DNA of 64,000 nucleotides. Origin: Candidatus Staskawiczbacteria bacterium (GTDB lineage: Bacteria; Patescibacteriota; Minisyncoccia; Minisyncoccales; Staskawiczbacteraceae). Every line of letters starts with the position of its first letter. Position 1 is the stretch's first letter. This document shows, piece by piece, positions 1-64,000 of the stretch. Location of the stretch: contig JBAZYR010000005.1 of the NCBI GenBank assembly GCA_041659225.1, forward strand, positions 4,824 through 68,823, in the 5' to 3' direction. The notes below the pieces were generated by a model. The model saw only the letters and a list, made by a program, of their open reading frames with translations, had not been told where the DNA came from and did no database searches. The position numbers and the translations under genes were made by a program.

Positions 1-1359
1 GAATCACGCGAACCAGAAATCACACGGGAATTTGATTCTCCTGAAGAACTTGGAGACGAAGTACAAAAATATCGTGAAGGGAAGTCGGCGGATATATATG
101 CCCGGAACGAGTATCCGGAATTAAGAGAGCGCGAGAAAGAGTTCGCCGACATGTTAGAAGCTCCTGATTCTGCATTATTTAATGCAGGTATGGCGGCTAT
201 CCATACCGCAATAGAGGCTGAAGATTTAAAGCCCGGTGATGTTGTCCTTTGTGGTAAAGATACTTATTCACAAACCAAGAAAGTGTTCGCTAGTTTAAAA
301 GCGAAGGGCGTTAAAACTGTTAGCGTTGACTCCGGAGATATGGAGGAAATCGAGAAAAAGATTAAGGACGAAAAACCGAGGCTCATAATTTTAGAATCTG
401 TAGCCAACGCCAAGGAAATGCAGGTAAATGATACAAAAAGATTAGTCGAACTCGCTAGACAGGCGAACGCAGAATACGCACACAGTTTTTCGCTGGATAA
501 TCTGCTCAATGAATATCTCGCCAGGGAGGAGAAATACGAGGATTTGGCAGCAAATCCTGAGTTTAAAAAAGAGCTTGTCGATAAGGTTAAGGAATTTAAG
601 GCCGGCAACAATCCTTTTGTTTTCCGAGACACTGTCAGGAGAATAGAGGCTGATACTGATTTAGATACCAAAGGATCTATCAGGGCTGCTGCGCGAATGG
701 TCAAATGGCTGCTTGCTAATAATCGGGAAAAAGTTTCGTTAATAATCGACAATTCATTGGTTTCTCCGGTGATTCATAATCCTTTAAAAGATCTGGAGGG
801 CCGGGATGTTGAAATGGTGGTAGTGGAAAGCGCAACGAAACATTATCAGGAAGGCGGTGATAAAATCACAATGGGAATAGCGTATTCCAACGATGTTGAG
901 AAGATAAAGAAGATAAAGGAAAAGCGTACGGAGATCGGAACCTATTTACAACCCACTGCCGAAGAAAAGATACCAGAAGATATTACGGAGAAAATGCCAA
1001 GCACCGTAAAGAGGCACGCAAGGAATGCGTTAGAACTGGCGACCCTTCTCAGTAAATCTGATAAAGTCCTTGAAGTCGGGCATCCTAATTTACCGGAGCA
1101 TAAACAAAACGAACTTGCCAAGCAAATTGCTCCCGAAGGACTAGTCACTTTGTTTTACTTGCGTGTTCCTAACGCAGCCGAGTTTATCGGTAGGGTAAAA
1201 GAACTAGCTGGCGACAAGGTCGGAGTTGGTGCAAGTTTCGGGCACCCTAAAACCTGGTTGGCGAACCTTACCGAACAGGACGTAAGGATTGCCGCCGGAA
1301 GCGAGAACGAACAAGATTTCAAGGCACTCGTGGACATTTTTAAGAAAGCGGTTGAATAA
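1..1359 (+). CDS. PLP-dependent Cys/Met-metabolism (trans-sulfuration family) enzyme, 5'-truncated by window edge
   Basis: Frame 1 is open from nt 1 (ESREPEITREF...YARNEYPELREREKEFADMLEAPD), so the M at 151 is internal. Family blocks: NAGMAAI, IIDNSLVSP, ESATKHYQEGGD (PLP-lysine context). About 90 aa of extra sequence (EYAHSF...REKVSL) lies between the conserved blocks. Confidence 0.6.
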   Translation, partial: ESREPEITREFDSPEELGDEVQKYREGKSADIYARNEYPELREREKEFADMLEAPDSALFNAGMAAIHTAIEAEDLKPGDVVLCGKDTYSQTKKVFASLKAKGVKTVSVDSGDMEEIEKKIKDEKPRLIILESVANAKEMQVNDTKRLVELARQANAEYAHSFSLDNLLNEYLAREEKYEDLAANPEFKKELVDKVKEFKAGNNPFVFRDTVRRIEADTDLDTKGSIRAAARMVKWLLANNREKVSLIIDNSLVSPVIHNPLKDLEGRDVEMVVVESATKHYQEGGDKITMGIAYSNDVEKIKKIKEKRTEIGTYLQPTAEEKIPEDITEKMPSTVKRHARNALELATLLSKSDKVLEVGHPNLPEHKQNELAKQIAPEGLVTLFYLRVPNAAEFIGRVKELAGDKVGVGASFGHPKTWLANLTEQDVRIAAGSENEQDFKALVDIFKKAVE

Positions 1360-1367
1360 GGTTAACA

Positions 1368-2330
1368 ATGAAAATGAATAGAATTCTTGATTCAGCGAGG
1401 TTCGTAATCGAAAACTCGGATTTTGTAAAGATAAATAAAGAGAGAGTGGTTCAGTTTTCAGCCGGGTTCGATCACGGGAAAGCCGAGCACTGGTTGAGTG
1501 CAGCGCCTTTTGATTTTTCTAATCTTACCGAAGATGAAAAATTGCATTTCCTTTTCATCTTTAACTCCCTTAGTTTTTCTTATTGGGGTGAACCGAAATG
1601 GACAGTTCACTATAAAGATATGCAATACGATGGCGCTTGGGGTTTAATTGTGGCTCTCGACAAAGCGATAAAAAATGGTACTAAGCTGCTCGATTTCAAA
1701 TTTTGTTCTAAAATAAGTTTGGACGAATTTAAAAGAATATTGGAGGCAAATGTTGAGATTCCGTTACTTAAAGAGCGGTGGAAAATTTTACATGAGATAG
1801 GGGAGAATATGGCAAATAAGTATGGGGGCCGGGTACGTAATCTTATCAATGAAGCGAATAACGATGCCCCGAAACTTTTAGATTTAATCCTGCAGAATTT
1901 TTCATCCTTTCAAGACACTGCCGTGTATAAAGGCAAAGAGGTCTATTTCCAGAAGCGTGCCCAACTTTTCGTGGCCGATGTTTTTCAAATTTTTGATGGT
2001 GAAGGGTTCGGAATGCTAAATAAAGTCGATACGATAACTGCCTGTGCGGATTATAAACTTCCGCAAGTTTTACGGAAGTTAGGTGTTTTCGAATACGAGC
2101 CGTCTCTATCGGAAAAAATCGACGGCAAAATTGAACTTATCCATAATTCCCCAGAGGAAGTTGAGATAAGAGCAAACACTATTTGGGCCGTTGAATTTAT
2201 TAAAGAAGAAGTAAAAAAGCATAGTCCAGATATTATGTCCTTTGAAATTAATGATCATTTATGGCTTGCGACACAAGAGAAGTTTCCAGATGATAAACCG
2301 TACCACCGAACGCGCACAACGGCATATTAG
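1368..2330 (+). CDS. queuosine salvage protein (DUF2419/Qng1 family)
   Basis: 320 aa. Recognisable family blocks: FIFNSLSFSYWGEPKW, FQKRAQLFVAD, ACADYKLPQVLR and the C-terminal HRTRTTAY. Confidence 0.7.
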   Translation: MKMNRILDSARFVIENSDFVKINKERVVQFSAGFDHGKAEHWLSAAPFDFSNLTEDEKLHFLFIFNSLSFSYWGEPKWTVHYKDMQYDGAWGLIVALDKAIKNGTKLLDFKFCSKISLDEFKRILEANVEIPLLKERWKILHEIGENMANKYGGRVRNLINEANNDAPKLLDLILQNFSSFQDTAVYKGKEVYFQKRAQLFVADVFQIFDGEGFGMLNKVDTITACADYKLPQVLRKLGVFEYEPSLSEKIDGKIELIHNSPEEVEIRANTIWAVEFIKEEVKKHSPDIMSFEINDHLWLATQEKFPDDKPYHRTRTTAY

Positions 2331-2358
2331 AATTAGTTTTTTAACTTTTAAATAATTG

Positions 2359-2613
2359 ATGGCACACTACACATATATTTTAGAATGTGCGGACAAATCT
2401 TTGTACGTCGGCTGTACGAATGATATCGGAAAGAGGGTAAAGCAGCACAACGAGGCAAAGTGCGGTGCTCACTATACAAAGATTCGAAGACCAGTAAAGC
2501 TAGTTTATTCTGAGAAATTTAGTGATTTGAAATCAGCCAGAGGCCGGGAAGCGGAGATAAAAAAATGGAGAAGAAGTAAAAAATTAGAACTTGTACGGGG
2601 ACACAAGAGATGA
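2359..2613 (+). CDS. GIY-YIG nuclease family protein (UPF0213-like)
   Basis: YTYILECADKSLYVGCTNDIGKRVKQHN...ARGREAEIKKW is a classic GIY-YIG core. The ATG at 2359 follows the TTG listed at 2356. Confidence 0.85.
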   Translation: MAHYTYILECADKSLYVGCTNDIGKRVKQHNEAKCGAHYTKIRRPVKLVYSEKFSDLKSARGREAEIKKWRRSKKLELVRGHKR

Positions 2614-2730
2614 CATATTTCCGTTTTGGATAACAATTTTTTGGTTGCGTCATATGAAGAAAGGTTGACAGTTGTTATATAGGGAACATAATAAAGTAAT
2701 GTGTATTGTAAATTATTGATATAATAAGAG

Positions 2731-5361
2731 ATGAAAAAATATATATTTCTGGCTTCTTTATTAGTAATCATTCTATTCGTTCTGGCACAGGTTTCTCTTT
2801 TTTTCTTCGATTTACCCTTTGGCTCGTGGCTGCGGAGTGTAAAAAACAGTTTCTGGCAGACCGCTGCCGTTAGCAAGGCAGGTGAAAACGTTTCCCTGAC
2901 CGGGGAATTGGTCCAGTGGCACTTAGACGATATCCAAGGAAAGAAAAGTAAAAACCTTTTTTCTCTTAAATTGGCCGGACAGGAATATTCGCTTGATTTT
3001 GAGCAGGAAGTCGAGGAAATGTTTATTGAAAAAACTGTCGCTACCGTCACTGGAAAAAAGACGGGCAATAAAATTCGTGTTTCTAGAGATGGGCTCCAGA
3101 TAGTCTCCAAACCAAATCCTAAAATTGTCCCCATGGATTTCGGGCCAACGACTAAAAAAGTGGCAGTAATTCTCTTTAATTTCCAGGATAATACCGCTCA
3201 GCCATGGACCGTCGACAATATCCGTGCGAAGACTTTTACTGATCCGACATCGGTCAAAGCGTATTATAACGAGGCTTCCTTCGAAAAATTAATTTTAAGT
3301 AGCGCGATACGCGGCGATGGTGACGTTTTCGGTTGGTATACGGTGCCATTTCCAGAGGGTGTTAACTGTTTGGAATCCACCAATCGGGCGTGGGCGCAAA
3401 ATGCCGAAACTCAAGCAGCTGCTAACGGTTTTATAAAAAGCAACTATGACGCGGTTATCTATGCTTTTCCCTGGGTTGAGGCCTGTAGCGGTTGGAGCGG
3501 CTGGACCTTCGGCATTGGAAGCAGTCAGGTCTGGATTAATGGCTCCTATTCACTTTACACCGTTGGTCATGAACTTGGGCATGTTTTCGGCGTTAACCAT
3601 GCTTCTACATACAATTGCACTAATAGCCAGGGAGCCCGAGTCCCCATCAGTGACACTTGCACGACAAACGAATATGGTGACCCTTTTGATATCATGGGCT
3701 ATCCTGCGACTAAACATTTTAGCGGATTTCATAAGGCTCAGTTACCGGGCAATTGGTTCGGTTCGAATAATATACAAACTGTCTCTGCAGATGGAACATT
3801 CACCTTGAGGCCGCTTGAATCAGGTTCAGAAGGCCTGCAATCTTTAAGAATTCCCAAGGATATTGATTCGCAAGGCTTAGCCACCAGTTATTATTATTTA
3901 GAATATCGTCAACCTTTAGGTTTCGATAATTTTAACATAACTGATCCGGTGGTTAACGGCGTTTCTGTCCGGCTGGCTTCCGATTACTCGAGTTCTGGCT
4001 TTTCCCGGCTGATAGATAATACTTCTGCTACTGCTAGTTTCTCTGACTCCGCGCTGGCAGCCGGAAACACCTTTACCGATTCCGCAAAAGGAATAAGTAT
4101 CACCACCATGAGTGTCTCTGCTCCCTCTGACCCCGATAAAAAAGCCGTCGTTAGTATCGACATAAATCCCGGCTGTGCCCGGGCTAATCCGTTAGCGACG
4201 TTTACTCCGTCTTCACAAACCGGAAATCGAGGTGAGACGCTTACATATTCGGTAAATATCACTAACAACGATACTACTTCATGCTCTTCCTCGATTTTTG
4301 CTCTTGCCCTAGCCATCCCAAGTGGATGGCTCTATTCCGCTTCGAGCGAACAGGTGACTTTGAATCCTGGTGAAAGCCAAACGATTGATCTAGATGTCAC
4401 GGCGTCTCAAAATGCAACGGCCGGTAGTTTCGTACTTCCCTTGCTCGTCAGCGACATTGCCAATCCTAATCGGCTGGTAAGCAAGAAGTCCTATTATGAG
4501 GTAATCGATTGTGGCAACAGTATTTGCGAGAATAAAGAAGACTTTTTATGGTGTCCGAGTGACTGTAACGCCTATCGAGTTTTCGTTTCGAGTACTTCTT
4601 ATTCTGGGAATCTTGGCGGCGTGTCTGGAGCTGATGCCACCTGCCAGGCGTTGGCTCAAGCTGCAGGCCTAACTGGCAATTGGATGGCGTATCTGGGTGA
4701 CAATTCTACCGGTCCGATGGAAAGATTGTTTCAAGCGGTTGTCGACCGGCCTTACAAACTCGTGAACGGTACCCTGCTGGCCACCAATCGGGCCGATTTG
4801 GCGGACCGAACAGTGTCGGCCCCGATCAACGTAGCTGAAGATGGCTCTACCGTTCCCAGCAGCGATGTTTGGACAGGTTCTAACAGTTTTAACGTGAGGC
4901 AGGATATGCCGATGAATTATTCTGACGCCAGATGCTATAACTGGACGTCCAATAAAAGCGCTCCTTTAATCGGAATTTCGGGCACTAATGATAACTTGGG
5001 CGCTTGGGACGGAGTCAAATTTCCTTCTTGCTCAAATTACAATCGGCTTTACTGTTTTGAGAAATATTATGCTGACACGACTCCTCCGGCTGTTGCTATT
5101 ACCACTCCGATCAACGGTTTCGTTTTACCCAGTAAGGGCACGGTGATTGTTTCTGCCGACGCAGCTGATCAAAGTGGAATCAGCAAAATCGAGATTTTCA
5201 TTGATAATGTCTCCAAGCAAGTCTGTTCTAATATCAACACCTGTCCGTATTCATGGAATGTGCAGGGAGTGACCCGAGGGACACACTCCATCAAAGTTGA
5301 TGCCACCGACGGTTCCATTCCAGCAAATATTTCAAGTACCAATATCGTCGTAACCAAGTAA
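2731..5361 (+). CDS. secreted zinc metalloprotease (HExxH) with Cys-rich and Ig-like C-terminal domains
   Basis: N-terminal hydrophobic signal/anchor. Motif VGHELGHVFGVNHA. A Cys-rich block resembling DUF1554 (YRVFVSSTSYSGNLGG..GADATCQ). The C-terminal part looks like an Ig-like domain (PPAVAITTP...KVDATDG). Confidence 0.65.
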   Translation: MKKYIFLASLLVIILFVLAQVSLFFFDLPFGSWLRSVKNSFWQTAAVSKAGENVSLTGELVQWHLDDIQGKKSKNLFSLKLAGQEYSLDFEQEVEEMFIEKTVATVTGKKTGNKIRVSRDGLQIVSKPNPKIVPMDFGPTTKKVAVILFNFQDNTAQPWTVDNIRAKTFTDPTSVKAYYNEASFEKLILSSAIRGDGDVFGWYTVPFPEGVNCLESTNRAWAQNAETQAAANGFIKSNYDAVIYAFPWVEACSGWSGWTFGIGSSQVWINGSYSLYTVGHELGHVFGVNHASTYNCTNSQGARVPISDTCTTNEYGDPFDIMGYPATKHFSGFHKAQLPGNWFGSNNIQTVSADGTFTLRPLESGSEGLQSLRIPKDIDSQGLATSYYYLEYRQPLGFDNFNITDPVVNGVSVRLASDYSSSGFSRLIDNTSATASFSDSALAAGNTFTDSAKGISITTMSVSAPSDPDKKAVVSIDINPGCARANPLATFTPSSQTGNRGETLTYSVNITNNDTTSCSSSIFALALAIPSGWLYSASSEQVTLNPGESQTIDLDVTASQNATAGSFVLPLLVSDIANPNRLVSKKSYYEVIDCGNSICENKEDFLWCPSDCNAYRVFVSSTSYSGNLGGVSGADATCQALAQAAGLTGNWMAYLGDNSTGPMERLFQAVVDRPYKLVNGTLLATNRADLADRTVSAPINVAEDGSTVPSSDVWTGSNSFNVRQDMPMNYSDARCYNWTSNKSAPLIGISGTNDNLGAWDGVKFPSCSNYNRLYCFEKYYADTTPPAVAITTPINGFVLPSKGTVIVSADAADQSGISKIEIFIDNVSKQVCSNINTCPYSWNVQGVTRGTHSIKVDATDGSIPANISSTNIVVTK

Positions 5362-5435
5362 TGCAAGCGGAATTCCGGAGTTTTAATTATATTTGGGGTT
5401 GATACAATCAGCTGCTGTATTTGAAGATATACATG

Positions 5436-5466
5436 CAAAAAAAGTCGCCATTTCGGCGATTTTTTG
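5436..5466 (+). terminator. intrinsic terminator after the metalloprotease gene
   Basis: A-run, then TCGCC-attt(c)-GGCGA hairpin, then T-run (aaaaaaagTCGCCatttcGGCGAtttttt). This argues against the TTG/ATG starts at 5421/5433 for the next ORF. Confidence 0.55.
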
Positions 5467-5471
5467 CTATC

Positions 5472-6344
5472 ATGCATAATATGGAAAAAGATAACGCGAA
5501 GAAAGTTTCTAAAGATAAATACGGAGCTGTGTGGGTGTCTCACTCGTCCATCGGCGATTTTTTGAAATGTCCCCGAGCCTATTATCTGCATAATATGTAT
5601 AAGAATAAAGAAAATCGAAAGATAAATTTAGTAAGTCCGGCTTTATCGTTAGGCTCGGCGGTGCACGAAACTCTGGAAGGCTTGGCAAAGTACAAAGTGG
5701 CCGAAAGGTTTAAAAAACCTTTATTGGATACGTTCGAGGAAAATTGGAAAAAGTTCTCCGGTAAGATCGGCGGATTCAGACTAAAGGAAGAGGAAGATAA
5801 TGCAAAGGAACGCGCGCGGCAAATGGTAGAAAGGGTTGTTAAAAATCCCGGGCCTCTGCTAAATAAAACGCTAAAATTGAAGACCGACGAAAGCGGGATG
5901 CCGCCGAACTTTCTTTTGTCCGAAGCCGATAACATAATATTAAATGGAAAGGTTGATTGGTTAGAATACGTTGATGCAGACGACAGTGTGCGGGTTATCG
6001 ATTTTAAAACCGGGAAAACCGAAGAAGGGCAAGACTCGCTTCAGTTGCCGATATATATTCTACTTTTGAACGCTCTGCAGAAACGAAAGGTTTCAGGTGT
6101 TGCGTATTGGTATTTAGATCATGCCGATGCTCCAACAAGCATCGCGCTGCCCGATATTGAAAGCGCCCGTGAAAGGGTTTTGTCGGCTGCAAAAATGATT
6201 AAAATAGCCCGGGAGAAAGGTCGTTTTGAGTGCACGAGAGGAACACAAGGTTGTTTTGCGTGCCAGCCGTACGAAAAGATTTTAAGGGGCGAAGCGGAGT
6301 TCGTAGGCATCGGCGGATATAATCAGGAATTGTATCTAATATGA
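5472..6344 (+). CDS. PD-(D/E)XK nuclease, Cas4/AddB-like with Fe-S cysteines
   Basis: N-terminal FLKCPRAYYL, core IDFKTGK, C-terminal CTRGTQGCFACQPY (1+3 Cys pattern). Start moved downstream of the terminator hairpin (ATG 5472 or 5481). The stop overlaps the next start (ATGA at 6341). Confidence 0.7.
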   Translation: MHNMEKDNAKKVSKDKYGAVWVSHSSIGDFLKCPRAYYLHNMYKNKENRKINLVSPALSLGSAVHETLEGLAKYKVAERFKKPLLDTFEENWKKFSGKIGGFRLKEEEDNAKERARQMVERVVKNPGPLLNKTLKLKTDESGMPPNFLLSEADNIILNGKVDWLEYVDADDSVRVIDFKTGKTEEGQDSLQLPIYILLLNALQKRKVSGVAYWYLDHADAPTSIALPDIESARERVLSAAKMIKIAREKGRFECTRGTQGCFACQPYEKILRGEAEFVGIGGYNQELYLI

Positions 6345-7654
6345 CACAGGAAGAAGCGTTGAGCGCTATGAAAATGGGGTACAATGTATTCCTTACCGGC
6401 CCGCCAGGGAGCGGTAAAACTTTTTTATTAAACCGATATATCTTGTACTTAAAGAAGAAGGACATCGCAGTTTCAATCACCGCCAGTACGGGTATCGCAG
6501 CTACCCATATGGGCGGCACAACTTTACATTCGTGGTCAGGATTGGGGATAAGAGAGGAAGTCGGGGATGACGAAGTAAAATATATTGCCGACAAGGGATA
6601 TTTGCGCAAACGAATAAAAAACACGAATGTTTTGATCATTGACGAGATATCTATGATAAAGGCTTCGCAGTTCGAGGCGGTAAACAAGATTTGCCAATAT
6701 GTGCGGCGAAACCCACGGCCATTCGGCGGAATTCAGGTCATATGTTCGGGTGACTTTTTTCAATTGCCTCCAGTTGAAAGAGAGGGGAGAGAGGTAAAGT
6801 TTGTCGTAGAGTCTAACATTTGGAAGAAAATGGATATGAAAATTTGTTACCTTCTTGAACAGTATAGGACAAAGGATAAAAAGCTGCATAAGCTGCTCGA
6901 CCATATACGTGATAATGAAATAGATAAATCAAAGGCAATACTGTTTGCTGCGCAAAAGAAAGCAAAACCCTTACAGGATGTGCCGACAAAATTGTATACG
7001 CATAATGTTGACGTGGACAGTATCAACAATTCAGAGTTAGCGAAAATATCGGGCAAAGAATATACATACCAAATGACGGGACGCGGGCACGAGGTAGTCG
7101 TAGCCGCATTAAAGAAAAGCTGCCTGGCTCCTGAAATGCTTGTTTTAAAAAAGGATGCCCAAGTTATGTTTATTAAAAACAACTTTGAGGCCGGCTATGT
7201 TAACGGCACGCAGGGAAAGATCGTCGGCTTTGTCGGCGACGGCCTGCCGATTGTCAAAACTCGTGACGGCAAGAGAATAACTGTAAAAACTGCTGATTGG
7301 ACGATTGAGGAAGAGAATTCAGTCGTGGCCGGCATTTCCCAAATACCCTTGAGGCTCGCGTGGGCAATTACAGTACATAAGTCTCAAGGAATGAACCTGG
7401 ACTCGGCGGAGATTGACCTTTCCCGGTGCTTTTTAGAAGGTATGGGTTACGTAGCTTTATCTCGCATAAGGTCGCTTGAAGGGCTGAAGTTGGTAGGCAT
7501 AAATAACCTGGCGTTTTGCGTGAATCCCCGGGCTTTGGAACTTGATAAAGATTTCAGAAAGTCCTCGAAAAAATCTCTGATTGAATTAAATAAAATGTCT
7601 GCTGCAGCTATAGGCAAGCGCCAGAAACTGTGGGTTAAGTATCTTTCTAACTGA
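6341..7654 (+). CDS. PIF1/RecD-family SF1 DNA helicase
   Basis: Walker A GPPGSGKTF, then ASTGIAA, LIIDEISM, GDFFQLPPV, ITVHKSQG. Confidence 0.8.
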   Translation: MTQEEALSAMKMGYNVFLTGPPGSGKTFLLNRYILYLKKKDIAVSITASTGIAATHMGGTTLHSWSGLGIREEVGDDEVKYIADKGYLRKRIKNTNVLIIDEISMIKASQFEAVNKICQYVRRNPRPFGGIQVICSGDFFQLPPVEREGREVKFVVESNIWKKMDMKICYLLEQYRTKDKKLHKLLDHIRDNEIDKSKAILFAAQKKAKPLQDVPTKLYTHNVDVDSINNSELAKISGKEYTYQMTGRGHEVVVAALKKSCLAPEMLVLKKDAQVMFIKNNFEAGYVNGTQGKIVGFVGDGLPIVKTRDGKRITVKTADWTIEEENSVVAGISQIPLRLAWAITVHKSQGMNLDSAEIDLSRCFLEGMGYVALSRIRSLEGLKLVGINNLAFCVNPRALELDKDFRKSSKKSLIELNKMSAAAIGKRQKLWVKYLSN

Positions 7655-7726
7655 AGCAGCAGAATCAGCAAACTGTCTTTTAATCGAGGCAGTTTTTTGG
7701 TAGAGTACAGTAATCAATTAAAAAAT

Positions 7727-8575
7727 ATGTTTTCCAGCGAAAGAAGAAGAGCAGAAGAATATTTAGACCGGACACGCGTGGTTGCTGAAGAAGAATCAGA
7801 TATTCTTTGTAAGAACTTTACCGAAATTGGTGCGGAAGTTGCAACTCCGTTAACTGAAAAGCCTTGGCAGGAAGAAGGCGTCGTTTCTTTTGAGCTGCCA
7901 ACGGATGAAACGCAGGAAAAACCAACAGTCTGTACCATAGAATACGATTCTTTTTTGGATGAAAAAATAACTGACCATGTCCGGGCGTATTCAAATCCTG
8001 ATGCGTATGACGATAAACCAGACGCAAGTCTTTACCGGCGCATTAAAGGTTTTGTTTTAGATAACGGTGAAGACAGATTTGATTTGAAAACCTTCGGAGA
8101 AAATTCCGTCTACATGTATTTCGATCCGAACGAAGACCCGCAGGCGTGCGTAGTTTCGTCGGCCGGCTTCATGGACGAGAAAATCGGGTTTTTTCACATT
8201 AAGGGCGACTTGAGGACAGTTTTCGGAATACATATTTTACTCCACGAGCTCGGACATATATCTTCTGAAAAGACGCCTTCTCGGGAGACGAAATTACGAA
8301 CCCTCGCTCGCGGGAAACATAACAGGCAAGAAGGGACCGTGGCGAAGGAACAGGCAGCTATTATACGTGCGGAGAAATCCGCAAGTGCATTTGCAGTAAA
8401 CCTTGAAAGAAAATTTCTCCCGGCAGATATTGTCCGAGATTTACGCACCTTGTGCCATTTTTCAATAAACAACTACCATCAGGAATTCGACGCTCAGGCA
8501 GAATTCAATAAAGGTCAGCACAAAGAGGGTTGGATAAAGGAAATGGCAAAAAAATTGTTCAAAGTAGAAACGTAA
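7727..8575 (+). CDS. hypothetical protein with HExxH motif (possible metallopeptidase)
   Basis: ILLHELGHISSE is the only recognisable motif. The listed TTG at 7697 lies inside the promoter-like TTTTTTGGTAGAGT, so the first ATG (7727) is used. Confidence 0.4.
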   Translation: MFSSERRRAEEYLDRTRVVAEEESDILCKNFTEIGAEVATPLTEKPWQEEGVVSFELPTDETQEKPTVCTIEYDSFLDEKITDHVRAYSNPDAYDDKPDASLYRRIKGFVLDNGEDRFDLKTFGENSVYMYFDPNEDPQACVVSSAGFMDEKIGFFHIKGDLRTVFGIHILLHELGHISSEKTPSRETKLRTLARGKHNRQEGTVAKEQAAIIRAEKSASAFAVNLERKFLPADIVRDLRTLCHFSINNYHQEFDAQAEFNKGQHKEGWIKEMAKKLFKVET

Positions 8576-8591
8576 ACTGTGGATGTAAACT

Positions 8592-9206
8592 ATGAATATA
8601 ATATTTGATTGGTCCGGCGTTATAAAAGACGCAGCAGCTGCACATTTGTGGGTAGTTAACCGAATGTTCGAAAAGTTTGGCTTAAAAGAAATCACTCTTG
8701 AGGAGCTCAAAGAAAATTGGGTGCAGCCCTATATGCTTTTCTATAACAAATATCTGCCCAATCTGACGTTGGAGGAAGAACAGACTGCCTATCGGGAGGC
8801 AATATTGCACGAGGATTGTCCTAAATCAACGGCTTTTCCAGGAATCCCCGAGCTCGTTAAGAAGTTAAAAAAGAGAGGGGATTATGTCGCAGTTATTAGT
8901 TCTGATTTGCCGGAAACTGTATTGCCCGAGATGAAGGAATACGGCCTGGAGAATATATTCGATGACGTTGTGATTCATACGCATGATAAAACTGAGGCGA
9001 TAAAGAATTTAATAAACGTTCATAGCATGGAACCCGCGGTAACTTTTTTTATCGGGGACAGCAACCACGAAATTATAGCCGGTAAACGCGCTAGAGTTAA
9101 GACAATTGCCGTAACGTGGGGCTTCAGTACCGAGCGAGGTTTAAAATCAGAAAATCCGGATTTCCTCGTCCACGATATTAAAGAGTTAGAAGAAGTTATA
9201 ACATGA
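8592..9206 (+). CDS. HAD-superfamily hydrolase (phosphatase-like)
   Basis: N-terminal IIFDWSGVI (DxD-type motif I position), VISSD, FIGDSNHEIIAGKRA (motif IV). Confidence 0.7.
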   Translation: MNIIFDWSGVIKDAAAAHLWVVNRMFEKFGLKEITLEELKENWVQPYMLFYNKYLPNLTLEEEQTAYREAILHEDCPKSTAFPGIPELVKKLKKRGDYVAVISSDLPETVLPEMKEYGLENIFDDVVIHTHDKTEAIKNLINVHSMEPAVTFFIGDSNHEIIAGKRARVKTIAVTWGFSTERGLKSENPDFLVHDIKELEEVIT

Positions 9207-9466
9207 CAATAATAAAAAAGAAAATATGGCCGGAGTATTTTGAACTCGTTTCATCCGGCAAAAAGAAATTCGAGTTGCGGCTCGCCGATTTCGATATTAA
9301 CGAAGGAGATACTTTATTGCTTGAAGAGTGGGATCCAAAAACAAAACAATACACGGGCAGAAGCATCGAGAAGAAGGCGGGATACGTACTACGTTTTAAG
9401 CTTAATGATTTCGGACAAGAGGAAGTGATCAAAGAAAAGGGGCTAGTCGTAATCCAGTTAGATTAG
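9203..9466 (+). CDS. ASCH/DUF3850-like small protein
   Basis: KKIWPEYFELVSSGKKKFELRLADFDINEGDTLLLEEWD matches the DUF3850/ASCH beta-barrel pattern. Start overlaps the upstream stop (ATGA). Confidence 0.55.
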   Translation: MTIIKKKIWPEYFELVSSGKKKFELRLADFDINEGDTLLLEEWDPKTKQYTGRSIEKKAGYVLRFKLNDFGQEEVIKEKGLVVIQLD

Positions 9467-9467
9467 T

Positions 9468-11309
9468 ATGAAAAAATTGCTAATATCATTTATTATTATC
9501 GGTCTTTTGGGCATTCTTATCGTCGCTCTTTTTCTTTACGCCAATCCAACTAAAGGAATAGATCCGATAGATACCCGTGAGCCGCAAGACGTGAGGCTCA
9601 CGGACGAGCAGCTGAAAGAGGAAATCGGACAAATGATTATGATAGGTTTCCGCGGCACAGAAGCCGCCGAAGATTCGGAAATTTCGAAGATAATCAAAGA
9701 AGTTAAAATTGGGGGCGTGGTTCTTTTCGACCTTGACGTCCCATCCAACTCCTTCCCGAGAAATATCGTGAATTATCAGCAGACAAAAGGATTAATCGCT
9801 AGTATCCAAAAATATTCAGTCACTCCGTTGTTTGTGGCTGTAGATGCCGAGGGAGGAAGTGTAAATCGCCTAAAAGCGAAATATGGGTTTTTGCCTATAG
9901 TCTCGGCAGAAAAAATGGGCGAGGATAAAACCCTGCAGACAGTGTATAGAGAATCCACGGAGTTAGCAGGAGAGTTGAAAGGATTGGGGTTTAACATGAA
10001 TCTAGCACCGGTGGTTGATGTAAATATCAATCCTGAAAGCCCGGCCATCGGAGCTTTAGGCCGTTCATTTTCTTCCGATCCGGAGGAAGTTATCAATCAA
10101 GCAAGAATATTCATACAGAATCATCTGGAAGATAATATTATTACAGTCGAAAAACATTTCCCCGGTCACGGGAGTGCAGCGGGGGATAGCCACAAGGGAT
10201 TCACTGACGTAACAAATACATACCGGGCGGAGGAATTGATTCCTTTCCAAACGCTTAATGAAGAGGGGCTGCTTAAAGCAGTGATGACCGCGCACATAAC
10301 AAACGCGAATATTGACAAGGATTATCCCGCTACTTTGTCAAAATATTTTTTACAGGACATTCTGAGAGGTCAAATTGGGTTTGATGGAGTCATAATCTCT
10401 GACGACATGCAAATGGCTGCAATAAGCAATAACTATCCGCTTGATGAGGCGATTATTCTGTCCATCAACGCGGGAGTGGATGTAATAAGCGTTTTAAACA
10501 ATAGTTCTAGCGGTTATGATGGCGAGATGGCGTATAAAGTGAGGGATATAATATTCAATGCCGTAAAGGGAGGTAAAATTACTGAAGCGAGGATCGGAGA
10601 ATCATATAATCGGATTTTAGATTTGAAGAACGAGTTTAAGATAATTCAATCTGCAAAGGATATTTCCCAGAAAATTGCGGAGATTTACTCTAGAAAGTTT
10701 GAATTAATAGGGGAGCCACAAACTCTTACATTCGGCCGAGCGCTAGAGACCGCCAAATGGGTCGAAGAAATAGCTGTTATACGTCCAGCTTTTTTATTGT
10801 CCATTTTCCAAGAAGAATTGAAATTGGAGAAGTTCGATTTGTGCTATTTAACTAATTTTAAAACCGGAGAAGGCGTTCGGGCTAGTGATGGGAAAAAATT
10901 GGCTAAAGTTATGAAGCCGGATCGCGATATACACGATTTTTTAGATATTACAAAGGAGTTGGGAAAGGATCCTTCCAAAACCTTGGTTACCTGTCCGATG
11001 AGTTTCGGTTGGGGCGGGGCGATGGGCCCTGCTGATTTTATCCCGTCGACTTGGATGCGGTATAAAGATAAGATAGAGAAGATTACCGGGAAAGCGGCTG
11101 ATCCTTGGAATATTCCGGATGCTTTTCTCGCCGCGGGATTATACTTATCCGATTCAGGGGCGAAGGCAAAAACGCATGAAGGCGAGTGGAATGCGGCGAT
11201 GATATATTTTTCCGGGTCTCCAAATGCGCCATATACATGGTATGCCGACGGCGCGATGGCAATTGCAGAAGAAATACAGGGTGATATCGAAATGACTAAA
11301 GGATATTAG
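9468..11309 (+). CDS. membrane-anchored glycoside hydrolase family 3 (NagZ-like) fused to a lytic transglycosylase-like domain
   Basis: N-terminal TM segment. GH3 blocks GFNMNLAPVVDV and KHFPGHG. C-terminal GWGGAMGPADFIPSTW resembles the SLT/MltB motif. Confidence 0.7.
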   Translation: MKKLLISFIIIGLLGILIVALFLYANPTKGIDPIDTREPQDVRLTDEQLKEEIGQMIMIGFRGTEAAEDSEISKIIKEVKIGGVVLFDLDVPSNSFPRNIVNYQQTKGLIASIQKYSVTPLFVAVDAEGGSVNRLKAKYGFLPIVSAEKMGEDKTLQTVYRESTELAGELKGLGFNMNLAPVVDVNINPESPAIGALGRSFSSDPEEVINQARIFIQNHLEDNIITVEKHFPGHGSAAGDSHKGFTDVTNTYRAEELIPFQTLNEEGLLKAVMTAHITNANIDKDYPATLSKYFLQDILRGQIGFDGVIISDDMQMAAISNNYPLDEAIILSINAGVDVISVLNNSSSGYDGEMAYKVRDIIFNAVKGGKITEARIGESYNRILDLKNEFKIIQSAKDISQKIAEIYSRKFELIGEPQTLTFGRALETAKWVEEIAVIRPAFLLSIFQEELKLEKFDLCYLTNFKTGEGVRASDGKKLAKVMKPDRDIHDFLDITKELGKDPSKTLVTCPMSFGWGGAMGPADFIPSTWMRYKDKIEKITGKAADPWNIPDAFLAAGLYLSDSGAKAKTHEGEWNAAMIYFSGSPNAPYTWYADGAMAIAEEIQGDIEMTKGY

Positions 11310-11335
11310 TAAATTTAGTAAAATCGACATATATT

Positions 11336-12742
11336 ATGAAAATTACTTTCTTCGGTGCAGCGCAAAACGTAACCGGCTCAAAACACCTGATTCAGTCACA
11401 GGGGTACAGTCTTCTTTTGGATTGCGGTCTCTACCAAGGCAAAAGAAAAGTTTCGAATGAACTAAATAAAAACCTTCCTTTTGAAAGCAGCACCATAAAT
11501 GCGGTCATACTTTCGCATGCGCACCTGGACCATTGCGGTACGTTGCCGATTTTAATCAAGAACGGATTTGAAAGAAAAATCTATTGCACCGGGGCCACTG
11601 CAGGAATTGCAAAATATATTATGGAGGATTGCGCCCAGCTTCAGGAGAACGATGCGATATATGTTAACAAACACCTAAAAAAGCGCGATGAACCGATTTC
11701 TCCTATTTACACCAAAGAGGATGTGGCAGAGACTATCAGTCACTTTGAGGAGGTTCCGTATTTTAACTTAAGCAATCAATGGACCCAGTTAAACGAAAAT
11801 ATCCGCTTCAAATTTTACGAAGCAGGACACGTTTTAGGTTCAGCAATAACATTATTGGAGATAAAAGAAGACGGAATCACAAAAACATTAGCTTTCTCGG
11901 GAGATCTGGGACGGGAATACCTGCCTATCTTGCGTCCGCCGGAGGAGATTAAGGAAGACATGCAAACATTGATACTCGAATGTACCTATGGAGCCAGGCT
12001 CCATAGGCCGATGGCGGATTTAACGGGAAATCTCGGCGAGATTATAGCAGAAGCGATTAATAAAAAGAGCAAGGTGATTATTCCGGCTTTTTCGCTGGAG
12101 CGTACGCAAGAGCTTGTGTATATTCTTCATAAACTTATAGACGAAAAAACAATTGCGTCCATTCCAATATATATTGATAGCCCTTTGGCAGATAAAATTA
12201 CCCAGGTTTTTAAGGAGAACACTGAATATTTCGATGAAGAATTCTGGAAAGACTTCGGAAGCCGAAACGAGTCGCCATTTGACGCCAAAAACATAATCTA
12301 TACGCGTTCTACCGAGGAATCAAAGGAATTAAATAACGTGCCTGGTCCCTTTATCGTAATCGCCGGCTCGGGTATGGCCGAGGGAGGAAGAGTTCTACAC
12401 CATTTGAAAAACAACATTTCTAACCCAAACAACATTGTTTTAATAACCGGCTATCAAGCTGAGAATACGCTTGGCCGGAGGATCCAGGATGGGATTACGC
12501 CAATTAAGATTTTTGGAGAAAAGTATAAAGTTAAGGCGAAGGTAATTACACTGGAGGAATTAAGCGCCCATGCTGATCAAAAAGATCTTTCAAACTACAT
12601 TAATAGAATAAAAGGGCTTAAAAAACTGTTCTTAGTGCACACCGAATTGCCTCAAGCCCAGGTTTTCCGGGGTTTGGTTAGCCAGTTTCATCCGTCTTTA
12701 TTGGTTAATATTCCTACGCTTGGTCAGGCATTTGAAATTTAA
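11336..12742 (+). CDS. MBL-fold beta-CASP RNA-metabolising hydrolase
   Basis: HAHLDHCG metallo-beta-lactamase motif. Beta-CASP-like C-terminal half (ELSAHADQKDL). Confidence 0.8.
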   Translation: MKITFFGAAQNVTGSKHLIQSQGYSLLLDCGLYQGKRKVSNELNKNLPFESSTINAVILSHAHLDHCGTLPILIKNGFERKIYCTGATAGIAKYIMEDCAQLQENDAIYVNKHLKKRDEPISPIYTKEDVAETISHFEEVPYFNLSNQWTQLNENIRFKFYEAGHVLGSAITLLEIKEDGITKTLAFSGDLGREYLPILRPPEEIKEDMQTLILECTYGARLHRPMADLTGNLGEIIAEAINKKSKVIIPAFSLERTQELVYILHKLIDEKTIASIPIYIDSPLADKITQVFKENTEYFDEEFWKDFGSRNESPFDAKNIIYTRSTEESKELNNVPGPFIVIAGSGMAEGGRVLHHLKNNISNPNNIVLITGYQAENTLGRRIQDGITPIKIFGEKYKVKAKVITLEELSAHADQKDLSNYINRIKGLKKLFLVHTELPQAQVFRGLVSQFHPSLLVNIPTLGQAFEI

Positions 12743-12803
12743 TACTTAGTTGACAAACACTGTATTAGGATTAATGTGAAAATATACTATTAAATACAAT
12801 AAT

Positions 12804-14180
12804 ATGAATAAATACACATTAGGCCTCATATCTGCTGTTTTAGTTTTTTCCTACGCATCTGTCGCGTACGCAATGACGCCAGTTCTATCCCTTTCGAATT
12901 CGGGAAATGGCGACATGGTCCAAGTCACCGTGACCGGGGATTCTAACTCCAGCGTTATTCTTTACTATCCTAAAACTGGTTATGGCACTCAAACCAGCTT
13001 TATCGGCACGACCAATTCAGGGGGGTATTTGACAACTACAATCAGCACCAGCTCCTTAGGCATTACCGCCGGCAGTTCCGTTCATGTAGTGGTTAACAAC
13101 CAGACTTCTTATGCTGTTGTATGGCCATATGCTACCGGGTTAAACACAATTTATTTCTCGCCGACTAATCCGACTGTTAACGTCGGGCAGAGCACAACTG
13201 TATATGTTTCTGGGGGCCAAGGCAGTTATTACGTATCAACTAATTCCAATTCCAATATTGTTCAGACTAGTTTGTCGGGCAGTACCTTGACTTTGTCCGG
13301 AATAATGAATGGCACATCGGTGATTACTGTTTGCTCTTCGGTCAATGCTTGCGGCTCTCTGACAGTCACAGTCGGCTACAGCGGAGGGAATTTATCGTTG
13401 AGCCAAACTAACATTTCATTGACGACCGGCCAGAGTGCCAGTGTTTCCATATACGGCACCGGCAACTACTATTTTTCTGGCAACATTAACCCAAGCGTTG
13501 CTACCGTTTCAATAAGCGGAAGCAGTTTAGTAATTTATGGTGTTAACTACGGCAGCACCAGTTTTTCTGTATGCCAAACCGGGGGGCAGTGCGTCACAGC
13601 CTATGTTACAGTGACGAATAATATAGTTACGCCGCGAACATCTTTTTTAACTTTTAGCCCGGCTAACCCAACTTTGCCGCTTGGGCAGAGCACTACTGTT
13701 TCAATTTCCGGCGATTATCCGATATATATACTTAATAACAACTATCCTTATAACTACGGTGTATATACCATTGCATACAATTCTAATTCCAGTGCTGTTC
13801 AGGCGTATATTAGCGGAAATTCTTTGGTTCTCACCGGGTCACAGCAGGGAGCTGCCGTGATTGTTGTGTGCAGCTCTTCTAGCGTTTGCGGACCAATCTC
13901 CGTTAAAGTGGGTGTCTACAACATCTACGACGATTATTCAGGATATCAATTCACAAGATTCCTGACTCTCGGTTCAACGGGGGATGACGTTATCGCCCTT
14001 CAGGAGTTATTGACCCAAGAAGGTTACTATAGCGGCAATATTAGCGGGCGCTATGGCAGTTTAACCAGGGCTGCTGTGTTGGCCTACCAAACTGCCAACG
14101 GATTGCCGCAGACCGGTAATGTTGGGGTATCGACTCGAGATTTCCTCAACAATAACGGAGGGGTAGGTTACGGTGAATAA
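12804..14180 (+). CDS. secreted repeat protein (three Ig-like repeats) with C-terminal peptidoglycan-binding domain
   Basis: Signal peptide. Three repeats of about 75 aa (SPTNPTVNVGQSTTV.., SQTNISLTTGQSASV.., SPANPTLPLGQSTTV..), each with a Cys pair. C-terminal PG_binding_1-like GSTGDDVIALQELL...AVLAYQTANGLPQTGNVG. Confidence 0.6.
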   Translation: MNKYTLGLISAVLVFSYASVAYAMTPVLSLSNSGNGDMVQVTVTGDSNSSVILYYPKTGYGTQTSFIGTTNSGGYLTTTISTSSLGITAGSSVHVVVNNQTSYAVVWPYATGLNTIYFSPTNPTVNVGQSTTVYVSGGQGSYYVSTNSNSNIVQTSLSGSTLTLSGIMNGTSVITVCSSVNACGSLTVTVGYSGGNLSLSQTNISLTTGQSASVSIYGTGNYYFSGNINPSVATVSISGSSLVIYGVNYGSTSFSVCQTGGQCVTAYVTVTNNIVTPRTSFLTFSPANPTLPLGQSTTVSISGDYPIYILNNNYPYNYGVYTIAYNSNSSAVQAYISGNSLVLTGSQQGAAVIVVCSSSSVCGPISVKVGVYNIYDDYSGYQFTRFLTLGSTGDDVIALQELLTQEGYYSGNISGRYGSLTRAAVLAYQTANGLPQTGNVGVSTRDFLNNNGGVGYGE

Positions 14181-14182
14181 TA

Positions 14183-15190
14183 ATGGATTTAAAGCATTTC
14201 CAGGAAATATTTAATAACGAACCTTCTTATCGCTTGAAACAGGCCCAAAAGGGCCTTTTTCAGGATTTAATAAATAGCTGGAAGGAAGCAACGGTTTTTC
14301 CGTTAGATCTTAGAGAGAAGCTAGATAAAGAATGTCCGATTGCAATATCTGCCAAGAAGTTTACCGCGCAAGACCAAAAAACCGTAAAAGCTTTAATTAC
14401 GTTGGACGACGGATTGAAAATAGAGGCAGTTTTGATGAAGCATGCTGACCATCGGAACACTGTCTGTGTTTCTTCTCAGGTTGGTTGCGCTTTGAGCTGT
14501 TCTTTTTGCGCCACCGGAAAGCTAGGATTTAAAAGGAATCTCCAGGTGTGGGAGATAGTAGAACAGGTTTTATTTTTCGCCCGTTATTTAAAAAAGGCAG
14601 GGGAGCGAGTAACAAATATTGTTTTTATGGGAATGGGCGAGCCCTTTTTGAATTACGATAATGTTATTGGCGCGATAATGATATTAAATGCCAAGGATTG
14701 CTATAACCTAGGCGCCCGTCATTTTTCAATTTCAACAGTTGGTGTCGTCGAAGGTATTGAAAAGTTAAGCAAAGAGAAACTGCAGATTAATTTAGCGATT
14801 TCTTTGCATGCTCCCGACAACCAACTCCGGTCTAAACTAATGGGGATTAATAATAAATATCCTATTGAGGATGTTTTAAAATCTGTCAGTAGCTACGTTA
14901 AAAAAACTAAACGACGCGTAATGCTGGAATACATAATGATTAAAGGTGTGAATGATTCCGAAAAACACGCACACGCCCTCGCGAAGTTAGCGAGAAACCC
15001 GTTGTATTTTGTTAATCTTATCACATACAGCGAGACGGGTATGTTCAAACCTTCTGTTCCTGCGCAAATCAAAATGTTCAAGAAGATTCTTGAGCAGGAA
15101 CGTGTGGCTGTAACTCAAAGGTATCGTTTCGGTGAAAATATCAAAGGCGCCTGCGGCCAGTTAGCCCTAGACGATGAAATTGACAGTTAG
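14183..15190 (+). CDS. rlmN: 23S rRNA/tRNA (adenine-C2)-methyltransferase RlmN (radical SAM)
   Basis: YRLKQAQKGLF N-terminus, radical-SAM CALSCSFCATG, GMGEP, and the C-terminal GACGQL cysteine. Confidence 0.9.
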   Translation: MDLKHFQEIFNNEPSYRLKQAQKGLFQDLINSWKEATVFPLDLREKLDKECPIAISAKKFTAQDQKTVKALITLDDGLKIEAVLMKHADHRNTVCVSSQVGCALSCSFCATGKLGFKRNLQVWEIVEQVLFFARYLKKAGERVTNIVFMGMGEPFLNYDNVIGAIMILNAKDCYNLGARHFSISTVGVVEGIEKLSKEKLQINLAISLHAPDNQLRSKLMGINNKYPIEDVLKSVSSYVKKTKRRVMLEYIMIKGVNDSEKHAHALAKLARNPLYFVNLITYSETGMFKPSVPAQIKMFKKILEQERVAVTQRYRFGENIKGACGQLALDDEIDS

Positions 15191-15289
15191 TAGTTTCGTG
15201 ATAGCATATAGTTGATTGGGCGTATTCCTGATCAAGGAGTGCAGTTCATTTACAAAGGAACGACGGTGCGTCGAACAAGGAGGTTGCAG

Positions 15290-15604
15290 ATGATAAAGAT
15301 GTTTATTGTTGAGTATTCCAAAATTGCGAAATTTCTTCTATGGGTACTTTTTAGTCTGTTTATGGTCGCCGAAGTGATCGCTATTCTCCAGCTCGATGTT
15401 ACTCTTATCTGCCGAGTAACGGCCATTGAGATTGTAATCGTTTTATGCATTTATATAATCCGAATTATTGTTCCGGAGCAATGGGTTGCAGCGTATAACG
15501 CAAAGCGTTTCTTCCGCTTAGACGAGATAGCTCCAGAGGAGGAGTTGGGATCGCCCCGCAGCGTAACACTCGAAAAAGAAGGAGACTCTGATGATAATGA
15601 TTGA
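15290..15604 (+). CDS. small two-TM membrane protein with acidic tail (GC-rich cassette A)
   Basis: ATG at 15290 is preceded by AAGGAGG (15279-15285). Two hydrophobic segments, C-terminus EKEGDSDDND. The upstream TTG (15212) has no RBS. Confidence 0.4.
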   Translation: MIKMFIVEYSKIAKFLLWVLFSLFMVAEVIAILQLDVTLICRVTAIEIVIVLCIYIIRIIVPEQWVAAYNAKRFFRLDEIAPEEELGSPRSVTLEKEGDSDDND

Positions 15605-15827
15605 CGCGGCAAAGTATTCAGGAAGCGCAGCAACAAAAGTACAAATCTTTCTTGGTGAAGCGATCTGTCAAATAGCTAAGGAAATCTTCAGTCCACTGAA
15701 TCGTTACGGGGCCCAATGTGCCTTTGCGACTCATGAGCCGACAATCGACCAACTGGTTGATAACTACGTAAAGACCGGCGCTATGTGCAGATGCATCGAA
15801 CGATTTTCCCGACGGGTCCAGACATGA
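15591..15827 (+). CDS. small hypothetical protein, paralog 1 (cassette A)
   Basis: Start overlaps the upstream stop and is preceded by GAAGGAG. Shares IFS.LNRYG.QC....H.PT..QL.DNY..TG with the next ORF. Confidence 0.4.
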   Translation: MIMIDAAKYSGSAATKVQIFLGEAICQIAKEIFSPLNRYGAQCAFATHEPTIDQLVDNYVKTGAMCRCIERFSRRVQT

Positions 15828-15863
15828 TTCGAATGGCCCGCTCTCGGTCCGAAAGGGGGTCGC

Positions 15864-16109
15864 ATGTTGACTCTTCACGTAATCCTTGAGATTGGTACAC
15901 AAAGCGTTGTAGCGGACGTGGAAATCTGTACCGGATCAATTAACGAAATACTCAATGATATCTTCAGCGGCCTGAATCGCTACGGCACGCAGTGTTACTA
16001 CGGGGTTCACGATCCCACATTTAACCAACTATTCGACAATTATCAGCGTACCGGCGGACTACAGAGACGCATTTCTTCGCTACCAAGAGCGAAAGCTCGC
16101 TGTCGATAG
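15864..16109 (+). CDS. small hypothetical protein, paralog 2 (cassette A)
   Basis: Preceded by AAGGGGG. Clear paralog of 15591-15827 (DIFSGLNRYGTQCYYGVHDPTFNQLFDNYQRTGG). Confidence 0.4.
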   Translation: MLTLHVILEIGTQSVVADVEICTGSINEILNDIFSGLNRYGTQCYYGVHDPTFNQLFDNYQRTGGLQRRISSLPRAKARCR

Positions 16110-16183
16110 ATTATGCATTCGTAATGCCCCACGGCCAAGCCAAGGGGTTTTTGTTTGGATACGAAACGTGATAGGATATATTA

Positions 16184-16870
16184 ATGAAAAAAGAAATTAT
16201 TGTTATATCTCTTGGCGGCTCGATTATTATCCCGAAAACAGGTTTTGACGTAAGATTTTTGAAGTCCTTCAAGGAATTAATATTAAAATTAACAAAAAAA
16301 GGCTATAAGTTTATTATCGTCTGCGGGGGCGGCCAAACTGCACGCTCGTATCAAAAAATAGCGCGAGAATTGAGTAATTTAACCCCGGCTGGAATTGATT
16401 GGATAGGAATATATGCGACTTGGCTTAACGCCAGCCTATTAAGGGGACTATTTAAAGAACGGGCGCATCTGGATATAGTGAATGACCCGACTAAGAAAAC
16501 GACCTGGAAAAAGCCTATTCTTATTGCCGGCGGATGGAAACCGGGGTTTTCGACAGATTACGACGCGGTAAAATTAGCTGAACTATACGGCGTAAGAAAA
16601 GTTATTAACTTGTCGAATATTGCATATGTCTTTGACAAAAACCCCTTAGATTTTAAGGACGCAAAAAAGATTAAGCAGACTGATTGGGCTAGTTTCCGTA
16701 AAATCGTGGGGGAGAAATGGTCTCCCGGGGCTAATCTGCCGTTTGATCCAGTCGCTAGTAAAATTGCTCAAAAACTTAAGCTAATTTTGTATTTTGTTAA
16801 AGGAACTGATTTGGTGGAGGTTGAAAAATCCATAACAGGAGAAAAATTTGACGGAACAATCATTGCCTAG
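16184..16870 (+). CDS. pyrH: UMP kinase, archaeal-type (amino-acid kinase fold)
   Basis: IISLGGSII N-terminus, VCGGGQTAR, and a length of 228 aa typical of the short UMP kinase type. Confidence 0.65.
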   Translation: MKKEIIVISLGGSIIIPKTGFDVRFLKSFKELILKLTKKGYKFIIVCGGGQTARSYQKIARELSNLTPAGIDWIGIYATWLNASLLRGLFKERAHLDIVNDPTKKTTWKKPILIAGGWKPGFSTDYDAVKLAELYGVRKVINLSNIAYVFDKNPLDFKDAKKIKQTDWASFRKIVGEKWSPGANLPFDPVASKIAQKLKLILYFVKGTDLVEVEKSITGEKFDGTIIA

Positions 16871-16929
16871 TTACCTTGACGGTGTTTTTTGGTGTATAAT
16901 CAGTTAATAAGTAATTAGTCCGTAAATTT

Positions 16930-17541
16930 ATGAATAAAATACTTTCAATCGTGTTGGTCGTGTCAGTTTTAGCAAGCACCGGCGTTGTTTATGCTCAAAC
17001 CAGCGGCACGACTGCGGCGGGAATGACCCCGGACAGCTCTTTCTATTTTTTAAAAACGTGGAAGGAGTCGATACAAACGTTTTTTACCTTCGGAGCGGAG
17101 AACAAAGCTAAGCAGTTTATGCATTTAGCTGATGTTCGGCTGGCTGAATATGAGAAAATGCTCGAAAAAGGGAAAGCGACAATTGCTCAAAGAGTTTTAG
17201 ACAAATATAATGCCCAATTGAATCGAGCAGTGACGAAGATAGAGGAAATAAAAGCAAAAGGGAACTATAGCGAGGACCTTTTAAGTAAAATTGAGGAAAT
17301 AAAAGCAAAGGGCGACTACATCATCGGCGGGAAAAAGAAAAAGGAAAATGGCTGTACAAATTCTGGAGGCACCATAGTATCTGGATTCTGCTGCGCATCC
17401 GCTACTGATTTTCCAAGCAGCTGCGCTATCGGCGCCTGCGGCTGCTCGCTGGAGAATAGTCACGAGGTCAAAACCTGCGATTGTGGGCAAGACCGATGCT
17501 TTGACGGAGAAAAATGCGTTTCGTTTCAACAAGGAGGTTAA
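16930..17541 (+). CDS. secreted DUF5667-like protein with Cys-rich C-terminus
   Basis: Signal peptide. TPDSSFYFLKTWKESIQ..AENKAKQFMHLADVRLAE pattern. In-frame direct repeat EEIKAKG(N/D)Y. Ten Cys in the last 60 aa. Confidence 0.55.
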   Translation: MNKILSIVLVVSVLASTGVVYAQTSGTTAAGMTPDSSFYFLKTWKESIQTFFTFGAENKAKQFMHLADVRLAEYEKMLEKGKATIAQRVLDKYNAQLNRAVTKIEEIKAKGNYSEDLLSKIEEIKAKGDYIIGGKKKKENGCTNSGGTIVSGFCCASATDFPSSCAIGACGCSLENSHEVKTCDCGQDRCFDGEKCVSFQQGG

Positions 17542-17560
17542 TTAATAATTAAGAAAATTT

Positions 17561-17932
17561 ATGGAAGAAAATACGCCAAATCAGACAACCGGCGGCCAAA
17601 CACCACCCGAACCGAAAAAAGAACAGCCGGCAGTTGCAAAAAAGGTTAATGTAATGGCAATTTTAGCGTACGTTATCTTTTTTATACCCTTGCTAACTGA
17701 TTCTAAAAATGATCCGTTTGTTAAATACCACGTTCGACAAGGGGCATTGGTATTTTTCATATTCATCGTTTCCTGGATACTCGGGTTTATACCCGGGCCT
17801 GGGTGGGGCCTTTCGCAGGTGATTTCCTTCTGCGGATTGATTTTAATGATTATTGGAATTGTGAATGTTTCGCAAGGAAAAGAGGTTCCGTTGCCCTTAA
17901 TCGGAAAATACGCCGACAAGATTGATATATAA
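17561..17932 (+). CDS. DUF4870-like membrane protein
   Basis: ILAYVIFFIPLLTDSKNDPFVKYHVRQGALVF followed by two further TM segments. Confidence 0.5.
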   Translation: MEENTPNQTTGGQTPPEPKKEQPAVAKKVNVMAILAYVIFFIPLLTDSKNDPFVKYHVRQGALVFFIFIVSWILGFIPGPGWGLSQVISFCGLILMIIGIVNVSQGKEVPLPLIGKYADKIDI

Positions 17933-17999
17933 TAAGTTATTTAAAAAATCGCCCTTTTGTTTCTGCAGCTGCAGAGCTTAGGGCTATTTTTTAGCAATA

Positions 18000-20915
18000 A
18001 TGGCCCTAGACCTGACAAAACTAAATGAAGAGCAAAAGAAAGCTGTAGCCCATAAAAATGGGCCTCTTTTGATTGTGGCTGGAGCAGGAACGGGAAAAAC
18101 TACCGTAATAACGCAAAGGATTGCATATTTGATCGAAAAAGGTGAGGCAACGCCTGAGGAAATACTGGCGGTTACTTTTACAGATAAAGCAGCGGGTGAA
18201 TTGGAAGAGCGTGTTGATAGCCTCCTGCCTTATGGATACGTTGACTTATGGGTTTCAACTTTTCATGCGTTTTGCGAAAGGATTTTAAGGGACCACGCCT
18301 TAGATATCGGCCTGCCTGCCGACTTTAAGGTTTTGAACCAAACCGCCAGTTGGCTGCTAATGCGGCAGAATATTGATAAGCTGGAGCTTGATTATTACCG
18401 TCCGCTAGGAAATCCGACAAAGTTTTTGCAAGCATTAATTTCGCATTTCTCGCATTGCAAGGATCAGGCGATCTATCCGAAAGACTATTTAGAATATGCC
18501 GATAAACTTAAAACCCGAGACGATTCGCCCGAGGAAGAAGAGGTTGAAAGGATTAAAGAAATCGCCAATGCTTATCATGTGTATCAAAAATTACTGCTGG
18601 AAAACAGTTCCTTGGATTTCGGAGATTTGATAAACTATTGTCTGAAGCTTTTCCAGGAGAGGCCTTTGATTCTTAAAAAGTATCGGGCGAAGTTTAAACA
18701 TATTCTAGTTGACGAGTTCCAGGATACGAATTGGGCCCAATATGAACTGATTAAAATTCTGGCTGAACCGAAGAATAATGTTACTGTTTGTGCGGATGAC
18801 GACCAGGCGATCTACAGGTGGCGGGGGGCATCTTTTTCGAACATTATTCAGTTCAAAAAGGACTTTGCCGACGCAAAACAGATATCATTAGTTAAGAATT
18901 ATAGGTCAAGCCAGAATATATTGGACCTGGCGTACAAATTTATCAAAGCCAACGATCCGGATCGGCTTGAATACGTGAATAAAATTGACAAAAAGTTGGT
19001 ATCCGAGCTCGGAGGAGACGGGATAATCGAACACATACGTGCCAATTCCTTAGACCAGGAGGTTTCCCAAATAGTTAAGAAGATAAAAGAGATTTTTAAA
19101 AAAGATAAAAATGCGAACTTTAGCGACTTCGCAATATTGGTCCGGGCCAATGATGCTGCCATCCCGTTTATCAAGGCGTTAGAAAGAGAACAAATTCCTT
19201 ATCAGTTTTTAGCTTCCCGCGGGCTTTATTCCAAGCCCTGTATTCTGGATATCGTTTCATATTTTAAACTTTTGGACAACTATCACGAAAGCTCCGCGGT
19301 TTACCGGATTTTGAATCTGCCGTTTTTGAATATTTCCTATGACGATATCGCAAAACTTACGCAGTACAGCCACAAAAGAACAATTTCGCTCTATGAAGCA
19401 ATCGGAGAACTTTCCTTAGTCCCGGGAATTTCCGCAAAAGCCCAAGATAAAATATCTTTTATCATCAGCCTGATAAAGAAACATAGCCTCATGGCCAGGG
19501 AAAAATCAGTGATTGAACTGTTAGCTGCGTTTTTACAGGATTCCGGTTATCTGAAGTATCTAACTGATAAAGAAGATGAAGAACAGATCAGTTTGCTCAA
19601 CCAATTCTACAAGCGCGTTAAATCCTTTGAAGAAAGCACGATAGAACCGACCTTGAGAAACTTTGTCGAGGAAATAATTTTGGAGATTGAATCTGGCGAA
19701 CAGGGAAAGCTCGAGTTTGATCCCGAGCAAGGACCGGATATGGTAAAGGTAATGACAATCCACGGGGCAAAAGGTTTAGAATTTAAATATGTTTTCCTTG
19801 CGAATATGGTGGATAAAAGATTCCCGACAATCGCGCGCGGCGAATTAATCGATCTTCCGCCGGATTTACTAAAAGACATTAAGCCGACCGGCGACGTTCA
19901 CTTACAGGAAGAAAGACGGCTTTGTTATGTCGCTATGACCCGGGCGAAAAAAGAGCTGTATTTTTCTTCAGCTCAGGATTACGGAGGAATGCGGAAGAAA
20001 AAATTGTCCAGGTTTTTAATTGAAATGGGATATGAGGATGAAGCGGACGTGAGAATCCAAAAAACCAAAGGAGAATTATTCGAACCGAGAAGTATCCTGG
20101 AAAAAAGAGAAAGCAAAAAAGAAAATGAATATCTGCCAAAACACTTTTCCTTTTCCCAGCTCACGGCATTTGAAAAGTGTCCTTTGCAGTATAAGTTTAA
20201 TTTTATTCTAAAAGTACCTATAAGAGGAAAATCTGTTTTTTCTTTTGGAAAAACAATCCATGCGACGCTATATGAATTTTTGAAACAAGCTGTTGAGGGC
20301 GAGAAAATTAAACAGGAAGATCTCTTCGGTTTTAAAGAAAAAGGATCCGGCGCTCTGGGATTAGATTTGCTAAAAGAGCTCTATGAAAAAAACTGGATCG
20401 GGGAGTGGTATGATAACAAAAGCCAGAAAGATGAATATTATGCGCTCGGGCTTAGAATTATTAAGGATTTCTATAACGAGTTTAAAAAGAATCCGCCGAA
20501 GATTTTAACAGTCAACAACACAATTGCCCTTGAAATCCCATTTAATCTGAAAATAGGGGATCAGACGGTTTATGGAATTATTGACCGAATCGATCAAACC
20601 GAGAAAGGAATTACAATTTTAGATTACAAGACCGGAAATGCAAAAGAAAGGCTTGACGCGAGTGATAAGGAGCAGTTGTTGATTTACCAAATCGCAGTTG
20701 AAGAGGTATTCAAATTAGAACCTACGGAGCTTACGTATTACTATTTAGACAAAGGAACAAAGATGTCGTTTCTTGGCGGAGATAAAGAGAAGGAAAAACT
20801 TAAGGAAAAGATACTGCGCCAGATGGACGAGATAAAAACAAGTGATTTTAAGCCAACTCCGGGCTGGCAATGCGCATTTTGCGATTTTAAAGATATATGC
20901 GATTTTAAACAATAA
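18000..20915 (+). CDS. UvrD/PcrA-type SF1 helicase fused to a C-terminal PD-(D/E)XK (Cas4-like) nuclease
   Basis: AGAGTGKT, ILVDEFQDTN, VMTIHGAKGLEF, YVAMTRAK. C-terminal nuclease part with FEKCPLQYKF, ILDYKTG and CAFCDFKDIC. Confidence 0.85.
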   Translation: MALDLTKLNEEQKKAVAHKNGPLLIVAGAGTGKTTVITQRIAYLIEKGEATPEEILAVTFTDKAAGELEERVDSLLPYGYVDLWVSTFHAFCERILRDHALDIGLPADFKVLNQTASWLLMRQNIDKLELDYYRPLGNPTKFLQALISHFSHCKDQAIYPKDYLEYADKLKTRDDSPEEEEVERIKEIANAYHVYQKLLLENSSLDFGDLINYCLKLFQERPLILKKYRAKFKHILVDEFQDTNWAQYELIKILAEPKNNVTVCADDDQAIYRWRGASFSNIIQFKKDFADAKQISLVKNYRSSQNILDLAYKFIKANDPDRLEYVNKIDKKLVSELGGDGIIEHIRANSLDQEVSQIVKKIKEIFKKDKNANFSDFAILVRANDAAIPFIKALEREQIPYQFLASRGLYSKPCILDIVSYFKLLDNYHESSAVYRILNLPFLNISYDDIAKLTQYSHKRTISLYEAIGELSLVPGISAKAQDKISFIISLIKKHSLMAREKSVIELLAAFLQDSGYLKYLTDKEDEEQISLLNQFYKRVKSFEESTIEPTLRNFVEEIILEIESGEQGKLEFDPEQGPDMVKVMTIHGAKGLEFKYVFLANMVDKRFPTIARGELIDLPPDLLKDIKPTGDVHLQEERRLCYVAMTRAKKELYFSSAQDYGGMRKKKLSRFLIEMGYEDEADVRIQKTKGELFEPRSILEKRESKKENEYLPKHFSFSQLTAFEKCPLQYKFNFILKVPIRGKSVFSFGKTIHATLYEFLKQAVEGEKIKQEDLFGFKEKGSGALGLDLLKELYEKNWIGEWYDNKSQKDEYYALGLRIIKDFYNEFKKNPPKILTVNNTIALEIPFNLKIGDQTVYGIIDRIDQTEKGITILDYKTGNAKERLDASDKEQLLIYQIAVEEVFKLEPTELTYYYLDKGTKMSFLGGDKEKEKLKEKILRQMDEIKTSDFKPTPGWQCAFCDFKDICDFKQ

Positions 20916-21067
20916 ATTATTTACGGAAAGTCATATTTATAAGATTGAAATATAATGGCGCTGGCCTACGTATTAAATGTGTATACTTGTGGTATACGCC
21001 AAAGGTCTCGCGAATAATGAGGCCTTTTGGGCTCTACTGTTAAATATTAATTCCTTTTATTGTCTGC

Positions 21068-21652
21068 ATGCAACCAGATGATTTCAATATAATGAATATG
21101 GACGATAAGGAATTAGTCGCCCTGTCCTTGAAAGAGAAGGAAAGATATGGATACCTGATGCAAAGATATGAGAAGAAATTATTAAAATATATTACAAGGT
21201 TTTCGGGCGTTGGCGGAGACGACGCTCAAGATATTCTGCAGGATACTTTTTTAAAGGTATATAGAAATTTGAATGCTTACAACGGCGCATTTAGTTTTTC
21301 CTCCTGGATTTACCGGATTGCCCATAACGAAACAATCGGCCATCTGCGAAAGCTAAAATCGCGGCCTCAGGTTGTCAATTCAGAGGATAGCAATATATTA
21401 ATTGATATTTTTAAAAGCGATCCCGGGTTTTTCGCTGATATTGAAAATCAACACCTTGCTGAAAAACTTGGAGAGATTATTAATACTTTAGATAGTAAAT
21501 ATCGAGAGGTTATTGCTTTGGTATATCTCGAGGACAAGAGCTATAAAGAGGTATCGGATATACTAAAAAAGCCCGTGAGCACGGTTGGGACGTTAGTTCT
21601 ACGGGCGAAGAGGCAATTAAAGGAAAAGATTAAAAAAAGCAATTATTTTTAA
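21068..21652 (+). CDS. ECF-type RNA polymerase sigma-70 family factor
   Basis: Region 2 (DAQDILQDTFLKVYRNL..FSSWIYRIAHNE) and region 4 HTH (SYKEVSDILKKPVSTVGTLVLRAKRQL). Confidence 0.85.
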   Translation: MQPDDFNIMNMDDKELVALSLKEKERYGYLMQRYEKKLLKYITRFSGVGGDDAQDILQDTFLKVYRNLNAYNGAFSFSSWIYRIAHNETIGHLRKLKSRPQVVNSEDSNILIDIFKSDPGFFADIENQHLAEKLGEIINTLDSKYREVIALVYLEDKSYKEVSDILKKPVSTVGTLVLRAKRQLKEKIKKSNYF

Positions 21653-21656
21653 ACAC

Positions 21657-22364
21657 ATGTCGGAAATATCTGAAAAAGTAATACAAGATATCGAAGAGAA
21701 AAAGATTCACCCTCGCCCGAGGTGGTACTTCCTGATGGGAAGATACAGCACTTTTTCCTTGTTTGTTTTCTCCATCGTTTTCGGTGCTCTTTCAGTTGCC
21801 ACGATTTTATTCATGTTGTTTGATTACGATCGGGATATTTCCCAATACTTTGGCAGGGGATTATTTAAGGATATTTTAATATCAATTCCATATCTATGGA
21901 TTGTCCTTTTTGTATTTTTTATTCTAAGCGCCGACTATAATCTTAGGAGAACCCCGAGGGGCTATCGGTTTGAGTTGCATAAAATTATTCTTCTTAATCT
22001 TTTTCTCTCAATTTTAGTTGGAACTGGCCTTTTCTGTTTTGGGTTCGATTCTGAAATTGACGACCTAGTTTCGCGAAATGTACCGTTTTACGAAAATCTT
22101 ATCTATAACAAAGACGATATCTGGGTTTTCCCTGAAAAAGGTCTTTTGAGCGGTGAAGTGATCCAGATAATTGGGCCTGGCAGTTTTACATTGAGAGATT
22201 TCCATGGTTATGTTTGGCGCGTGAACGAAGAAGGACTTGACCCTTCTGATTTTCGATACATTCACGAAGGCGCCAAATTAAAACTTATTGGGGAGCAAAC
22301 GGGCGAAGGAATATTTGATGTTAAAATTATCTGTTCCTGGCAAGAGTGTTGCGGGGTTCGATAG
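21657..22364 (+). CDS. multi-pass membrane protein, possible cognate anti-sigma factor
   Basis: Lies 4 nt after the sigma gene. Has a short cytoplasmic N-terminus, then 3-4 TM segments and an extracytoplasmic C-terminal domain. No recognisable motif. Confidence 0.35.
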   Translation: MSEISEKVIQDIEEKKIHPRPRWYFLMGRYSTFSLFVFSIVFGALSVATILFMLFDYDRDISQYFGRGLFKDILISIPYLWIVLFVFFILSADYNLRRTPRGYRFELHKIILLNLFLSILVGTGLFCFGFDSEIDDLVSRNVPFYENLIYNKDDIWVFPEKGLLSGEVIQIIGPGSFTLRDFHGYVWRVNEEGLDPSDFRYIHEGAKLKLIGEQTGEGIFDVKIICSWQECCGVR

Positions 22365-22617
22365 CATGGTGAAATAATAGGGGAGATGACTACGTAGTAA
22401 TAAGTGAAAGGTCGAAGTCAGCATTCGCTTATTAACATAATCATCATTAAAATAGATGGCTAAATGGCTCACCAGATGCATTGCTCTCAAAGTATTCTAT
22501 TAACATGTCCTTCCTATTAAGACTAGAGGAAACGCGACTCCTGTCGCAAATGAACGGATACATGCGACAGCAACTATTCTAGGAGCAAATAAATAATAAA
22601 AATCGAACATATACAAA

Positions 22618-22648
22618 CTAACCCGCAACTGGGTTAGTTGTTTTATTT
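22618..22648 (+). terminator. hairpin plus T-rich tail at the end of an ORF-free 250-nt stretch
   Basis: CTAACCC-gcaact-GGGTTAG followed by ttgttttattt. The reverse strand also reads as hairpin plus T-rich sequence. Confidence 0.5.
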
Positions 22649-22664
22649 ACGGAGTGGATGCGCT

Positions 22665-22693
22665 CTTGACTTTTCACTAGTTGTGCTATACAA
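22665..22693 (+). promoter_or_regulatory. sigma-70-type promoter of the RRM protein gene
   Basis: TTGACT, 17-nt spacer, TACAAT. Leaves a leader of about 115 nt with two perfect 8-bp hairpins (CTTACATA/TATGTAAG and GTAAGCCG/CGGCTTAC). Confidence 0.5.
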
Positions 22694-22814
22694 TGATTAT
22701 TGTAAGTTTCTATTGAGTTCTCATTCCTTACATATTTTATTATTCTATGTAAGCCGTAAGAGAAGTTAGATAGTCGGTCGGCTTACTAATTAATAAAATA
22801 ATATAAGGAAAAAT

Positions 22815-23147
22815 ATGGCAAAGAAATTATTTGTCGGTGGATTATCATATAATACTACCGATGCTACTTTGAAAGATACTTTTTCTCAGGCTGGAACCGT
22901 TGAGTCCGCGACTATAATCATGGACAAAATGACCGGCCGCTCAAAAGGATTTGGATTTGTTGAAATGTCTACTGAGGAAGAAGCTCAGAAAGCCACTGAA
23001 ATGTTCAATGGCAAAGACATCGACGGAAGAAACGTCACTGTCAACGAAGCAAAACCTTTGGAAGCTAGACCTCCAAGAACTGGGGGAGGCTTCAACCGAG
23101 GAGGCGGAAGCCGAGGATTCGGTGGAGACAGAGGAAGTCGCTGGTAG
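22815..23147 (+). CDS. RRM-type RNA-binding protein with Gly/Arg-rich tail
   Basis: RNP-2 LFVGGL, RNP-1 KGFGFVEM, tail GGGFNRGGGSRGFGGDRGSRW. Confidence 0.85.
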   Translation: MAKKLFVGGLSYNTTDATLKDTFSQAGTVESATIIMDKMTGRSKGFGFVEMSTEEEAQKATEMFNGKDIDGRNVTVNEAKPLEARPPRTGGGFNRGGGSRGFGGDRGSRW

Positions 23148-23158
23148 AAAGTAATGAG

Positions 23159-23182
23159 AAAATCCCTTAACAGGGATTTTTT
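23159..23182 (+). terminator. intrinsic terminator
   Basis: AATCCCT-taac-AGGGATT followed by a T-run. Confidence 0.7.
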
Positions 23183-23226
23183 CATGTATGCGTGGTATAA
23201 TAAAGGATATTAATAATGTTAAATAT

Positions 23227-23442
23227 ATGAGCATATTAAACAAAATACTCTTTACTATACTTTTACTACTTTTCGCGGTTGCGTTTTTCCTATACAAACA
23301 GTATGTGTTTTCCTTCTTAACGTTGGTCGTCATTCTTGTCTTCTCCAAATGGGATCAAATGAAGAAGCTGATTGCTGGAAACGGACGCATTGAGATGCAG
23401 TTGCAGAACAAGAAGGAGGAAGAGAACAAAGAGGTAAAGTAG
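23227..23442 (+). CDS. small membrane protein
   Basis: The listed ATG at 23188 lies upstream of an extended -10 (TGGTATAAT, 23193-23201), so the ATG at 23227 is preferred. Two hydrophobic segments and a charged tail. Confidence 0.35.
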   Translation: MSILNKILFTILLLLFAVAFFLYKQYVFSFLTLVVILVFSKWDQMKKLIAGNGRIEMQLQNKKEEENKEVK

Positions 23443-23457
23443 CTAACTATCAGTTCA

Positions 23458-23486
23458 CCCCGTAACGTTGTTACGGGGTTTTGTTT
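23458..23486 (+). terminator. intrinsic terminator
   Basis: CCCCGTAA-cgttg-TTACGGGG followed by ttttgttt. Confidence 0.7.
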
Positions 23487-23490
23487 GCCC

Positions 23491-23519
23491 TTGACGTGCT
23501 TTTGATAGTATGATATAAT
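23491..23519 (+). promoter_or_regulatory. sigma-70 consensus-like promoter of the secretin cassette
   Basis: TTGACG, 17-nt spacer, TATAAT. Confidence 0.55.
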
Positions 23520-23579
23520 ATATTTGTTGACTTCGCGTGGAGTCACGATAGTGTGTTCGTTGACATAGGAGTCTGTAAG

Positions 23580-24989
23580 ATGAAGCGAGGATGTTTTTAC
23601 TACGTATCGGCCTTCATTGTTGCTTTCGCCATCGTCGGTTCGGCGATGGCTCAGCAATCGACAAGCGCCCCTGCGGGCGCCGTGGCCAGCGATGGCAAAG
23701 TCGTTATCGCCGGTCAGCCGGGTGATTACAACATCATCTCGAGTGACGGTCAGTTAACGATGCAGAGTTACGAAGTAACCGGGGTGTCTGTGGAAAGTAA
23801 GAGCACGCTGTACAAAGCGTTCCATAAGCTCCTGTCGAAAGACGGGCGTGGCGGGAGTGCCGAGGTGGCGCCGCTCACTCGGAACGGTAAGGAAATCATT
23901 CTTCTCATCGTAGCCGCGACACCCGAGATGCAACGTTCAATCGCGAAAACCGTTGAGCGGATCAACTCGGGAACCGTCGGCGCTTTCTGCTACACCCCAA
24001 AAAATGTGGTGTTCATTCCGAAGTATCGGTCGGCCGAGTCAATCGCTGCGGCTTTACGCGTGGAGATAACCAACATTGGTGTTCTCTACGTTGACCCGAT
24101 TCTGAACGCGATAACGATCGAGGATGACGCCACCTACGTGGACTGGCTGGTCAATTACGCACAAGAGTTTGACTCGCCACCTCCGCAGATTACGGCCATA
24201 CTGCGTCTTGTCGCCATTGACAAGAACAATGACAGCAGTGTCGGAACGGATTGGGGTGCTCTGCTTGATGGACTTCCACCGTCGATTTCGCTAAGTATCG
24301 GCGGTGAACGTCAGATCTTATCGCGCTCGGGCGAAGTAAGCGTCGCCAACGGTGATCCGAGCCTTGCCCTGACAGGTTCGAAGCAAAGGCTTTCGCACCT
24401 GCCCATAACGAGTTTTTCTGCGGCGGTTAACGAGATTTCGCCGCAGGCGGTAGGAGCCTTCTTCAGTTATCTGGAAACAAAGGGCGTGTGTCGGATTCTC
24501 AACACCGCCGACATTAATGTGGTCAACGGCTCGCCGACGGTCGTAAGCACGGAAGTGAGTATGCCCGTCACCGCCACAGTCTCAAGCGAGACCGGCGGCA
24601 AGCTTCGCCAGGAAGTTTCGGTTTTAGAAGGTGTTAAGATTACGATCAGCGGAAGTTTGGCCACAATCGGCCATCGCCTGAATGTTCAGGCGAGCAGTAC
24701 ATCGGTGGTGAGTTATACTCGCACCGGCCTTCCGCTCATCGCGACGAGTACTCTTGACACCGCCGTCCAGCTGCCGCGCAACCGCACAATCACCTTATCG
24801 GGGTTGTCGCGGCAGAAGGAGGTCACGGTAACACACAAGCCTCCGGTACTCGGAGACTTGGATGTCTTGAACCTTTTCTCAAAAAAGGTCACCGAAACCA
24901 GGGAATGGAAACTGTATATTTGCATCACGGTGGTTGACCCGCCGGTTGCAACTCCAGCGACCACGAACCCTTCGGTTTCGGTCAATTGA
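23580..24989 (+). CDS. secretin family protein (GspD/PilQ/RcpA/pIV-like), orphan (GC-rich cassette B)
   Basis: ATG at 23580 has AGGAG 8 nt upstream. Signal peptide MKRGCFYYVSAFIVAFAIVGSAMAQQ. Secretin_N-like block (YRSAESIAAALRVE..LYVDPILNAITIEDD). C-terminal secretin blocks (RILNTADINVVNGSPTVV; GVKITISGSL; TITLSGL; PPVLGDLDVLNLFSKK..WKLYICITV). Confidence 0.7.
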   Translation: MKRGCFYYVSAFIVAFAIVGSAMAQQSTSAPAGAVASDGKVVIAGQPGDYNIISSDGQLTMQSYEVTGVSVESKSTLYKAFHKLLSKDGRGGSAEVAPLTRNGKEIILLIVAATPEMQRSIAKTVERINSGTVGAFCYTPKNVVFIPKYRSAESIAAALRVEITNIGVLYVDPILNAITIEDDATYVDWLVNYAQEFDSPPPQITAILRLVAIDKNNDSSVGTDWGALLDGLPPSISLSIGGERQILSRSGEVSVANGDPSLALTGSKQRLSHLPITSFSAAVNEISPQAVGAFFSYLETKGVCRILNTADINVVNGSPTVVSTEVSMPVTATVSSETGGKLRQEVSVLEGVKITISGSLATIGHRLNVQASSTSVVSYTRTGLPLIATSTLDTAVQLPRNRTITLSGLSRQKEVTVTHKPPVLGDLDVLNLFSKKVTETREWKLYICITVVDPPVATPATTNPSVSVN

Positions 24990-25014
24990 CCGTTTCCTCG
25001 AACACAAACAACCA

Positions 25015-25051
25015 AGCCCGGTGGCTATCATGCTATCGGGCTCTTTCTTTT
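25015..25051 (+). terminator. intrinsic terminator of the secretin cassette
   Basis: AGCCCG, 16-nt loop, CGGGCT, then ctttctttt. Confidence 0.55.
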
Positions 25052-25089
25052 GACGTAAACAGATTTCTGGTGTATAATAAGGTTTTGTT

Positions 25090-26916
25090 ATGAATAAAAT
25101 ACGAAACATCGCAATAATCGCCCACGTTGACCACGGAAAAACCACTTTGGTGGACGCTCTTTTGCGTCAGTCAAAAACCGCAATGAGCAAAGACCGGGCA
25201 AATCAGGACTGTATTATGGACAGTAACGAGATAGAAAGAGAGCGGGGGATTACCATTTTTTCTAAAAACGCATCCGTTTACTATAACGATACTAAGATAA
25301 ATATAATCGATACTCCGGGCCATGCAGATTTTGGCGGAGAAGTTGAACGGGTTTTGAATATGGCTGACGGCTGTCTGCTTTTGGTTGACGCAAAAGAAGG
25401 ACCAATGCCCCAAACAAGATTTGTTTTGAAAAAGGCGTTGGAAATGGGTCACAAGATTATTGTTGTGATTAATAAAATTGATAAGGATGGAGCCCGTCCC
25501 GAATATGCCTTAGAAGCAACAATGGAACTATTTTTAGAATTAGGCGGGCATGATCAAACATTGAGTTTTCCGGTGATTTACGCGTCCGGAAGAGAGGGAA
25601 AAGCTGGTAAAGTGGCAAATATTAGCAAAATGGAGGATATTTTGCCGATATTCGAAGAAATTATCCAGCACATACCTTCGCCGATAGGAGATTCAAAAAA
25701 GCCTTTGCAAATTTTAGTTACTTCCATAGCTGGAGACGACTTTAAAGGAAGAATTGCTATCGGCAGAGTTTACAACGGAGTTGTAAAAGCTAATCAGGAG
25801 GTGATGCATATAAACAGAGCGGGGGAGCAGACAAAGTGCAAATTAGTTTCTCTTATGACTTTTGCCGGACTTGGTAAAATTGAAAGCGCTGAAGTTTCGG
25901 CCGGTGACATTGTTGCCATCGCCGGGATACCCGATGTAACGATTGGGGAAACAATAACTGATCCGTTGGATCCGCAAGCTTTACCTTTGATTAATATTGA
26001 AGAGCCAACCGTAAAAATGACCTTCATGGTTAACGATTCTCCTTTTGCCGGCAAGGAGGGGGAATACCCAACCTCCAGGCAGATACGGGAAAGGTTACAC
26101 AAAGAATTGGAAACCGATGTTGCTTTAAGGGTTGACGATACGGATGACGGAAAATGGATTGTGTCAGGGAGAGGGGAATTGCACCTTGCCATTCTAATCG
26201 AAAGAATGCGCCGGGAAGGTTATGAGTTCCAGGTCTCCAGGCCTCAAGTGATTACGCGTGAAATTAACGGCAAGCAAATGACGCCTTTTGAAAAGGTCTT
26301 TATTGAAGTCCCTGAGAAATATCATGGGACGGTGATACAGAAATTGGGAGCCAGAAAAGGTGAAATGATTGAGATGAGAAACGTGGATAGTACAGTATTT
26401 TTAGAATTTGTGATTCCTACGAGAGGGCTTTTGGGATACAGAAGCGAATTTCTAACTGACGCAAAGGGTTTAGGAATAATGAATACAGCTTTTTATCAAT
26501 ATCAAACAGATCCTGGAAATTGGAAAGAAAGAGCCCAAGGATCTTTGATTTCTCACGAAACTGGGCCTACTAATCTTTACGGTTTGAGAAACGTGCAGGA
26601 TAGGGGAGTATTATTTTTCGGCCCAGCGGTGTTGGTTTACGAAGGCCAGGTTGTGGGTCAGAATTCACGTCCTAATGATATCCGAGTAAATGTTTGCAAG
26701 GAAAAACAGCTGTCGAATATGAGGTCAAAAGGAGAAGGGGTATCTGTACATTTTAACACTCCAAAGACCATGGGGCTGGAGGACGCTTTGGAATATATTG
26801 GAGACGATGAATTAGTTGAAGTTACGCCGAAGAATGTACGAATAAGAAAAGTATACTTAGACGATAATGATCAGAGAAGGGCTGATAGAAAGGAGAGATC
26901 GGGAAACGCCGGATAA
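25090..26916 (+). CDS. typA: translational GTPase TypA/BipA
   Basis: [36 protein letters not shown], and full-length EF-G-like architecture with the BipA C-terminus. Confidence 0.95.
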
Positions 26917-27005
26917 TAATTAACGGAAGAGTTTTCGGGGGATTATAGTAAGGCCGCCCGTTGTGGAAGGCGCACCTTTAAAAACCAACCCAGAAGGAGG
27001 TTTGT

Positions 27006-27413
27006 ATGGCCAGAAGAAGGAAAACTGAAATTACAACAGTTGGGGAAATCATACCTATTGGTGCAAGAATGCCGCAGTTTATTGTTGAATACCCCACCGG
27101 GAAAGGCAAAAGAGCAAGAACTCAAAAAATCAGCAAGGAAAACTTCCGCCGAGCCAATGCTATTGTTCGGCGATATCACGTGGTTGTTTGGGGATCAGGC
27201 GAGCATTTTCTTGCCAATTCGCTTGAATTGCCGCTCCGAATCGGCGTCGGCAAGACATTTGAGGAATGCTGTCAGAACCTTTTGATAATCATGGCGTATC
27301 AGGTCGGCGCTCTGCTACAAATGCAGGTTGAACCGCCAAAACCGGTAATCTGGCCGGTGAAAGTGAAGTTGGTCGCCGCTGACGACTTGAAAGCTGAACT
27401 CGGCGTCAAATAA
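27006..27413 (+). CDS. hypothetical protein, weakly HicB/UPF0150-like (GC-rich cassette C)
   Basis: Strong RBS GAAGGAGG 5 nt upstream of the start. The middle region (HVVVWGSGEHFLANSLELPLRIGVGKTFEECCQNL) resembles the HicB-type fold pattern. No toxin partner is visible. Confidence 0.3.
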   Translation: MARRRKTEITTVGEIIPIGARMPQFIVEYPTGKGKRARTQKISKENFRRANAIVRRYHVVVWGSGEHFLANSLELPLRIGVGKTFEECCQNLLIIMAYQVGALLQMQVEPPKPVIWPVKVKLVAADDLKAELGVK

Positions 27414-27462
27414 CCAAACATACACTGTCCTTCGGTTCTCACTTCTGAATCTCTCTCATAAT

Positions 27463-27484
27463 AGGTCGCTTCGCGACCTTTTTG
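27463..27484 (+). terminator. intrinsic terminator of cassette C
   Basis: AGGTCGC-ttc-GCGACCT followed by tttt. Confidence 0.7.
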
Positions 27485-27523
27485 CTTAAATTTTCACGTT
27501 TTATTTACAAAAGCTAAAAACTC

Positions 27524-27532
27524 TGCTATACT
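27524..27532 (+). promoter_or_regulatory. extended -10 element upstream of the atp operon
   Basis: TGCTATACT (TGn + TATACT) lies 28 nt upstream of the atpB ATG. Confidence 0.4.
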
Positions 27533-27560
27533 TAGGCTTTGATTTGGATTTTTATTAATT

Positions 27561-28298
27561 ATGGTAGAAATAGTAATAAGAGCAGAGGAAATATTTAGGA
27601 TCGGGAACTACGTTTTTACGAACAGTCTAATCCTGTCGATTGTTGTTTTTATCGTTTTATTGATATTGGCTTTATCTATCAGGCGAAGTATTAAGCTTGT
27701 TCCCGGGAAGCTGCAGAATATCTTTGAAATGCTTCTGGAATTTTTGCTTTCTCTGATGGATTCTGTGTTGGGCGATCGGAAGAAATCCGAAAAGTATTTG
27801 CCTTTGATTGCCACCATTTTCTTTTTTGTGTTAGCTTCAAATTGGTTGGGCTTGCTCCCCGGAGTCGGCTCTTTTGTTTTAAACGAGGGCCATACCGCAA
27901 TTCCTCTTTTGAGGTCTCCGGCCGCTGACTTAAATTTCACCTTAGCTCTCGCTATTATCGCGGTTTTAAGCACTAATTTTTTTGGTATGGCAATATTAGG
28001 GTTCTTCTCGCACATTAAGAAGTTTTTAAATTTTTCTGGGCCGATCAATTTCTTTGTCGGGATTCTCGAATTTTTATCTGAAATATCCCGAGTGATATCG
28101 TTTTCCTTCAGATTATTTGGTAATATATTTGCGGGTGAGGTTTTACTTACTATTATTTTTTTCCTGTTGCCATATATTGTCCCTGTTCCGTTTTTGATGC
28201 TGGAAATTTTCTTTGGAATGATTCAGGCATTCATTTTCGCTATGCTAACGCTGGTATTTCTGGCTTCGCACATAACCGCCCACGCTGAACATAATTAA
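27561..28298 (+). CDS. atpB: F0F1 ATP synthase subunit a
   Basis: Multi-pass membrane protein with the conserved SFSFRLFGNIFAGEVLL (essential Arg) block. First gene of the atp cluster. Confidence 0.9.
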   Translation: MVEIVIRAEEIFRIGNYVFTNSLILSIVVFIVLLILALSIRRSIKLVPGKLQNIFEMLLEFLLSLMDSVLGDRKKSEKYLPLIATIFFFVLASNWLGLLPGVGSFVLNEGHTAIPLLRSPAADLNFTLALAIIAVLSTNFFGMAILGFFSHIKKFLNFSGPINFFVGILEFLSEISRVISFSFRLFGNIFAGEVLLTIIFFLLPYIVPVPFLMLEIFFGMIQAFIFAMLTLVFLASHITAHAEHN

Positions 28299-28337
28299 AA
28301 ATTAAAGTCGAATAATTAATAAATAAAAAATAAAAAC

Positions 28338-28565
28338 ATGGACGCAGAAACAATTCGTTTATTATCCACAGCCATCGCAATAGGAGTTGGAGTAATCGCT
28401 CCAGCTTTAGCCGTTGGTATGATCGGTGCAGCTGCCCTAAAGGGTATCAGCAGAAATCCTGAGGCAACTTCAAAAATACAGACGAACATGATTCTGGCTA
28501 TCGCCTTTGCTGAAGCATTGGGTATTTACGCCTTAGTCATCGCCCTTATTATTAAATTCGTATAA
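28338..28565 (+). CDS. atpE: F0F1 ATP synthase subunit c
   Basis: 75-aa hairpin proteolipid: GIGVGVIAPALAVG ... ILAIAFAEALGIYALVIALII (carboxylate E). Confidence 0.9.
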   Translation: MDAETIRLLSTAIAIGVGVIAPALAVGMIGAAALKGISRNPEATSKIQTNMILAIAFAEALGIYALVIALIIKFV

Positions 28566-28581
28566 TCGATAAGTTCCGCAT

Positions 28582-29085
28582 ATGAACGAATTTTTAAGTC
28601 AATTCGGCATCGACTGGAAGCTTTTTGTAAGCCAGCTTGTTAACTTCGCCCTGATTTTAATAATCCTTAGGATTTTTGTATACAGACCCTTAATCAAGAT
28701 GCTCAATCAAAGAAGAGATAAAATACAAGAAGGTTTGGCTAAAGCAGAAGAGGCGGGGATTAGACTGAAGGAAGTTGACGAGATTGCGAAAAAGAAACTG
28801 AAGGAAACCGAGGAAAAATCTGTTTCCATTCTTGCCCAGACCGATGTAAAGAAAAAGGAATTGGAATCCGAGGCCGTTTTGGCGGTCAAGAAAAAAGAGC
28901 AGGAAATGACGGCAAAGGCTGAAGCAATGGTAGAAAGCCAGAAAAACCAAATGTTTGCGAAGATCCAGGAACAGGCTGCCGAGATCGTAAGGTCAGCCAT
29001 CGCAAAGGGCATTGAACAGGAGCCCGGCCAAATTGACGAAAAATTAATTAAGAAAACCGTTTCTTTTTTGAAAAATGAACTATAG
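28582..29085 (+). CDS. atpF: F0F1 ATP synthase subunit b
   Basis: Single N-terminal TM followed by a long charged coiled coil. Position in the operon. Confidence 0.85.
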   Translation: MNEFLSQFGIDWKLFVSQLVNFALILIILRIFVYRPLIKMLNQRRDKIQEGLAKAEEAGIRLKEVDEIAKKKLKETEEKSVSILAQTDVKKKELESEAVLAVKKKEQEMTAKAEAMVESQKNQMFAKIQEQAAEIVRSAIAKGIEQEPGQIDEKLIKKTVSFLKNEL

Positions 29086-29461
29086 CCCCAAGCTTTATGC
29101 GATTGCTTTCTGCCAGGCAGTCAAAGAGGCAAAAACTGCAGATAGCATCAACAAGTGCATTAAAAGCCTATTAGTTTTAGTTGAAAAAAACCGGGATCAA
29201 AAGAAGCTTAGGGATATTGCGTTCTTTGCAGAAAAGATCTTGAATAAGGAATCTGGACATAGAAAAATTTTAGTTGAAAGCGCACGAGTTTTAACCAAGG
29301 AAAACGAGGAAATGATCGATTCTTTTACTAAAAAAACCGACCAGGTTGTTAAAAAGATAAACCCAAGTTTGGTTGCCGGCGTGAAAATAGTGATAGACGA
29401 CGAGGTTCAAATCGACGGATCTTTTTCTAAAAAAATAAAAAGAGTATTAAATACGATATAA
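29075..29461 (+). CDS. atpH: F0F1 ATP synthase subunit delta (short form)
   Basis: Operon position. C-terminal [27 protein letters not shown] matches the OSCP/delta C-terminus. Only 128 aa. Confidence 0.7.
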
Positions 29462-29465
29462 AAAA

Positions 29466-30989
29466 ATGTCTTACGAAATAATCGAAAAATTAAAGCAGGC
29501 TATAGACGGCTATAAAGATACTGAAAAGCTCGAGCAAGTCGGACGAGTTATCGAATCGGGCGACGGAATCGTAAAGATTTACGGATTGAAAAACGTCAGG
29601 TCTCAAGAGGTTATTGTAATCGAAAGCGACAAGGGAGATGTAAGCGCCCTTGCTCTTAATCTAGAAGAAGATTCAGTCGGAGCGCTGGTCTTGGGCGATC
29701 ACGTTGGCATAAAAAGCGGGGACATTGTCAAAAGAACTAATAAATTATTATCAATTGAGGTGGGTAAGTCTTTGCTGGGGCGGGTTGTAAGTCCATTAGG
29801 CGAAGCACTTGATGGACGCGGTTCCATATTCACAAAAGAAAAATCGGAGTTAAGACCATTGGAAAACGATGCTCCGTCTGTTCTGGAGAGAGAACCCGTT
29901 GATACGCCGCTTCATACTGGAATTAAAACAATTGATTCCATGATTCCTATCGGAAGGGGACAAAGAGAGCTTATTATCGGAGACCGCCAAACTGGAAAAT
30001 CCGCCATTGTTATTGATACGATTATCAACCAACACGTTGATACGTATAGAAAGACGCCGGTTTGTATTTACGTTGCGATAGGCCAGAAAGAATCAAAGAT
30101 TGCCAAGACTTTAGAGACTATAAAAAATGCCGGCGCATTAGATTATACAATTATTGTTTCAGCTCCGGCTTCTTCACCAGCAGCCTTATGGTATCTAGCC
30201 CCCTACGCCGGATGCGCTATCGGAGAGTACTTCCGGGATAACGGCCAAGACGCTGTCGTAATTTACGATGATTTATCAAAACACGCCTGGGCGTATCGGC
30301 AAATATCGTTGCTTTTGAGAAGGCCCCCGGGAAGAGAGGCCTATCCTGGAGATATTTTCTATCTGCATTCAAGGTTACTGGAGAGAGCTGCAAAACTTTC
30401 AAAGAAAAAAGGAGGCGGATCATTAACGGCCCTGCCGATCGTCGAAACCCAGCTCGGTGACGTTACTGCCTATATTCCTACCAACATCATCTCCATTACT
30501 GACGGTCAAATTTACCTTGAAAGCGATTTATTCTATCAGGGCGTAAGACCTGCAGTTAACGTTGGTCTGTCTGTTTCCAGAGTCGGTTCAAAAGCCCAAA
30601 CCCCTGCCATGAAGAAAATTGCGGGAAAACTAAGACTTGAACTTGCTCAATTCCGAGAGCTTCAGGCATTTATTCAATTTGCTTCGGATGTAGACGACGC
30701 AACTAAAAAGAAGATAAAAAGGGGACAGATTATTACTGAAATTTTGAAGCAGTCGGATTTAGCCCCTATGCCGTTTGAAAAACAAATTATTATATTATTC
30801 GCCGCGCTCAATAACTATCTCGACGACGTCGAATCATCTGAATTATCTGAGTTGCAAGGTAAATTAGTCGAGAATATTGAAAAGCTGCACGACAAGGAGA
30901 TATTAGAGCCTTTGAGAAAGACCGGAACCCTGGACAAAGAGACCGAAGAAAAATTAAAAGCCGCAATTGAAAACTTTATTACAAAATAG
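29466..30989 (+). CDS. atpA: F0F1 ATP synthase subunit alpha
   Basis: [11 protein letters not shown]-loop, [20 protein letters not shown], and so on. Confidence 0.95.
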
Positions 30990-30991
30990 AC

Positions 30992-33318
<2,327 letters not shown>

Positions 33319-33564
33319 ATGAAGGTTCTTATTTACTCTTTAAAAAATACTCTATTCCAAGACGAAGCAATTTCCTTAAGTTGCAAAACTTCCTCGGGAG
33401 AAATTACGGTTTTAGATCATCACGAGCCTTTGATAACTAACATCGAAATGGGCCTGATTAAGATAATTGACAAAAATCAAAAATCCAGCTATATTCAAGT
33501 CTCACGTGGGTTCCTTGAAATAAGAGCAAGCAACGAGGTCCGTTGCATAATTGAGGAGACATAA
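33319..33564 (+). CDS. atpC: F0F1 ATP synthase subunit epsilon, N-terminal beta-sandwich only
   Basis: Operon position, and the start abuts the atpD stop. At 81 aa it lacks the usual C-terminal helical hairpin. Confidence 0.75.
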   Translation: MKVLIYSLKNTLFQDEAISLSCKTSSGEITVLDHHEPLITNIEMGLIKIIDKNQKSSYIQVSRGFLEIRASNEVRCIIEET

Positions 33565-33566
33565 CT

Positions 33567-34028
33567 ATGGGACAAGCCATCCAATTCACAACTCCAAGCG
33601 ACCATTACGACTTTCGAAAAGAGAAGGGTTGTTGCATTCTTTGGTGCACAGATGCCCGATTCACTCCAGCTTTAGACAAGTTTGTGGCTGAACGCGGATA
33701 TATGCGCTACGATTTAATCCGTATCGCCGGTGGCGCGAACGTGTTGGCCACGCCCGAAGGAGACGGAGCAAGGTTTGTTATCGGTCAATTTGGCGCATTA
33801 CACAACCTTCACCATTTTGATAGCATCATACTAATGATGCATCAGGATTGCGGAGCCTGCGGCGGAAGCAAGGCATTCGGGGACGATTGCGCGCGGGAAT
33901 TACAGGATTTGAATTTACGACTATCCACCGCTTGCAAAGCCGTACGCGATAGCTTACCGTCAATCAAGGTGGAAACGGTTCTAGTGACCTTCAAGGAAAT
34001 CATATCAATTCCGCAACCTGTTCTCTAA
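33567..34028 (+). CDS. divergent beta-carbonic-anhydrase-like protein (CxDxR ... HxxC), cassette D
   Basis: C27-T-D29-A-R31 (ILWCTDARF), LIRIAGGANV (compare the beta-CA FVxRNAGN block), H92-Q-D-C95 (MMHQDCGACGG). The ATG lies 2 nt after the atpC stop, and its RBS GAGGAG is formed by the last atpC codons. Paralog of 39279-39848. Confidence 0.5.
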   Translation: MGQAIQFTTPSDHYDFRKEKGCCILWCTDARFTPALDKFVAERGYMRYDLIRIAGGANVLATPEGDGARFVIGQFGALHNLHHFDSIILMMHQDCGACGGSKAFGDDCARELQDLNLRLSTACKAVRDSLPSIKVETVLVTFKEIISIPQPVL

Positions 34029-34040
34029 AAGGAGGATCGG

Positions 34041-34304
34041 ATGAAGTTTACGACGAAGGCCGACTATTGGTATGGCAATCGACACGCGGTCGTTATTATC
34101 ACCATTGAAGGTAAGGGTGGAAAGGTTTTTATCACAACCGAATACGAAAAGAAAATCGAAGCAGAAATGATTTATAACAAGATACAGTTGAGATTCGAGG
34201 CGCCGGGTGCCCACGGTACTCGTATATACATAGTTTTTAATGACACACATCATCCCCCGGTACCGATTGCTCAGATGTACAAAGAGCTCCACGGAGAATC
34301 GTGA
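34041..34304 (+). CDS. small hypothetical protein, paralog 1 (cassette D)
   Basis: RBS AAGGAGG 5 nt upstream. Shares KF..(A)(D/E)Y.YG.NRA, G.FIT, L.FE...G.R and IA.M with the next ORF. Confidence 0.4.
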   Translation: MKFTTKADYWYGNRHAVVIITIEGKGGKVFITTEYEKKIEAEMIYNKIQLRFEAPGAHGTRIYIVFNDTHHPPVPIAQMYKELHGES

Positions 34305-34585
34305 TGAATGTGAAATTCAATGTCCAAGCGGAATACACTTACGGTGATAATAGGGCAATCACAGCTCAAATCATTATCGAAAGAACGCCAACTGGAATCT
34401 TCATAACCAACCTAGCTGAACTTCCTGTGAAAGTAACGATGCGTTTTGACGCTGTGCAATCCAAATTGATTTTTGAAGAAACTGCCGCGAATGGAAAGCG
34501 TGTTCACACGATTTCCGAAAAACATCTATCGCCTCACGAAATCGCTGATATGCATACAGCTCTTCTACTTGGCAAAACTCAATGA
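34301..34585 (+). CDS. small hypothetical protein, paralog 2 (cassette D)
   Basis: Start overlaps the upstream stop (GTGATGA context). Paralogous to 34041-34304. Confidence 0.4.
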   Translation: MMNVKFNVQAEYTYGDNRAITAQIIIERTPTGIFITNLAELPVKVTMRFDAVQSKLIFEETAANGKRVHTISEKHLSPHEIADMHTALLLGKTQ

Positions 34586-34590
34586 ATAAT

Positions 34591-34620
34591 AGGCTCGCGA
34601 ATCCGCTGGCCTTTTTCTTT
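34591..34620 (+). terminator. intrinsic terminator closing the atp operon plus cassette D
   Basis: AGGCTCGCG-aatc-CGCTGGCCT (9-bp stem with 2 mismatches) followed by tttttcttt. Confidence 0.5.
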
Positions 34621-34642
34621 ACAAAAAGGTTTGGTATAATAG

Positions 34643-35296
34643 ATGAAGAAATATATGTTAAAATATTTTGAACGTGGCATATCCACGCCTGTCGCAATCG
34701 CAATAATCATTATTGCCCTGCTGGTTATATCTGGCGGTGTGTTGGTTGGCATATATTCTGATCAACTAAATATTTTTCCCCCCGTGCCAAATTCAGTAAA
34801 TCCGGAATCGAATGAAACCGAGGCTCTTGGTAATGAAGAATTATTATTCGCTATTAATAGAAGTATTTTTTCTATACCAGGAGATGGGACTGACGAGAAT
34901 AAAACAATCCAACTGGCGAACGGCCAGTATTTTGAAGAAAACTATTCGGCGACTATCGGAATGGTCTTGTTGGGAGATTTAGATAATGATAGTAAAAACG
35001 ATGCGGTAGTATCGATATATGTATCGCGTAATAAAACTTCACCTAGCGTATATTTAATGGTTGTGTTGAACCGGGCTGGAGCCATCACGAACGTGCCAGA
35101 CGCGACAATAAAATTAGATGCAGGAACCCGGGTGAACTTGATTGATATCAAGGATGGGATTCTTAGCGTTAGTGCGACTGCCAGTGACGCAACACCTAAC
35201 CCGGACGGCAGCATAACAATCTCGCCGGGCGCAGATACCACGTTTTTAATGTATAGGTACACTGGGAAATCTTTAAGATTATTAAATAATAACTAG
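34643..35296 (+). CDS. membrane-anchored/secreted hypothetical protein
   Basis: N-terminal TM (VAIAIIIIALLVISGGVLVGI). The extended -10 TGGTATAAT (34632-34640) ends 2 nt before this ATG, so the in-frame ATG at 34655 may be the real, nearly leaderless start. Confidence 0.45.
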   Translation: MKKYMLKYFERGISTPVAIAIIIIALLVISGGVLVGIYSDQLNIFPPVPNSVNPESNETEALGNEELLFAINRSIFSIPGDGTDENKTIQLANGQYFEENYSATIGMVLLGDLDNDSKNDAVVSIYVSRNKTSPSVYLMVVLNRAGAITNVPDATIKLDAGTRVNLIDIKDGILSVSATASDATPNPDGSITISPGADTTFLMYRYTGKSLRLLNNN

Positions 35297-35311
35297 TAAT
35301 TATATTAAAAT

Positions 35312-35758
35312 ATGAATAAGATCGCTATTGTTATTCTCCTCGGTATAGTTTTAATCGGCTTAGCCGTTGCATATATATTCTTAAACCCAAAAATTAATAA
35401 AAATATGGGAAATCCTAACTCAACTGATATTCAAGGCATGAAAGTAGAAGTTCTGAAAGAGGGAACCGGTGACGCAGTTGAAAATGGAATGACAGTTATG
35501 GCACACTATGTCGGAACATTGGAAGACGGAACAAAATTTGATTCCAGTATAGATAGGGGACAGCCATTTCCTTTTACCCTAGGCGTCGGCCAGGTTATAA
35601 AAGGCTGGGATTTAGGCGTAGTTGGCATGAAGGTAGGGGAGAAGCGGCGGCTTACTATCCCGGGTAATCTTGGCTACGGCGAAAACGGCATACCCGGATT
35701 AATCCCATCTAATTCTACGTTGATATTTGAGGTGGAACTGATTTCATTTACAAAATAA
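35312..35758 (+). CDS. FKBP-type peptidyl-prolyl cis-trans isomerase, membrane-anchored
   Basis: [53 protein letters not shown]. Confidence 0.85.
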
Positions 35759-35790
35759 AGGTCGCGGGAATAAATTAAGATTAAAATATT

Positions 35791-36003
35791 ATGTTTTTAG
35801 GAATTATATTTTTAGTAGTCGGTGTCGCCCTTTTATTGAATAGCTTCGGATTCCTTAACGTCAGCTTTTGGGGATTTTTCTGGGCAGCTCTGTTCATCAT
35901 TGTGGGAATAAAAATACTTATGGGCAAAGATCACTGTTGCCTCGTTGGCTCTCACATGAAAAAACACAAATGCTGCGGTGGAGATCACGACGACGCTGAA
36001 TAA
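35791..36003 (+). CDS. small two-TM protein with Cys/His-rich tail
   Basis: Two hydrophobic helices, then DHCCLVGSHMKKHKCCGGDHDDAE. Confidence 0.4.
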   Translation: MFLGIIFLVVGVALLLNSFGFLNVSFWGFFWAALFIIVGIKILMGKDHCCLVGSHMKKHKCCGGDHDDAE

Positions 36004-36032
36004 ATCCTGAGAGACTTTCGAAAGTCGCTTTA

Positions 36033-36056
36033 CGCTGTCGCGTTCAGCGATTTTTT
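36033..36056 (+). terminator. intrinsic terminator
   Basis: CGCTG-tcgcgtt-CAGCG followed by attttttg, preceded by the palindrome GACTTTCGAAAGTC (36013-36026). Confidence 0.6.
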
Positions 36057-36077
36057 GTTAATATATATAGCAATCTC

Positions 36078-36800
36078 TTGACAGGTTTTACAATCCATGC
36101 TATCGTATTACTATACTTTACGATTATGCCGAGGATAGAAATTGCTGACTTTCCAATGAACTACTCGGGATAAATTCACGATTAGTTCTTTGGATGGTTG
36201 GCAGGCTCGCTTTTAAAGGTGAGCTGTCCGCTATCCTACAGGCCGCGTCCGACAGTTGGTGGGCGAGCGAACATAGACTCGAGGGTTTCCAAAAAATTAG
36301 GGCAATGCTAGTTGAGTCGCCGACGGCTTTCCACGTCGACGTGATACTCTCGCGTTGTGGATCTTCGGTGCAACGGGTGCCGAAACCTAGGCAGCGGTCA
36401 AGGGCCTACCCGAAAATCTTGACTGGGAACCCACCCACCAACTGTCACTTGTTCATTGAAAACAAAAGTAGAAACAGAACTTCGCGCTATCGTTCGCGTG
36501 AACGAAAGACGAAGTTTTCTTACTGAGGAGTACACTTTATGCGCACCCTTCGCCACCCGGTCATGTTTGCGATTATCTTCTGTGCGCACCGCCGGCACCG
36601 CCACGGTCAGCCCTGACCACGTCGGCACGGGCCCGCTAGCGCCCGAATCAAGATAGTCCTATGGATGGGCTGATTCGGGTTCTGGCGAAAGACCCAAGAG
36701 GAGGAACACATATGTTCCCCAAGGACCCTCCGTTCTACTAAAGACAAACGAGGGCAGGAACGTCTCATGGCCGAGGACGCATTCCTGCCCCTCTTTTTTT
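36078..36800 (+). ncRNA. candidate large structured RNA or micro-ORF leader unit (promoter to terminator, no credible long ORF)
   Basis: Promoter TTGACA (36078), 17-nt spacer, TATCGT. Many local perfect hairpins: CACGTCGACGTG 36332-43; TTCGGTGC/GTGCCGAA 36364-84; AACTTCG[CGTTC-gcgt-GAACG]CGAAGTT 36478-516; CCCGAATCA/TGATTCGGG 36642-79; GGAACAcataTGTTCC 36703-18. Ends in a strong terminator GGGCAGGAACGTC...GACGcaTTCCTGCCC plus ctcttttttt (36752-36800). The only long ORF (36194-36526) lacks an RBS and is Arg/Ser-rich. Confidence 0.3.
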
Positions 36801-36812
36801 ACATAAATATCC

Positions 36813-36840
36813 TTGACAAATCTCAGTATTTTATTATAAT
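36813..36840 (+). promoter_or_regulatory. consensus sigma-70 promoter of the nfeD-flotillin operon
   Basis: TTGACA, 16-nt spacer, TATAAT. Gives a leader of about 130 nt containing the GGCAAG-cgga-CTTGCC hairpin and an SD-preceded ATG-AAA-TAA mini-ORF (36908-36916). Confidence 0.6.
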
Positions 36841-36973
36841 AAGCACACTAAAGGCAAGCGGACTTGCCCGAAGAGTTCGTTGACAAGTTGGAAGGAGAGT
36901 CGAACAAATGAAATAAAATTCGCATATCGTATCGGTTTGTAGACGCAGGCCATGAAACGAAAGGAGACAGGCC

Positions 36974-37504
36974 ATGTTGGTGTTCTTTACGGTTGCTTTG
37001 ATCGCATTTTTGTACGTGGTGCTGGGATTTATTCTCGGCCACGCCCATGACGTCGGCCATGACATTCTAAGTCATGACGCGGATCATGAGGGTGCCGATG
37101 GCCACATGATCAGTATTTTCTCGACGCGAGTAATCGCCACCTTTATGATGGCTTTTGGAGCTGCTGGAGGAGTTTTCAAGTTTTACAATTTCAACTATCC
37201 TCTTTCATGCCTTGGTGGCATCGGCGCCGGCATAGTCGTGTCTATTCCCATTTATTTCTTACTGAATTTCATCGCGAAACAACAATCGAATTCTTTAGTG
37301 TTGACATCCTCTTTAGTCGGACTTTCTGGAGTTACGGAAACGGCAATGGAGGGGAATATCATGGGCGAGGTTGCGGTGTTCGCGCTGGGCCGGCGTAACA
37401 TTTACCAAGCCGTCTCTCGCTTGGGTAAGCCCATCGCCAAAGGATCGGCCGTGCGCGTGGTGAGAACCATGGGAAGTGACTTGGTTGTGGAAGTTCTGGC
37501 CTGA
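36974..37504 (+). CDS. NfeD/YqiJ-like membrane protein
   Basis: RBS AAGGAG. N-terminal TM plus His/Asp-rich loop (HAHDVGHDILSHDADHEGADGH), more TM segments, and a C-terminal NfeD OB-fold-like GVTETAMEGNIMGEVAV...GSAVRVVRTMGSDLVVEV. Confidence 0.7.
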   Translation: MLVFFTVALIAFLYVVLGFILGHAHDVGHDILSHDADHEGADGHMISIFSTRVIATFMMAFGAAGGVFKFYNFNYPLSCLGGIGAGIVVSIPIYFLLNFIAKQQSNSLVLTSSLVGLSGVTETAMEGNIMGEVAVFALGRRNIYQAVSRLGKPIAKGSAVRVVRTMGSDLVVEVLA

Positions 37505-37542
37505 GTCGCGGAATCGCGACCGAAAGATAAGGAGAAGAGATT

Positions 37543-39210
37543 ATGATATCAGCGGTAGACATCGCTCACACATTGGGGCAGTATTTGATCCCCATACTCG
37601 TTATACTGTTCTTCATCGCCGTCATCATCATGCTACGCGTGATGGTGAGCCGCTACCAGAAGATCCCGCCCAATAAGGTGGCGATCATCTTCGGACGCGG
37701 CACCAAGGTTGGGGGTGAGGGACAGATCCAGGGATGCAAGGTCGTCAGCGGCGGAGGCGTATTCGTCTGGCCAGTGTTCCAGTCGATCGACTACATGGAC
37801 ACCGCGGCCTTCCGAATGGCCATCAACGAAACGGGCGTCCCCAACAAAGAGAACGTGGGGATTAACGTTGCGGGTGTGGCGGTCTGCAAGATATCCACCT
37901 CACCCGAGGATCTACAGAGCGCTGCGATGTCCTTTCTCGGCCAGTCGCAGGCCCAGATCCAGGAGACCATCTCCAGCGTCCTCATCGGCCATTTGCGTTC
38001 CATCATCGGTAAGCTGGACATCGACGGAATCCTTCGGGATCGCGATTCCTTCAACCGCATGGTGGTGAACGAGTCGAACCCCGAGTTGAAGCGCATGGGG
38101 ATCCAGATCGTCACCCTGGTCATTCAGGAAGTCAGTGATGAGCACGGCTACATCGCCGCGTTGGGTAAACGTGCGGTGGCCGAAGCCGTCAGGGATGCCG
38201 ATATCAAAGTCGCACAGGCGCAAGCAGCGACGAGAATGTCGGTCAGCCAAGCCCAGCGAGAAGCGTCGGTTGTCGAGGCTCAGAATGCCGTTGCGATTGC
38301 TGATGCGGAAAAGGACCGCGACATCAAACGCGCTACCTTCAAGGCCGCAGCCGACACGGAGTTGGCCTTGGCTAACCAAGCCCTGGCCATTGCCACCGCG
38401 GCACAGGAGCAAATCCTGCGCGTTGCTCAGGCGGATCGGGATACAGCCGCAGCCGACGCACAAACCAAGGTCCAGGAGGCCGAGGCAAAGCGCATGGAGC
38501 AACAGCTCCAGGCCACGGTGATCAAGCCGGCAGAGGCCGAAAAGTCAGCGGCTATCATCAAGGCCGAAGGGCTGAAGCAGGCTGCGATCCTCGAAGCCGA
38601 GGCACAGGGTCAAGTCGTGATTTGCAAAGCCGAAGGCGATGCAACTGCGGCGAAGAAACTGGGTGAAGGTATGGCAGCGCAAACGCTGGCCACTCTCACT
38701 GCCAAGGCTCAGGGCGAAGCCGCCGTGACGGAGCAAGCCTTACTGGCAAAGGCCAAGGGCGAAGCCGCTCAGAAAGGCCTCGTTCTCACAGCCGAAGCCG
38801 AGGGCACGAAAAAGCTGGCGGACGCGCTGGCTCAGATGACCGAATCAGCCCGGCTGATTCTGATTTTGGACCGGTTGCCGATACTGATGGATCGGGGCGG
38901 CGAAGCAGCCTCAAAGGTTGCACAAGCCGTATTTTCCAGCGTTGCGGCACCGTTCGGCCAGATCGACAGCCTGCGGATCGTCGACATGGGCGGTAACGGC
39001 AAAGCGCTCGAAGGGTTAGGCGATATTGTGCCCAACACCGTCTTCAAGTTCCTCGCCGGCATGCAAGCCCGCGGGATCGACATCAAGAAGGTTCTCGCCA
39101 AGCTCGGCATCGACGCCGACGAGATCACCAGTATGCTGAACGAGCTGGGATCGACCATTCGACCGGTCGTGGCAGCCGGAGATCTCGTGTCGGACTCCGA
39201 TCCGGCATAA
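37543..39210 (+). CDS. flotillin/YqiK-like SPFH (band-7) domain protein
   Basis: RBS AAGGAG. N-terminal TM, SPFH domain (YQKIPPNKVAIIFGRG...), and a long Ala/Glu/Gln-rich coiled-coil flotillin region (AQAQAATRMSVSQAQREASVVEAQNA...). Confidence 0.85.
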   Translation: MISAVDIAHTLGQYLIPILVILFFIAVIIMLRVMVSRYQKIPPNKVAIIFGRGTKVGGEGQIQGCKVVSGGGVFVWPVFQSIDYMDTAAFRMAINETGVPNKENVGINVAGVAVCKISTSPEDLQSAAMSFLGQSQAQIQETISSVLIGHLRSIIGKLDIDGILRDRDSFNRMVVNESNPELKRMGIQIVTLVIQEVSDEHGYIAALGKRAVAEAVRDADIKVAQAQAATRMSVSQAQREASVVEAQNAVAIADAEKDRDIKRATFKAAADTELALANQALAIATAAQEQILRVAQADRDTAAADAQTKVQEAEAKRMEQQLQATVIKPAEAEKSAAIIKAEGLKQAAILEAEAQGQVVICKAEGDATAAKKLGEGMAAQTLATLTAKAQGEAAVTEQALLAKAKGEAAQKGLVLTAEAEGTKKLADALAQMTESARLILILDRLPILMDRGGEAASKVAQAVFSSVAAPFGQIDSLRIVDMGGNGKALEGLGDIVPNTVFKFLAGMQARGIDIKKVLAKLGIDADEITSMLNELGSTIRPVVAAGDLVSDSDPA

Positions 39211-39278
39211 GCTGAGTTGGGGAGGCGAGGAGACAATCTTCTCGCCTCCCTCTCTCGGTATAAAGAAGGAGAGATGGC

Positions 39279-39848
39279 ATGCAAAAAGCCCGCGAACAAG
39301 TATCACCACCACTAGTGGTTGTGAGTGAACCGCCGAAAACCGGTGGCGGCGAGGCCTTAACGCCCGGAGCCGCCCAGTTCTATTCCGCGGTTGTCAACCC
39401 ACAGCCAACCGCCGTGGTTATTCATTGCAGCGATCCAAGATTTCAAACCGCTTTCCGCGAATTCATTGAAACGGAATTAGGCCTGTCCGATGGACAGTAT
39501 ATTCCTTTCGTGATCGCGGGAGGAGCTGGAGTGTTGAGCCGACCTGAGGCCCTGCCGAAGGAATTCCGCTTCATGCGGGAGCGCCTGGAACTCTTCCGAG
39601 AGCACTTCAAATCGATAAGGCGGGTAATCCTGATCAACCATGAGGACTGCGCATACTATCATAGTTTGTGCGAAAAAAGCTGGGCTCTCCGAACTCTCGC
39701 GCACCTTTTGCCGCGGGATGACATGAAGCTCATCGCTCAGGTTTTTCATCGCTTGCTGTCCCACCTTGGGATGCAAGTGGAACTCTATCACGCAAAGTTC
39801 TCCGATGACGAACGCACGCGAATCGTGTTTGAGCGAATAGAGCAATAG
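39279..39848 (+). CDS. divergent beta-carbonic-anhydrase-like protein (CxDxR ... HxDC), paralog of 33567-34028
   Basis: RBS GAAGGAG. Motifs VVIHCSDPRF, FVIAGGAGVL, LINHEDCAYY, with the same order and spacing as the cassette D protein. Confidence 0.5.
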   Translation: MQKAREQVSPPLVVVSEPPKTGGGEALTPGAAQFYSAVVNPQPTAVVIHCSDPRFQTAFREFIETELGLSDGQYIPFVIAGGAGVLSRPEALPKEFRFMRERLELFREHFKSIRRVILINHEDCAYYHSLCEKSWALRTLAHLLPRDDMKLIAQVFHRLLSHLGMQVELYHAKFSDDERTRIVFERIEQ

Positions 39849-39907
39849 AAATAACTTTCAAACCCCAAAGGACTCTAACCTGCGGGGTCTTCTTTTATAC
39901 CAAATCA

Positions 39908-39937
39908 TTGACACATATTCTGAGAGGGGGATATAAT
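39908..39937 (+). promoter_or_regulatory. consensus sigma-70 promoter of an ORF-poor unit
   Basis: TTGACA, 18-nt spacer, TATAAT. Confidence 0.5.
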
Positions 39938-40018
39938 ATAATAATTGTTGCGCTATTTGCTTCGCAATGTGCGAGCAAAGCGCTCCGAAGGTCGCTCGTT
40001 TACAAGGAGTACGGTGTC

Positions 40019-40117
40019 ATGTGCAAGATCGTTTTGTTTCGCGGGATTTGCAGTGGCCAGAGTGCGGACAAGATCATCGTCAGCACGACGGTCGTGGCGG
40101 CGCCGCTCCTAGCCTAG
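40019..40117 (+). CDS. candidate micro-ORF a (32 aa)
   Basis: ACAAGGAG, 9 nt, then ATG. Encodes MCKIVLFRGICSGQSADKIIVSTTVVAAPLLA. No homology recognisable. Confidence 0.25.
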   Translation: MCKIVLFRGICSGQSADKIIVSTTVVAAPLLA

Positions 40118-40231
40118 TTGGGACATGGGAGCAGACCAGTCGTCTGTAGGCAACGCGCACACATTCAAAACTGGCATCGCTAAGTTGCGAGGCCACCCGA
40201 GTGGAAGACCACACACAAGGAGAACCTGACA

Positions 40232-40378
40232 ATGACCAACACAAAGTGGCCGACTGGCCACGGGACGACCAACAGCAAATGCTCACGGCGCAAGAAGAAC
40301 CTGGCGGGGCATAACTCCAGAAGCAAGGGGCACGCCGCCGCCCATCACATTCACGCACATAGCCAGCACACAGGCTGA
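40232..40378 (+). CDS. candidate micro-ORF b (48 aa, basic, His-rich)
   Basis: ACAAGGAG, 9 nt, then ATG, the same RBS context as micro-ORF a. Encodes MTNTKWPTGHGTTNSKCSRRKKNLAGHNSRSKGHAAAHHIHAHSQHTG. Too short for the ORF track. Confidence 0.3.
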   Translation: MTNTKWPTGHGTTNSKCSRRKKNLAGHNSRSKGHAAAHHIHAHSQHTG

Positions 40379-40428
40379 TGACAAGGCCTAGCCTGGTGAG
40401 GGCGCACAGAGGCGCCGTATAGGCGCAG

Positions 40429-40472
40429 GGGAGCAGGTAAGCTATAAAGGGCTTTCCTCGCTCCCTTTTTTT
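40429..40472 (+). terminator. intrinsic terminator of the 39.9-40.5 kb unit
   Basis: GGGAGCAGG, 22-nt loop, CCTcGCTCCC, followed by ttttttt. Confidence 0.65.
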
Positions 40473-40482
40473 ATTTGTTCTC

Positions 40483-40509
40483 TTATCACTCTTGACAAGA
40501 GAGTGATAT
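40483..40509 (+). promoter_or_regulatory. CIRCE-like HrcA operator overlapping the hrcA promoter
   Basis: TTATCACTC-N9-GAGTGATAT versus the CIRCE consensus TTAGCACTC-N9-GAGTGCTAA. The 9-nt spacer contains TTGACA, which sits 17 nt upstream of TATCAT. Confidence 0.7.
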
Positions 40510-40529
40510 TTTCTTATCATACAAATATC

Positions 40530-41246
40530 ATGGATTCCTTAACTAAAAGACAAGAGAAAATTCTGGAGGCTTTAATTAACGAATACGTTAAGACAGCCGA
40601 ACCTGTAAGTTCAAAACTCTTGGCAAAGAAGAGGGAATTTGATATATGCCCGGCAACCATCAGGAACGAACTGCAGGAGCTAACGGACAAAGGATATATT
40701 TATCAGCCCCATACGTCAGCGGGCAGGGCACCGACAACAAAGGCCTACCGGTTTTTTGTCGATAGGGTTTTTAATATCGAGCATGATTTATCCTTCGAAA
40801 CCTTTTTTGATATGTTCAATGAAATTGAAGAACGGACCCGCGACGAGTTTAAATATATCGAGGAAGTATCAAAGAACCTTGCTTCTGAAACCTCGAATCT
40901 CATCCTAACTTATCTTGAAGGCCGGGATTTTGTACTTAAGGAAGGTTGGGAAGATATTCTGCAGAACCCGGAATTTTTAGAAAAGTCATTCTTAGATAAA
41001 TTTATTCAAGAGGTTGAGTATCTGGAGAAGAATATTAAAAAGATAGCTGCAGAAAGCAATTCGGAGATAAACGTATACATCGGCAACGAAAACCCAATTA
41101 TGAAATCGGACGGATTCAGTTTGATTGTCACAAAAGGAGTGTTCCCGAACAATGAAAAAGGGGTAGTGGTGATGCTCGGGCCTTCGCGAACAGGATACGA
41201 ACGGAATATTTCACTTTTAAAATCATTAATTAAATCTTTGGAATAA
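40530..41246 (+). CDS. hrcA: heat-inducible transcription repressor HrcA (short form)
   Basis: LTKRQEKILEALINEYVKTAEPVSSKLL winged-helix N-terminus. Position upstream of grpE-dnaK-dnaJ. The ATG at 40530 lies downstream of the operator. Confidence 0.8.
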   Translation: MDSLTKRQEKILEALINEYVKTAEPVSSKLLAKKREFDICPATIRNELQELTDKGYIYQPHTSAGRAPTTKAYRFFVDRVFNIEHDLSFETFFDMFNEIEERTRDEFKYIEEVSKNLASETSNLILTYLEGRDFVLKEGWEDILQNPEFLEKSFLDKFIQEVEYLEKNIKKIAAESNSEINVYIGNENPIMKSDGFSLIVTKGVFPNNEKGVVVMLGPSRTGYERNISLLKSLIKSLE

Positions 41247-41247
41247 C

Positions 41248-41757
41248 ATGCATAAAAAAGATGATACAATCGCCGACGACGTTTCCCCTGAAGATACTTC
41301 GCCTGAGCCAAACCTGATCGAAGAGCTAAAGAAGCAAAAAGAAGAGTATCTAAGCGGCTGGAAGCGCGAAAGAGCAGATTTCCTGAACTATAAGCGCGAG
41401 GAGATGGAAAGAATTACAGATTTAATGAAATATGCTTCCGCTGAGTTGATTATAAAACTGTTGCCGATACTTGATAACTTCATGGTTGCAGAGCAAAATA
41501 TCCCACCGGAAGTTAAAGAAGATAAAAATATCGCAGGGCTTTTACAGATAAACCAGCAGTTAAAAGTTTTTCTGAAGTCTCAAGGCATTGAAGAAATAAA
41601 GGCAGTGGGAGAGAAATTCGATCCAAATTTCCATGAGGCAGTCGACGAAATAGAAGCGGAAGGAAAGGAGCACGGAATAATTGTCGAAGAAACTCAGCGC
41701 GGCTATACGCTGTATTCCAAAGTAATTAGGCCGTCAAAAGTAAAAATTGCAAAATAA
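41248..41757 (+). CDS. grpE: nucleotide exchange factor GrpE
   Basis: [29 protein letters not shown], and synteny. Confidence 0.9.
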
Positions 41758-41774
41758 TTAAAATAATAAAAAAC

Positions 41775-43682
41775 ATGTCAAAAATTATTGGTATTGATCT
41801 CGGTACAACATTCTCGGCCGTTGCTGTTATGGAGGCCGGCCAGGCAAAAATCGTCGAAAACAAGGAAGGAACCAGAACTACGCCTTCAATTGTGGCAATG
41901 ACTAAAGCCGGCGAGAGGCTCGCTGGAGTTTTAGCCCGCAGGCAGCAAATTACAAACCCTAAAAATACTATTTATTCCGTCAAAAGATTAATCGGCCGAA
42001 GATTTTCGGATAAAGAAGTCCAGACCGATAAAAAACTTCTGCCATACGAAATGAAGGAAGCCAACGACGGCGGAGTGGAAGTCAAACTTGGGGACAAGTG
42101 GCACAAAGCACCGGAAATATCTGCAATGATTTTACAAAAGCTACGACAGGACGCCGAAGAAAAACTCGGAGAAAAAATAACTGATGCAGTTATTACCTGC
42201 CCGGCATACTTTGACGACTCTCAAAGGAAAGCTACAAAAGTGGCGGGAGAAATTGCGGGCTTGAATGTAAAAATGATATTGAATGAACCAACAGCTGCTG
42301 CCTTAGCTTATGGCTTAAACAAGAAAAAGAACGAACAGGTATTAGTTTATGACTTCGGCGGAGGAACCTTCGACGTTTCCGTATTGGATATCAGGAAGGA
42401 TCCGGACACGGTTGAGGTAATCGGCGTTGGAGGAGATACGCACCTTGGCGGTGATGACTTTGACCAGAAAGTAATGGGCTGGATTATTGATACCTTTAAA
42501 AAAGAGCAGGGGATTGATTTATCAAAAGATCAGCTAGCCCTGCAAAGAATCAAGGAGGCGGCTGAGAAAGCAAAGATTGAATTATCCACCGCTATGGAAA
42601 CGGAGATAAATCTTCCGTTTATTACGTCGGACGCATCCGGTCCTCAACATCTTTACTACAAACTAACTCGGGCTCAATTAGAAAATTTAGTTAAGGAATA
42701 TCTTGACCGATCCATTAAATTGGTTGACGAAACCTTGAAAGGAGCAAAGCTATCGGCCAAAGATATCGAGGAAATTGTTTTAGTCGGCGGACAAACAAGA
42801 ATGCCCGCAATGCAGGAAGCTGTAAAACAATACTTCGGAAAGGAACCGAATAAATCCATCAACCCGGATGAAGTTGTTGCCATCGGCGCGGCCATTCAAG
42901 GCGCAATAATGGGCGGAGATGCAAAAGAAGTTTTACTCTTAGATGCAACTCCATTGTCTTTAGGCATTGAAACCTACGGAGAGGTAAATACTGTTTTGAT
43001 TGCTAAAAACACGATTTATCCTGCCTCCAAGACCCAGGTCTTTTCAACCGCTGCGGACAGCCAAACCTCGGTAGAAGTTCATGTACTGCAGGGTGAAAGG
43101 CCAATGGCGCATGATAACAAAACAATGGGCCGGTTCATTTTAGACGGTATTCCGCCAGCTCCGCGCGGTGTCCCCCAGGTTGAAGTCAGTTTTGACGTTG
43201 ATTCAAACGGAATTCTTAATGTATCAGCTAAGGATAAGGCAACCGGCAAATCCCAGTCGATACGAATTGAGGGAACTATTGGAATGTCAAAGGATGAAAT
43301 AGAGAAAATGACGAAGGAAGCGGAATTGCACGCTGAAGAGGATCGCAAGAAAAAAGACTTGATTGAATCAAGGAACCTAGCGGACCATTTAATATATACC
43401 TGCGAAAAAACCATTAAAGACGCAGGCGACAAGATTTCCCCTGAGCAGAAAAAAGAAGTTGAGGAGAAGTCTGAAGCGTTGAAGAAACTAAAAGATGGTG
43501 ATAATATAGAAGAAATTAAAGCAAAAACCCAGGAGTTGTCTCAAATAATTCAGAAGATTGGAACAGATTTGTATAAAGCGCAGCAAACACAACCCGGACC
43601 ACAGCCCGAAACACAGCCGGGTAATGAAGAAAAAAAGGGACCCGAAGGGGCCGAGGAAGGGGAGTATAAAGAGAAAAAATAA
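41775..43682 (+). CDS. dnaK: molecular chaperone DnaK (Hsp70)
   Basis: [38 protein letters not shown]. Confidence 0.97.
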
Positions 43683-43685
43683 TAA

Positions 43686-44780
43686 ATGCCAAAGGATTAC
43701 TACGCAATTTTAGGCGTCGCTAAAAATGCTTCTCAAGAAGAGGTGAAAAAAGCTTTTCACCAGCTTGCGCATAAACATCATCCTCACAAGGGCGGAGACG
43801 AAAAGAAATTTAAGGAGATAAACGAAGCATACCAAGTTCTTTCGAGCAAAGAGAAAAGGGCGCAGTATGATCAATTCGGCCAGGTTTTTGACGGCGCAAA
43901 CCCCGGCGGAGGCCAGCAAGGATGGGATCCTAATTGGTTTTGGGGGAGGCAAGGTCAAAATGTTGAGTTTGATATGGGCGACCTCGGAGATGTGTTTGGT
44001 GACATATTCGGTTTTAATTCGCGCAGCAATCGAAGAACAAAAGATATTAAAAAGGGTTCGGATATAAAAATCGAACTGGAAATATCTTTAGAAGATACAC
44101 TGAGGGAATCCAAAAAAATTATTTCCCTCAAAAAATTAAATGCCTGTGGCCGCTGCCAAGGAAACGGGGCCGAGCCGGGGACGAAAGTAAACGAATGCTT
44201 TTCTTGTCGGGGTACAGGCCAAGTCCAGCAGATAAGAAAGACGATACTTGGATCTTTTACCCAGACCACAATATGCCCTGAGTGCGGAGGAGAAGGCCAA
44301 CGACCTGATAAACCCTGTAATGTTTGCCGCGGCGAAGGCAGGGTAAAAGGGGAACAGGATATAGAAATATTCGTTCCTGCTGGAGTTGATACAAATCAAC
44401 TGATCAAAATACCTGGAAAGGGTAACGCCGGCAGGAAGAACGGAAAGCCGGGCGATTTGTATATCCGAATAAGCGTAAAACCGCATGCGATTTTTAACCG
44501 AAGAGGAGATGATTTGTTTATCTTAAAGGAAATCGCTTTCAGTCAGGCGGCACTGGGAGATGAGATTGAAATACCAACTATAGAACGAACCGCCATTCTT
44601 TTAAACGTTCCCTCTGGCGTAGAATCGGGAAAAGTGTTAAAAATATCTGGTAAGGGAATTCCTCGCTTTGGAGGCCGGGGAAGAGGGGATTTCTACGTCC
44701 AATTGATCGTTAAAACGCCGACAAAATTAAGCAGAAAACAGAAAGAATTGCTTGAACAATTAAAAAGAGAGGGTCTTTAG
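43686..44780 (+). CDS. dnaJ: molecular chaperone DnaJ
   Basis: DYYAILGV...HPHKGG J-domain (HPH in place of HPD), Gly-rich linker, and four CxxCxGxG zinc-finger repeats. Confidence 0.95.
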   Translation: MPKDYYAILGVAKNASQEEVKKAFHQLAHKHHPHKGGDEKKFKEINEAYQVLSSKEKRAQYDQFGQVFDGANPGGGQQGWDPNWFWGRQGQNVEFDMGDLGDVFGDIFGFNSRSNRRTKDIKKGSDIKIELEISLEDTLRESKKIISLKKLNACGRCQGNGAEPGTKVNECFSCRGTGQVQQIRKTILGSFTQTTICPECGGEGQRPDKPCNVCRGEGRVKGEQDIEIFVPAGVDTNQLIKIPGKGNAGRKNGKPGDLYIRISVKPHAIFNRRGDDLFILKEIAFSQAALGDEIEIPTIERTAILLNVPSGVESGKVLKISGKGIPRFGGRGRGDFYVQLIVKTPTKLSRKQKELLEQLKREGL

Positions 44781-44790
44781 GATATATCAC

Positions 44791-44865
44791 GCCCCTATAA
44801 CTCAATGGTAGAGTAACAGCCTTTTAAGCTGTGAGTTGCAGGTTCGAGTCCTGCTGGGGGCACCA
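44791..44865 (+). tRNA. tRNA-Lys (UUU), CCA encoded
   Basis: Hand-folded cloverleaf. Acceptor GCCCCTA/TGGGGGC, anticodon loop CTTTTAA, T-arm GCAGG-TTCGAGT-CCTGC, then A-CCA. Confidence 0.9.
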
Positions 44866-44869
44866 AATT

Positions 44870-44890
44870 AATCCCGTTAGGGATTTTTTT
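44870..44890 (+). terminator. intrinsic terminator after tRNA-Lys
   Basis: AATCCC-gtta-GGGATT followed by ttttt, running directly into TTGACA (44889) of the next cassette promoter (16-nt spacer, TAATAT). Confidence 0.7.
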
Positions 44891-44952
44891 GACAAATAAC
44901 AAAATTGTGATAATATATTTCTGACGTCCTTTTACAAAGAGGGAGGTAAACA

Positions 44953-45774
44953 ATGGCATTGCGGGTAGCGATTTTTGGACCTTCAGGGATCGGTAAAACC
45001 CCCCTGAATAGTTTATTCAAAGTTTCCACCTGGGAACCATTTCGCATTCGATCTCCTCGGAACAAGGCCGAAGAGGGGATTTGCATGTCTCAACGCCGGT
45101 TTGAGCAATTGTTCGCCCAACAAAGCGGGAAAATCCCTATATACCGGGATCCAGACCCTTTAACGCGTCGCTTATACATATTCGAGGACTGGTCATTCTT
45201 CCGAATTCGCGGGACAGCCGATCAGTGCTTGGAGCATATCCCCGCAGCACGGGATTCTTCCCTGCCTTTGAAGATAGAAATCTATGCACCGATTTTTCTT
45301 CAGCTGTTGCGCCTTCATGGCCAATTTCCTGAAATAGCCGAAAAGGTCGTGTCGTGCGATAACAAGGATTTACTGATCATACTGCTAAATCCGACTGGAT
45401 TGACATACCTGGGAATGGAAAAGCCGATTAAACAATTGCGATCTGCCACTTTTACGGCGGTAGTAGAGCGGGCCCGCGTCCAGAATCTAAGCCGCAACCT
45501 TGACGAGGCGCGTCAAAGGGCCGACTATCTCGATGAGGAGCTGCCGGCTTGGCGGGAATTAATGAGCGATGGTTATCCGGTTGTTGAATGCATCTATTGG
45601 CCATACTTTGAATTCAGTTACGGATCTGGCGACCTGGCCCGCGCTCGTGTTCAACTTATGACCGCACGCCAATACATAATCGACTGCATCAGGAAGCAGT
45701 ATCCGCACAAACTTGCGGAATTCCTGGATATAATCCGAACGCCGATGGAAATATCGAAGCTCGCCTGCATATGA
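44953..45774 (+). CDS. P-loop protein, guanylate-kinase-like (GC-rich cassette)
   Basis: RBS GGGAGG. GPSGIGKTPL matches the GPSGxGK(S/T) guanylate-kinase P-loop, followed by RIRSPRNKAEEG (compare TTRxPRxGE). The rest is unrecognisable. Confidence 0.4.
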   Translation: MALRVAIFGPSGIGKTPLNSLFKVSTWEPFRIRSPRNKAEEGICMSQRRFEQLFAQQSGKIPIYRDPDPLTRRLYIFEDWSFFRIRGTADQCLEHIPAARDSSLPLKIEIYAPIFLQLLRLHGQFPEIAEKVVSCDNKDLLIILLNPTGLTYLGMEKPIKQLRSATFTAVVERARVQNLSRNLDEARQRADYLDEELPAWRELMSDGYPVVECIYWPYFEFSYGSGDLARARVQLMTARQYIIDCIRKQYPHKLAEFLDIIRTPMEISKLACI

Positions 45775-45935
45775 GCGACGAAGGATATTTTTTCCTCGTC
45801 CTTTTCATCACCATAATTGTTATTGGTATTTACAAAAAATGTAAAACATAATACGTCAGCTAATCCAAGCCCTACGGGATCCGTTGGGGATTTTTTTTAC
45901 TTGCAAATATTTATGCAAGAAATTATAATACAGAC

Positions 45936-46034
45936 ATGGCAAACATTCTTTATAAAAAAGTACCGCCTTCGATTGCGTACGGCCTCATTTTGGTCTTATC
46001 AGTTCTGGTGGGTGGATTCAGCTTTTTACAATAA
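45936..46034 (+). CDS. candidate leaderless small membrane peptide (32 aa)
   Basis: TTGCAA (45901), 17-nt spacer, TATAAT (45924-29), then ATG 6 nt later. Encodes MANILYKKVPPSIAYGLILVLSVLVGGFSFLQ. Followed by the terminator CGCACA..TGTGCG plus T7 (46060-46093). Confidence 0.25.
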   Translation: MANILYKKVPPSIAYGLILVLSVLVGGFSFLQ

Positions 46035-46170
46035 GGCAGAATTTGCGTAATACTGGTACCGCACAGCTTTCTTTGTTTGTTGTGCGTTTTTTTGACAAAA
46101 CCTTAGGAATTTTGTATTCTATGTTTGGCGCCTTAACAATACTTGGTACTAAACAAACAAGGAGGTTCTC

Positions 46171-46413
46171 ATGAAAGGTTTGCTTTTTAATGATCTTTGC
46201 TACAATCGAGCTAATACTTTGGACCACCGGCAAAGTTGGTGTGTCCAAATAAACGGGAAAAGATGTCATCTCATTTGCCACACTAAAGGTACTGCAGAAA
46301 AGCCCGAACATGATATAAAGGTCGGATATTGCGACGAAACCTGCGGGAAATACGCAGCTGTGCCTGCGGATATTTGGAAAGAAGCTCTCAGACAAATCGG
46401 GCTATTGCCCTAG
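46171..46413 (+). CDS. small Cys-rich hypothetical protein
   Basis: TTGACA (46092), 17-nt spacer, TATTCT promoter. RBS AAGGAGG. 7 Cys in 80 aa (C10, C24, C32, C36, C54, C58 and others). Terminator at 46441-46478. Confidence 0.4.
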   Translation: MKGLLFNDLCYNRANTLDHRQSWCVQINGKRCHLICHTKGTAEKPEHDIKVGYCDETCGKYAAVPADIWKEALRQIGLLP

Positions 46414-46563
46414 TCATCCTTTTCATCAGTCAGCGAATACGCCCAACGAACAACCAGCTCGTTCGGGCTCTTTTTTTTGCTGAAACTGCAGGTTGTAAAA
46501 ATTTAAAAACTAGATATAATAAACTATTGCACCTTACAATTTAACGGAGAAGGGAGGTGTTGG

Positions 46564-47292
46564 GTGAAACGTATAGTTAACGAGCTCTGCCTTTTGTCCA
46601 TCACAATTCCAATTGCATTTTTTCTCGGTGTCGGCCTAACTTTTCTCGACAAAATGGGACGGATCAGAATTCTCCATAAAGAACGCTTTCCGTTTTGGAA
46701 ACGAAGGCTGATTGTTGTTTCAAATCATCCGTCATTGCTTGAAACTGTTATAATCCCCATCCTATTCTACCCTGAATTCTGCTTAAATCCTTTCTGGTAC
46801 TCACCGTATAGCACTCCGGACAAAAGGAACTTCTACGACCGATGGTACTGGTTCTGGGCAAGACCCAGATTAATCCCGATCGACCGCAGTAACGGACGCA
46901 GCGAAGGCCGTTCGCTCCGCGACATGAAAGAAATTCTTGATAAACAAGGAATAATTGTCATCTTTGGCGAAGGCGGAAGAACCTTCAAGGGCAAGGAAGA
47001 TGAATTTCTTTACAGCAAATACGGAAAACGGATCAGAAGGCTTACAAATGGGTTAGGTTGGTTGGTTTCCCGTACGAAAGCCCACATCCTACCTATTTGG
47101 GTGGAAGGCACAGATAGTATTCTACTAAACCACCCTGGCAAACTTTTTGCAGGCATTAATCTGCGCGGAAAAGCTAGCATTCGAATCGGGAATATCCTTC
47201 GCCTTAACGCATCCCGGCGCTTCGGTTCAACCAAACAAATTACGAATAAAATAGAAGAAGCGCTTTTAGCGCTTGCAGATGAACAAGAGTAG
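46564..47292 (+). CDS. lysophospholipid (1-acyl-glycerol-3-phosphate) acyltransferase family protein
   Basis: GTG start with GGGAGG RBS. VVSNHPSLLET (HX4D/E-type motif I) and FGEGGRT (motif III). Confidence 0.6.
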   Translation: MKRIVNELCLLSITIPIAFFLGVGLTFLDKMGRIRILHKERFPFWKRRLIVVSNHPSLLETVIIPILFYPEFCLNPFWYSPYSTPDKRNFYDRWYWFWARPRLIPIDRSNGRSEGRSLRDMKEILDKQGIIVIFGEGGRTFKGKEDEFLYSKYGKRIRRLTNGLGWLVSRTKAHILPIWVEGTDSILLNHPGKLFAGINLRGKASIRIGNILRLNASRRFGSTKQITNKIEEALLALADEQE

Positions 47293-47343
47293 GTCCAAAA
47301 CCTGCTCTTTTTACATGGTATGGTTATATGGTACAATATGTAT

Positions 47344-48021
47344 ATGAAAACAATAATAAAAAAAGAAGTCGTGCGACTTCGTAAAATAGGAAAGACATAT
47401 AGTGAGATTTTGCAAATAATTAGTCCGCAGGTAGCGAAAAGTACAATCTCAAACTGGTGTCGCAATATAATATTGACGCCGACACAGGAAGCGAGAATAA
47501 GCAATAAGATAGAAATAAATCTTGCAAATGCACAGTTGCGGTCGCTGGCTGTACGCCGGTTGAAAAGGAAGGATTATTTGGATTCAGTTGAACATCGGGT
47601 TAAGCACCTTAAAAATTACATTAAAAAGAAAGATGCAGCAAAGATTGCGCTTGCCATGTTATACTTAGGCGAGGGGTCAAAAGGTTTACACAGGGGATCG
47701 TTATGTTTTGGCAATTCCGACCCGGTTGTGATAAGTTTATTCTTGAGATTATTAAGGAAATGTTATAGTATAGACGAGAGGAAATTTCGTTGCACCGTCC
47801 AATGCAGGGCAGATCAGGATACTACCAGTTTGAATAAATTTTGGAGAGGAATCACGAAAATTCCGAAATCACAATTTTATAAGGCGCGAATCGACCCAAG
47901 AACTACCGGCAAGGTATCGAAAAAAGGTAAGTATAAAGGAGTTTGCAGAATAGACTATTTTTCTGCCGATATTTTTACCGAGTTACAAATCATCCCACAG
48001 GTCGTTTTTAAGGGCTCATAG
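47344..48021 (+). CDS. HTH plus LAGLIDADG-like putative homing endonuclease
   Basis: An extended -10 TGGTACAAT (47329-37) lies 6 nt before the ATG at 47344 (leaderless-type). N-terminal HTH-like RLRKIGKTYSEILQII..STISNWC. LAGLIDADG-like AMLYLGEGSKG. The last 10 nt overlap tRNA-Ala. Confidence 0.45.
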   Translation: MKTIIKKEVVRLRKIGKTYSEILQIISPQVAKSTISNWCRNIILTPTQEARISNKIEINLANAQLRSLAVRRLKRKDYLDSVEHRVKHLKNYIKKKDAAKIALAMLYLGEGSKGLHRGSLCFGNSDPVVISLFLRLLRKCYSIDERKFRCTVQCRADQDTTSLNKFWRGITKIPKSQFYKARIDPRTTGKVSKKGKYKGVCRIDYFSADIFTELQIIPQVVFKGS

Positions 48022-48083
48022 CTCAGTGGTAGAGCATCGCTATGGCATAGCGGGGGTCGCGGGTTCGAGTCCCGCTGAGTCCA
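48012..48083 (+). tRNA. tRNA-Ala (GGC), no encoded CCA
   Basis: Hand-folded cloverleaf. Acceptor GGGCTCA/TGAGTCC with the G3:U70 alanine identity pair, anticodon loop ATGGCAT, T-arm GCGGG-TTCGAGT-CCCGC. Confidence 0.9.
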
Positions 48084-48265
48084 CAACGTTTTTCCAATAT
48101 TTTCTCTCATAAAAAATCACGTTTTTATCTCAGCCCAATGGGGGATTAGAACCCTAATCAGTAAAGGCGTTTTTTCATTTGACTTGCCCGTAAATTTGTT
48201 ATAATTTTATTCAATAGCTTAGCGCTATATCAACTGTTCATTAAAAAGAAAGGAAACGGTGCTGA

Positions 48266-49894
48266 ATGATACACACGTTGAAAAAAGTTGATGAGCAAGC
48301 ACTTTGTGAAATAGACGAAGAAAAGGCCATCCGTAAGACAAAAGAACTTTTTTTGTTGTTTTCTCTGGGTAGCCAGTTTGACCATCTAATCAAGCAGGCA
48401 TTGGAGAAGCTTGGAGTATTCTGTCTGGTGGCAGATCCGAGCCAGGTAAGAGCGGCTGATGTAAAAAAAGTCGGCCCAACCGGCATGATACTTTCCGGTG
48501 GTCCAGTGTCTGTTTATCAAGATTTCCTCCCGTTCGATAAAAGCATATTTGATTTAGGGATACCAGTTCTGGGCATCTGTTTAGGATTCCAACTGTGGGC
48601 CCATCATATTGGATGTTCTGTTAAACGATCTACAAAAAGAGAGTTTGGCACACACAAGCTCTCAGTCCTTGAATACGATGGAATCTTGGCGGGTTGCGAA
48701 GACGGGATGCCGGTTCTGGAAAGTCACGGAGATATGGTGGAGAAACTCGAAAGCCTTACTCCAAGAAGCCTTATTGATGAATTTTTTGTTTTAGGAAGAA
48801 CGGAGAATTCACCAGTTGCAGTTGCAAACTACAAACATCTTTGGGGAGTGCAGTTCCACCCTGAAGTAACAGAGACAACGAAGGGCCTCACAATCTTCTC
48901 TAATTTCTGTTTCGGAATTTGTGGTGCTAATGATAGATATCCTGCCGAGAAAGTGTCCATGCAGAAGATAGCCACATTGAGAGAGAAGATAGGCGACAAG
49001 AAGGTTTTATTAGCACTTTCCGGCGGTTCGGATTCTTCAACGGTTGCGTATCTTTTGAAAGCCGCCTTGTCCGGAAAAAATGGACAACTAAGAGCAGTCT
49101 ATATCCGGGGCGTTGATCGTCCCGATGACGAAGCTCATGTCTTTGAGTATTTCGCAAATCAGGAATGGGTTGAGCTAAAGGTTATTGACGCTACCGATCG
49201 TTTCTTGGATGTCCTTCGCGGAAAAGAAACGATGAAGGAGAAAAGGGTCGCGATGCGCGGCGTTTATAAGGATGTGCTTGAGGAGGAGATAATGGCGTTC
49301 GGCGCCAGCTTCATAGCACAGGGAACGCTTTACACCGACATTTCTGAAAGTGGTAAAGGTTACGCTACAAAAGCGACGAAGGCCCAAATTAAACTTCACC
49401 ACAACGTAGGTCTGGAGTTTTCTGTAGAGGAACTCACTCCACTTGATGATTGTGTCAAGGATACGGGCCGAGATATTGGCCGTTCAGTTGGAGTTCCGGA
49501 ATCTCTCCTTGTTCGCCAGCCATTCCCAGGGACCGGACTGATTGTGAGGATTGAAGGAGAAATTACTGCCGACAAGTTGAAAATCGCTCGCCAGATTGAC
49601 GACATCTACATCAAAGGATTGCGCGAGCAGGGCCTCTATGATGGTGTCTGGCAGGCTGGAGCAGTAGTCACTCAGTCAATCACAACCTGCACAAAAGGCG
49701 ACGATGCCGTAAGTGGTGTAGTCGTTGCTTTATGGGCAGTCTGGAGCGTCAACGGTTTCACTGCTCAAGCGGCAGAGCTTCCTTGGGATTTCATAAAGCG
49801 TATTTCTCAGAGGATTACCAACGAAATTCGTGAGGTCGGAGCTGTGGTTTACAGAACCTCAGACAAGCCACCGGCTACAATTGAATGGGGATAA
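48266..49894 (+). CDS. guaA: GMP synthase (glutamine-hydrolysing)
   Basis: GATase-1 part (GICLGFQL, FHPEV), ATP-pyrophosphatase SGGSDSS, and the C-terminal dimerisation domain ending TIEWG. Has a ~30-aa N-terminal extension and noticeably higher GC than its neighbours. Confidence 0.85.
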   Translation: MIHTLKKVDEQALCEIDEEKAIRKTKELFLLFSLGSQFDHLIKQALEKLGVFCLVADPSQVRAADVKKVGPTGMILSGGPVSVYQDFLPFDKSIFDLGIPVLGICLGFQLWAHHIGCSVKRSTKREFGTHKLSVLEYDGILAGCEDGMPVLESHGDMVEKLESLTPRSLIDEFFVLGRTENSPVAVANYKHLWGVQFHPEVTETTKGLTIFSNFCFGICGANDRYPAEKVSMQKIATLREKIGDKKVLLALSGGSDSSTVAYLLKAALSGKNGQLRAVYIRGVDRPDDEAHVFEYFANQEWVELKVIDATDRFLDVLRGKETMKEKRVAMRGVYKDVLEEEIMAFGASFIAQGTLYTDISESGKGYATKATKAQIKLHHNVGLEFSVEELTPLDDCVKDTGRDIGRSVGVPESLLVRQPFPGTGLIVRIEGEITADKLKIARQIDDIYIKGLREQGLYDGVWQAGAVVTQSITTCTKGDDAVSGVVVALWAVWSVNGFTAQAAELPWDFIKRISQRITNEIREVGAVVYRTSDKPPATIEWG

Positions 49895-50053
49895 AATCCT
49901 CAAAAAACCAAAATAAAGCCCAGAGATTATATCAAAGGGCTCTTTTGTTATTCCAAAGACATATTAAATCATTAGTCGTAAATTTTCCCAGGTATTTAAT
50001 TCCACTATTAATTGGTTCCAACTAAGTCGCAAGGAGTCCACAAAACCAAAAAG

Positions 50054-50087
50054 CCATCTTTTAATTAAGATGGTTTTTTGGTAGAAT
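50054..50087 (+). promoter_or_regulatory. composite terminator-promoter module (hairpin, T6, GGTAGAAT)
   Basis: CCATCTT-ttaatt-AAGATGG, tttttt, then TGGTAGAAT. Near-copies at 50537-50570, 52129-52171 and 7683-7706. Confidence 0.55.
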
Positions 50088-50126
50088 AGGGTAATTAAAT
50101 TTCTTTATTTATAACTAAAAAAATCG

Positions 50127-50507
50127 ATGCAAAAATTATTAAATCTCACTCCACTATTCATCGTCGGTATATTAATTTTCGGTTTTGCCCTGAATCAGCA
50201 AAATATTGGCGCAGCGGACGCAAATACGCCCGCCGCTATAATCTCCCGGGAAACCAAGGAGTTCGATGTTCGGGCGTTCCGCTTTGGTTACGCCCCGAAC
50301 CAAATTACGGTCAACAAAGGAGACCTTGTGAAGATACGAATTAGCAACACTGATACCTTGCACGGTATCCGAATTCCTTCACTAAATATACGTGGTAATG
50401 ATGTCATTTCGTTTATCGCCAGCCGATCTGGAGAGTTCACGTGGTACTGTAACACTATGTGTGGATCGGGCCACGAGAATATGCAGGGAAAATTAGTCGT
50501 GAAGTAG
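50127..50507 (+). CDS. membrane-anchored cupredoxin-fold protein (CuA/COX2-like copper site)
   Basis: N-terminal TM. DTLHGIRIP ... CNTMCGSGHENMQG (H...CxxxCxxxHxxM ligand pattern). Confidence 0.6.
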   Translation: MQKLLNLTPLFIVGILIFGFALNQQNIGAADANTPAAIISRETKEFDVRAFRFGYAPNQITVNKGDLVKIRISNTDTLHGIRIPSLNIRGNDVISFIASRSGEFTWYCNTMCGSGHENMQGKLVVK

Positions 50508-50596
50508 GATAAGTTATATAGGATACATCCTAAAAGCCCCCTTTTAATTAAGGTGGTTTTTAGGTAGAATAAGAAGCATAATTAAACGACAAATAT

Positions 50597-51859
50597 ATGA
50601 ATAAAAATATTGTAATTATTGCCCTGGCTATTGTTCTATTCGCGGGTGTAGCAACTGCAGCCGTTCTATTCATTTTCCCGTATTCTCCGAAACAACCTCC
50701 CGTGGCCGACGATACCGGCTCTACACCACAAGGCGTACAGGCTGTTGTAGACGCAAACAATAAATTTACCTTTGAGCTATATTCCGAACTCGAAAAATCT
50801 GACAACGGAAATATATTTTACTCACCGTATAGTATTTCTGCTGCTTTGGCTATGACCTATGAGGGCGCGAAAGGCCAAACGGCTGAGGAAATGAAATCCG
50901 TATTCCATTTTCCCGAAAGCGAAATATTAAGGCCGAATTTTGCCTCAATATATAATAATCTCAATAAAAGCGTTGCCGACTATGAACTAAGAACCGGAAA
51001 TGCATTATGGATTCAACAAAATTATCAGCTCCTCAAAGATTACACGGGCCGTGTTGAAAAATATTATGGAGGCAAAGCTGCAAATTTAGATTTTATTAAC
51101 GAAACCGAAATGTCGCGGCAAACTATCAATAATTTTATCGCCGAACAGACAAATGATAAAATTAAAGGGCTAATCCCTCAAAGATTCCTCGATGTGATGA
51201 CGAGGCTTGTATTGACCAATGCCATTTATTTTAAAGGCTCGTGGAAATGGGAATTTGATAAATCCGATACCAGCGAACAGGATTTCAAGGTCACCCCCGA
51301 CAATATTGTAAGAACCCAAATGATGAATATGAGACCCGATAAAACGACGTTTAACTATGCCAGCACCGACAACCTACAAATCCTGGAGCTGCCATATAAG
51401 GGGGAGGAAGTCTCGATGTTGGTTCTATTACCGACCGGTAGCCTCGATTCGTTAGAATCCTCTTTGACGGCCGAGAAGCTTAATGAATATAAGGCGCAGA
51501 TGACGGAAACGACATTAGAATCGATATCACTTCCTAAGTTTGAATTCGACACCAAATATTTTATGGGCGACAACTTGAGTGCAATGGGCATGCCGACGGC
51601 TTTTTCAACTGATGCGGATTTCTCTGGAATGACGGGCGCTCGAGACCTGTTCATTAGTTTTGTTATTCATCAAGCATACGTCAAAGTCGATGAAGAGGGG
51701 ACTGAGGCCGCAGCTGCGACGGCGGTTGGGATGCGGACTACGTCGGCGGTGTTGTCACCAAATATTTTTCGAGCGGACCATCCTTTCCTATTTATAATCC
51801 AGGAAAAGAAAACCGGGAATGTGCTATTTCTGGGCCGAGTAGTTGATCCGACGAAGTAG
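50597..51859 (+). CDS. serpin-family serine protease inhibitor, membrane-anchored/secreted
   Basis: NIFYSPYSISAALAMTYEGAKGQTAEEM, hinge EEGTEAAAATAV, and C-terminal FRADHPFLFIIQEKKTGNVLFLGRVVDP. Confidence 0.85.
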   Translation: MNKNIVIIALAIVLFAGVATAAVLFIFPYSPKQPPVADDTGSTPQGVQAVVDANNKFTFELYSELEKSDNGNIFYSPYSISAALAMTYEGAKGQTAEEMKSVFHFPESEILRPNFASIYNNLNKSVADYELRTGNALWIQQNYQLLKDYTGRVEKYYGGKAANLDFINETEMSRQTINNFIAEQTNDKIKGLIPQRFLDVMTRLVLTNAIYFKGSWKWEFDKSDTSEQDFKVTPDNIVRTQMMNMRPDKTTFNYASTDNLQILELPYKGEEVSMLVLLPTGSLDSLESSLTAEKLNEYKAQMTETTLESISLPKFEFDTKYFMGDNLSAMGMPTAFSTDADFSGMTGARDLFISFVIHQAYVKVDEEGTEAAAATAVGMRTTSAVLSPNIFRADHPFLFIIQEKKTGNVLFLGRVVDPTK

Positions 51860-51942
51860 GGCATACAATTTGACACCGTTTTTCATTAGAATTTAATTAA
51901 ATCATAAAGAGTAAAAATATTACAATTGATGATTTGGCGATA

Positions 51943-52119
51943 ATGGTACAAAAAGGTTTTAATGAAGTCGCAAAGAAAACCGAGACTTCTTCCGAGTTTA
52001 AGGAAATTAAAACCCGCCTTGCCCGGATAGAAAATATCTTATTAAAACAGCACTCTCAGCAAATAGAATCTCTTGAGAAAAGGATAAATCGTCTTGAGGA
52101 AGCTTCAGTTAATAAATAA
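51943..52119 (+). CDS. small coiled-coil hypothetical protein
   Basis: 58 aa from the first ATG (the listed TTG at 51934 is less likely). Charged heptad-like sequence with no motif. Confidence 0.3.
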   Translation: MVQKGFNEVAKKTETSSEFKEIKTRLARIENILLKQHSQQIESLEKRINRLEEASVNK

Positions 52120-52177
52120 GCAAGATATTTCACGAAACCGTCTTTATTTTAAAGCGGTTTTTTGGTAGGATATACGC

Positions 52178-52444
52178 ATGTCAGAAATCGAGGAAATAAA
52201 AGCCGAAATCCGACGTATTAAGGAACGTAACAAAAAGGTTGAAATCGACAAAGCGTGGGAAACGAGCAGGTTTCGGATTATTTGTATTGCAGTAATTACA
52301 TACATTATTGCTGCATTCTTTTTGTATTTTATCGGCAACGATAACTTTTTATTAAACGCGATCGTACCGGCAATCGGTTACTATCTGTCAACCCAGTCTC
52401 TTCCGTTCATCAAGCAATGGTGGGGGAGCAGGTTTATGAAATAA
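52178..52444 (+). CDS. small membrane protein
   Basis: ATG lies 6 nt after the -10 TAGGAT of a TGGTAGGAT element (leaderless-type). Charged N-terminus and two TM segments. Confidence 0.35.
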   Translation: MSEIEEIKAEIRRIKERNKKVEIDKAWETSRFRIICIAVITYIIAAFFLYFIGNDNFLLNAIVPAIGYYLSTQSLPFIKQWWGSRFMK

Positions 52445-52446
52445 AA

Positions 52447-52899
52447 ATGCCTCAATATTTTACCGCCGAAGGTATAAAAAAACTTAAAGAAGAGCTGCAT
52501 CAACTAAAAACAGTTGAAACAAAAAAAGTTGTCGCGCTTTTAAAATACGCCGCTTCCTTCGGCGACCTTAAAGAAAATGCGGGTTACGACGACGCAAAGG
52601 AAAGACAGGCTTTCCTGGTTACCAAAATTAAGCAGCTCGAAGCTGTTATTAACGACGCGATAATTTATGAAAAGGGTGAAACGGATAAAGTCCAGATTGG
52701 CTCGACGGTATTGCTTGTATTCGGTGAAGACAAAGAGGAATTCCACATCGTCGCCCCCGCCGAATCCGATATTTTAAATAACAAATTATCGTATCAATCG
52801 CCATTGGGCCGGGAACTAATAGGCCGGAAGACGAAAGATGAATTCTTCTTCGAAAATAACGGGGCAAAAGTAAAAGTAAAAATTCTGGAAATTCGCTAG
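52447..52899 (+). CDS. greA: transcription elongation factor GreA
   Basis: FTAEGIKKLKEELHQLK, FGDLKENAGYDDAKERQAF, and C-terminal ISYQSPLGRELIGRK-like block. The ATG at 52447 follows the upstream stop. Confidence 0.85.
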   Translation: MPQYFTAEGIKKLKEELHQLKTVETKKVVALLKYAASFGDLKENAGYDDAKERQAFLVTKIKQLEAVINDAIIYEKGETDKVQIGSTVLLVFGEDKEEFHIVAPAESDILNNKLSYQSPLGRELIGRKTKDEFFFENNGAKVKVKILEIR

Positions 52900-52900
52900 C

Positions 52901-53563
52901 ATGGACTTTCTCACCGTTATTTCGGAAATAAAGAAACATTCTGATCCGAACGATCGTGAAGGAATGGCACGTTTCGGAATTAATCCTCAGTATGCCCTGG
53001 GGGTCCGTATCCCGGTTTTGCGCAAACTCGCAAAAACAATCGGTAAAAACCATGAACTGGCGCTCGCTTTGTGGGACAGCAAGATACACGAGGTCAGAAT
53101 ATTCGCCAGCATGATAGCCGAAGCCGAAGTGACCACCGCAAAACAAATGGATAGCTGGGTAAAGGACTTTAATTCCTGGGACATATGCGACCAATGTTGC
53201 ATGAATCTTTTCTGTAAAACTCCGTTTGCATGGAAGAAAGCGCAAGAATGGGTGGGAAAAGAAGAGGAATTTGTCCGAAGAGCCGGCTTCGCTTTAGTAG
53301 CGGCGTTGGCTGTCCATGATAAAAAGTCGGACGACAAAACATTCATACAATTCCTTCCCTTGATCCACAAGTACGCAGTTGACGAGAGAAACTTTGTAAA
53401 AAAAGCTGTAAACTGGGCCCTAAGGCAGATAGGGAAACGGAATCAGAATCTGAACCGTGAAGCCCTAAAAACTGCACACGTAATACTGAAGATTGAATCC
53501 AAAAGCGCAAAATGGATAGCCAAAGACGCAATACGAGAATTGAGCAGCAAACGTTTTAAATAG
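52901..53563 (+). CDS. DNA alkylation repair protein (AlkD/AlkC-like HEAT repeats)
   Basis: ARFGINPQYALGVRIPVLRKLAK, HEVRIFASMIA, WDICDQCC, FVKKAVNWALRQIGKRN. Confidence 0.75.
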   Translation: MDFLTVISEIKKHSDPNDREGMARFGINPQYALGVRIPVLRKLAKTIGKNHELALALWDSKIHEVRIFASMIAEAEVTTAKQMDSWVKDFNSWDICDQCCMNLFCKTPFAWKKAQEWVGKEEEFVRRAGFALVAALAVHDKKSDDKTFIQFLPLIHKYAVDERNFVKKAVNWALRQIGKRNQNLNREALKTAHVILKIESKSAKWIAKDAIRELSSKRFK

Positions 53564-53611
53564 TTTGTTTGACCCCAAATTTTTTTTATGCGATAATTAG
53601 ACAACACTTTC

Positions 53612-54796
53612 ATGTCAAAGTTACAAAAAATATTACTCGTCATATATTACATAGTATTTGTCATCGCGATTTTTGCGATAGGTATTTGGTACGGTCAAAC
53701 CTCTGTGGTCTGCGAAGTGTGTCCGCCGACCGATGTAAACTTTTCTTTGTTTTGGTCTGCGCACAATAGCTTAAAGGATAAATTTGTTGATCCCAGTAAA
53801 ATCACACCTGAAAACGTTCTTTACGGCGCTATTTCCGGAATGGCGCAAAGCTTGGGAGATCCGTACACAACCTTTTTTAACCCGACTGAAGCCAAAAAGT
53901 TTGAAGATGAACTGTCCGGATATTTCGACGGCATTGGCGTGGAAATGGGTATCAAAGATGGACAACTGACAATAATCGCCCCTTTAACAGGAACACCTGC
54001 TCAACAGGCTAGATTGCGGGCCGGGGATAAGATTGTCGCGATTGACGGTAAAGACACGGCCAATATGACATCTGACGAAGCTGTAACGCTCATTCGAGGC
54101 AAAAAAGGCACCAGAGTTACTTTAACTATTTATCGTTCTGATTGGAAAGAGACTAAGGATTTTACTATTACTCGCGATTCGATAAAAATCCCTTCTCTCA
54201 AGTGGCAGCTGATCAACGACGACATTGCCTACATCGAAATGTACCAATTCAGCCAAAGCTTGTCCGGGGACTTTAATCGCGCCAGTTTAGAGATATTGAA
54301 CAGTCCGGCTAAGCGCATAATTCTTGATTTACGGAATAATCCCGGCGGATACCTGGAGGTATCTCAAAATATCGCTGGCTGGTTCATGGAGAAAGAAAAA
54401 ATCGTTGTGATCGAGGATTTCGGGGCTACGAAGCCCCAACAAATATATTATACGGAGGGGAATGCCAGTTTTTCCCAATACCCGATTGTGGTACTGATCA
54501 ATCAAGGATCTGCTTCCGCCTCTGAAATTTTGGCCGGCGCGCTTCGTGATAACCGCCAGATCAAATTAATCGGCGAGAAGTCATACGGAAAAGGTTCGGT
54601 GCAAGAGGGGATTGAAATGGAGGATGGATCATTTTTGAAGATAACAGTTGCCAAGTGGTTAACTCCAAACGGACTGTCCATATCTGACACCGGACTTGAG
54701 CCCGATATTACGGTGGAAATTACAGACCAGGACTATACGGACGAAAAAGACCCTCAATTGGATAAAGCTATTGAAATAATTAAAAATATACAGTAG
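53612..54796 (+). CDS. S41 family C-terminal processing peptidase with PDZ domain
   Basis: N-terminal TM, PDZ (GDKIVAIDGKD), LDLRNNPGGY, and NQGSASASEILAGAL (Ser nucleophile). Confidence 0.85.
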   Translation: MSKLQKILLVIYYIVFVIAIFAIGIWYGQTSVVCEVCPPTDVNFSLFWSAHNSLKDKFVDPSKITPENVLYGAISGMAQSLGDPYTTFFNPTEAKKFEDELSGYFDGIGVEMGIKDGQLTIIAPLTGTPAQQARLRAGDKIVAIDGKDTANMTSDEAVTLIRGKKGTRVTLTIYRSDWKETKDFTITRDSIKIPSLKWQLINDDIAYIEMYQFSQSLSGDFNRASLEILNSPAKRIILDLRNNPGGYLEVSQNIAGWFMEKEKIVVIEDFGATKPQQIYYTEGNASFSQYPIVVLINQGSASASEILAGALRDNRQIKLIGEKSYGKGSVQEGIEMEDGSFLKITVAKWLTPNGLSISDTGLEPDITVEITDQDYTDEKDPQLDKAIEIIKNIQ

Positions 54797-54834
54797 ACTT
54801 AAAAATTGTAGAATAACAAATATTTAGAAAACAT

Positions 54835-55287
54835 ATGAAGGTAATCCTCTTAGACGATATTGCTGATTTAGGAAAAAAACACGAAATAAAGGAAGTAAAA
54901 GATGGCTACGCCAGAAACTTTTTACTGCCTAAGGGTTTAGTAAAACTTGTGAACAAAGATTCCTTAACGTGGTTGAAAGGTCAAACAAAGGTGGAATTGG
55001 AAAAAGTTGAAGAGGATCTAAGAAAGGTTCAGGAAGTTGCATCTCAACTGGACGGGTTAGAAGTTATCATAACTGTTAAAGTCGGCGAAGACGGCCAATT
55101 GTTCGAATCAGTCAGCAGCCAAAAGATTATTGATAAACTAAAAGAGCTTGGATTCAGCATAAAAAAGAAGCAGATTGAACTTAAAGCCCCGATTAAGGAA
55201 TTAGGAGAGTCGCATATAAAGATAAGCTTAGACCATAATTTGGAAGCCGAAATCACCCTTATCATCTCTAAATCACAAGAAGAATAG
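54835..55287 (+). CDS. rplI: 50S ribosomal protein L9
   Basis: [35 protein letters not shown]. Confidence 0.9.
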
Positions 55288-55296
55288 CCTCGAATC

Positions 55297-56913
55297 ATGC
55301 TTAAATACATTTTCGTAACGGGCGGAGTAATGTCAGGTGTTGGGAAAGGAGTCGCAACCGCATCGATATCTAAAATCCTACAATCCAATGGATTTAAGGT
55401 CACAGCAATAAAGATCGACCCCTACGTAAATGTTGACGCAGGTACAATGAGCCCCACTGAACACGGTGAGGTTTTTGTGTTGGATGACGGCATGGAATGC
55501 GACCAGGACATGGGAAACTACGAGAGGTTCTTGGATAAAAGCCTGTCCAGCGCCAATTACATGACCACCGGAAGCGTATACCTCTCGGTTATAACCAAAG
55601 AGCGCGAGATGGGCTACAAAGGAAAGCAGGTTGAGGTTGTGCCCAGGATTCCTCTTGAAGTAATTGATAGAATTAATAACGCCGCGAAAAAAGAGGGCGC
55701 AGAAATAGTGGCAATAGAAATCGGCGGTACAGTCGGGGAATATGAGAACCTATTGTTCCTGGAGGCCATAAGGTTATTAAAATTAAAACAGCCAAAAGAC
55801 GTGCTGACTGTTCTTGTCAGCTTTGTACCGGCCTTAGGCGCTGGCGGCACAGAACTTAAGACGAAGCCCACCCAGCACGCCGTTAGAAGCCTTAACTCAG
55901 TTGGAGTGCATCCTGATATCATCTTAGGCAGAGCAAATATTCCGCTAGACCAGCGCAGAAAGGAAAAAATCCAATTTATGTGCGGCCTTGACGAGGGCGA
56001 TGTTATCTCAGCGCCGAACGTGGAAAGTATATATGAAGTTCCGCTTAATTTCGAAAAAGATCATATCGGCGAGCGCATTCTTAAAAAGCTTTCTCTGAAA
56101 TCGCGAAAAAAGGACCTGACGCCGTGGCGCACGCTGGTCACGAATATCAAAAACCCGAAGAAAACAGTTAGGATCGGCATTGTTGGGAAATATTTTGGCA
56201 GCGGAGACTTTATCTTAACAGACTCATACATCTCTGTATTGGAATCCGTGAAACATGCTGCATATTTCTGGAAGTCAAAACCCATTATTGAATGGCTGGA
56301 TTCAGATGTCTACGAAAAAAATCCTTCAAAGTTAAAGGAACTTAAATCTTTTGACGGCATAATCGTACCGGGCGGATTTGGAAATAGGGGAGTGGAAGGA
56401 AAGATAAAAGCCATTGAATACTGCAGGGTTAATAAAATACCGTTTTTAGGGTTGTGCTTGGGAATGCAGCTGGCTGTAATTGAGTTTGCCCGGCATGTCT
56501 GCAAAATCGGGACTGCGAACTCATGCGAGTTCACAAAGAGTTGCGAACCTGTGATTGATGTTATGCCCGAGCAAAAAGCTTTGCTAGCTGAGAAAAAATA
56601 CGGGGCCACAATGCGTTTGGGCGCGTACGACTGCAAATTAAAACCCAAAACCAAAAGTTTTGGGGCATACAAAGTCGCGAATATCTCGGAGCGCCATCGC
56701 CACCGATATGAACTTAATAATGCCTACCGTGAAATCTTAGAAAAGAAAGGAATGGTAATGGCCGGTGTAAACCCGCAGAAGGATTTAGTGGAGATTATTG
56801 AATTGACCAATCATCCGTTCTTCGTTGGCACACAGTTCCATCCCGAATTTAAATCAAGACCGCTAAAACCGCACCCTCTGTTCCGGGAGTTTATACGAGC
56901 GAGTTTAAATTAA
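55297..56913 (+). CDS. pyrG: CTP synthase
   Basis: [44 protein letters not shown]. Confidence 0.95.
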
Positions 56914-57182
56914 ATTACGTTAACAACGCTGACTTTACGGGTAGAGTTGTCGAATTTCTTCTTGGTTTTCGTGACGAAGTTAACAACGCCAGCTTTTTGA
57001 GCGTAAAGAGTATCGTCGCTGCCGATCTTAACATTCTTTCCAGGAAGGAACTTAGTTCCACGCTGTCGTACGATAATCATACCAGCTTTTACTTTCTCAC
57101 CGGCATATGCTTTAATACCTAAACGCTGGGCGTTGGAATCTCTTCCCAGTCTGGACGTACCTGTTGCTTTAGTTTTTGACAT
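56910..57182 (-). CDS. rpmA: 50S ribosomal protein L27
   Basis: [42 protein letters not shown]. One of only two credible minus-strand genes (the other is the LAGLIDADG endonuclease at 58964-59452). Its 3' end overlaps the pyrG stop. Confidence 0.9.
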
Positions 57183-57207
57183 AGTTTTGTATAATTTAAG
57201 TATCTAT

Positions 57208-57360
57208 ATGTTATCAAAAGTTATTGGTTTTGTCAAAAGATATAGGACCGATATCTTGCTGGTTATTGCTGTTGTTCTGCTGATTCTTCTGGCTTTTAGC
57301 TTTGGTTTTATTGCAGCAAACTATTGCAACCAGCAGCCTATTGAATTTATACAACAATGA
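57208..57360 (+). CDS. small single-TM protein
   Basis: The first part of the listed ORF (57133) is antisense to rpmA. The ATG at 57208 gives MLSKVIGFVKRYRTDILLVIAVVLLILLAFSFGFIAANY... Its stop overlaps the next start (ATGA). Confidence 0.35.
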   Translation: MLSKVIGFVKRYRTDILLVIAVVLLILLAFSFGFIAANYCNQQPIEFIQQ

Positions 57361-58289
57361 AAATAGCAATTATTGGGGCTGGAACCTGCGGGCTATACCT
57401 TGCGTGGAAGCTGGCGAAGAAAAAACACGAGGTGGTTGTATTCGAGAAAAGCAATACAGTTGGCGAGAAAGCCTGCTCTGGTTTGTTTTCTGAACGCATC
57501 CTCGACTTTGTGCCAAAATCCAAGGCCTTAATTGAGAATGAGATTAGCTCGGTCCTTATTCATTTTCCAAAAAAAACCGTGAAGGTACACTTTTCTAAAA
57601 AGTTCTTGCTTATGAGTCATTCGAAGCTAGATGAATTGCTATCTGGCTTAGCTAAACAAGCCGGGGTTCGAATTGTTTTTAACTGCAATGTTTTAGAACT
57701 GCCAACTGATTTTGACCGCATAATAGGCTGCGACGGCGCCGCTTCATTCACACGAAAAAACATGGGCCTGGCGGATCCTTCACTACGGCTTGGAATTCAG
57801 GGATTTTCAACGGCAACTCTAAAAGATGATTTTGTTGAAACCTGGCCATGTAAAAATGGATTCATTTGGAAGATACCGCGGAAAGAAAATATTGAATATG
57901 GAATAATGGCTGATACGGATACGGCATACCGAATATTTAACGAGTTTACCCGCCAAGAGGGGATCAATTTAACGGACATTAAATCAAAAATTATCCCGCA
58001 GGGATTAGTGATTGCAGAACATGAAAAAATGACTCTGTGCGGTGATTCAGCCGGCATGACCAAACCTTGGTCCGGTGGGGGAGTGATTTGGGGTTTGATT
58101 GCCGCCGACATGCTTCTGGAAAGCTTTCCGAACTTTAACGATTATGTGCAAAAGACAAAGAAATTCTTTTCCCTTAAAATTTTTCTCTCACAAATGTTAA
58201 TTAAATTCATCTATTTTCTTGGTTTTAACCTGCCTTTCCTTCTGCCGAAGAGTAACAAGATAGAAGCAGATTTCATCTTTAAGAGTTGA
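57357..58289 (+). CDS. FAD-dependent oxidoreductase (geranylgeranyl-reductase-like)
   Basis: KIAIIGAGTCGLYLAWKLAKKKHEVVVFEK Rossmann GxGxxG and a later GDSAG block. Confidence 0.6.
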   Translation: MKIAIIGAGTCGLYLAWKLAKKKHEVVVFEKSNTVGEKACSGLFSERILDFVPKSKALIENEISSVLIHFPKKTVKVHFSKKFLLMSHSKLDELLSGLAKQAGVRIVFNCNVLELPTDFDRIIGCDGAASFTRKNMGLADPSLRLGIQGFSTATLKDDFVETWPCKNGFIWKIPRKENIEYGIMADTDTAYRIFNEFTRQEGINLTDIKSKIIPQGLVIAEHEKMTLCGDSAGMTKPWSGGGVIWGLIAADMLLESFPNFNDYVQKTKKFFSLKIFLSQMLIKFIYFLGFNLPFLLPKSNKIEADFIFKS

Positions 58290-58371
58290 CATTATCCCGT
58301 TTTGTTATAATATATAACCGTATCGCCGCTCGTTTAAAACCTGTTTAAAACCTACGAAAGGCGGTGTCCTC

Positions 58372-58923
58372 GTGAGTATTGTTCCAAATCACAGAAAGAA
58401 CGTTTTGCAGGGTCCCGGGAAGGTAACCATAATGCCGACCATCGACAAGGAAGGCAAACCGTCATCCTGCGGCCTGTTCGAAATCGGCGGCATGAAATTC
58501 CTTTCCGGCCGGATACTTGCGCAAAGCCATGCGCATGTTAGTTTAATGAAAAAAACTATGCGGAAAGTGACTCCGCAACTAATCAGCACGTACTTTAAAA
58601 AGTCCGGGCTGACGCTTCAGGATTTCTTTACTGATAACCCCGAACGGACTCTCCAATACTTCGGGGAACTTTGCGCGAAAATCATCAAAAGAGCTACTGA
58701 AAAGAAAATAACCGACATCCCCGCGGTAATAGATCACCTGCAGGAGTGGAAATCCACACTTGAGAATGGAGCCCCGAAACCCCTCTGGGATAAACTGCAC
58801 GATACAATCGTGACTCTACAGGATTTAGTCCCAGACGCTGATGACCTTGATCGCGATCCCGAGGATGAGCCACTCTTAACGATCGAACAATTGGCCGAAC
58901 TGCAAAAAGAAAAACACGAATGA
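58372..58923 (+). CDS. hypothetical protein with acidic C-terminus (GC-rich cassette F)
   Basis: GTG start. TTGACA at 58286 upstream with an AT-rich -10 region. No recognisable motif. Tail DADDLDRDPEDEPLL. Confidence 0.35.
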   Translation: MSIVPNHRKNVLQGPGKVTIMPTIDKEGKPSSCGLFEIGGMKFLSGRILAQSHAHVSLMKKTMRKVTPQLISTYFKKSGLTLQDFFTDNPERTLQYFGELCAKIIKRATEKKITDIPAVIDHLQEWKSTLENGAPKPLWDKLHDTIVTLQDLVPDADDLDRDPEDEPLLTIEQLAELQKEKHE

Positions 58924-58934
58924 GCACACCCCAT

Positions 58935-58961
58935 AAAAATAGCCGACATCGTCGGCTTTTC
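58935..58961. terminator. bidirectional intrinsic terminator between convergent genes
   Basis: aaaaat, then AGCCGAC-atc-GTCGGCT, then tttt. A-run and T-run on either side. Confidence 0.65.
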
Positions 58962-58963
58962 GC

Positions 58964-59452
58964 TTATACGGATTGAGCGAATGTTTCAGCCATTGAGAGA
59001 TACTTTGCTTTCTTGGGCCTGCTTTTGTATTTTGCGATATCCTTATGAATCGCCATTAGTTTTTGGAAATCACCGGGAATCCACGCAGCTAGGATTTTTC
59101 CTTTGTTCTTATAAATAATTTCAACTGCCTTGGACCAAGCTTGGAAATCATTTTTCTTTTTCCCTGATAAGGCGTGTTTTTTAAAATACGGAACAACGCA
59201 TTCATAGACCTCAGTTATATTCTGAACAGAATAACGGGCTTGATTTTTAACAACATGAACATTCCCGCATTGCAATGTATCACGGACAGATTCCAACACA
59301 TTACTCTGGGATGCGTTTTTTGTGATAATAAATTGAACCTTCCATCGGTAGTAAGTAGGGGAGTTGGTCCTATTTGCTTTAGTATCTTTCCGGAATTGAA
59401 GGTCAAAACAGCCTTCTTGGTTTACTATTTGTACAATATTTATTTTTTCCAT
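58964..59452 (-). CDS. LAGLIDADG-family homing endonuclease (free-standing)
   Basis: QIVNQEGCFDL (LAGLIDADG-type xxxGEGCF block), YRWKVQFIITKNASQSNVLESVRDTLQCG, YFKKHALSGKKKNDFQAW. AT-rich, unlike both flanking cassettes. Confidence 0.7.
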   Translation of the reverse strand: MEKINIVQIVNQEGCFDLQFRKDTKANRTNSPTYYRWKVQFIITKNASQSNVLESVRDTLQCGNVHVVKNQARYSVQNITEVYECVVPYFKKHALSGKKKNDFQAWSKAVEIIYKNKGKILAAWIPGDFQKLMAIHKDIAKYKSRPKKAKYLSMAETFAQSV

Positions 59453-59601
59453 ATATTCTTATTATATCATCAATATTTTTTGACGACTAGTCGCACAATA
59501 TTATATAACCTGCACAGAAAGAGTAGGGGAACACTAAAATTGACAAATTTAAGAACAAGGTGTATATTATACCCAGTTGTTTAACATCCGAAACCTAACT
59601 C

Positions 59602-59817
59602 ATGGAGGATAAAACCGTGCTTCGAATAGGAGAAGTCCGCATCAGTAGAATGCTGGGATGGCATTGCTATTCACCCGACAAGAGGGACGAAAATCAGACT
59701 CACGTGCCAGAAAGTTGCCTAGTGTGCAAGGAATCCTTCCAGGACGGCACTCCACAGGTAGTCGTTGAGGCTGCTGACGGAACGCGGCACAAAACGCATG
59801 TTGATTGTTTCGACTAG
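59602..59817 (+). CDS. small putative zinc-binding protein (cassette G)
   Basis: Promoter TTGACA (59540), 17-nt spacer, TATATT. CLVC ... HKTHVDC ligand pattern. No clear RBS. Confidence 0.3.
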   Translation: MEDKTVLRIGEVRISRMLGWHCYSPDKRDENQTHVPESCLVCKESFQDGTPQVVVEAADGTRHKTHVDCFD

Positions 59818-59834
59818 AAAGGAGGCATTTAAAT

Positions 59835-60182
59835 ATGGCTCATAAAATACCAACAATCTGCATAACGCGCGAGCCAATTACCGGTTTCTGCTATCCATTT
59901 TGTCGAGCGCTTCTCAACAAGCTCATTTCTCTGGCGCAGGAAGACAACCTTTTTGCCAAAGACGGCAAGCACGCATCAGAGAATCCTACGGGACAAAAAA
60001 ACGTCCATCTCATCGATAATACAACTCCTTTGTCACTAGGCCTCACCCCAATCGCAGACACTGTTATTAGAAACATCTGTGGTCAACTCAGGCTAGTGAT
60101 GATAACAAAGTCTTCAGCTCAGCAAGTCGGCTCTTTTATCGACATGGTACGAGAGTTCCTCGATATTTTTGAAAAAGAATAA
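59835..60182 (+). CDS. hypothetical protein (cassette G)
   Basis: The ATG at 59835 is preceded by AAAGGAGG (the listed start at 59805 overlaps the previous ORF). 115 aa with no motif. Confidence 0.35.
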   Translation: MAHKIPTICITREPITGFCYPFCRALLNKLISLAQEDNLFAKDGKHASENPTGQKNVHLIDNTTPLSLGLTPIADTVIRNICGQLRLVMITKSSAQQVGSFIDMVREFLDIFEKE

Positions 60183-60202
60183 ACAAGCACCACTAAGTAT
60201 AT

Positions 60203-60238
60203 GCGCCAAAAGTCCCCGGACCCAGGCGCTGTTTTTTT
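60203..60238 (+). terminator. intrinsic terminator of cassette G
   Basis: GCGCC, 17-nt loop, GGCGC, followed by tgttttttt. Confidence 0.6.
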
Positions 60239-60447
60239 GTTCGCTTAACATATATGTGAGGAGCTAATTGTGTCGACCTGAAACTTCGTAATACGGCTGT
60301 TGTGCGAAAATAATATAAATTCCTGAACCCGTTACGCCAACATTTTAAGGCGGTTTTTAGTTTGACAAACATAGCGGTTTGCCATATTGTACAGTGTAAT
60401 GGCGTGTGCCATATCACAGCTTTTTTAAAACACAATTTCGCTGCCAC

Positions 60448-61017
60448 ATGGCAGAGAGGAGGCTCGAGGTGAAGAATTTCATCGTACTAGAAGGCTTGAG
60501 CGGAAGCGGAAAAACAACCATCGGTAAACTATTAGCCGAACGTATGGGGGCTGATTTTTACAAAACTCCGCCGGCAGTTTTCCGGTCTATTCGGGATGAA
60601 GTCGATCGGACCGCCGGCACGATGTCCCGTTTCTTTTTCTATCTGTCAGGAACTCTTTTATCTTCTCAAGAGATCTCACGGATTCTGGAGAATAGAGACG
60701 TGATTTGCGACCGATATATTTACACCACCATATGTTATCATCTGGCCATAGGGCTGGACTTCGAAATACCGGCCGCGCTTTTCCAGCAAATCGTCATGCC
60801 CAACCATTTTTTTCTGGTAACCTGTCGCGAAGAAACTAGAATTAAAAGACTGAGCGCAAGGGGGATGACCGCAAACGACATAGCCGAAAGAAAAGAGGGA
60901 ATTGAAGCGCGATTCATCGCCGAGTACAGGAAATTCAAGCCGGTTGAGATCGACAACTCAGGGAACAGCCCCGAGTATGCTGTTGAGCAAATCATGGGCA
61001 TCGTCGGAAGAGGTTGA
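60448..61017 (+). CDS. thymidylate-kinase-like (dNMP kinase family) P-loop protein (cassette H)
   Basis: Promoter TTGACA (60362), 17-nt spacer, TATTGT. FIVLEGLSGSGKTT (Tmk-type P-loop) and CDRYIYTTICYH (compare DRYxxSxxAYQ). An alternative GTG start at 60469 has a GGAGG RBS. Confidence 0.55.
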   Translation: MAERRLEVKNFIVLEGLSGSGKTTIGKLLAERMGADFYKTPPAVFRSIRDEVDRTAGTMSRFFFYLSGTLLSSQEISRILENRDVICDRYIYTTICYHLAIGLDFEIPAALFQQIVMPNHFFLVTCREETRIKRLSARGMTANDIAERKEGIEARFIAEYRKFKPVEIDNSGNSPEYAVEQIMGIVGRG

Positions 61018-61021
61018 AACC

Positions 61022-61627
61022 ATGAAAAAGATTATCTTAACAGGTGGAACATCCGGCGGGAAAACAACAATTCTAGAGAGGTTAAAAAAACGCTTCAATC
61101 GCAATGCCGTTTTTGTCCGAGAGACAGCAACACTGTTACTCGAAGGCGGCTATCCAAAACCGGGTGATTTATTGCCCTGGAGCCAAGACTGGCATTTATT
61201 ATTTGAAGATGCGGTCTTCTATCTGCAGAGATCTTTGGAAGATGCCAGTTCATTAGTAGCACGACACCAAAACTGCGACTTGATTATCTGCGACCGCGGC
61301 CTTCTCGACGTGGCCGGACATCTGCCCGGAGGAAGGGCACAGTTCTGCTGCCGGTACGACACGACGGAAGAAGAATCTCTGTCGCGATATGATGTCGTCA
61401 TTCATTTAGTCTCATTTGCCATGTTCGACCCTACCGGGTATTCCGCAGTGGCGGAAACTAGGTGGGGGAACTCACATCTTTCATCACTCGAGTACGCTCA
61501 TTGTACTGAAAGGGCAACGTTAGACGCTTGGTCTAATCACAAAAGAAGATATATAGTGGGCGGTCAAGGAAACATCGATCGTAAAACAGCGGAAGTAATC
61601 GAAATCATTGAGCGCGCTATTGCATGA
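61022..61627 (+). CDS. AAA_28/NadR-NRK-like P-loop NTPase or kinase (cassette H)
   Basis: KIILTGGTSGGKTTILERL P-loop and ICDRGLLDVAGH. The ATG lies 4 nt after the upstream stop. The listed 60902 start is out-of-frame overlap. Confidence 0.45.
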   Translation: MKKIILTGGTSGGKTTILERLKKRFNRNAVFVRETATLLLEGGYPKPGDLLPWSQDWHLLFEDAVFYLQRSLEDASSLVARHQNCDLIICDRGLLDVAGHLPGGRAQFCCRYDTTEEESLSRYDVVIHLVSFAMFDPTGYSAVAETRWGNSHLSSLEYAHCTERATLDAWSNHKRRYIVGGQGNIDRKTAEVIEIIERAIA

Positions 61628-61787
61628 ATACGCGCTCTTTTCTTAAATCAGTATCTGGCGACTTGTAATTTAGGCGCAGAAAGGGCAAAATATATTAACG
61701 AATAATTGGAAACTGCCCCCTGTCAGAGACGGTTTCCGCCCTCTATGCCGAACCGGAGAAACGAAGATAAAGGTAACAAGTTTTTGT

Positions 61788-63494
61788 ATGCAGAAAAATA
61801 ATATTTTAGACATTTATAAAAAAATCTATGACCTACCGGAACTTTCTCAAACCGAAAAGGTGGATTTTAATTTTTTCCGATTATGCGAAAAAAACTATAA
61901 TTTTGTCGTAGTCAGCGCGTACAATGAAAAACATGAATTTCTTCTGACTAGAGATCTTAACAAAGATATCGGTTGGGAATTAGTTGGAGGGTATATAAAA
62001 GACGGGGAAAACATTATAGACGCCGCAAACCGGGTCGTTTTAAAGGAGACAGGCCTCATCATAGATGAGTTGCAGCCCATAGCAATTATTAATAATAATT
62101 TCAAATTTAATAATGGGATTATCACCCATCGGGGAATCGCATTTATTGCGTTATCTCGGAAGAAGATCAAACCACAGCCGGAAAACATCAAAGTGATATA
62201 CACAGAAGATGCGCCCGACAAAATGGCATATTACAATAAAGAAATATTCAAAATTGCGAAAGAAATATTAACGATAAAAAACTTTAACCCGCCATATGAT
62301 GAAATCGACAGCGCTAAAAAGTTTTTACCGTTGCACCTAATTAATAAGTATTTTATTAGTATAGTCGGACAGATATCATCCAGAAAAATAAAGAAACGTA
62401 TACTAGGCCTGATCTCTTCAAACCCCAAGTCGATAATAGATGTATGTTGCGGTGACGACAGCTTTATTTTCCAGCTTGAGCGGCGGTACAAGCCCGAAAT
62501 TTTTGTCGCCAATGACATCTCCTGGAAAACTTTGCTACTATTAAAAAATCGGAACAAAAAGAGCGACATAATTTTTACTAATCACAACGTGATTGATTTG
62601 CCCTTTCAGGATAAGTTTGACCTGGTGATATTTAAAAATAGTCTTCATCATATAGATAGGGGGGATCAAGCCGATTTAGTGAAAAACTTTTCTGACATAT
62701 CGAAAGAGCTAATAGTTGTCGATATTGAAGATCCTAACAGGTCTAATTTCCTTTCGAAAATATGGCACTATTACTATGTATATTTTCTTGGAGACGTAGG
62801 AGGAAATTTTTTCACATATGGCGAGTTCAAGGAATTTATAAAAAACAACATAAAAGGCAAGGAAATAAAATTCGGAGTCATTGACACTATTAAGGGAAGA
62901 TATTTCTATTCGGTTCTGAGAGAAAAGGCCAACATGGAAGAGGTAGAAATAAAAGTTAAACTGAATGACAGCTCGGTTAAGGAGGTGCGGAAAGAGTTAT
63001 ACAAATTAGGTGCGATACTAGACGGTGAGGACGAAGAAAGGGACACGTATTTTACTGCCCCACATCGGGATTTTATTAAAACAAAAGAGTGTCTTAGGAT
63101 ACGGGAGAAGGGTGCCTATACCGAACTCACATATAAAGGGCCGACTACAAAAGAAATGCTGAAGAAAAAACAATTTTGGAAGCCTGAAATCAACATTCCA
63201 TTCAAAGGTAACCGGGATGATGTGGAAACGATGCTCGAGATGTTAAGCTTTAAAAAAGTGGTTGATTTCACCAAACATCGAGAAAAATTCTTGTTAGGCG
63301 CGAAAACCATAACCATCGATAAAATAGGTGATTTAGGATATTTTCTCGAGATAGAAGAAGTTGTTAGAACAAAGAAAGATAGGGAAAGGGTTTTGGAGGA
63401 AAATATTGAATTTCTGGATGTTTTTAAGCTATCTAAAAAAGATATTGTTGAGAAGCCTTATCGGGACCTAGTTATTGAATCTAATAAAAGCTAG
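61788..63494 (+). CDS. three-domain fusion: NUDIX hydrolase, class I SAM methyltransferase, CYTH (CyaB/triphosphatase-like)
   Basis: NUDIX box GGYIKDGENIIDAANRVVLKETGL. MTase motif I IIDVCCGDDSF plus FDLVIFKNSLHH. C-terminal CYTH signature start MEEVEIKVKL with later RIREKG..ELTYKG and LEIEE. Confidence 0.6.
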   Translation: MQKNNILDIYKKIYDLPELSQTEKVDFNFFRLCEKNYNFVVVSAYNEKHEFLLTRDLNKDIGWELVGGYIKDGENIIDAANRVVLKETGLIIDELQPIAIINNNFKFNNGIITHRGIAFIALSRKKIKPQPENIKVIYTEDAPDKMAYYNKEIFKIAKEILTIKNFNPPYDEIDSAKKFLPLHLINKYFISIVGQISSRKIKKRILGLISSNPKSIIDVCCGDDSFIFQLERRYKPEIFVANDISWKTLLLLKNRNKKSDIIFTNHNVIDLPFQDKFDLVIFKNSLHHIDRGDQADLVKNFSDISKELIVVDIEDPNRSNFLSKIWHYYYVYFLGDVGGNFFTYGEFKEFIKNNIKGKEIKFGVIDTIKGRYFYSVLREKANMEEVEIKVKLNDSSVKEVRKELYKLGAILDGEDEERDTYFTAPHRDFIKTKECLRIREKGAYTELTYKGPTTKEMLKKKQFWKPEINIPFKGNRDDVETMLEMLSFKKVVDFTKHREKFLLGAKTITIDKIGDLGYFLEIEEVVRTKKDRERVLEENIEFLDVFKLSKKDIVEKPYRDLVIESNKS

Positions 63495-63603
63495 AGATTT
63501 AATCCACCCTCTGTTTGTTGACAAATAGTAGCTTTGTAATATAATAACAAAGCCCTTTGAAATATAAGAAATGTCTTTCCAGATAAAAGTGAAAGGAGAC
63601 AAC

Positions 63604-64000
63604 ATGTTCTATTTCTTAAGCGATGACCTTACAAAACTACGGGAAATAATCAAAAAAGTAAGAGAAGAACTCGACGCAGCTCTCAAAAGCATTGGAGACG
63701 CCTGCGAAGGGGAGTCCAATACTTGGCATGATAACTTCGCGTATGAAGAAGGCCAGCGCCAGGTGGACATGGTATCAAGACGATATCAGGAGCTGCAGAC
63801 GATGTTTATGAACGTTGCTGTCATAGACCCCCCAAAGGATAATCTCAAAGTTCAGATCGGCCACACAGTTGTTGTTAAAGACCCTTACGAGAAAGAAGAT
63901 CAAGTATACAGGATTGGCAGCTATATGTGCTTTCAGGAAGACGAAAATGAAGATGGAGGTGATCAGGTTATCTCCTATGCCGCACCGCTTGGGCAGCTTT
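63604..64000 (+). CDS. GreA/GreB-family-like protein, 3'-truncated by window edge
   Basis: Promoter TTGACA, 16-nt spacer, TATAAT. RBS AAAGGAG. Coiled-coil N-terminus with WHDNFAYEEGQRQ (compare ENAEY..Ak.eQ), then IGHTVVVKD...YRIGS...ISYAAPLGQ, a Gre C-terminal-domain-like pattern. Confidence 0.5.
   Translation, partial: MFYFLSDDLTKLREIIKKVREELDAALKSIGDACEGESNTWHDNFAYEEGQRQVDMVSRRYQELQTMFMNVAVIDPPKDNLKVQIGHTVVVKDPYEKEDQVYRIGSYMCFQEDENEDGGDQVISYAAPLGQL

Follow-up and report, generated by a model that had tools for sequence, protein, structure and literature searches.

Small Shine-Dalgarno-led accessory units, probably gained horizontally, between the core operons of a Parcubacteria genome

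We found that the window, a stretch of 64,000 nucleotides from a Parcubacteria MAG of ~0.8 Mb (NCBI name Candidatus Staskawiczbacteria; Paceibacterota), holds about 11-12 small accessory units, which are probably horizontally acquired or horizontally exchanged genes in insertion/recombination hotspots. The genome would have two expression modes, one for core genes and the other for accessory units. Core genes would be transcribed from extended -10 promoters, often 2-12 nt before the start codon, into leaderless or nearly leaderless mRNAs, and those within operons have A/T-rich upstream stretches without Shine-Dalgarno (SD) sites. The accessory units (0.4-3.1 kb) lie at operon boundaries; in each, a full -35/-10 promoter is followed by a leader of 35-130 nt and SD-led ORFs, and most units end with an intrinsic terminator. 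With this self-contained design, a gene dropped between host operons could be expressed, and the SD would be needed because the long, GC-richer leader could not use the leaderless or unstructured-leader route of the host. The hotspots are flanked by conserved core genes: one would follow tRNA-Lys, one would precede the hrcA operator, one would be downstream of typA, and one would surround a LAGLIDADG gene. The features are listed in Table 1.

Table 1 Accessory units, their genes, and bordering features in the window
Feature	Position	Strand	Description
Unit 1	15180..16155	+	promoter 15180-15207 (TTGACA-16-TAGCAT with TG); hairpin and T-run near 16127-16155
Unit 1 SD-led genes	15290-15604, 15590-15826, 15864-16109	+	last two are tandem paralogs
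Unit 2	23491..25042	+	promoter 23491-23519 (TTGACG-17-TATAAT); AGGAG site; terminator 25015-25042
Unit 2 secretin-like gene	23580-24989	+	signal peptide; GC 0.55, GC3 0.63, p = 3e-19
Unit 3	26920..27479	+	downstream of typA; weak promoter 26920-26949 (9/12); AAGGAGG site; terminator 27463-27479
Unit 3 gene	27006-27413	+	near-orphan; by-eye resemblance to HicB; GC3 p = 0.08
Unit 4	33467..34585	+	candidate promoter 33467-33495 (TTGACA-17-TATATT) inside atpC; weak GC signal
Unit 4 SD-led genes	33567-34028, 34041-34304, 34304-34585	+	last two are tandem paralogs (33% identity)
Native mini-ORF RNA	36078..36800	+	promoter 36078-36106; GC-rich RNA; terminator 36752-36800
SD-led mini-ORF	36712-36741	+	peptide MFPKDPPFY*
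Unit 5	36813..39891	+	promoter 36813-36840 (12/12); three SD-led genes; terminator 39869-39891
Unit 5 genes	36974-37504, 37543-39210, 39279-39848	+	NfeD-like, flotillin/SPFH, protein X; all SD-led
Unit 6	39908..40472	+	promoter 39908-39937 (12/12); terminator 40429-40472
Unit 6 SD-led small ORFs	40019-40117, 40233-40379	+	32 aa, 48 aa
Core boundary	40484..40520	+	CIRCE-like inverted repeat TATCACTC-N9-GAGTGATA
tRNA-Lys(UUU)	44791..44865	+	conserved left border of hotspot
Unit 7	44889..45774	+	promoter 44889-44916; GGGAGG site
Unit 7 P-loop protein gene	44953-45774	+	rare family
Unit 8	46092..46469	+	promoter 46092-46120; AAGGAGG site; terminator 46456-46469; not GC-rich
Unit 8 gene	46171-46413	+	80 aa
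SD-led plsC-like acyltransferase gene	46493..47292 (gene 46564-47292)	+	promoter 46493-46520
tRNA-Ala(GGC)	48012-48084		end of tRNA-Lys hotspot
Unit 9	58286..58957	+	promoter 58286-58313; bidirectional terminator 58941-58957
Unit 9 gene	58372-58923	+	weakly matches PD-(D/E)XK / DUF4420
Free-standing LAGLIDADG homing-endonuclease gene	58964..59452	-	core-like GC 0.37; leaderless-type promoter
Unit 10	59540..60236	+	promoter 59540-59568; possible weak terminator near 60203-60236
Unit 10 SD-led genes	59617-59817 (GTG start), 59835-60182	+	
Unit 11	60362..61627	+	promoter 60362-60390
Unit 11 dTMP-kinase-like gene	60469-61017	+	SD-led; matches PADLOC PDC-M51B and VakA
Unit 11 AAA_28 NTPase gene	60977-61627	+	
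Unit 12 (cut by window edge)	63518..64000	+	promoter 63518-63545 (12/12); AGGAG site
Unit 12 GreA-like paralog	start 63604; end 83 nt past window	+	

The robust contrast between cassette and core genes is the SD itself. With refined start codons, strong pairing with ACCUCCUUA (dG <= -8 kcal/mol) preceded 20 of the 23 cassette ORFs and none of the 44 core genes (Fisher p = 3e-14). A preceding SD was part of the reason for choosing several of the cassette starts, but at least 13 are longest-ORF starts. At dG <= -6, the counts were 23/23 and 3/44. For random positions, the value was 3.3%. The leaders of cassettes have a G peak at -8 to -12, and those of core genes are 75% A+T. Thus, the claim of an earlier sequence-only reading that nearly all cassette genes have an SD and backbone genes lack it was borne out. 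That reading had found no ribosome-binding site for the ORF at 59602, but a GGAGG site is gained if the gene starts at GTG 59617, and it had missed the third SD-led gene of Unit 1 (15590-15826), a unit flanked by a radical-SAM gene (rlmN-like, 14183-15190) and an amino-acid kinase gene (pyrH-like, 16184-16870).

Cassette promoters are of TTGACA-N16-18-TATAAT types, with -10 boxes 33-133 nt upstream of the start codon. As had been proposed, the best matches coincide with the starts of most blocks (23491, 36078, 36813 (12/12), 39908 (12/12), 44889, 46092, 58286, 59540, 60362, and 63518 (12/12)). The promoter of Unit 3 is indeed weak; however, Unit 1, for which none had been recognized, does have one, and so does Unit 4, as a candidate inside atpC (Table 1). 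Hairpin-plus-T terminators, expected at the ends of most blocks, were located at 25015, 27463, 39869, 46456, and 58941, and three more were seen by eye (16127-16155, 36752-36800, and 40429-40472). Many core genes carry a TGnTAnnAT box 2-12 nt from ATG, an extended -10, leaderless-like arrangement in agreement with the sequence-only reading, which was also right that some core genes, such as hrcA (40492), have full -35 boxes; typA (25050) has one too.

Composition gave a narrower picture. The GC of the window is 0.432, and the 44 pooled core genes have GC 0.418 and GC3 0.429 (per-gene sd 0.034). Sliding windows across 23.6-25.0 kb reached GC of 0.55-0.57, and those across 37.4-39.6 kb reached 0.55-0.62. 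In a binomial test of each gene against the core value, GC3 was raised in the secretin (23580, p = 3e-19), flotillin (37543, p = 2e-45), NfeD (36974, p = 3e-4), 39279 (p = 1e-5), 44953 (p = 2e-4), 58372 (p = 0.003), and kinase (tested as 60406-61017, p = 0.002) genes; these seven outliers have GC3 of 0.53-0.72 versus 0.43 in the core. Two genes were borderline (33567, p = 0.045; 59602, p = 0.035), and GC3 was not significantly raised in the genes at 15.2-16.1 kb, 27.0 kb (p = 0.08), 34.04-34.6 kb, 46.17 kb, 59.8 kb, and 60.9 kb. Thus, about five blocks (secretin, NfeD-flotillin-X, 44953, 58372, and 60469) are compositional outliers, rather than the roughly ten GC-rich blocks first described. 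In a set of 252 genes drawn from related loci without bias, those with a strong SD were GC3-richer by +0.047 (p = 0.002).

For the largest blocks, comparison with relatives supports the view that small foreign expression units, each self-contained, were gained repeatedly. The NfeD-flotillin-X unit is missing in the closest relative, L005 (DnaK 88%), whose site upstream of hrcA is empty: FKBP is followed by hrcA 750 bp on. In the GC-rich non-CPR contigs L085, L088, and L089 (63-66% identity), the flotillin operon is native in composition, matching its surroundings, and in the AT-rich L086 and L087 it forms a GC-rich, SD-led island. The L086 flotillin occupies the same site as the window copy, yet the two are not sisters (0/200 bootstraps). 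Their four-fold-site identity is 0.37, with 0.35 expected, and is therefore fully saturated, whereas core genes of the two genomes retain 0.36-0.40 versus 0.25-0.26 expected. Non-sister copies and saturation beyond that of core genes suggest that one hotspot received flotillin on separate occasions. A caution is that flotillin GC3 remains very high across three AT-rich hosts: recent independent gains fit this, but so would selection or biased conversion.

Relatives carry other SD-led genes in these hotspots. Those after typA differ among the window (27006), L086 (LpxC-like), and L036 (5800-6165), and those before hrcA differ among the window, L086, and L012 (8256-8801). Between tRNA-Lys and tRNA-Ala, L036 has 33 nt, L010 has plsC alone, L007 and L012 have 2.7-3.0 kb, and the window has 3.1 kb. 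No cassette proteins were found near dnaK in 80 related loci. The suggestion that cassettes split conserved neighbourhoods has to be revised, since arrangements such as typA|atp are not kept in relatives. At the hrcA border, the CIRCE-like repeat overlaps the hrcA promoter (TTGACA-17-TATCAT) and is also present in L005. A 146-aa minus-strand ORF at 40080-40520 is probably spurious (GC2 0.63).

It should be noted that SD use is not confined to new arrivals. The segment at 36.08-36.80 kb, once counted among the foreign cassettes, is ruled out as such: it is a native, GC-rich, SD-led mini-ORF RNA with two homologous units in L005, and it had no Rfam match. The plsC-like gene is an older resident of the tRNA-Lys hotspot, and its orthologs in L007 and L012 retain the SD; SD use is therefore not alien to the lineage. 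Since at least these two leadered elements, the RNA and plsC, are native, the combination of SD and leader defines an expression class and does not in itself indicate foreign origin. The proposal of repeated foreign acquisition keeps the empty site, the graded tRNA interval, and the native GC-rich flotillin homologs on its side, and loses the mini-ORF segment and the GC argument for half of the blocks.

The units could instead be long-standing accessory or regulated Parcubacteria genes, SD-led, leadered, and somewhat GC-richer, whose patchiness reflects loss. Composition and signals would then be coupled biophysically: core genes would use leaderless or unstructured initiation, and GC-richer leaders would need an SD because they fold more. 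This would suit the mini-ORF RNA and plsC, the ordinary GC3 of about half of the units, and the SD-led genes that make up ~6% in related loci. It would also suit the rarity of the secretin, 44953, and 27006 families and the CPR-like contigs on which both secretin homologs with an examined context lie. However, leader structure cannot give GC3 of 0.63-0.72, close relatives have empty sites, GC-rich non-CPR genomes have the flotillin operon as a native element, its copies in CPR hosts are not monophyletic, and window-L086 synonymous divergence is higher for flotillin than for core genes. We consider this explanation unlikely.

It is similarly improbable that the SD motifs are non-functional relics, that is, leftover donor signals before a host ribosome without a CCUCC anti-SD, with cassettes translated without SD pairing or barely. 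The anti-SD motif was found in only 48% of Parcubacteria (PMC9297842), SD sites precede 0/44 core genes, and in L087, which is AT-rich and hosts the same flotillin operon, the 16S gene has the end GGATCA-TTTTTTTAAAA without CCTCC. However, L087 is not the window genome, and their GreA proteins are 47% identical. Furthermore, SD position and sequence are kept before synonymous-saturated orthologs (across three genomes for plsC, between the window and L086 for NfeD/flotillin/X, and between the window and L005 for the mini-ORFs), which argues for selection.

Composition switches sharply at intergenic boundaries and the source is a metagenome, as expected if GC-rich pieces of other organisms had been stitched into a CPR contig by assembly or binning. 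Such a chimera is highly improbable and close to refuted. The same junctions recur, with 100% identity, in the Logan assembly of SRR6484324 (29460-44863, 15.4 kb) and in an ENA contig of 785 kb (31248-51757, 20.5 kb), although the two possibly derive from the same reads. Moreover, the blocks are 0.4-3.7 kb with core DNA on either side, the diverged L086, L087, and L092 (independent samples) carry the same kind of island, and a 184.6 kb contig of another NCBI MAG also encodes the 44953 protein.

The cargo of the units is of accessory type. It includes P-loop kinases, of which one matches a defence-candidate family in PADLOC, together with a PD-(D/E)XK-like and a HicB-like protein. The first gene of Unit 4 (33567-34028) is a distant paralog of protein X. 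For the secretin, 44953, and 27006, rare families almost without relatives, a donor phylum cannot be named for that reason. A Gabija-like/RM/Fic island lies directly beyond the window edge.

The units may have entered through DNA uptake, with homologous or illegitimate recombination as the next step. No integrase, transposase, attC-like repeat, or flanking repeat was found in the 64-kb window, so the insertion mechanism is an inference. This matches the earlier claim, except that a LAGLIDADG gene lies among the 58-61 kb units, so a lack of any mobility gene is not strictly true; the gene explains little. A mobile element, whether a homing endonuclease (co-conversion of LAGLIDADG-flanking DNA), a phage, or an integron-like system, is a very unlikely carrier. 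The LAGLIDADG gene stands between Units 9 and 10, its syntenic ortholog in L092 (53%) also adjoins a GC-rich, SD-led island with different cargo, and one hotspot is beside a tRNA gene. However, the LAGLIDADG gene is distant from most units, no such enzymes or repeats accompany them, and four cassette-region proteins have no close relatives in IMG/VR viral contigs. Horizontal transfer is documented in Patescibacteria, with islands of up to 13% of genomes (PMC12455944); gene gain here is a clear case, but precedents exist. Unlike integron cassettes, the units of the window have their own promoters.

Start codons of the accessory cassettes led by Shine-Dalgarno (SD) sites were refined, and one overlooked gene and two small ORFs were added to the gene set (table). 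With the refined starts, some of which were picked partly for their SD, strong anti-SD pairing was found for 20 of the 23 cassette ORFs, for none of the 44 core genes and at 3.3% of random positions. The sequence-only reading had placed SD sites in the cassettes and none in the core, and the contrast exceeds what that reading could see. The leaders of the cassettes have a G maximum of 0.5-0.6 at -8 to -12, and those of the core genes are rich in A (43%) and T (32%). In addition, the best sigma-70-type matches of the region fall at the starts of the units, as had been proposed. Each unit has its own promoter match, of 10-12 of 12 positions except for a weak match of 9 of 12 in unit 3, with the -10 box 33-133 nt 5' of the ORF. 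Two units had been described as having no promoter, but candidates were found for both, at 15180 for the 15.2 kb cassette and at 33467, inside atpC, for the 33.57 kb block. Meanwhile, many core genes carry a TGnTAnnAT box 2-12 nt before the ATG and look leaderless; those listed in the table have no SD. A recurrent module was also seen in the core, in which the T-run of a terminator hairpin runs straight into an extended -10 box, TTTTTTGGTAGAATA. It reads as a single compact element that would close one transcript and open the next.

Coordinates in the window, unless a locus is named, of accessory units, core signals, core-bounded intervals and related loci
Feature	Position	Strand	Remark
Unit 1	15.2-16.1 kb		refined start 15290; overlooked gene 15590 added
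Unit 2, secretin	23580-24989		refined start ATG 23580
Unit 3	27006		
Unit 4	33567-34585		
Unit 5, NfeD-flotillin-X	36813-39891		X at 39279-39848
Unit 6, small ORFs	39908-40472		40019 and 40233 added
Unit 7	44953		
Unit 8	46171		
Unit 9	58372		
Unit 10	59617 and 59835		refined starts GTG and ATG
Unit 11, kinase and AAA_28 NTPase	60469-61627		refined start GTG 60469
Unit 12, GreA-like	63604		refined start
-10 box to start codon, core genes	2731; 16184; 52178		5 nt; 6 nt; 6 nt
-10 box to start codon, core genes	hrcA; dnaK; typA; 5421		9 nt; 10 nt; 11 nt; 12 nt
Core terminator and -10 modules	7665-7707; 47296-47338; 50046-50088; 50529-50571; 52130-52172		
Core-bounded interval, FKBP to hrcA			L005
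Core-bounded interval, dnaJ/tRNA-Lys to tRNA-Ala			L036, L010, L007, L012
Core-bounded interval, typA downstream			L036, L086
Core-bounded interval, S41-rplI-pyrG-rpmA to LAGLIDADG			L092
Native mini-ORF element	36078-36800		homologous units at L005 600-1000
CIRCE-like repeat	40484-40508		L005 ~1010-1040
dnaJ to S41-rplI stretch	44780-53612		tRNA-Lys, two cassettes, plsC, tRNA-Ala, guaA, cupredoxin-like, serpin, greA, DNA-alkylation repair gene
plsC-like gene	46564-47292		
LAGLIDADG homing-endonuclease gene, free-standing	58964-59452	-	core-like composition
LAGLIDADG ortholog	L092 5137-5724	-	53% identity, syntenic place
Secretin homologs	L090 2969-4366; L092 7774-9153		
Tandem paralogs	15590-15826 and 15864-16109		
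Tandem paralogs	34041-34304 and 34304-34585		
Extension past right end	L093 11817-21707		10 kb

The plus strand of the window holds nearly all genes, and the overall GC is 0.432. The 44 core genes have a pooled GC of 0.418 and a pooled GC3 of 0.429 (per-gene sd 0.034). Sliding composition peaks at 0.55-0.57 at 23.6-25.0 kb and at 0.55-0.62 at 37.4-39.6 kb, with lesser bumps near 45.4, 58.6 and 60.6-61.4 kb. By a per-gene binomial test, the excess of GC3 is significant in 7 of about 20 cassette genes (secretin, NfeD, flotillin, protein X, 44953, 58372 and the kinase ORF), which include all three genes of the flotillin unit. By the same test, no significant excess was found in units 1, 3 and 8 (at 15.2, 27.0 and 46.2 kb) or in parts of units 4, 10 and 11 (among them 34.0-34.6 and 59.8 kb). 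Thus, the claim of about ten GC-rich cassettes stands for about five compositionally distinct blocks and falls for the others. For the original observation as a whole, the contrast in signals held fully and the contrast in composition held in about half of the blocks.

A metagenome scan based on DnaK gave 80 loci, the nearest of which are 80-88% identical in DnaK, and none of the 80 contained homologs of the cassette proteins. Four intervals of the window have orthologous core borders in relatives, and the content of these hotspots varies, with relatives carrying other SD-led genes at the same sites. Comparison with sister genomes thus revealed differences in presence and absence, including an empty site in L005, the closest of the DnaK-related loci. 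Furthermore, in the unbiased related loci a strong SD was found in about 6% of 252 genes, and the GC3 of these genes is above that of their neighbours (p = 0.002). A scan of genome contigs with HrcA gave as sole GTDB relative a distant Patescibacteria MAG (42% identity, GC 0.32), which is useless for presence/absence.

At the hrcA hotspot, L005 has FKBP, a 750 bp spacer, a CIRCE-like operator and hrcA with no insert, and the window has an additional 3.7 kb (36801-40483) that consists of the NfeD-flotillin-X and small-ORF units. At the same site, L012 carries an unrelated GC-rich SD-led gene and the flotillin locus L086 its own NfeD-flotillin-X. The right border of this hotspot is a CIRCE-like inverted repeat, TATCACTC-N9-GAGTGATA, found in both the window and L005; the repeat shares bases with the -35 box of the hrcA promoter and represents a variant form of the consensus HrcA operator. 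tRNA-Lys and tRNA-Ala lie 33 nt apart in L036, against 3.1 kb in the window; L010 has only plsC there, and L007 and L012 have 2.7-3.0 kb with other SD-led genes. Downstream of typA, there is 27006 in the window, an LpxC-like gene in L086 and a 121-aa gene in L036, all three SD-led and mutually unrelated. Finally, L092 is syntenic with the window at 53.6-59.5 kb (S41 protease, rplI, pyrG, rpmA and LAGLIDADG), and beside LAGLIDADG it has a GC-rich SD-led island of different cargo, including a homolog of the window secretin. In addition, dnaJ is followed by the S41 protease-rplI block within 0.1-7 kb in at least five relatives (L004, L016, L017/L018, L022 and L030), against 8.8 kb in the window, so this stretch also appears to be rearranged or variable.

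Chimeric assembly, which would also place unlike blocks side by side, is very unlikely. The same DNA is on a 785 kb ENA contig, and a separate Logan assembly, which may share reads with it, is 100% identical over 29460-44863 of the window. Furthermore, the accessory blocks are short with core DNA on either side of each, and the same kind of island is seen in diverged relatives from other samples.

Not every SD-led element is foreign. The 36.08-36.80 kb block had been counted among the foreign cassettes, but it precedes the insertion point and is native. It comprises a promoter, a GC-rich RNA (fold z-score -3.9) and a terminator, with an SD-led mini-ORF (MFPKDPPFY-stop), and L005 has two homologous units (MLVDPPFF-stop and MSDPPFY-stop) whose codons differ synonymously. 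Because of these synonymous differences, the mini-peptide xDPPF[YF]-stop appears to be translated, conserved and under selection. A role before the hrcA region as a PP-stalling leader or a regulatory peptide is possible. At the Rfam gathering level, the window yields two tRNAs only, with no credible match for the RNA at 36.0-36.9 kb or for the corresponding RNA of L005. A 110-aa ORF in this element (36194-36526) was rejected as a gene, having no credible initiation signal. In addition, the strong SD of the plsC-like gene is retained in L007 and L012 as well as in the window. Since both the mini-ORF RNA and plsC are native, SD-led initiation is part of the repertoire of the lineage and is probably functional. 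SD plus leader thus marks an expression class enriched for acquired genes, and is a fallible label of foreignness.

The flotillin unit gave the clearest ancestry. Its flotillin has a Band_7/SPFH domain (E = 5e-26); the gene 5' of it encodes an NfeD-like membrane protein, whose NfeD C-terminal domain (E = 4e-4) is below cut-off. This pair is kept in all six contexts examined (the window and the flotillin loci L085-L089), and a third gene, X (~170-190 aa, with a weak Pro_CA_2 match), is conserved in this clade. The best non-self matches of the flotillin are 66% identical; GC-rich contigs from outside the candidate phyla radiation (CPR) carry the operon at 63-66%, and matches at 52-57% include NCBI-named Planctomycetes and Verrucomicrobiae. 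The composition of NfeD-flotillin is the local one in L085 (GC 0.59), L088 (0.52) and L089 (0.66), of which L088 and L089 also have X. In the AT-rich, SD-free L086 and L087, the operon stands out as a GC-rich SD-led island, like the copy of the window.

In L086, whose core proteins are 58-82% identical to those of the window, the operon also lies directly before hrcA. A single ancestral gain common to the two was weighed and rejected on two grounds. In a neighbor-joining (NJ) tree of flotillin with 200 bootstraps, the window and L086 were sisters in 0/200 and L086 paired with L087 in 173/200. Four-fold sites of the two flotillins are fully saturated (0.37 observed, 0.35 expected); in core genes of the same pair, a residual identity of 0.36-0.40 was found against 0.25-0.26. 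The simplest reading is that one hotspot received the operon in separate gains or by xenologous replacement, which is graded as likely rather than proven because the distance tree is of one protein. The high GC3 of flotillin (0.72 and 0.83) retained in hosts with a core GC3 of about 0.43 agrees with separate gains. Among the units, distant homologs together with tree incongruence were found for the flotillin operon only.

For this operon, homology pointed to GC-rich non-CPR genomes; for the secretin, 44953 and 27006, it gave no donor. In an exhaustive HMMER search of 1.8 billion representatives, a single clear homolog was found for 27006, so no donor can be named. The P-loop protein 44953 has four distant relatives and an identical copy in a second MAG. 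The secretin-like protein matches the C-terminal Secretin domain PF00263 at 50 bits (cut-off 27.5) and the N-terminal secretin domain PF03958 at 25.4 bits (below the cut-off of 28.2). Its gene is monocistronic in the window, and only four relatives of the family turned up among 5.8 billion proteins; both homologs examined in context are on CPR-like contigs, in different places, one between ftsA and ftsZ. The protein has a signal peptide, visible by eye, and is here encoded in a Parcubacterium, a member of a group generally believed to have no outer membrane.

60469 encodes a dTMP-kinase-like protein with matches to two defence-candidate families of PADLOC, PDC-M51B (E = 4e-29) and VakA (E = 3e-23), and its gene overlaps the AAA_28 NTPase gene that follows; the pair may be a two-gene defence module. 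Of ten cassette proteins scanned against PADLOC and NCBIfam, only this one and the GreA-like paralog gave matches. Weak resemblance to PD-(D/E)XK nucleases was seen for 58372. Two cassettes contain tandem paralog pairs of small genes, one member of which, 15590-15826, escaped longest-ORF calling, as it is covered by a spurious ORF on the minus strand (15618-15902). Meanwhile, a 146-aa minus-strand ORF called by the public assemblies (40080-40520) has a GC2 of 0.63 and no credible initiation signal, and this call is probably an artefact. The plus strand of that region has a 12/12 promoter, SD-led small ORFs of 32 aa and 48 aa (the latter rich in His, Lys and Arg) and a terminator.

The GreA encoded by the last unit is a second and divergent one. 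Past the right edge, the extension L093 carries this GreA-like paralog, a 79-aa SD-led gene, Fic, RNase H, an OLD/TOPRIM ATPase with a UvrD helicase (Gabija-like), an N6/N4 methyltransferase and Mrr. Over much of its length, its GC (0.33) is below that of the core. With Fic, the Gabija-like pair, the methyltransferase and Mrr, the right end of the window thus opens into a larger accessory/defence region.

The sequence-only reading had proposed repeated gain of small foreign expression units. The hotspots, the presence/absence differences and the ancestry of the flotillin operon favour this, and the native 36.08-36.80 kb element and the half of the blocks that are not GC outliers stand against its full extent. 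In line with its statement, the Pfam-scanned genes include neither an integrase nor a transposase, and the repeat search over the window gave nothing like attC. That search turned up the core "terminator plus TGGTAGAAT" modules alone and no repeats at the flanks of the cassettes. In IMG/VR scans, in which only close relatives are detectable, none were found for four proteins (the secretin, 44953, the kinase and the LAGLIDADG protein), so a phage origin is unsupported. The LAGLIDADG gene directly adjoins GC-rich SD-led islands of different cargo in the window and L092, and it could drive local co-conversion, but it cannot account for distant units. DNA would be taken up and then integrated between transcription units, with the flanking core genes as the place of recombination or through illegitimate recombination. 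In a host genome with very short spacers, only units with their own promoter, ribosome-binding site and terminator would be expressed and tolerated. GC-richer, longer leaders would be unable to use the leaderless or unstructured route of the host, and the SD would be retained for this reason.

There is no rRNA in the window, and the 10 kb past its right end contain protein-coding genes only. A motif scan of the retrieved loci for the 16S 3' end gave a match in L087 alone, where this end (positions 1-190) reads ...AAGTCGTAACAAGG...GGATCA-TTTTTTTAAAA, with a T-run in place of the CCTCC anti-SD. The L087 contig, which is not a close relative of the window, also has the SD-led NfeD-flotillin island. 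It reads as one confirmed case of the loss of the anti-SD motif that is on record for about one in two 16S genes of Parcubacteria (Tsurumaki et al. 2022, PMC9297842). The window sharpens the question, raised by this loss, of how SD-led acquired genes are translated in such hosts. A rather improbable reading is a lineage with two initiation regimes. The vertical core would be SD-independent, leaderless or A-rich-led, maybe pairing with an altered U-rich 16S tail as in L087, and circulating GC-richer SD-led mini-operons would re-enter a few hotspots, including independent gains of flotillin before hrcA. If this were true, the initiation signal itself would separate native from acquired genes, and regulation or silencing could then act on the acquired genes as one class.

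Strong pressure towards small genomes is generally assumed for Patescibacteria, and yet they gain genes. This locus shows gene gain in shrinking genomes at base-pair resolution, in the form of tiny self-sufficient units (promoter, leader, SD and terminator) slotted between operons at few reusable sites. SD-led units against an SD-free core that looks largely leaderless are a simple sequence-only marker of accessory genes in such genomes, which should aid gene prediction where starts are misplaced or ORFs are spurious. In the literature searched, we found no description of acquired genes coupled to a distinct initiation design.

Among known systems, the units resemble integron cassettes in being small and serial, with 1-3 genes of mostly unknown function. 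However, they have no attC and no IntI, with no unit-flanking repeat family and no integrase among the Pfam-scanned genes. They are scattered over several loci, and each has its own promoter and terminator, unlike promoterless cassettes with a common Pc promoter. Initiation of the Bacteroidetes type is SD-independent. The core of the window, with 0/44 SD and A/T-rich initiation regions, is like that of SD-poor Parcubacteria (PMC9297842). It differs from SD-poor systems by a minority of genes with strong, well-placed SD sites conserved across orthologs. As in other NfeD-flotillin operons, the Band_7/SPFH gene follows a gene for an NfeD-like membrane protein, but this clade adds X, and the operon is a compositional island in CPR hosts and lies before hrcA in two genomes. 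Oliveira, Touchon, Cury and Rocha are said to have described in 2017 core-flanked hotspots and islets of horizontal gene transfer (HGT) as a general bacterial feature. For Patescibacteria, Gios et al. (2025, PMC12455944) documented genomic islands and gene transfer that cover as much as 13% of a genome. Like such hotspots and islands, the window has its variable genes in few core-bounded intervals, one of them beside a tRNA gene, with content that varies among relatives, a frequent lack of recognisable mobile-element genes, and defence-like and orphan cargo. However, the units of the window are very small (0.4-3.1 kb, 1-3 genes), their GC lies above that of the host, not below it, and they are marked by a leader and an SD against an SD-free core that often looks leaderless.

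Follow-up and report, generated by a model that had tools for sequence, protein, structure and literature searches.

A secretin is usually read as the sign of a diderm envelope, and the locus considered here raises the question of which membrane hosts a secretin made by a cell that reportedly has no outer membrane. In CPR/Patescibacteria, the absence of PilQ and GspD is a standard argument for the lack of an outer membrane (PMC6744442, PMC4508563, PMC7143001, PMC9166423, PMC6668835). A preliminary description of a 64-kb stretch of DNA (hereafter the window) had proposed that a CPR-type genome carries a partner-less secretin gene in a GC-rich transcription unit of its own. Our analyses supported this core reading and confirmed that the ORF listed in Table 1 is an intact secretin gene in a CPR genome. 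The ORF could also start from a GTG at 23553, with the same stop at 24989 on the forward strand, and its ATG at 23580 gives 469 amino acids, the length of the deposited protein. Public databases list the identical protein from MAGs of Candidatus Staskawiczbacteria (MFA5878248.1 / MFA6387428.1, [quoted passage not shown], on a 785-kb contig), in agreement with the assignment to CPR. An assembly chimera or contamination was ruled out because the independent Logan assembly of SRR6484324 (10,371 bp) spans both secretin junctions and matches window positions 14773–25143 with 1 mismatch in 10,371 nt; the secretin sequence thus recurs unchanged in both MAG entries and in this assembly.

The gene lies between genes for an RRM protein and an 84-aa membrane protein on one side and TypA on the other, and the promoter, ribosome-binding site and terminator that had been ascribed to it were all located (Table 1). 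The layout of the promoter is that of the typA promoters in related genomes. A target-site duplication or att sites were rejected as traces of insertion, the only repeat flanking the cassette being the 7-nt TTGACGT, found just twice within positions 23001–25500. As both copies coincide with −35 boxes, the repeat was not counted as evidence of duplication, and its identity may be a coincidence.

Table 1. Features of the secretin locus in window coordinates
Feature	Position	Strand	Details
84-aa membrane-protein gene upstream of the secretin gene	23188–23442		Ends at the terminator 23457–23479
Intrinsic terminator of the upstream gene	23457–23479	+	10-bp stem with 6 GC pairs, then TTTGTTTG; upstream limit of the secretin unit
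TTGACGT 7-nt direct repeat	23491–23497 and 25050–25056	+	Flanks the 1,559-bp cassette
Secretin promoter, sigma-70-type	23491–23519	+	TTGACG-17-TATAAT; 11/12 matches; TG before −10
Ribosome-binding site AGGAG	23567–23571	+	8 nt before the ATG; read from the sequence
Secretin CDS	23580–24989	+	ATG start; 469 aa + stop; identical to NCBI MFA5878248.1
Sec-type signal peptide	23580–23651	+	MKRGCFYYVSAFIVAFAIVGSAMA; predicted cleavage after AMA; no lipobox
Family-specific N-terminal domain, aa 55–131	23742–23972	+	Predicted beta-alpha-beta-beta-alpha ring-building fold; AF2 pLDDT 81–87, DSSP
Secretin_N (N3-type) ring-building domain, aa 144–203	24009–24188	+	PF03958; pLDDT 84–90
Secretin beta-barrel core, aa about 203–452	24186–24935	+	PF00263; GspD profile match; Foldseek
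C-terminal motif, aa 421–436	24840–24887	+	PPVLGDLDVLNLFSKK; degenerate, more polar form of the secretin motif (V/I)P.LGDIP.LG.LF
Secretin intrinsic terminator	25015–25052	+	Stem 25015–25042, 11 bp with 7 GC pairs, then T-run CTTTCTTTTG
typA promoter	25050–25078	+	TTGACG-17-TATAAT; downstream limit; homologous to the TTGACA-17-TATAAT typA promoters of relatives
typA CDS	25090–26916		

The encoded protein has the parts expected of an exported secretin. Its signal peptide, as previously described, was called by rule from a basic n-region, a hydrophobic h-region and an AxA site rather than by a predictor; the residues after the predicted cleavage of MKRGCFYYVSAFIVAFAIVGSAMA are QQ, and the type of signal is conserved across the family. 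The N-terminal domain that follows had no Pfam match and contains the family-conserved motifs YEVTG, DGRGG and AT.xMQ.SI..T.E.IN.G. For the secretin_N-like module of the preliminary description, 10 of 17 family members match Secretin_N at E ≤ 0.01 (best 4.5e-8), and the window protein itself scored 25.5 bits, just under the PF03958 cut-off of 28.2. The channel domain was supported by its profile, PF00263 matching residues 298–450 (nt 24471–24929; E = 3.2e-13; model positions 2–164 of 169) with 50 bits against a gathering threshold of 27.5. PF00263 was found in all 17 aligned members, and apart from it and Secretin_N no Pfam family matched. The AF2 model had a mean pLDDT of 67 and reached 75–90 in the domains; it is monomeric and the barrel itself is putative. 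Searched against the PDB with Foldseek, it retrieved secretins only at ranks 1 to 37 (E from 1e-13 to 2e-6).

A C-terminal motif of the PxLGDIPxLGxLF type had also been described, and it is present in degenerate form: PPVLGDLDVLNLFSKK aligns with KVPLLGDIPVIGNLFKTR of Neisseria PilQ, and a helix at residues 428–433 is placed there between the last two strands (AF2/DSSP). Since the motif is more polar than usual, membrane insertion by the window protein may be impaired. The protein has two N domains only and ends about 17 residues past the barrel; AMIN and STN Pfam domains were absent from all 17 family members scanned.

Comparison with the known classes of secretins placed the protein outside each of them. 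Its NCBIfam scores were 47.7 bits for PilQ (TIGR02515, cut-off 284.35), 37.3 for SctC (TIGR02516, 238.45), 34.3 for MshL (TIGR02519, 250.2) and 27.9 for GspD (TIGR02517, 351.35). PilQ was thus the best NCBIfam match, and it was also the best single-sequence match in the PDB (E = 9e-4 over residues 163–450; 4av2, 9sh1, 6w6m). In both, the secretin barrel comes after an N3 domain and the C-terminal LGD..V..LF can be aligned, but the window protein lacks AMIN and N0, has about 470 residues against 570–900 in PilQ, and is not encoded with pilMNOP, in a lineage reported to lack an outer membrane; no pil genes were found among the approximately 55 window ORFs of at least 120 aa or adjoining any homologue. 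The profile of the whole family matched best GspD of the pilotin-independent ExeD/EpsD type (PDB 6i1x, 6i1y; PMC6532946), with 104 bits to 6i1x (E = 7.7e-29), 90 bits to PilQ and 55 bits to pIV of phage f1. The fold likewise matches the GspD structures 5wq8, 5zdh and 6i1y at E of about 1e-12, and the pilotin-binding S domain is missing both here and in ExeD. On the other hand, the window protein lacks the N0-N1-N2 stack that binds GspC, the window has no gsp operon, and ExeD depends on ExeAB and an outer membrane.

Two shorter classes resemble the protein in size. Like pIV of f1/M13 (about 400–430 aa; PDB 7ofh, TMt 0.59; phrog_1012, 2.1e-9), whose gene often occurs apart from any cellular secretion system, it is compact and free of an S domain, with a signal peptide and a short set of N domains ahead of the secretin core; unlike it, it lacks N0, and whereas pIV works with pI/pXI encoded beside it, no such genes accompany the window secretin. 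RcpA/CpaC of Tad pili (PDB 8odn; profile match 2.2e-14) are also short secretins of about 420–460 aa that have spread by horizontal transfer, but their match covers the C-terminal barrel only, the window protein lacks an N domain of the T2SS-T3SS_pil_N/BON type, and the window contains neither tad genes nor a TadD pilotin.

The claim that partner genes are lacking from the window held up. When the approximately 55 ORFs of at least 120 aa in the 64 kb were scanned with Pfam, none proved to be a partner of a secretin from T4P, T2SS, Tad, T3SS or phage, nor was there any T2SSE/PilB/PilT, PilC, PilMNO, GspC, pilotin, Zot/pI, BamA, Lpt or Lpx. One candidate for a hidden partner, at positions 12804–14180, was rejected: its T2SS-T3SS_pil_N match is weak, and the product is secreted and rich in repeats, with PG_binding_1 at its C-terminus. 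The window holds a second GC-rich island. A role of the secretin in defence was likewise rejected, as PADLOC gave no defence match for the secretin, for the proteins of that second island, or for the putative partner and the island found at homologous loci (see below).

We then asked to which subfamily the protein belongs. An exhaustive phmmer search of 1.84 billion representatives identified about 17–20 related clusters; only 17 representatives fell at E < 1e-30, the next matches being generic secretins at about 1e-10 to 1e-15. We defined the family by a phmmer E < 1e-29 to the window protein, the N-domain motifs G.PG.Y..., YEVTG, DG.GG and AT..MQ.SI, a length of 400–490 aa and a position among Patescibacteria housekeeping genes; the window protein shows all of these. 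All labelled members are from CPR (Staskawicz-, Falkow- and Buchananbacteria and "Patescibacteria group" MAGs), and the non-CPR genomes among the 1.84 billion representatives contained no closer homologue that could be the donor. The members differ widely, with 25–55% identity, and have kept their full length, 17 invariant columns and the family motifs, the exception being a Buchananbacteria homologue that is truncated or frameshifted, ending after 401 aa while a different frame encodes the C-terminus. The literature searched contained no description of the family.

In a neighbor-joining tree, whose branches carry no support values, the window protein clusters with six other proteins. A deeper, sister branch has a conserved gene for a multi-TM protein directly associated with the secretin gene on its upstream side, a candidate partner that is missing from the clade of the window; the secretins of this branch carry the canonical C-terminal motif. 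The partner protein had no Pfam or PHROG match, a homology search with it returned two query-like proteins only, and its AF2 model had a pLDDT of 39. Judged by these comparisons, the window protein belongs to a small secretin subfamily with labelled members solely from CPR and a sister branch with a membrane-protein partner, which goes beyond the view of the preliminary description.

The family is rare and its positions vary. Twelve homologous loci each lie at a different housekeeping site, such as ftsA/ftsZ, tgt/uvrB, ruvB, uvrA and L28 beside the S12 ribosomal cluster. One of them, L006, is syntenic with window positions 53612–56913 (58–60% amino acid identity) and has its secretin at another site. 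For an empty-site comparison, we retrieved related loci with TypA as the query: none of 80 related metagenome typA loci (TypA identity 69–82%) contained a member of the secretin family, and in at least 10 of the 80 the RRM gene lies directly upstream of typA, uninterrupted and 90–440 nt apart. A search of JGI metagenomes for the empty site with the lineage-specific 235-aa neighbour gave no match. A motif scan of GTDB with the six closest family sequences found the family in 2 of 185,579 species representatives, and given its rarity there and at the typA loci, the gene is not a core part of CPR biology.

The composition of the gene sets it apart from its surroundings, as had been noted. Its GC content is 0.549 against a window mean of 0.432, and its GC3 of 0.634 compares with 0.440 ± 0.041 in 51 background genes (z = +4.7). 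Amino acid composition was rejected as the source of the high GC because the excess is largest at third codon positions. At most of the homologous loci the GC3 of the secretin gene is above that of its neighbours (in L002, it equals that of the host), and this suggests GC-richer CPR lineages as the reservoir of the family. We therefore favour an acquisition by lateral transfer, probably as a single-gene cassette of approximately 1.56 kb placed between the RRM gene and typA; that the gene encodes a secretin and was laterally transferred is, taken jointly, highly probable.

Our best overall explanation is an intact, exported secretin of a CPR family that was laterally acquired and would serve as an accessory channel, to which we give a probability of roughly 0.55 as a whole; the channel function taken by itself is less likely than not. 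A channel at the surface or at the contact with the host is favoured because, according to published reports, PilQ/GspD and an outer membrane are missing from CPR (PMC6744442, PMC4508563, PMC9166423, PMC7143001). Of the alternatives in the preliminary description, a repurposed secretin is the one that is still a candidate. More tentatively, and by analogy, the protein may be a self-assembling channel at the cell surface or host-contact zone. The protomers would be exported by Sec and could then assemble by themselves into a multimeric gated channel, as BAM- and pilotin-independent secretins do, inserting into whichever lipid bilayer is accessible without an N0, AMIN or S domain and without nearby pilMNOP, gsp, tad or pI genes. 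Such behaviour has precedents: PulD inserts into lipid without BAM (PMC4604470), mislocalised secretins assemble in the cytoplasmic membrane (PMC5596341, PMC10329019), and secretins assemble even in the outer membrane of yeast mitochondria (PMC6946019). The membrane in question could be the outer membrane of an attached diderm host or the symbiont's own envelope, and pili, DNA or macromolecules could pass through the channel. The partner gene of the sister branch suggests assembly in the own envelope rather than a host-directed one. It is improbable, in our view, that the secretin acts in trans by inserting itself from outside into the outer membrane of a diderm host with neither a pilotin nor an inner-membrane dock; it would then form a portal several nanometres wide for type IV pili, DNA-uptake machinery or scavenged macromolecules, and the multi-TM partner of the sister branch could be an anchor or a self-protection factor.

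The accessory channel has to be weighed against the idea that the gene does nothing. The preliminary description had considered a recent non-functional import, and the two halves of that claim fared differently. A recent arrival agrees with the GC3 outlier and the 80 related typA loci without the gene; indeed, a GC3 that has not ameliorated fits just as well with an arrival so recent that selection has yet to act on it. A passenger of no benefit to a cell lacking an outer membrane, and now decaying, could also account for the degenerate C-terminal motif, the broken Buchananbacteria homologue and the missing partner genes. Lack of function, however, sits poorly with 469 intact codons under a strong host-type promoter, ribosome-binding site and terminator, with a sequence that recurs in the MAGs and the independent assembly, and with the search for a non-CPR donor having returned nothing closer. 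Moreover, a family confined by its labels to CPR that has diverged so far while retaining its length, invariant columns and motifs is difficult to account for unless selection acts somewhere in the CPR gene pool. We thus consider a functionless passenger unlikely.

Alternatively, the secretin could be the outer conduit of the cell's own type IV pilus or of a T2SS-like pseudopilus through an S-layer or an unrecognised outer lipid layer, that is, a PilQ/GspD equivalent encoded apart from its machinery. PilQ and GspD are its nearest characterised families, T4P genes are near-universal in CPR (PMC6744442, PMC4508563), the multi-TM partner of the sister branch could anchor the ring to the cytoplasmic membrane, and PMC4508563 cites an older claim that OD1 has an outer membrane. 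In one locus, L099, a gene for a PilT-like T2SSE ATPase lies 0.8 kb from the secretin gene, but on the opposite strand and in a housekeeping operon, and T4P genes adjoin the secretin in none of the 12 loci. The domains that couple secretins to PilP/GspC and to peptidoglycan, N0 and AMIN, are absent, the extreme patchiness of the secretin contrasts with the ubiquity of T4P in CPR, and both microscopy and gene content have led to the conclusion that an outer membrane is absent from CPR (PMC6744442, PMC7143001, PMC9166423). A pilus conduit is therefore a rather doubtful explanation.

The least probable is that the gene is the cargo or remnant of a CPR mobile element or phage, a pIV-like export or egress pore or a moron, the rest of which has been lost. 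The preliminary description had suggested a filamentous-phage remnant, and this found no support in the window: no integrase, transposase, Zot/pI ATPase, coat or replication genes adjoin the window secretin, and with the family profile pIV scores below both GspD and PilQ. A tblastn search of 50,697 phage genomes in INPHARED and two motif scans of IMG/VR, with close and distant sub-alignments, found no relative, while a fold search of BFVD returned generic viral secretins only, at 10–12% identity. The single-gene GC-rich cassette at different sites in different genomes and the match to phrog_1012 would fit an element, and so would two of the homologous loci: in L006, four GC-rich genes, among them those for a ParB-like (phrog_1033, 2.4e-7) and a CII-like protein (phrog_101, 3e-4), form an island ahead of the secretin, the two sharing a 40-nt promoter/operator repeat, and in L002 the upstream 176-aa ORF is a phrog_24725 protein (7e-33), 57% identical to a Synechococcus phage protein. 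Nevertheless, the window cassette has no flanking repeat beyond the one in its −35 boxes, and no need for a secretin is known in phages that infect monoderm hosts.

An accessory channel in a cell reported to lack an outer membrane would have consequences whichever membrane it occupies. An intact, diversified and laterally moving secretin subfamily labelled solely as CPR contradicts the blanket statement that secretins are absent from these bacteria. Its small, self-contained build, which involves neither a pilotin nor an N0 domain, makes the protein readily amenable to expression and cryo-EM. If its function were that of a mobile element, it would point to unknown CPR phages or plasmids; if it were a conduit through the cell's own envelope, the picture of the CPR cell envelope would have to be revised. 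A host-directed pore, if true, would explain how episymbionts gain access to the periplasm of Gram-negative hosts, and a secretin acting in trans would be the first to work in the membrane of another cell, giving ultra-small monoderm symbionts a way to breach Gram-negative hosts.

By sequence profile and predicted fold, the protein encoded by the GC-rich gene is a real secretin. The Pfam Secretin family (PF00263) matched residues 298-450 (E = 3.2e-13; 50 bits, gathering score 27.5), in support of the identification in the preliminary description; the Secretin_N-like module proposed there was located at residues 144-203, but its PF03958 score of 25.5 bits is slightly below the cut-off of 28.2. 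Among 17 aligned family members, PF00263 was matched by all and Secretin_N by 10, and no other Pfam family, including STN/N0, AMIN and T2SS-T3SS_pil_N, was found. The family profile matched 22 PDB secretin sequences, the best being GspD/ExeD 6i1x (7.7e-29), with further matches to PilQ 4av2 (1.3e-24), RcpA (2e-14), f1 pIV (4e-14) and InvG (1e-13). In the AlphaFold2 model (mean pLDDT 67, folded domains 75-90), a signal helix and a disordered linker lead into two beta-alpha-beta-beta-alpha domains (aa 60-130 and 140-197), which are followed by a long core rich in beta structure; the model's best 37 Foldseek matches in the PDB were all secretins. The motif PPVLGDLDVLNLFSKK (aa 421-436) aligns to KVPLLGDIPVIGNLFKTR of Neisseria PilQ, although it is one residue shorter and more polar. 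The protein is intact and predicted to be Sec-targeted, and has only two N domains, the first of which (aa 55-131) is family-specific; N0, AMIN and S domains are absent. Judged by its NCBIfam scores, it is outside every characterised secretin class (PilQ 47.7 bits, cut-off 284; SctC 37.3, cut-off 238; MshL 34.3, cut-off 250; GspD 27.9, cut-off 351).

Consensus scans read the gene as a transcription unit of its own, with signals of the host type, and the ORF, promoter, RBS, terminator and GC-rich unit (GC 0.549 vs window mean 0.432) listed in the preliminary description were all recovered at the coordinates given there. The ATG start gives 469 aa, the exact length of an identical database protein (NCBI MFA5878248.1 / MFA6387428.1, [quoted passage not shown]), whose gene lies on a 785-kb contig and carries the JGI label GspD/PulD. 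A chimeric placement is ruled out, as an independent Logan assembly (L001, SRR6484324) is collinear with window 14773-25143 with one mismatch and spans both junctions. The stand-alone secretin genes are each preceded by a 5' leader of ~60-90 nt (window 23520-23579; upstream regions of loci L002, L010 and L006 from other assemblies), and these leaders open with a short putative hairpin, such as GACTtcgcgtggAGTC in the window (23529-23544).

Features of the window secretin unit and of related loci (L, loci from other assemblies; SEC, secretin gene; partner, multi-TM protein gene)
Feature	Coordinates	Strand	Details
Secretin ORF, window	23553 (GTG) or 23580 (ATG) to 24989	+	one long ORF in region
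RBS AGGAG, window	23567-23571	+	8 nt before ATG 23580
Secretin promoter TTGACG-17-TATAAT, window	23491-23519	+	consensus scan, 11/12 matches, TG ahead of -10
Secretin terminator with T-run, window	25015-25042	+	consensus scan
Terminator of upstream gene, window	23457-23479	+	consensus scan
typA promoter, second TTGACG-17-TATAAT, window	25050-25078	+	consensus scan
Partner gene, L009/L099	342-1241		L099: partner-SEC, near gyrA
Partner gene, L012	4088-5272		ruvB-partner-SEC
Partner gene, L013	8699-9985		partner-SEC-LigT, L10 and L12 farther downstream
Partner gene, L097	2609-3895		partner-SEC-uvrA
Locus L002			ftsA-116-176-SEC-92-ftsZ
Locus L008			tgt-SEC-uvrB
Loci L014, L096			TrmB-SEC

Composition and gene neighbourhood mark the gene as a recent lateral insertion; a recent import was part of one option in the preliminary description. 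Its GC3 is 0.634 against 0.440±0.041 in 51 background genes (z = +4.7), and amino-acid composition is ruled out as the source because the excess sits at synonymous positions. A TypA-based scan of JGI metagenomes gave 80 loci with a TypA identity of 69-82%, none of which had a family member in the flanks. In at least 10 of the 80, an RRM-protein gene lies directly upstream of typA, and the two genes are set apart by no more than a terminator and a promoter (TTGACA-17-TATAAT), together 90-440 nt. The same interval in the window contains the secretin unit and an AT-rich gene for an 84-aa membrane protein (23188-23442), and in the related locus L029 an unrelated insert of ~680 nt with a small ORF (217-897); small genes seem to have settled repeatedly between the RRM gene and typA. 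The 7-nt TTGACGT at 23491 and 25050, either side of the 1,559-bp unit, was not taken for a target-site duplication since both copies coincide with -35 boxes. The only gene with a higher GC3 is an SPFH gene in a second GC-rich island (36974-39848; GC 0.50-0.59, GC3 0.56-0.73, z up to +6.9), which lies between the FKBP gene and hrcA-grpE-dnaK-dnaJ. Three proteins are encoded there: a weakly NfeD-like one, one of 555 aa from the SPFH/Band-7 family (PF01145, 5e-26) and one of 189 aa. As pairs, NfeD and SPFH proteins form membrane-scaffold modules, and the island is probably another lateral import.

The gene is not a single case. When 1.84 billion representative proteins were searched exhaustively with phmmer, 17 matched below 1e-30 and 32 below 1e-10, beyond which there were generic secretins of at most 25% identity, and a motif scan of 185,579 GTDB species representatives hit two genomes, both Patescibacteria. 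The family is thus small and, where labels exist, confined to CPR: Staskawiczbacteria, Falkowbacteria (MBI5765838.1), Buchananbacteria (MBN1778683.1) and "Patescibacteria group" MAGs (MEA1929317.1, MEK7586896.1), with several further members from 0.1-µm Hainich groundwater filtrates. The Buchananbacteria copy (L096 10001-11339) has a stop at 401 aa and its C-terminal secretin segment in another frame (11151-11339), and is either frameshifted and decaying or a sequencing error. Family loci occupy unrelated housekeeping sites, and at nearly all of them the secretin GC3 (0.56-0.70) exceeds that of the neighbours (0.28-0.50), whereas in L002, with a host GC of ~0.5, it equals that of ftsA and ftsZ. 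This is consistent with the gene residing in GC-richer CPR lineages, or in mobile elements of theirs, and moving from there repeatedly into CPR genomes of low GC. In L002, from a Hainich CPR MAG, the 176-aa ORF directly upstream of the secretin homologue in the ftsA-ftsZ interval (2238-2768; phrog_24725, 7e-33) shares 57% identity with a hypothetical protein from Synechococcus phage S-SRM01 and 44% with Gp45 of Clostridium phage phi3626.

In a sister branch (L009/L099, L012, L013 and L097/L098), a partner gene for a 300-430-aa multi-TM protein is found immediately upstream of the secretin. Its four distinct sequences are mutually homologous, and three, all but that of L097, end in IDHVPW/L. 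The partner had no Pfam, PHROG or PADLOC match, its AlphaFold2 model reached a pLDDT of only 39, and neither the window nor the loci of its clade were matched by the partner HMM. An NJ tree (no support values) unites the orphans (window, P0002, P0003, P0004, P0006, P0007 and P0008) in one clade and places the partner-linked members as basal or paraphyletic; the orphan state therefore looks derived.

Locus L006 shares with the window the S41-L9-CTP synthase synteny and a free-standing LAGLIDADG endonuclease gene (53-60% aa identity). The endonuclease genes (window 58964-59452, minus strand; L006 5137-5724, minus strand) lie in syntenic regions and are 53% identical; the L006 secretin is at another site than that of the window, its island directly adjoining the LAGLIDADG gene. 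L006 also has two identical 40-nt direct repeats (5692-5731 and 7637-7676), in which the palindrome ATTGTGCGACAAT stands ahead of TTGACA and a -10 box. One copy precedes a GC-rich four-gene island with ParB-like and CII-like proteins and the other the secretin homologue, which suggests co-regulation of the two by one repressor; a third operator-like copy is found 1 kb upstream (4671-4684).

CPR studies report PilQ and GspD as missing and take this as evidence of a monoderm envelope (PMC6744442, PMC4508563, PMC7143001, PMC9166423), and a type IV filament survey counts monoderms as lacking secretins (PMC6668835). In plain lipid, secretins can do without BAM for their assembly (PMC4604470); they assemble as well in the cytoplasmic membrane if mislocalised (PMC5596341, PMC10329019) and in the outer membrane of yeast mitochondria (PMC6946019). 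By analogy, partner-free assembly is plausible here. Once exported, the protein would self-assemble into a gated multimeric channel, either in the outer membrane of an attached diderm host or in the symbiont's own envelope. Since an outer membrane is reportedly missing from CPR cells, we tentatively favour an accessory surface or host-contact channel, with a probability of roughly 0.3. A functionless passenger is an unlikely alternative, and a conduit for the cell's own pilus is less probable again. Pfam searches of ~55 window ORFs above pilin size identified neither components of T4P, T2SS, Tad or T3SS systems nor genes for a pilotin, Zot/pI or outer-membrane biogenesis, in agreement with the preliminary description. 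The annotated genes were solely housekeeping and envelope genes, among them PIF1 and UvrD-type helicases, GH3, an ECF-type sigma factor, an RRM protein, TypA, an F-type ATP synthase operon, FKBP, HrcA-GrpE-DnaK-DnaJ, GMP synthase, a serpin, GreA, S41 peptidase, L9, CTP synthase and the LAGLIDADG endonuclease. The serpin (50597-51859) is full-length (PF00079, 4e-119), within a CPR genome. A 458-aa secreted Ser/Thr/Gly-rich repeat protein (12804-14180) with a C-terminal PG_binding_1 domain has a weak T2SS-T3SS_pil_N match (28 bits); it probably serves as a surface protein anchored in the wall and not as a partner of the secretin. A mobile-element function is the least probable reading: a match to phrog_1012 (M13 pIV; 2.1e-9), the GC-rich island and shared repeat ahead of the L006 secretin and the phage-family ORF in L002 speak for it, but the window has no mobility or inovirus genes, INPHARED and IMG/VR yielded no relatives, the BFVD fold search gave generic viral secretin folds only, and the family profile scores GspD and PilQ above pIV; the filamentous-phage remnant considered in the preliminary description finds no support in the window.

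We found no description of such a family in the literature on secretin, PilQ or GspD in CPR, Patescibacteria or Parcubacteria. The family is rare, and the finding, which is directly testable, will be surprising to specialists of both CPR and bacterial envelopes.

What the first reader, a model, noticed from the sequence alone, without database searches (positions are those of the whole stretch)
36078..36800. About 720-nt promoter-to-terminator unit without a convincing ORF: candidate large structured RNA
The unit runs from TTGACA-17-TATCGT at 36078-36106 to a very strong terminator (13-bp interrupted stem plus T7, 36752-36800). Within it I can fold at least six perfect local helices by eye, including a nested one (AACTTCG[CGTTC..GAACG]CGAAGTT) and a 9-bp helix CCCGAATCA/TGATTCGGG. 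The only long ORF (36194-36526) has no RBS although every real gene in this island has AGGAG. It is also Arg/Ser/Lys-rich in its second half. Two tiny SD-preceded ORFs exist (GAGGAG-8-ATG giving MRTLRHPVMFAIIFCAHRRHRHGQP at 36538, and GAGGAGG-7-ATG giving MFPKDPPFY at 36711). The unit could therefore be a large ncRNA, a dual-function RNA, or a leader-peptide array. I could not match it to RNase P, tmRNA, SRP, 6S, or group I/II intron signatures.
Basis: seen in the sequence. Interest (0 to 1): 0.6.

Follow-up and report, generated by a model that had tools for sequence, protein, structure and literature searches.

The report
Orphan ORF-less transcript beside flotillin island
A roughly 690-base stretch with its own promoter and terminator, no believable protein gene and a lot of predicted RNA folding lies at the edge of a foreign, GC-rich gene island in a Candidatus Staskawiczbacteria genome. 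Nothing like it was found anywhere else, so whether it is a working RNA cannot yet be shown.

Summary
A TTGACA-17-TATCGT promoter (36078-36106) and a strong terminator (36750-36800) bracket about 690 nt in which no reading frame looks coding. ORF110 (36194-36526) fails every test I ran:
- it has no Shine-Dalgarno (SD) sequence and its ATG is buried in a -29 kcal/mol hairpin;
- its codon score is negative;
- it has no homolog among 1.84 billion protein representatives, and no Pfam hit in any of six frames.

No Rfam family matches, even at E<=10.

The structure is more than chance. A perfect 13-bp long-range helix has P=0.002. A 5' three-way junction scores z=-6.0 on the + strand and -3.6 on the - strand. 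The whole-unit z-score is not diagnostic, however, because GC-rich true genes in this window (secretin, flotillin) score the same.

The unit lies on the left edge of a GC-rich NfeD-flotillin island that was probably acquired horizontally. A second ORF-poor promoter-to-terminator unit (39908-40472) lies on the right edge.

No homolog turned up in phage, plasmid, viral or JGI metagenome collections, or next to NfeD relatives. Other assemblies of the organism are 100% identical. Covariation therefore cannot be tested.

Best reading: an orphan, island-borne, independently transcribed RNA that may carry micro-ORFs (confidence 0.45). Main rival: inert foreign remnant DNA (0.33). Interest is modest.

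The parts
36033..36055 (+). Intrinsic terminator of the upstream LiaF-TM-like 70-aa gene (35791-36003). It marks the left boundary of the unit.
   Evidence: stem CGCTG..CAGCG followed by a T-run; Pfam LiaF-TM hit for the gene.
36078..36106 (+). Sigma-70-type promoter TTGACA-17-TATCGT with a TGn extended -10. The predicted transcription start is near 36113.
   Evidence: In one search, about 15 of the 19 other + strand sites with at least 10 of 12 matches lie just upstream of gene starts, so this promoter type is predictive in this genome.
36113..36800 (+). Predicted primary transcript of about 690 nt, 52% GC against 43% for the window.
   Evidence: The transcript is inferred from the promoter and terminator only; no expression data were available.
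36128..36243 (+). 5' three-way-junction domain. It consists of closing stem P1, a long imperfect hairpin (36143-36203) and a second hairpin (36204-36225).
   Evidence: -51.8 kcal/mol, z=-6.0, MFE equals the centroid; the reverse strand gives only -36.8 kcal/mol, z=-3.6; 6 G.U pairs on the + strand and 0 on the - strand.
36194..36526 (+). ORF110, the only long ORF. Judged not to be a gene.
   Evidence: No SD sequence. The ATG lies in the 3' arm of the 36143-36203 hairpin. Codon log-odds are -0.07 (native model) and -0.16 (island model), against +0.10 to +0.74 for real genes. No Pfam hit. No hit among 1.84 billion representatives.
36251..36446 (+). Multi-helix core of about 200 nt, closed by a perfect 13-bp helix GACAGTTGGTGGG/CCCACCAACTGTC.
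   Evidence: I2; P=0.002; z=-4.1. No target-site duplication flanks it (read).
36479..36517 (+). Nested hairpin: a 7-bp outer helix, an internal loop and a 5-6-bp inner helix.
36525..36616 (+). GAGGAG SD sequence (36525-36530) followed by a 25-aa micro-ORF MRTLRHPVMFAIIFCAHRRHRHGQP (36539-36616).
   Evidence: The codon score is negative. Translation was not tested.
36634..36687 (+). Hairpin with a perfect 9-10-bp helix CCCGAATCA/TGATTCGGG.
   Evidence: I1.
36698..36741 (+). GAGGAGG SD sequence (36698-36704) followed by a 9-aa micro-ORF MFPKDPPFY (36712-36741). Its stop codon lies 8 nt before the terminator stem.
36750..36800 (+). Strong intrinsic terminator: an interrupted stem of about 14 bp followed by seven U.
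   Evidence: (-23.4 kcal/mol).
36813..36840 (+). Perfect TTGACA-16-TATAAT promoter of the downstream NfeD-flotillin operon. It shows that the unit is not simply that operon's leader.
   Evidence: 12 of 12 matches; NfeD and Band_7 Pfam hits.

Best explanation
The region is an independent transcription unit. It would make an RNA of about 690 nt that encodes no conventional protein. It lies at the left edge of a recently acquired GC-rich island (about 36150-40470) carrying NfeD, flotillin and a 189-aa gene, in a Candidatus Staskawiczbacteria (CPR) genome.

The product most likely acts as RNA. It has three predicted modules:
- a well-defined, strand-specific 5' three-way junction;
- a core of about 200 nt closed by a 13-bp helix;
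- a 3' part with hairpins and two SD-led micro-ORFs (25 aa and 9 aa), ending in a strong terminator.

Shown here: the promoter and terminator motifs, the absence of coding signal, helices that exceed chance, strand asymmetry of the 5' domain, and the island context.

Inferred: that the unit is transcribed as a single molecule, that the fold is under selection, and any function.

The most plausible role is a lineage-specific regulatory RNA or a dual-function RNA (small peptide plus RNA) that travels with the island. No target or partner could be identified.
For: - Promoter and terminator bracket the unit. This promoter type precedes real genes elsewhere in the window.
- No coding signal in any of six frames.
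- No Pfam hit in six frames.
- Nothing among 5.8 billion proteins for the six-frame concatenation.
- Nothing among 1.84 billion representatives for ORF110.
- The ORF110 start codon is buried in a stable hairpin.
- 5' domain: z=-6.0 on + against -3.6 on -, with G.U pairs only on +.
- The 13-bp long-range helix has P=0.002.
- The SD-ATG pairs lie in the 3' third of the unit. This does not fit one decayed gene filling the cassette.
- A second unit of the same design lies on the other island edge.
Against: - No homolog was found anywhere, so there is no conservation or covariation. Searches.
- Independent assemblies are 100% identical, which gives no variation to analyse.
- The whole-unit folding z-score is matched by GC-rich true coding regions in the window.
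- The high GC content is explained by island membership.
- The middle part (36526-36630) folds better on the - strand.
- No expression data are available.
Confidence: 0.45

Rival explanations
1. Inert foreign remnant. The GC-rich body is non-functional DNA that arrived with the NfeD-flotillin island, or is the wreck of island genes. The terminator and promoter are leftovers or insulators, and the predicted folding is a by-product of GC-rich foreign sequence.
For: - The unit lies exactly on the island edge, and its GC matches the island rather than the host.
- A second ORF-poor GC-rich block lies on the other edge.
- GC-rich coding DNA in this window gives equally extreme folding z-scores.
- No relative was found in any collection searched.
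- The closest NfeD relatives are only 59% identical or less and come from other phyla. Their upstream regions show no similarity.
Against: - A recent pseudogene should keep some frame-specific codon signal or protein similarity. None is seen in six frames.
- Both ORF-poor blocks have their own near-consensus promoter and strong terminator.
- The 5' domain is strand-specific and well defined.
- The 13-bp helix is improbable by chance.
- CPR genomes are compact, and the other large gaps in this window hold small genes.
Confidence: 0.33
2. Small-protein mRNA. The unit is chiefly a messenger with a long structured 5' UTR for one or two micro-proteins, the 25-aa MRTLRHPVMFAIIFCAHRRHRHGQP and/or the 9-aa MFPKDPPFY. 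The 9-aa ORF ends 8 nt before the terminator stem, so its translation could also modulate read-through into the NfeD-flotillin operon.
For: - Strong SD-ATG pairs occur 5 times in about 1.5 kb of island non-coding DNA (36539, 36712, 36908, 40019, 40232). The background is about 0.3 per kb elsewhere, island coding DNA included. My Poisson estimate is about 1e-4, made post hoc.
- All three island genes use AGGAG, whereas only 15 of 60 genes in the window have any SD sequence.
- The SD sequence of the 25-aa ORF lies in a small hairpin loop in the predicted fold.
Against: - Codon scores of both micro-ORFs are zero or negative.
- The peptides have no recognisable features. The hydrophobic run of the 25-aa peptide is only about 10 residues, too short for a membrane helix (read).
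- No homologs were found.
- A perfect promoter lies between the terminator and NfeD, so an attenuator is not needed to express the operon.
- No antiterminator alternative structure was identified.
Confidence: 0.17
3. ORF110 (36194-36526) is a real, lineage-specific 110-aa protein gene.
For: It is the longest open frame in the unit. Its first half has a weakly positive codon score of +0.12 to +0.13.
Against: - No SD sequence, and the ATG is buried in a -29 kcal/mol hairpin.
- The overall codon score is negative, and the second half scores -0.27 to -0.43.
- GC by codon position is 0.48/0.50/0.58, unlike real genes, where position 2 is lowest.
- No Pfam hit.
- No hit among 1.84 billion representatives or 5.8 billion clusters.
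- The Logan gene caller called nothing here.
- By my estimate, an open frame of this length is not rare by chance at 53% GC.
Confidence: 0.03

Closest known systems
Large 'ornate' bacterial ncRNAs (OLE, GOLLD, ROOL, HEARO, raiA)
   Same: Size of about 600-800 nt, no ORF, many predicted helices, and GC-rich relative to the host genome. Like OLE RNA, which forms a membrane-localised ribonucleoprotein (PMC12265935), it lies next to membrane-protein genes.
   Different: No match to any of their Rfam models, even at E<=10. Those classes are defined by wide conservation and covariation, whereas this unit has no detectable relative.
Dual-function regulatory RNAs such as Staphylococcus aureus RNAIII (514 nt, encoding the 26-aa delta-hemolysin). 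This comparison rests on my own knowledge.
   Same: A long, multi-hairpin stand-alone transcript carrying an SD-led micro-ORF of about 25 aa and ending in a terminator hairpin.
   Different: No sequence relation. No target complementarity stands out: RNAduplex against 61 translation-initiation regions did not single out NfeD. Translation of the micro-ORF is untested.
Leader-peptide transcription attenuators (trp and pyrBI type). This comparison rests on my own knowledge.
   Same: A 9-aa SD-led ORF stops 8 nt before a strong terminator that precedes an operon.
   Different: The regulated operon has its own perfect promoter after the terminator. No alternative antiterminator pairing was found. 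The leader would be unusually long, at 690 nt.
Non-coding remnants at the borders of horizontally acquired genomic islands
   Same: Position on the island edge, island-like GC, a twin block on the other edge, and no homologs.
   Different: Remnants do not normally carry their own near-consensus promoter and strong terminator, a strand-specific folded domain, and no trace of former coding sequence.

Membership tests
Rfam large ncRNAs (OLE RF01071, GOLLD, ROOL, HEARO, raiA) | Score at or above the family covariance model's gathering threshold | tested here: not met
   No hit at gathering score. At E<=10 the only hits were two chance-level matches, SNORD15 at 12 bits and drz-agam-2-2 at 10 bits.
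Housekeeping RNAs (RNase P, tmRNA, SRP, 6S) | Match to the Rfam model; for tmRNA, also ARAGORN detection of the tRNA-like domain and tag | tested here: not met
   Only tRNA-Lys and tRNA-Ala were found in the window.
Group I / group II introns | Match to the catalytic-core models (P7/P3 for group I, domain V for group II) | tested here: not met
   none at E<=10.
Protein-coding gene (ORF110) | An accessible start with or without an SD sequence, in-frame codon bias, and homologs | tested here: not met
Pseudogene of a known protein family | Residual protein similarity in shifting frames | tested here: not met
   six frames, no hit; no frame-specific codon signal. Sensitivity to short, diverged fragments is limited.
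Stand-alone bacterial RNA gene (generic) | Its own promoter and an intrinsic terminator bracketing an ORF-less body | tested here: met
   This rests on motifs only.
Stand-alone bacterial RNA gene (generic) | A discrete transcript observed | not testable with these tools
   No expression data were available.
Structured ncRNA class | Conservation with compensatory base changes across homologs | not testable with these tools
   No homolog was retrieved. The other assemblies are identical.
MITE or IS remnant (for the 13-bp inverted repeat) | Terminal inverted repeats flanked by a target-site duplication, in multiple copies | tested here: not met
   The inverted repeat is present. The flanks GCGTCC and ACTTGT share no duplication. 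There is no second copy in the 64 kb. The rest of the genome could not be searched.
Leader-peptide attenuator | Leader ORF coupled to mutually exclusive terminator and antiterminator structures, with the regulated gene depending on read-through | tested here: inconclusive
   The 9-aa ORF ends 8 nt before the terminator. However, a 12-of-12 promoter follows the terminator and no antiterminator was seen.
Type I toxin mRNA | A small peptide with a hydrophobic transmembrane helix of about 18 residues or more | tested here: not met
   The 25-aa peptide has only about 10 consecutive hydrophobic residues.
Replication origin | A cluster of DnaA boxes and a GC-skew switch | tested here: not met
   no DnaA box within the unit; cumulative skew rises monotonically.

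The most novel reading that the evidence does not exclude
Unit 1 is the founding member of a new class of large structured RNA, about 690 nt. It is carried on a mobile NfeD-flotillin (membrane-microdomain) island in CPR bacteria and functionally tied to those membrane proteins. That would loosely parallel the membrane-associated OLE ribonucleoprotein.
Probability: 0.1. Interest if true: 0.7.

Novelty: new member of a known kind. Interest (0 to 1): 0.3.

Why it matters
If the unit is a functional RNA, it would be one of very few large non-coding RNAs proposed for the Candidate Phyla Radiation. These bacteria have tiny genomes and leave little room for non-functional DNA. It would also link an RNA to a flotillin/NfeD membrane module.

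At present it is a single-genome orphan. Its value is as a concrete, cheaply testable candidate: map metatranscriptome reads and run nhmmer over full CPR genomes. It also carries a caution. In this genome, GC-rich horizontally acquired coding DNA gives the same folding z-scores as the candidate RNA. GC content and z-score alone would therefore over-call RNA genes here.

Tried and rejected
- **Rfam.** Gathering thresholds over the whole window and E<=10 over 35950-37000 gave nothing.
- **blastn (word size 11)** against phage and plasmid collections gave nothing.
- **Six-frame translation,** concatenated and searched against 5.8 billion proteins, gave nothing at E<=10. Six frames against Pfam gave nothing.
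- **ORF110** against 1.84 billion representatives gave nothing.
- **Synteny through NfeD relatives.** Loci L002-L006 and L010-L012 show no similarity upstream of NfeD.
- **Synteny through HrcA in GTDB genomes.** Only one relative was found (42% identity), without the element.
- **Pseudo-protein trick.** I back-translated pieces of the element's reading frames so that the search for related loci scanned for six degenerate 24-nt patterns per run. Two metagenome scans used 10 element patterns plus 2 native-protein patterns. Two viral scans reused the element patterns. All were empty, and the organism itself is not in the JGI set.
- **Concatenated flanking proteins** (217-aa, FKBP, LiaF-like, 189-aa), meant to find close relatives. 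The output was swamped by multi-domain FKBP proteins and was useless.
- **Exact look-ups** of NfeD, FKBP and AtpE to find strain variants. Only identical contigs of the same organism came back.
- **Trans-target idea.** The terminator loop CAUGGCC is complementary to GGCCAUG in the NfeD 5' UTR (I4). RNAduplex ranked NfeD only 7th of 61 translation-initiation regions, so I dropped it.
- **Other readings rejected:** MITE (no target-site duplication, single copy), replication origin (no DnaA boxes) and type I toxin (peptide not hydrophobic enough).
- **Whole-unit folding z-score** as evidence for an RNA gene. Rejected as non-specific after the coding controls.
- **Literature search** for large RNAs specific to CPR. 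None were described.

Full report
**1. What is there**

The window comes from a Candidatus Staskawiczbacteria (CPR/Patescibacteria) metagenome-assembled genome. The NfeD protein at 36974-37504 is identical to MFA5878265.1, on a 785-kb contig.

Between the 70-aa LiaF-TM-like gene (35791-36003, Pfam hit) and NfeD lies a 970-nt gap. Read, with the scans, the gap contains in order:
- a small terminator for the upstream gene (36033-36055);
- a TTGACA-17-TATCGT promoter with a TGn extension (36078-36106);
- about 640 nt of 52-53% GC sequence;
- a strong interrupted-stem terminator followed by seven U (36750-36800; -23.4 kcal/mol);
- a perfect TTGACA-16-TATAAT promoter (36813-36840);
- the NfeD 5' UTR.

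The two micro-ORF start codons are at 36539 and 36712, one base later than stated.

**2. It is not a protein gene**

ORF110 (36194-36526) fails each test:
- It has no SD sequence.
- Its ATG lies in the 3' arm of a -29 kcal/mol hairpin.
- Its in-frame against out-of-frame codon log-odds are -0.07 (model from native genes) and -0.16 (model from island genes). Real genes score +0.10 to +0.74. The second half of ORF110 scores -0.27 to -0.43.
- A sliding six-frame scan finds no coding signal anywhere in 36000-36950. The signal switches on sharply at the NfeD start.
- ORF110 has no Pfam hit, and none of the six frames does either.
- The six-frame concatenation has no hit among 5.8 billion protein clusters at E<=10.
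- ORF110 has no hit among 1.84 billion cluster representatives read in full by HMMER.
- The Logan gene caller called no gene here.

These results also argue against a recent pseudogene. Short, diverged fragments would escape these searches, so that reading is not fully excluded.

**3. It is not a known RNA**

Rfam 15 gives only the two tRNAs at gathering thresholds. At E<=10 on the 1-kb region it gives two chance-level hits of 10-12 bits. ARAGORN finds no tmRNA. A literature search found no described large RNA specific to CPR bacteria.

**4. Is the structure more than chance?**

Partly.
- The full unit folds with z=-5.1. Without the terminator it gives z=-6.6.
- I then ran thirty 640-nt control windows. 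AT-rich native coding DNA gives z between -3.1 and +2.2.
- GC-rich true genes are as extreme as the candidate. The secretin gene gives -6.6 and -4.7, flotillin gives -4.5, and window 39179-39818 gives -5.7.
- The global z-score therefore does not discriminate in this genome.

Two features do stand out.

*The 5' domain (36128-36243).* It is a three-way junction with z=-6.0. Its MFE structure equals the centroid and holds 7% of the ensemble. The reverse strand reaches only -36.8 against -51.8 kcal/mol, with z=-3.6. All six G.U pairs are on the + strand. This fits selection at the RNA level on the + strand.

*The perfect 13-bp helix (36251-36263 / 36434-36446).* It closes a multi-helix core of about 200 nt. 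A helix this long occurs in 2 of 1000 dinucleotide shuffles. Only one other 13-bp inverted repeat exists in the 64 kb. It has no flanking target-site duplication and no second copy in the window, so a MITE is unlikely.

The middle segment 36526-36630 folds better on the - strand. Not all of the unit looks like a + strand RNA.

**5. Context: a foreign island with twin ORF-poor flanks**

GC rises from about 0.40 to 0.50-0.62 between about 36150 and 40470.
- The NfeD protein's closest relatives are only 59% identical or less and come from Verrucomicrobia, Planctomycetota and unassigned metagenome contigs.
- The three island genes all use AGGAG SD sequences, whereas only 15 of 60 genes in the window have any SD sequence.
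- The right border is native. The hrcA upstream region carries a CIRCE-like inverted repeat (40483-40509), and it is the only stretch similar to the Patescibacteria relative L007.

Between the 189-aa gene and hrcA lies a second unit of the same design. It has TTGACA-18-TATAAT at 39908, about 500 nt of GC-rich, A-rich sequence, and a strong terminator at 40428-40472. It has no Rfam hit, only moderate folding (z=-2.0 to -3.5), and a spurious-looking minus-strand ORF.

The candidate's GC-richness is thus explained by island membership. It is not independent evidence for an RNA gene.

Both ORF-poor blocks are nevertheless neatly bracketed by an AT-rich near-consensus promoter and a terminator. This promoter type is predictive in this genome. 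About 15 of the 19 other + strand sites with at least 10 of 12 matches lie just upstream of gene starts. I therefore consider transcription likely.

**6. SD-ATG enrichment**

Strong SD sequences (AGGAG, GGAGG or GAGGA) followed by ATG after 4-10 nt occur five times in about 1.5 kb of island non-coding DNA: at 36539, 36712, 36908, 40019 and 40232. The rate elsewhere is about 0.3 per kb, and island coding DNA shows the same background. My post hoc Poisson estimate is about 1e-4.

This keeps the micro-ORF or dual-function reading alive. The 9-aa ORF MFPKDPPFY stops 8 nt before the terminator stem, so translation could in principle affect termination. Against that, the operon has its own perfect promoter, and I found no antiterminator structure. 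The peptides themselves are unremarkable and have non-positive codon scores.

**7. Search for relatives**

Every search was negative:
- blastn against phages and plasmids;
- upstream regions of eight NfeD-relative loci;
- one HrcA-anchored Patescibacteria locus;
- scans with six degenerate 24-nt patterns per run, derived from the element. Two runs covered JGI metagenome contigs and two covered IMG/VR.

These pattern scans detect only fairly close relatives, and the JGI set does not contain the organism itself. The negatives therefore show that no close relative is present there. They do not show that none exists.

Independent assemblies from two sequencing runs (SRR6484324 and SRR18595301) are 100% identical over 13-15 kb. 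This rules out an assembly artefact. It also leaves no variation to analyse, so covariation could not be tested.

**8. Verdict**

The unit is real and non-coding for any conventional protein. It is probably transcribed, and it contains at least two structural features beyond chance.

Whether it is a functional large RNA, a micro-ORF messenger or inert island DNA cannot be settled here. My estimates are:
- orphan island-borne RNA, possibly dual-function: 0.45;
- inert remnant: 0.33;
- chiefly a small-protein mRNA or attenuator: 0.17;
- real ORF110 protein: 0.03.

It belongs to no known RNA family. As a kind, a stand-alone orphan non-coding transcript on a genomic island is familiar. Interest is modest at 0.3, because nothing beyond a single genome supports function. 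The most novel reading still open is a new large structured RNA class tied to a flotillin/NfeD island in CPR bacteria, at about 0.1 probability.

Noticed in passing
window 39908-40472: A second ORF-poor unit running from promoter to terminator lies on the right edge of the island. It has TTGACA-18-TATAAT at 39908, about 500 nt of GC-rich (0.53-0.60), strongly A-over-T-skewed sequence, and a terminator at 40428-40472. It carries two SD-led small ORFs (34 aa from 40019, 49 aa His-rich from 40232). It has no Rfam hit and folds only moderately (z -2.0 to -3.5). The 146-aa minus-strand gene that Logan called here (40080-40520) looks spurious: it is Cys/Arg/Ser-rich and its codon score is -0.18 (native model) and -0.41 (island model).
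   Followed up: partly
window 36150-40470: The NfeD-flotillin-189-aa block is a GC-rich island (0.50-0.62 against 0.43). Its genes all use AGGAG SD sequences, whereas only 15 of 60 genes in the window have any SD sequence. The closest NfeD relatives are 59% identical or less and come from other phyla. Horizontal acquisition is likely.
   Followed up: partly
window 40483-40509: A CIRCE-like inverted repeat, TTATCACTC-N9-GAGTGATAT, overlaps the -35 of the hrcA promoter (40492). It is the only stretch conserved with the Patescibacteria relative L007 (9926-9957). The true HrcA start is probably the ATG at 40530, as called in L001, not the GTG at 40503.
   Followed up: partly
window 36893-36916: A minimal 'start-stop'-like ORF, AGGAG-N10-ATG AAA TAA (Met-Lys-stop), lies in the NfeD 5' UTR, downstream of the perfect promoter.
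   Followed up: no
window 23553-24989: A GC-rich (0.54-0.56) secretin gene (Pfam Secretin and Secretin_N) has an extreme folding z-score (-4.7 and -6.6) although it is coding. It may be another foreign gene, and it is a useful warning against reading z-scores as RNA evidence here.
   Followed up: partly
window 33567-34028 and 39279-39848: Two distant paralogs of the Pro_CA_2 (putative carbonic anhydrase) family share 35% identity over 81 aa. One is native, just after the atp operon. The other is GC-rich and lies inside the island.
   Followed up: partly
window 36997-37060 (NfeD N-terminus), 35920-36000 (LiaF-like C-terminus), 36575-36616, 40330-40380: There is a recurring His/Cys/Asp-rich theme. 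NfeD has HAHDVGHDILSHDADHEGADGH. The LiaF-like protein ends in DHCCLVGSHMKKHKCCGGDHDD. The micro-ORFs end in HRRHRHGQP and HAAAHHIHAHSQHTG. This may point to metal binding, or it may be coincidence.
   Followed up: no
window 39220-39250: A near-perfect 14-bp hairpin, GGGAGGCGAGGAGA/TCTTCTCGCCTCCC, lies between flotillin and the 189-aa gene. It has no clear T-run and may be an intra-operon processing or attenuation site.
   Followed up: no
window 34041-34304 and 34301-34585: Two adjacent small ORFs of 87 and 94 aa, both preceded by SD sequences and neither with a Pfam hit, look like tandem paralogs (for example TAEYTYG against TKADYWYG).
   Followed up: no
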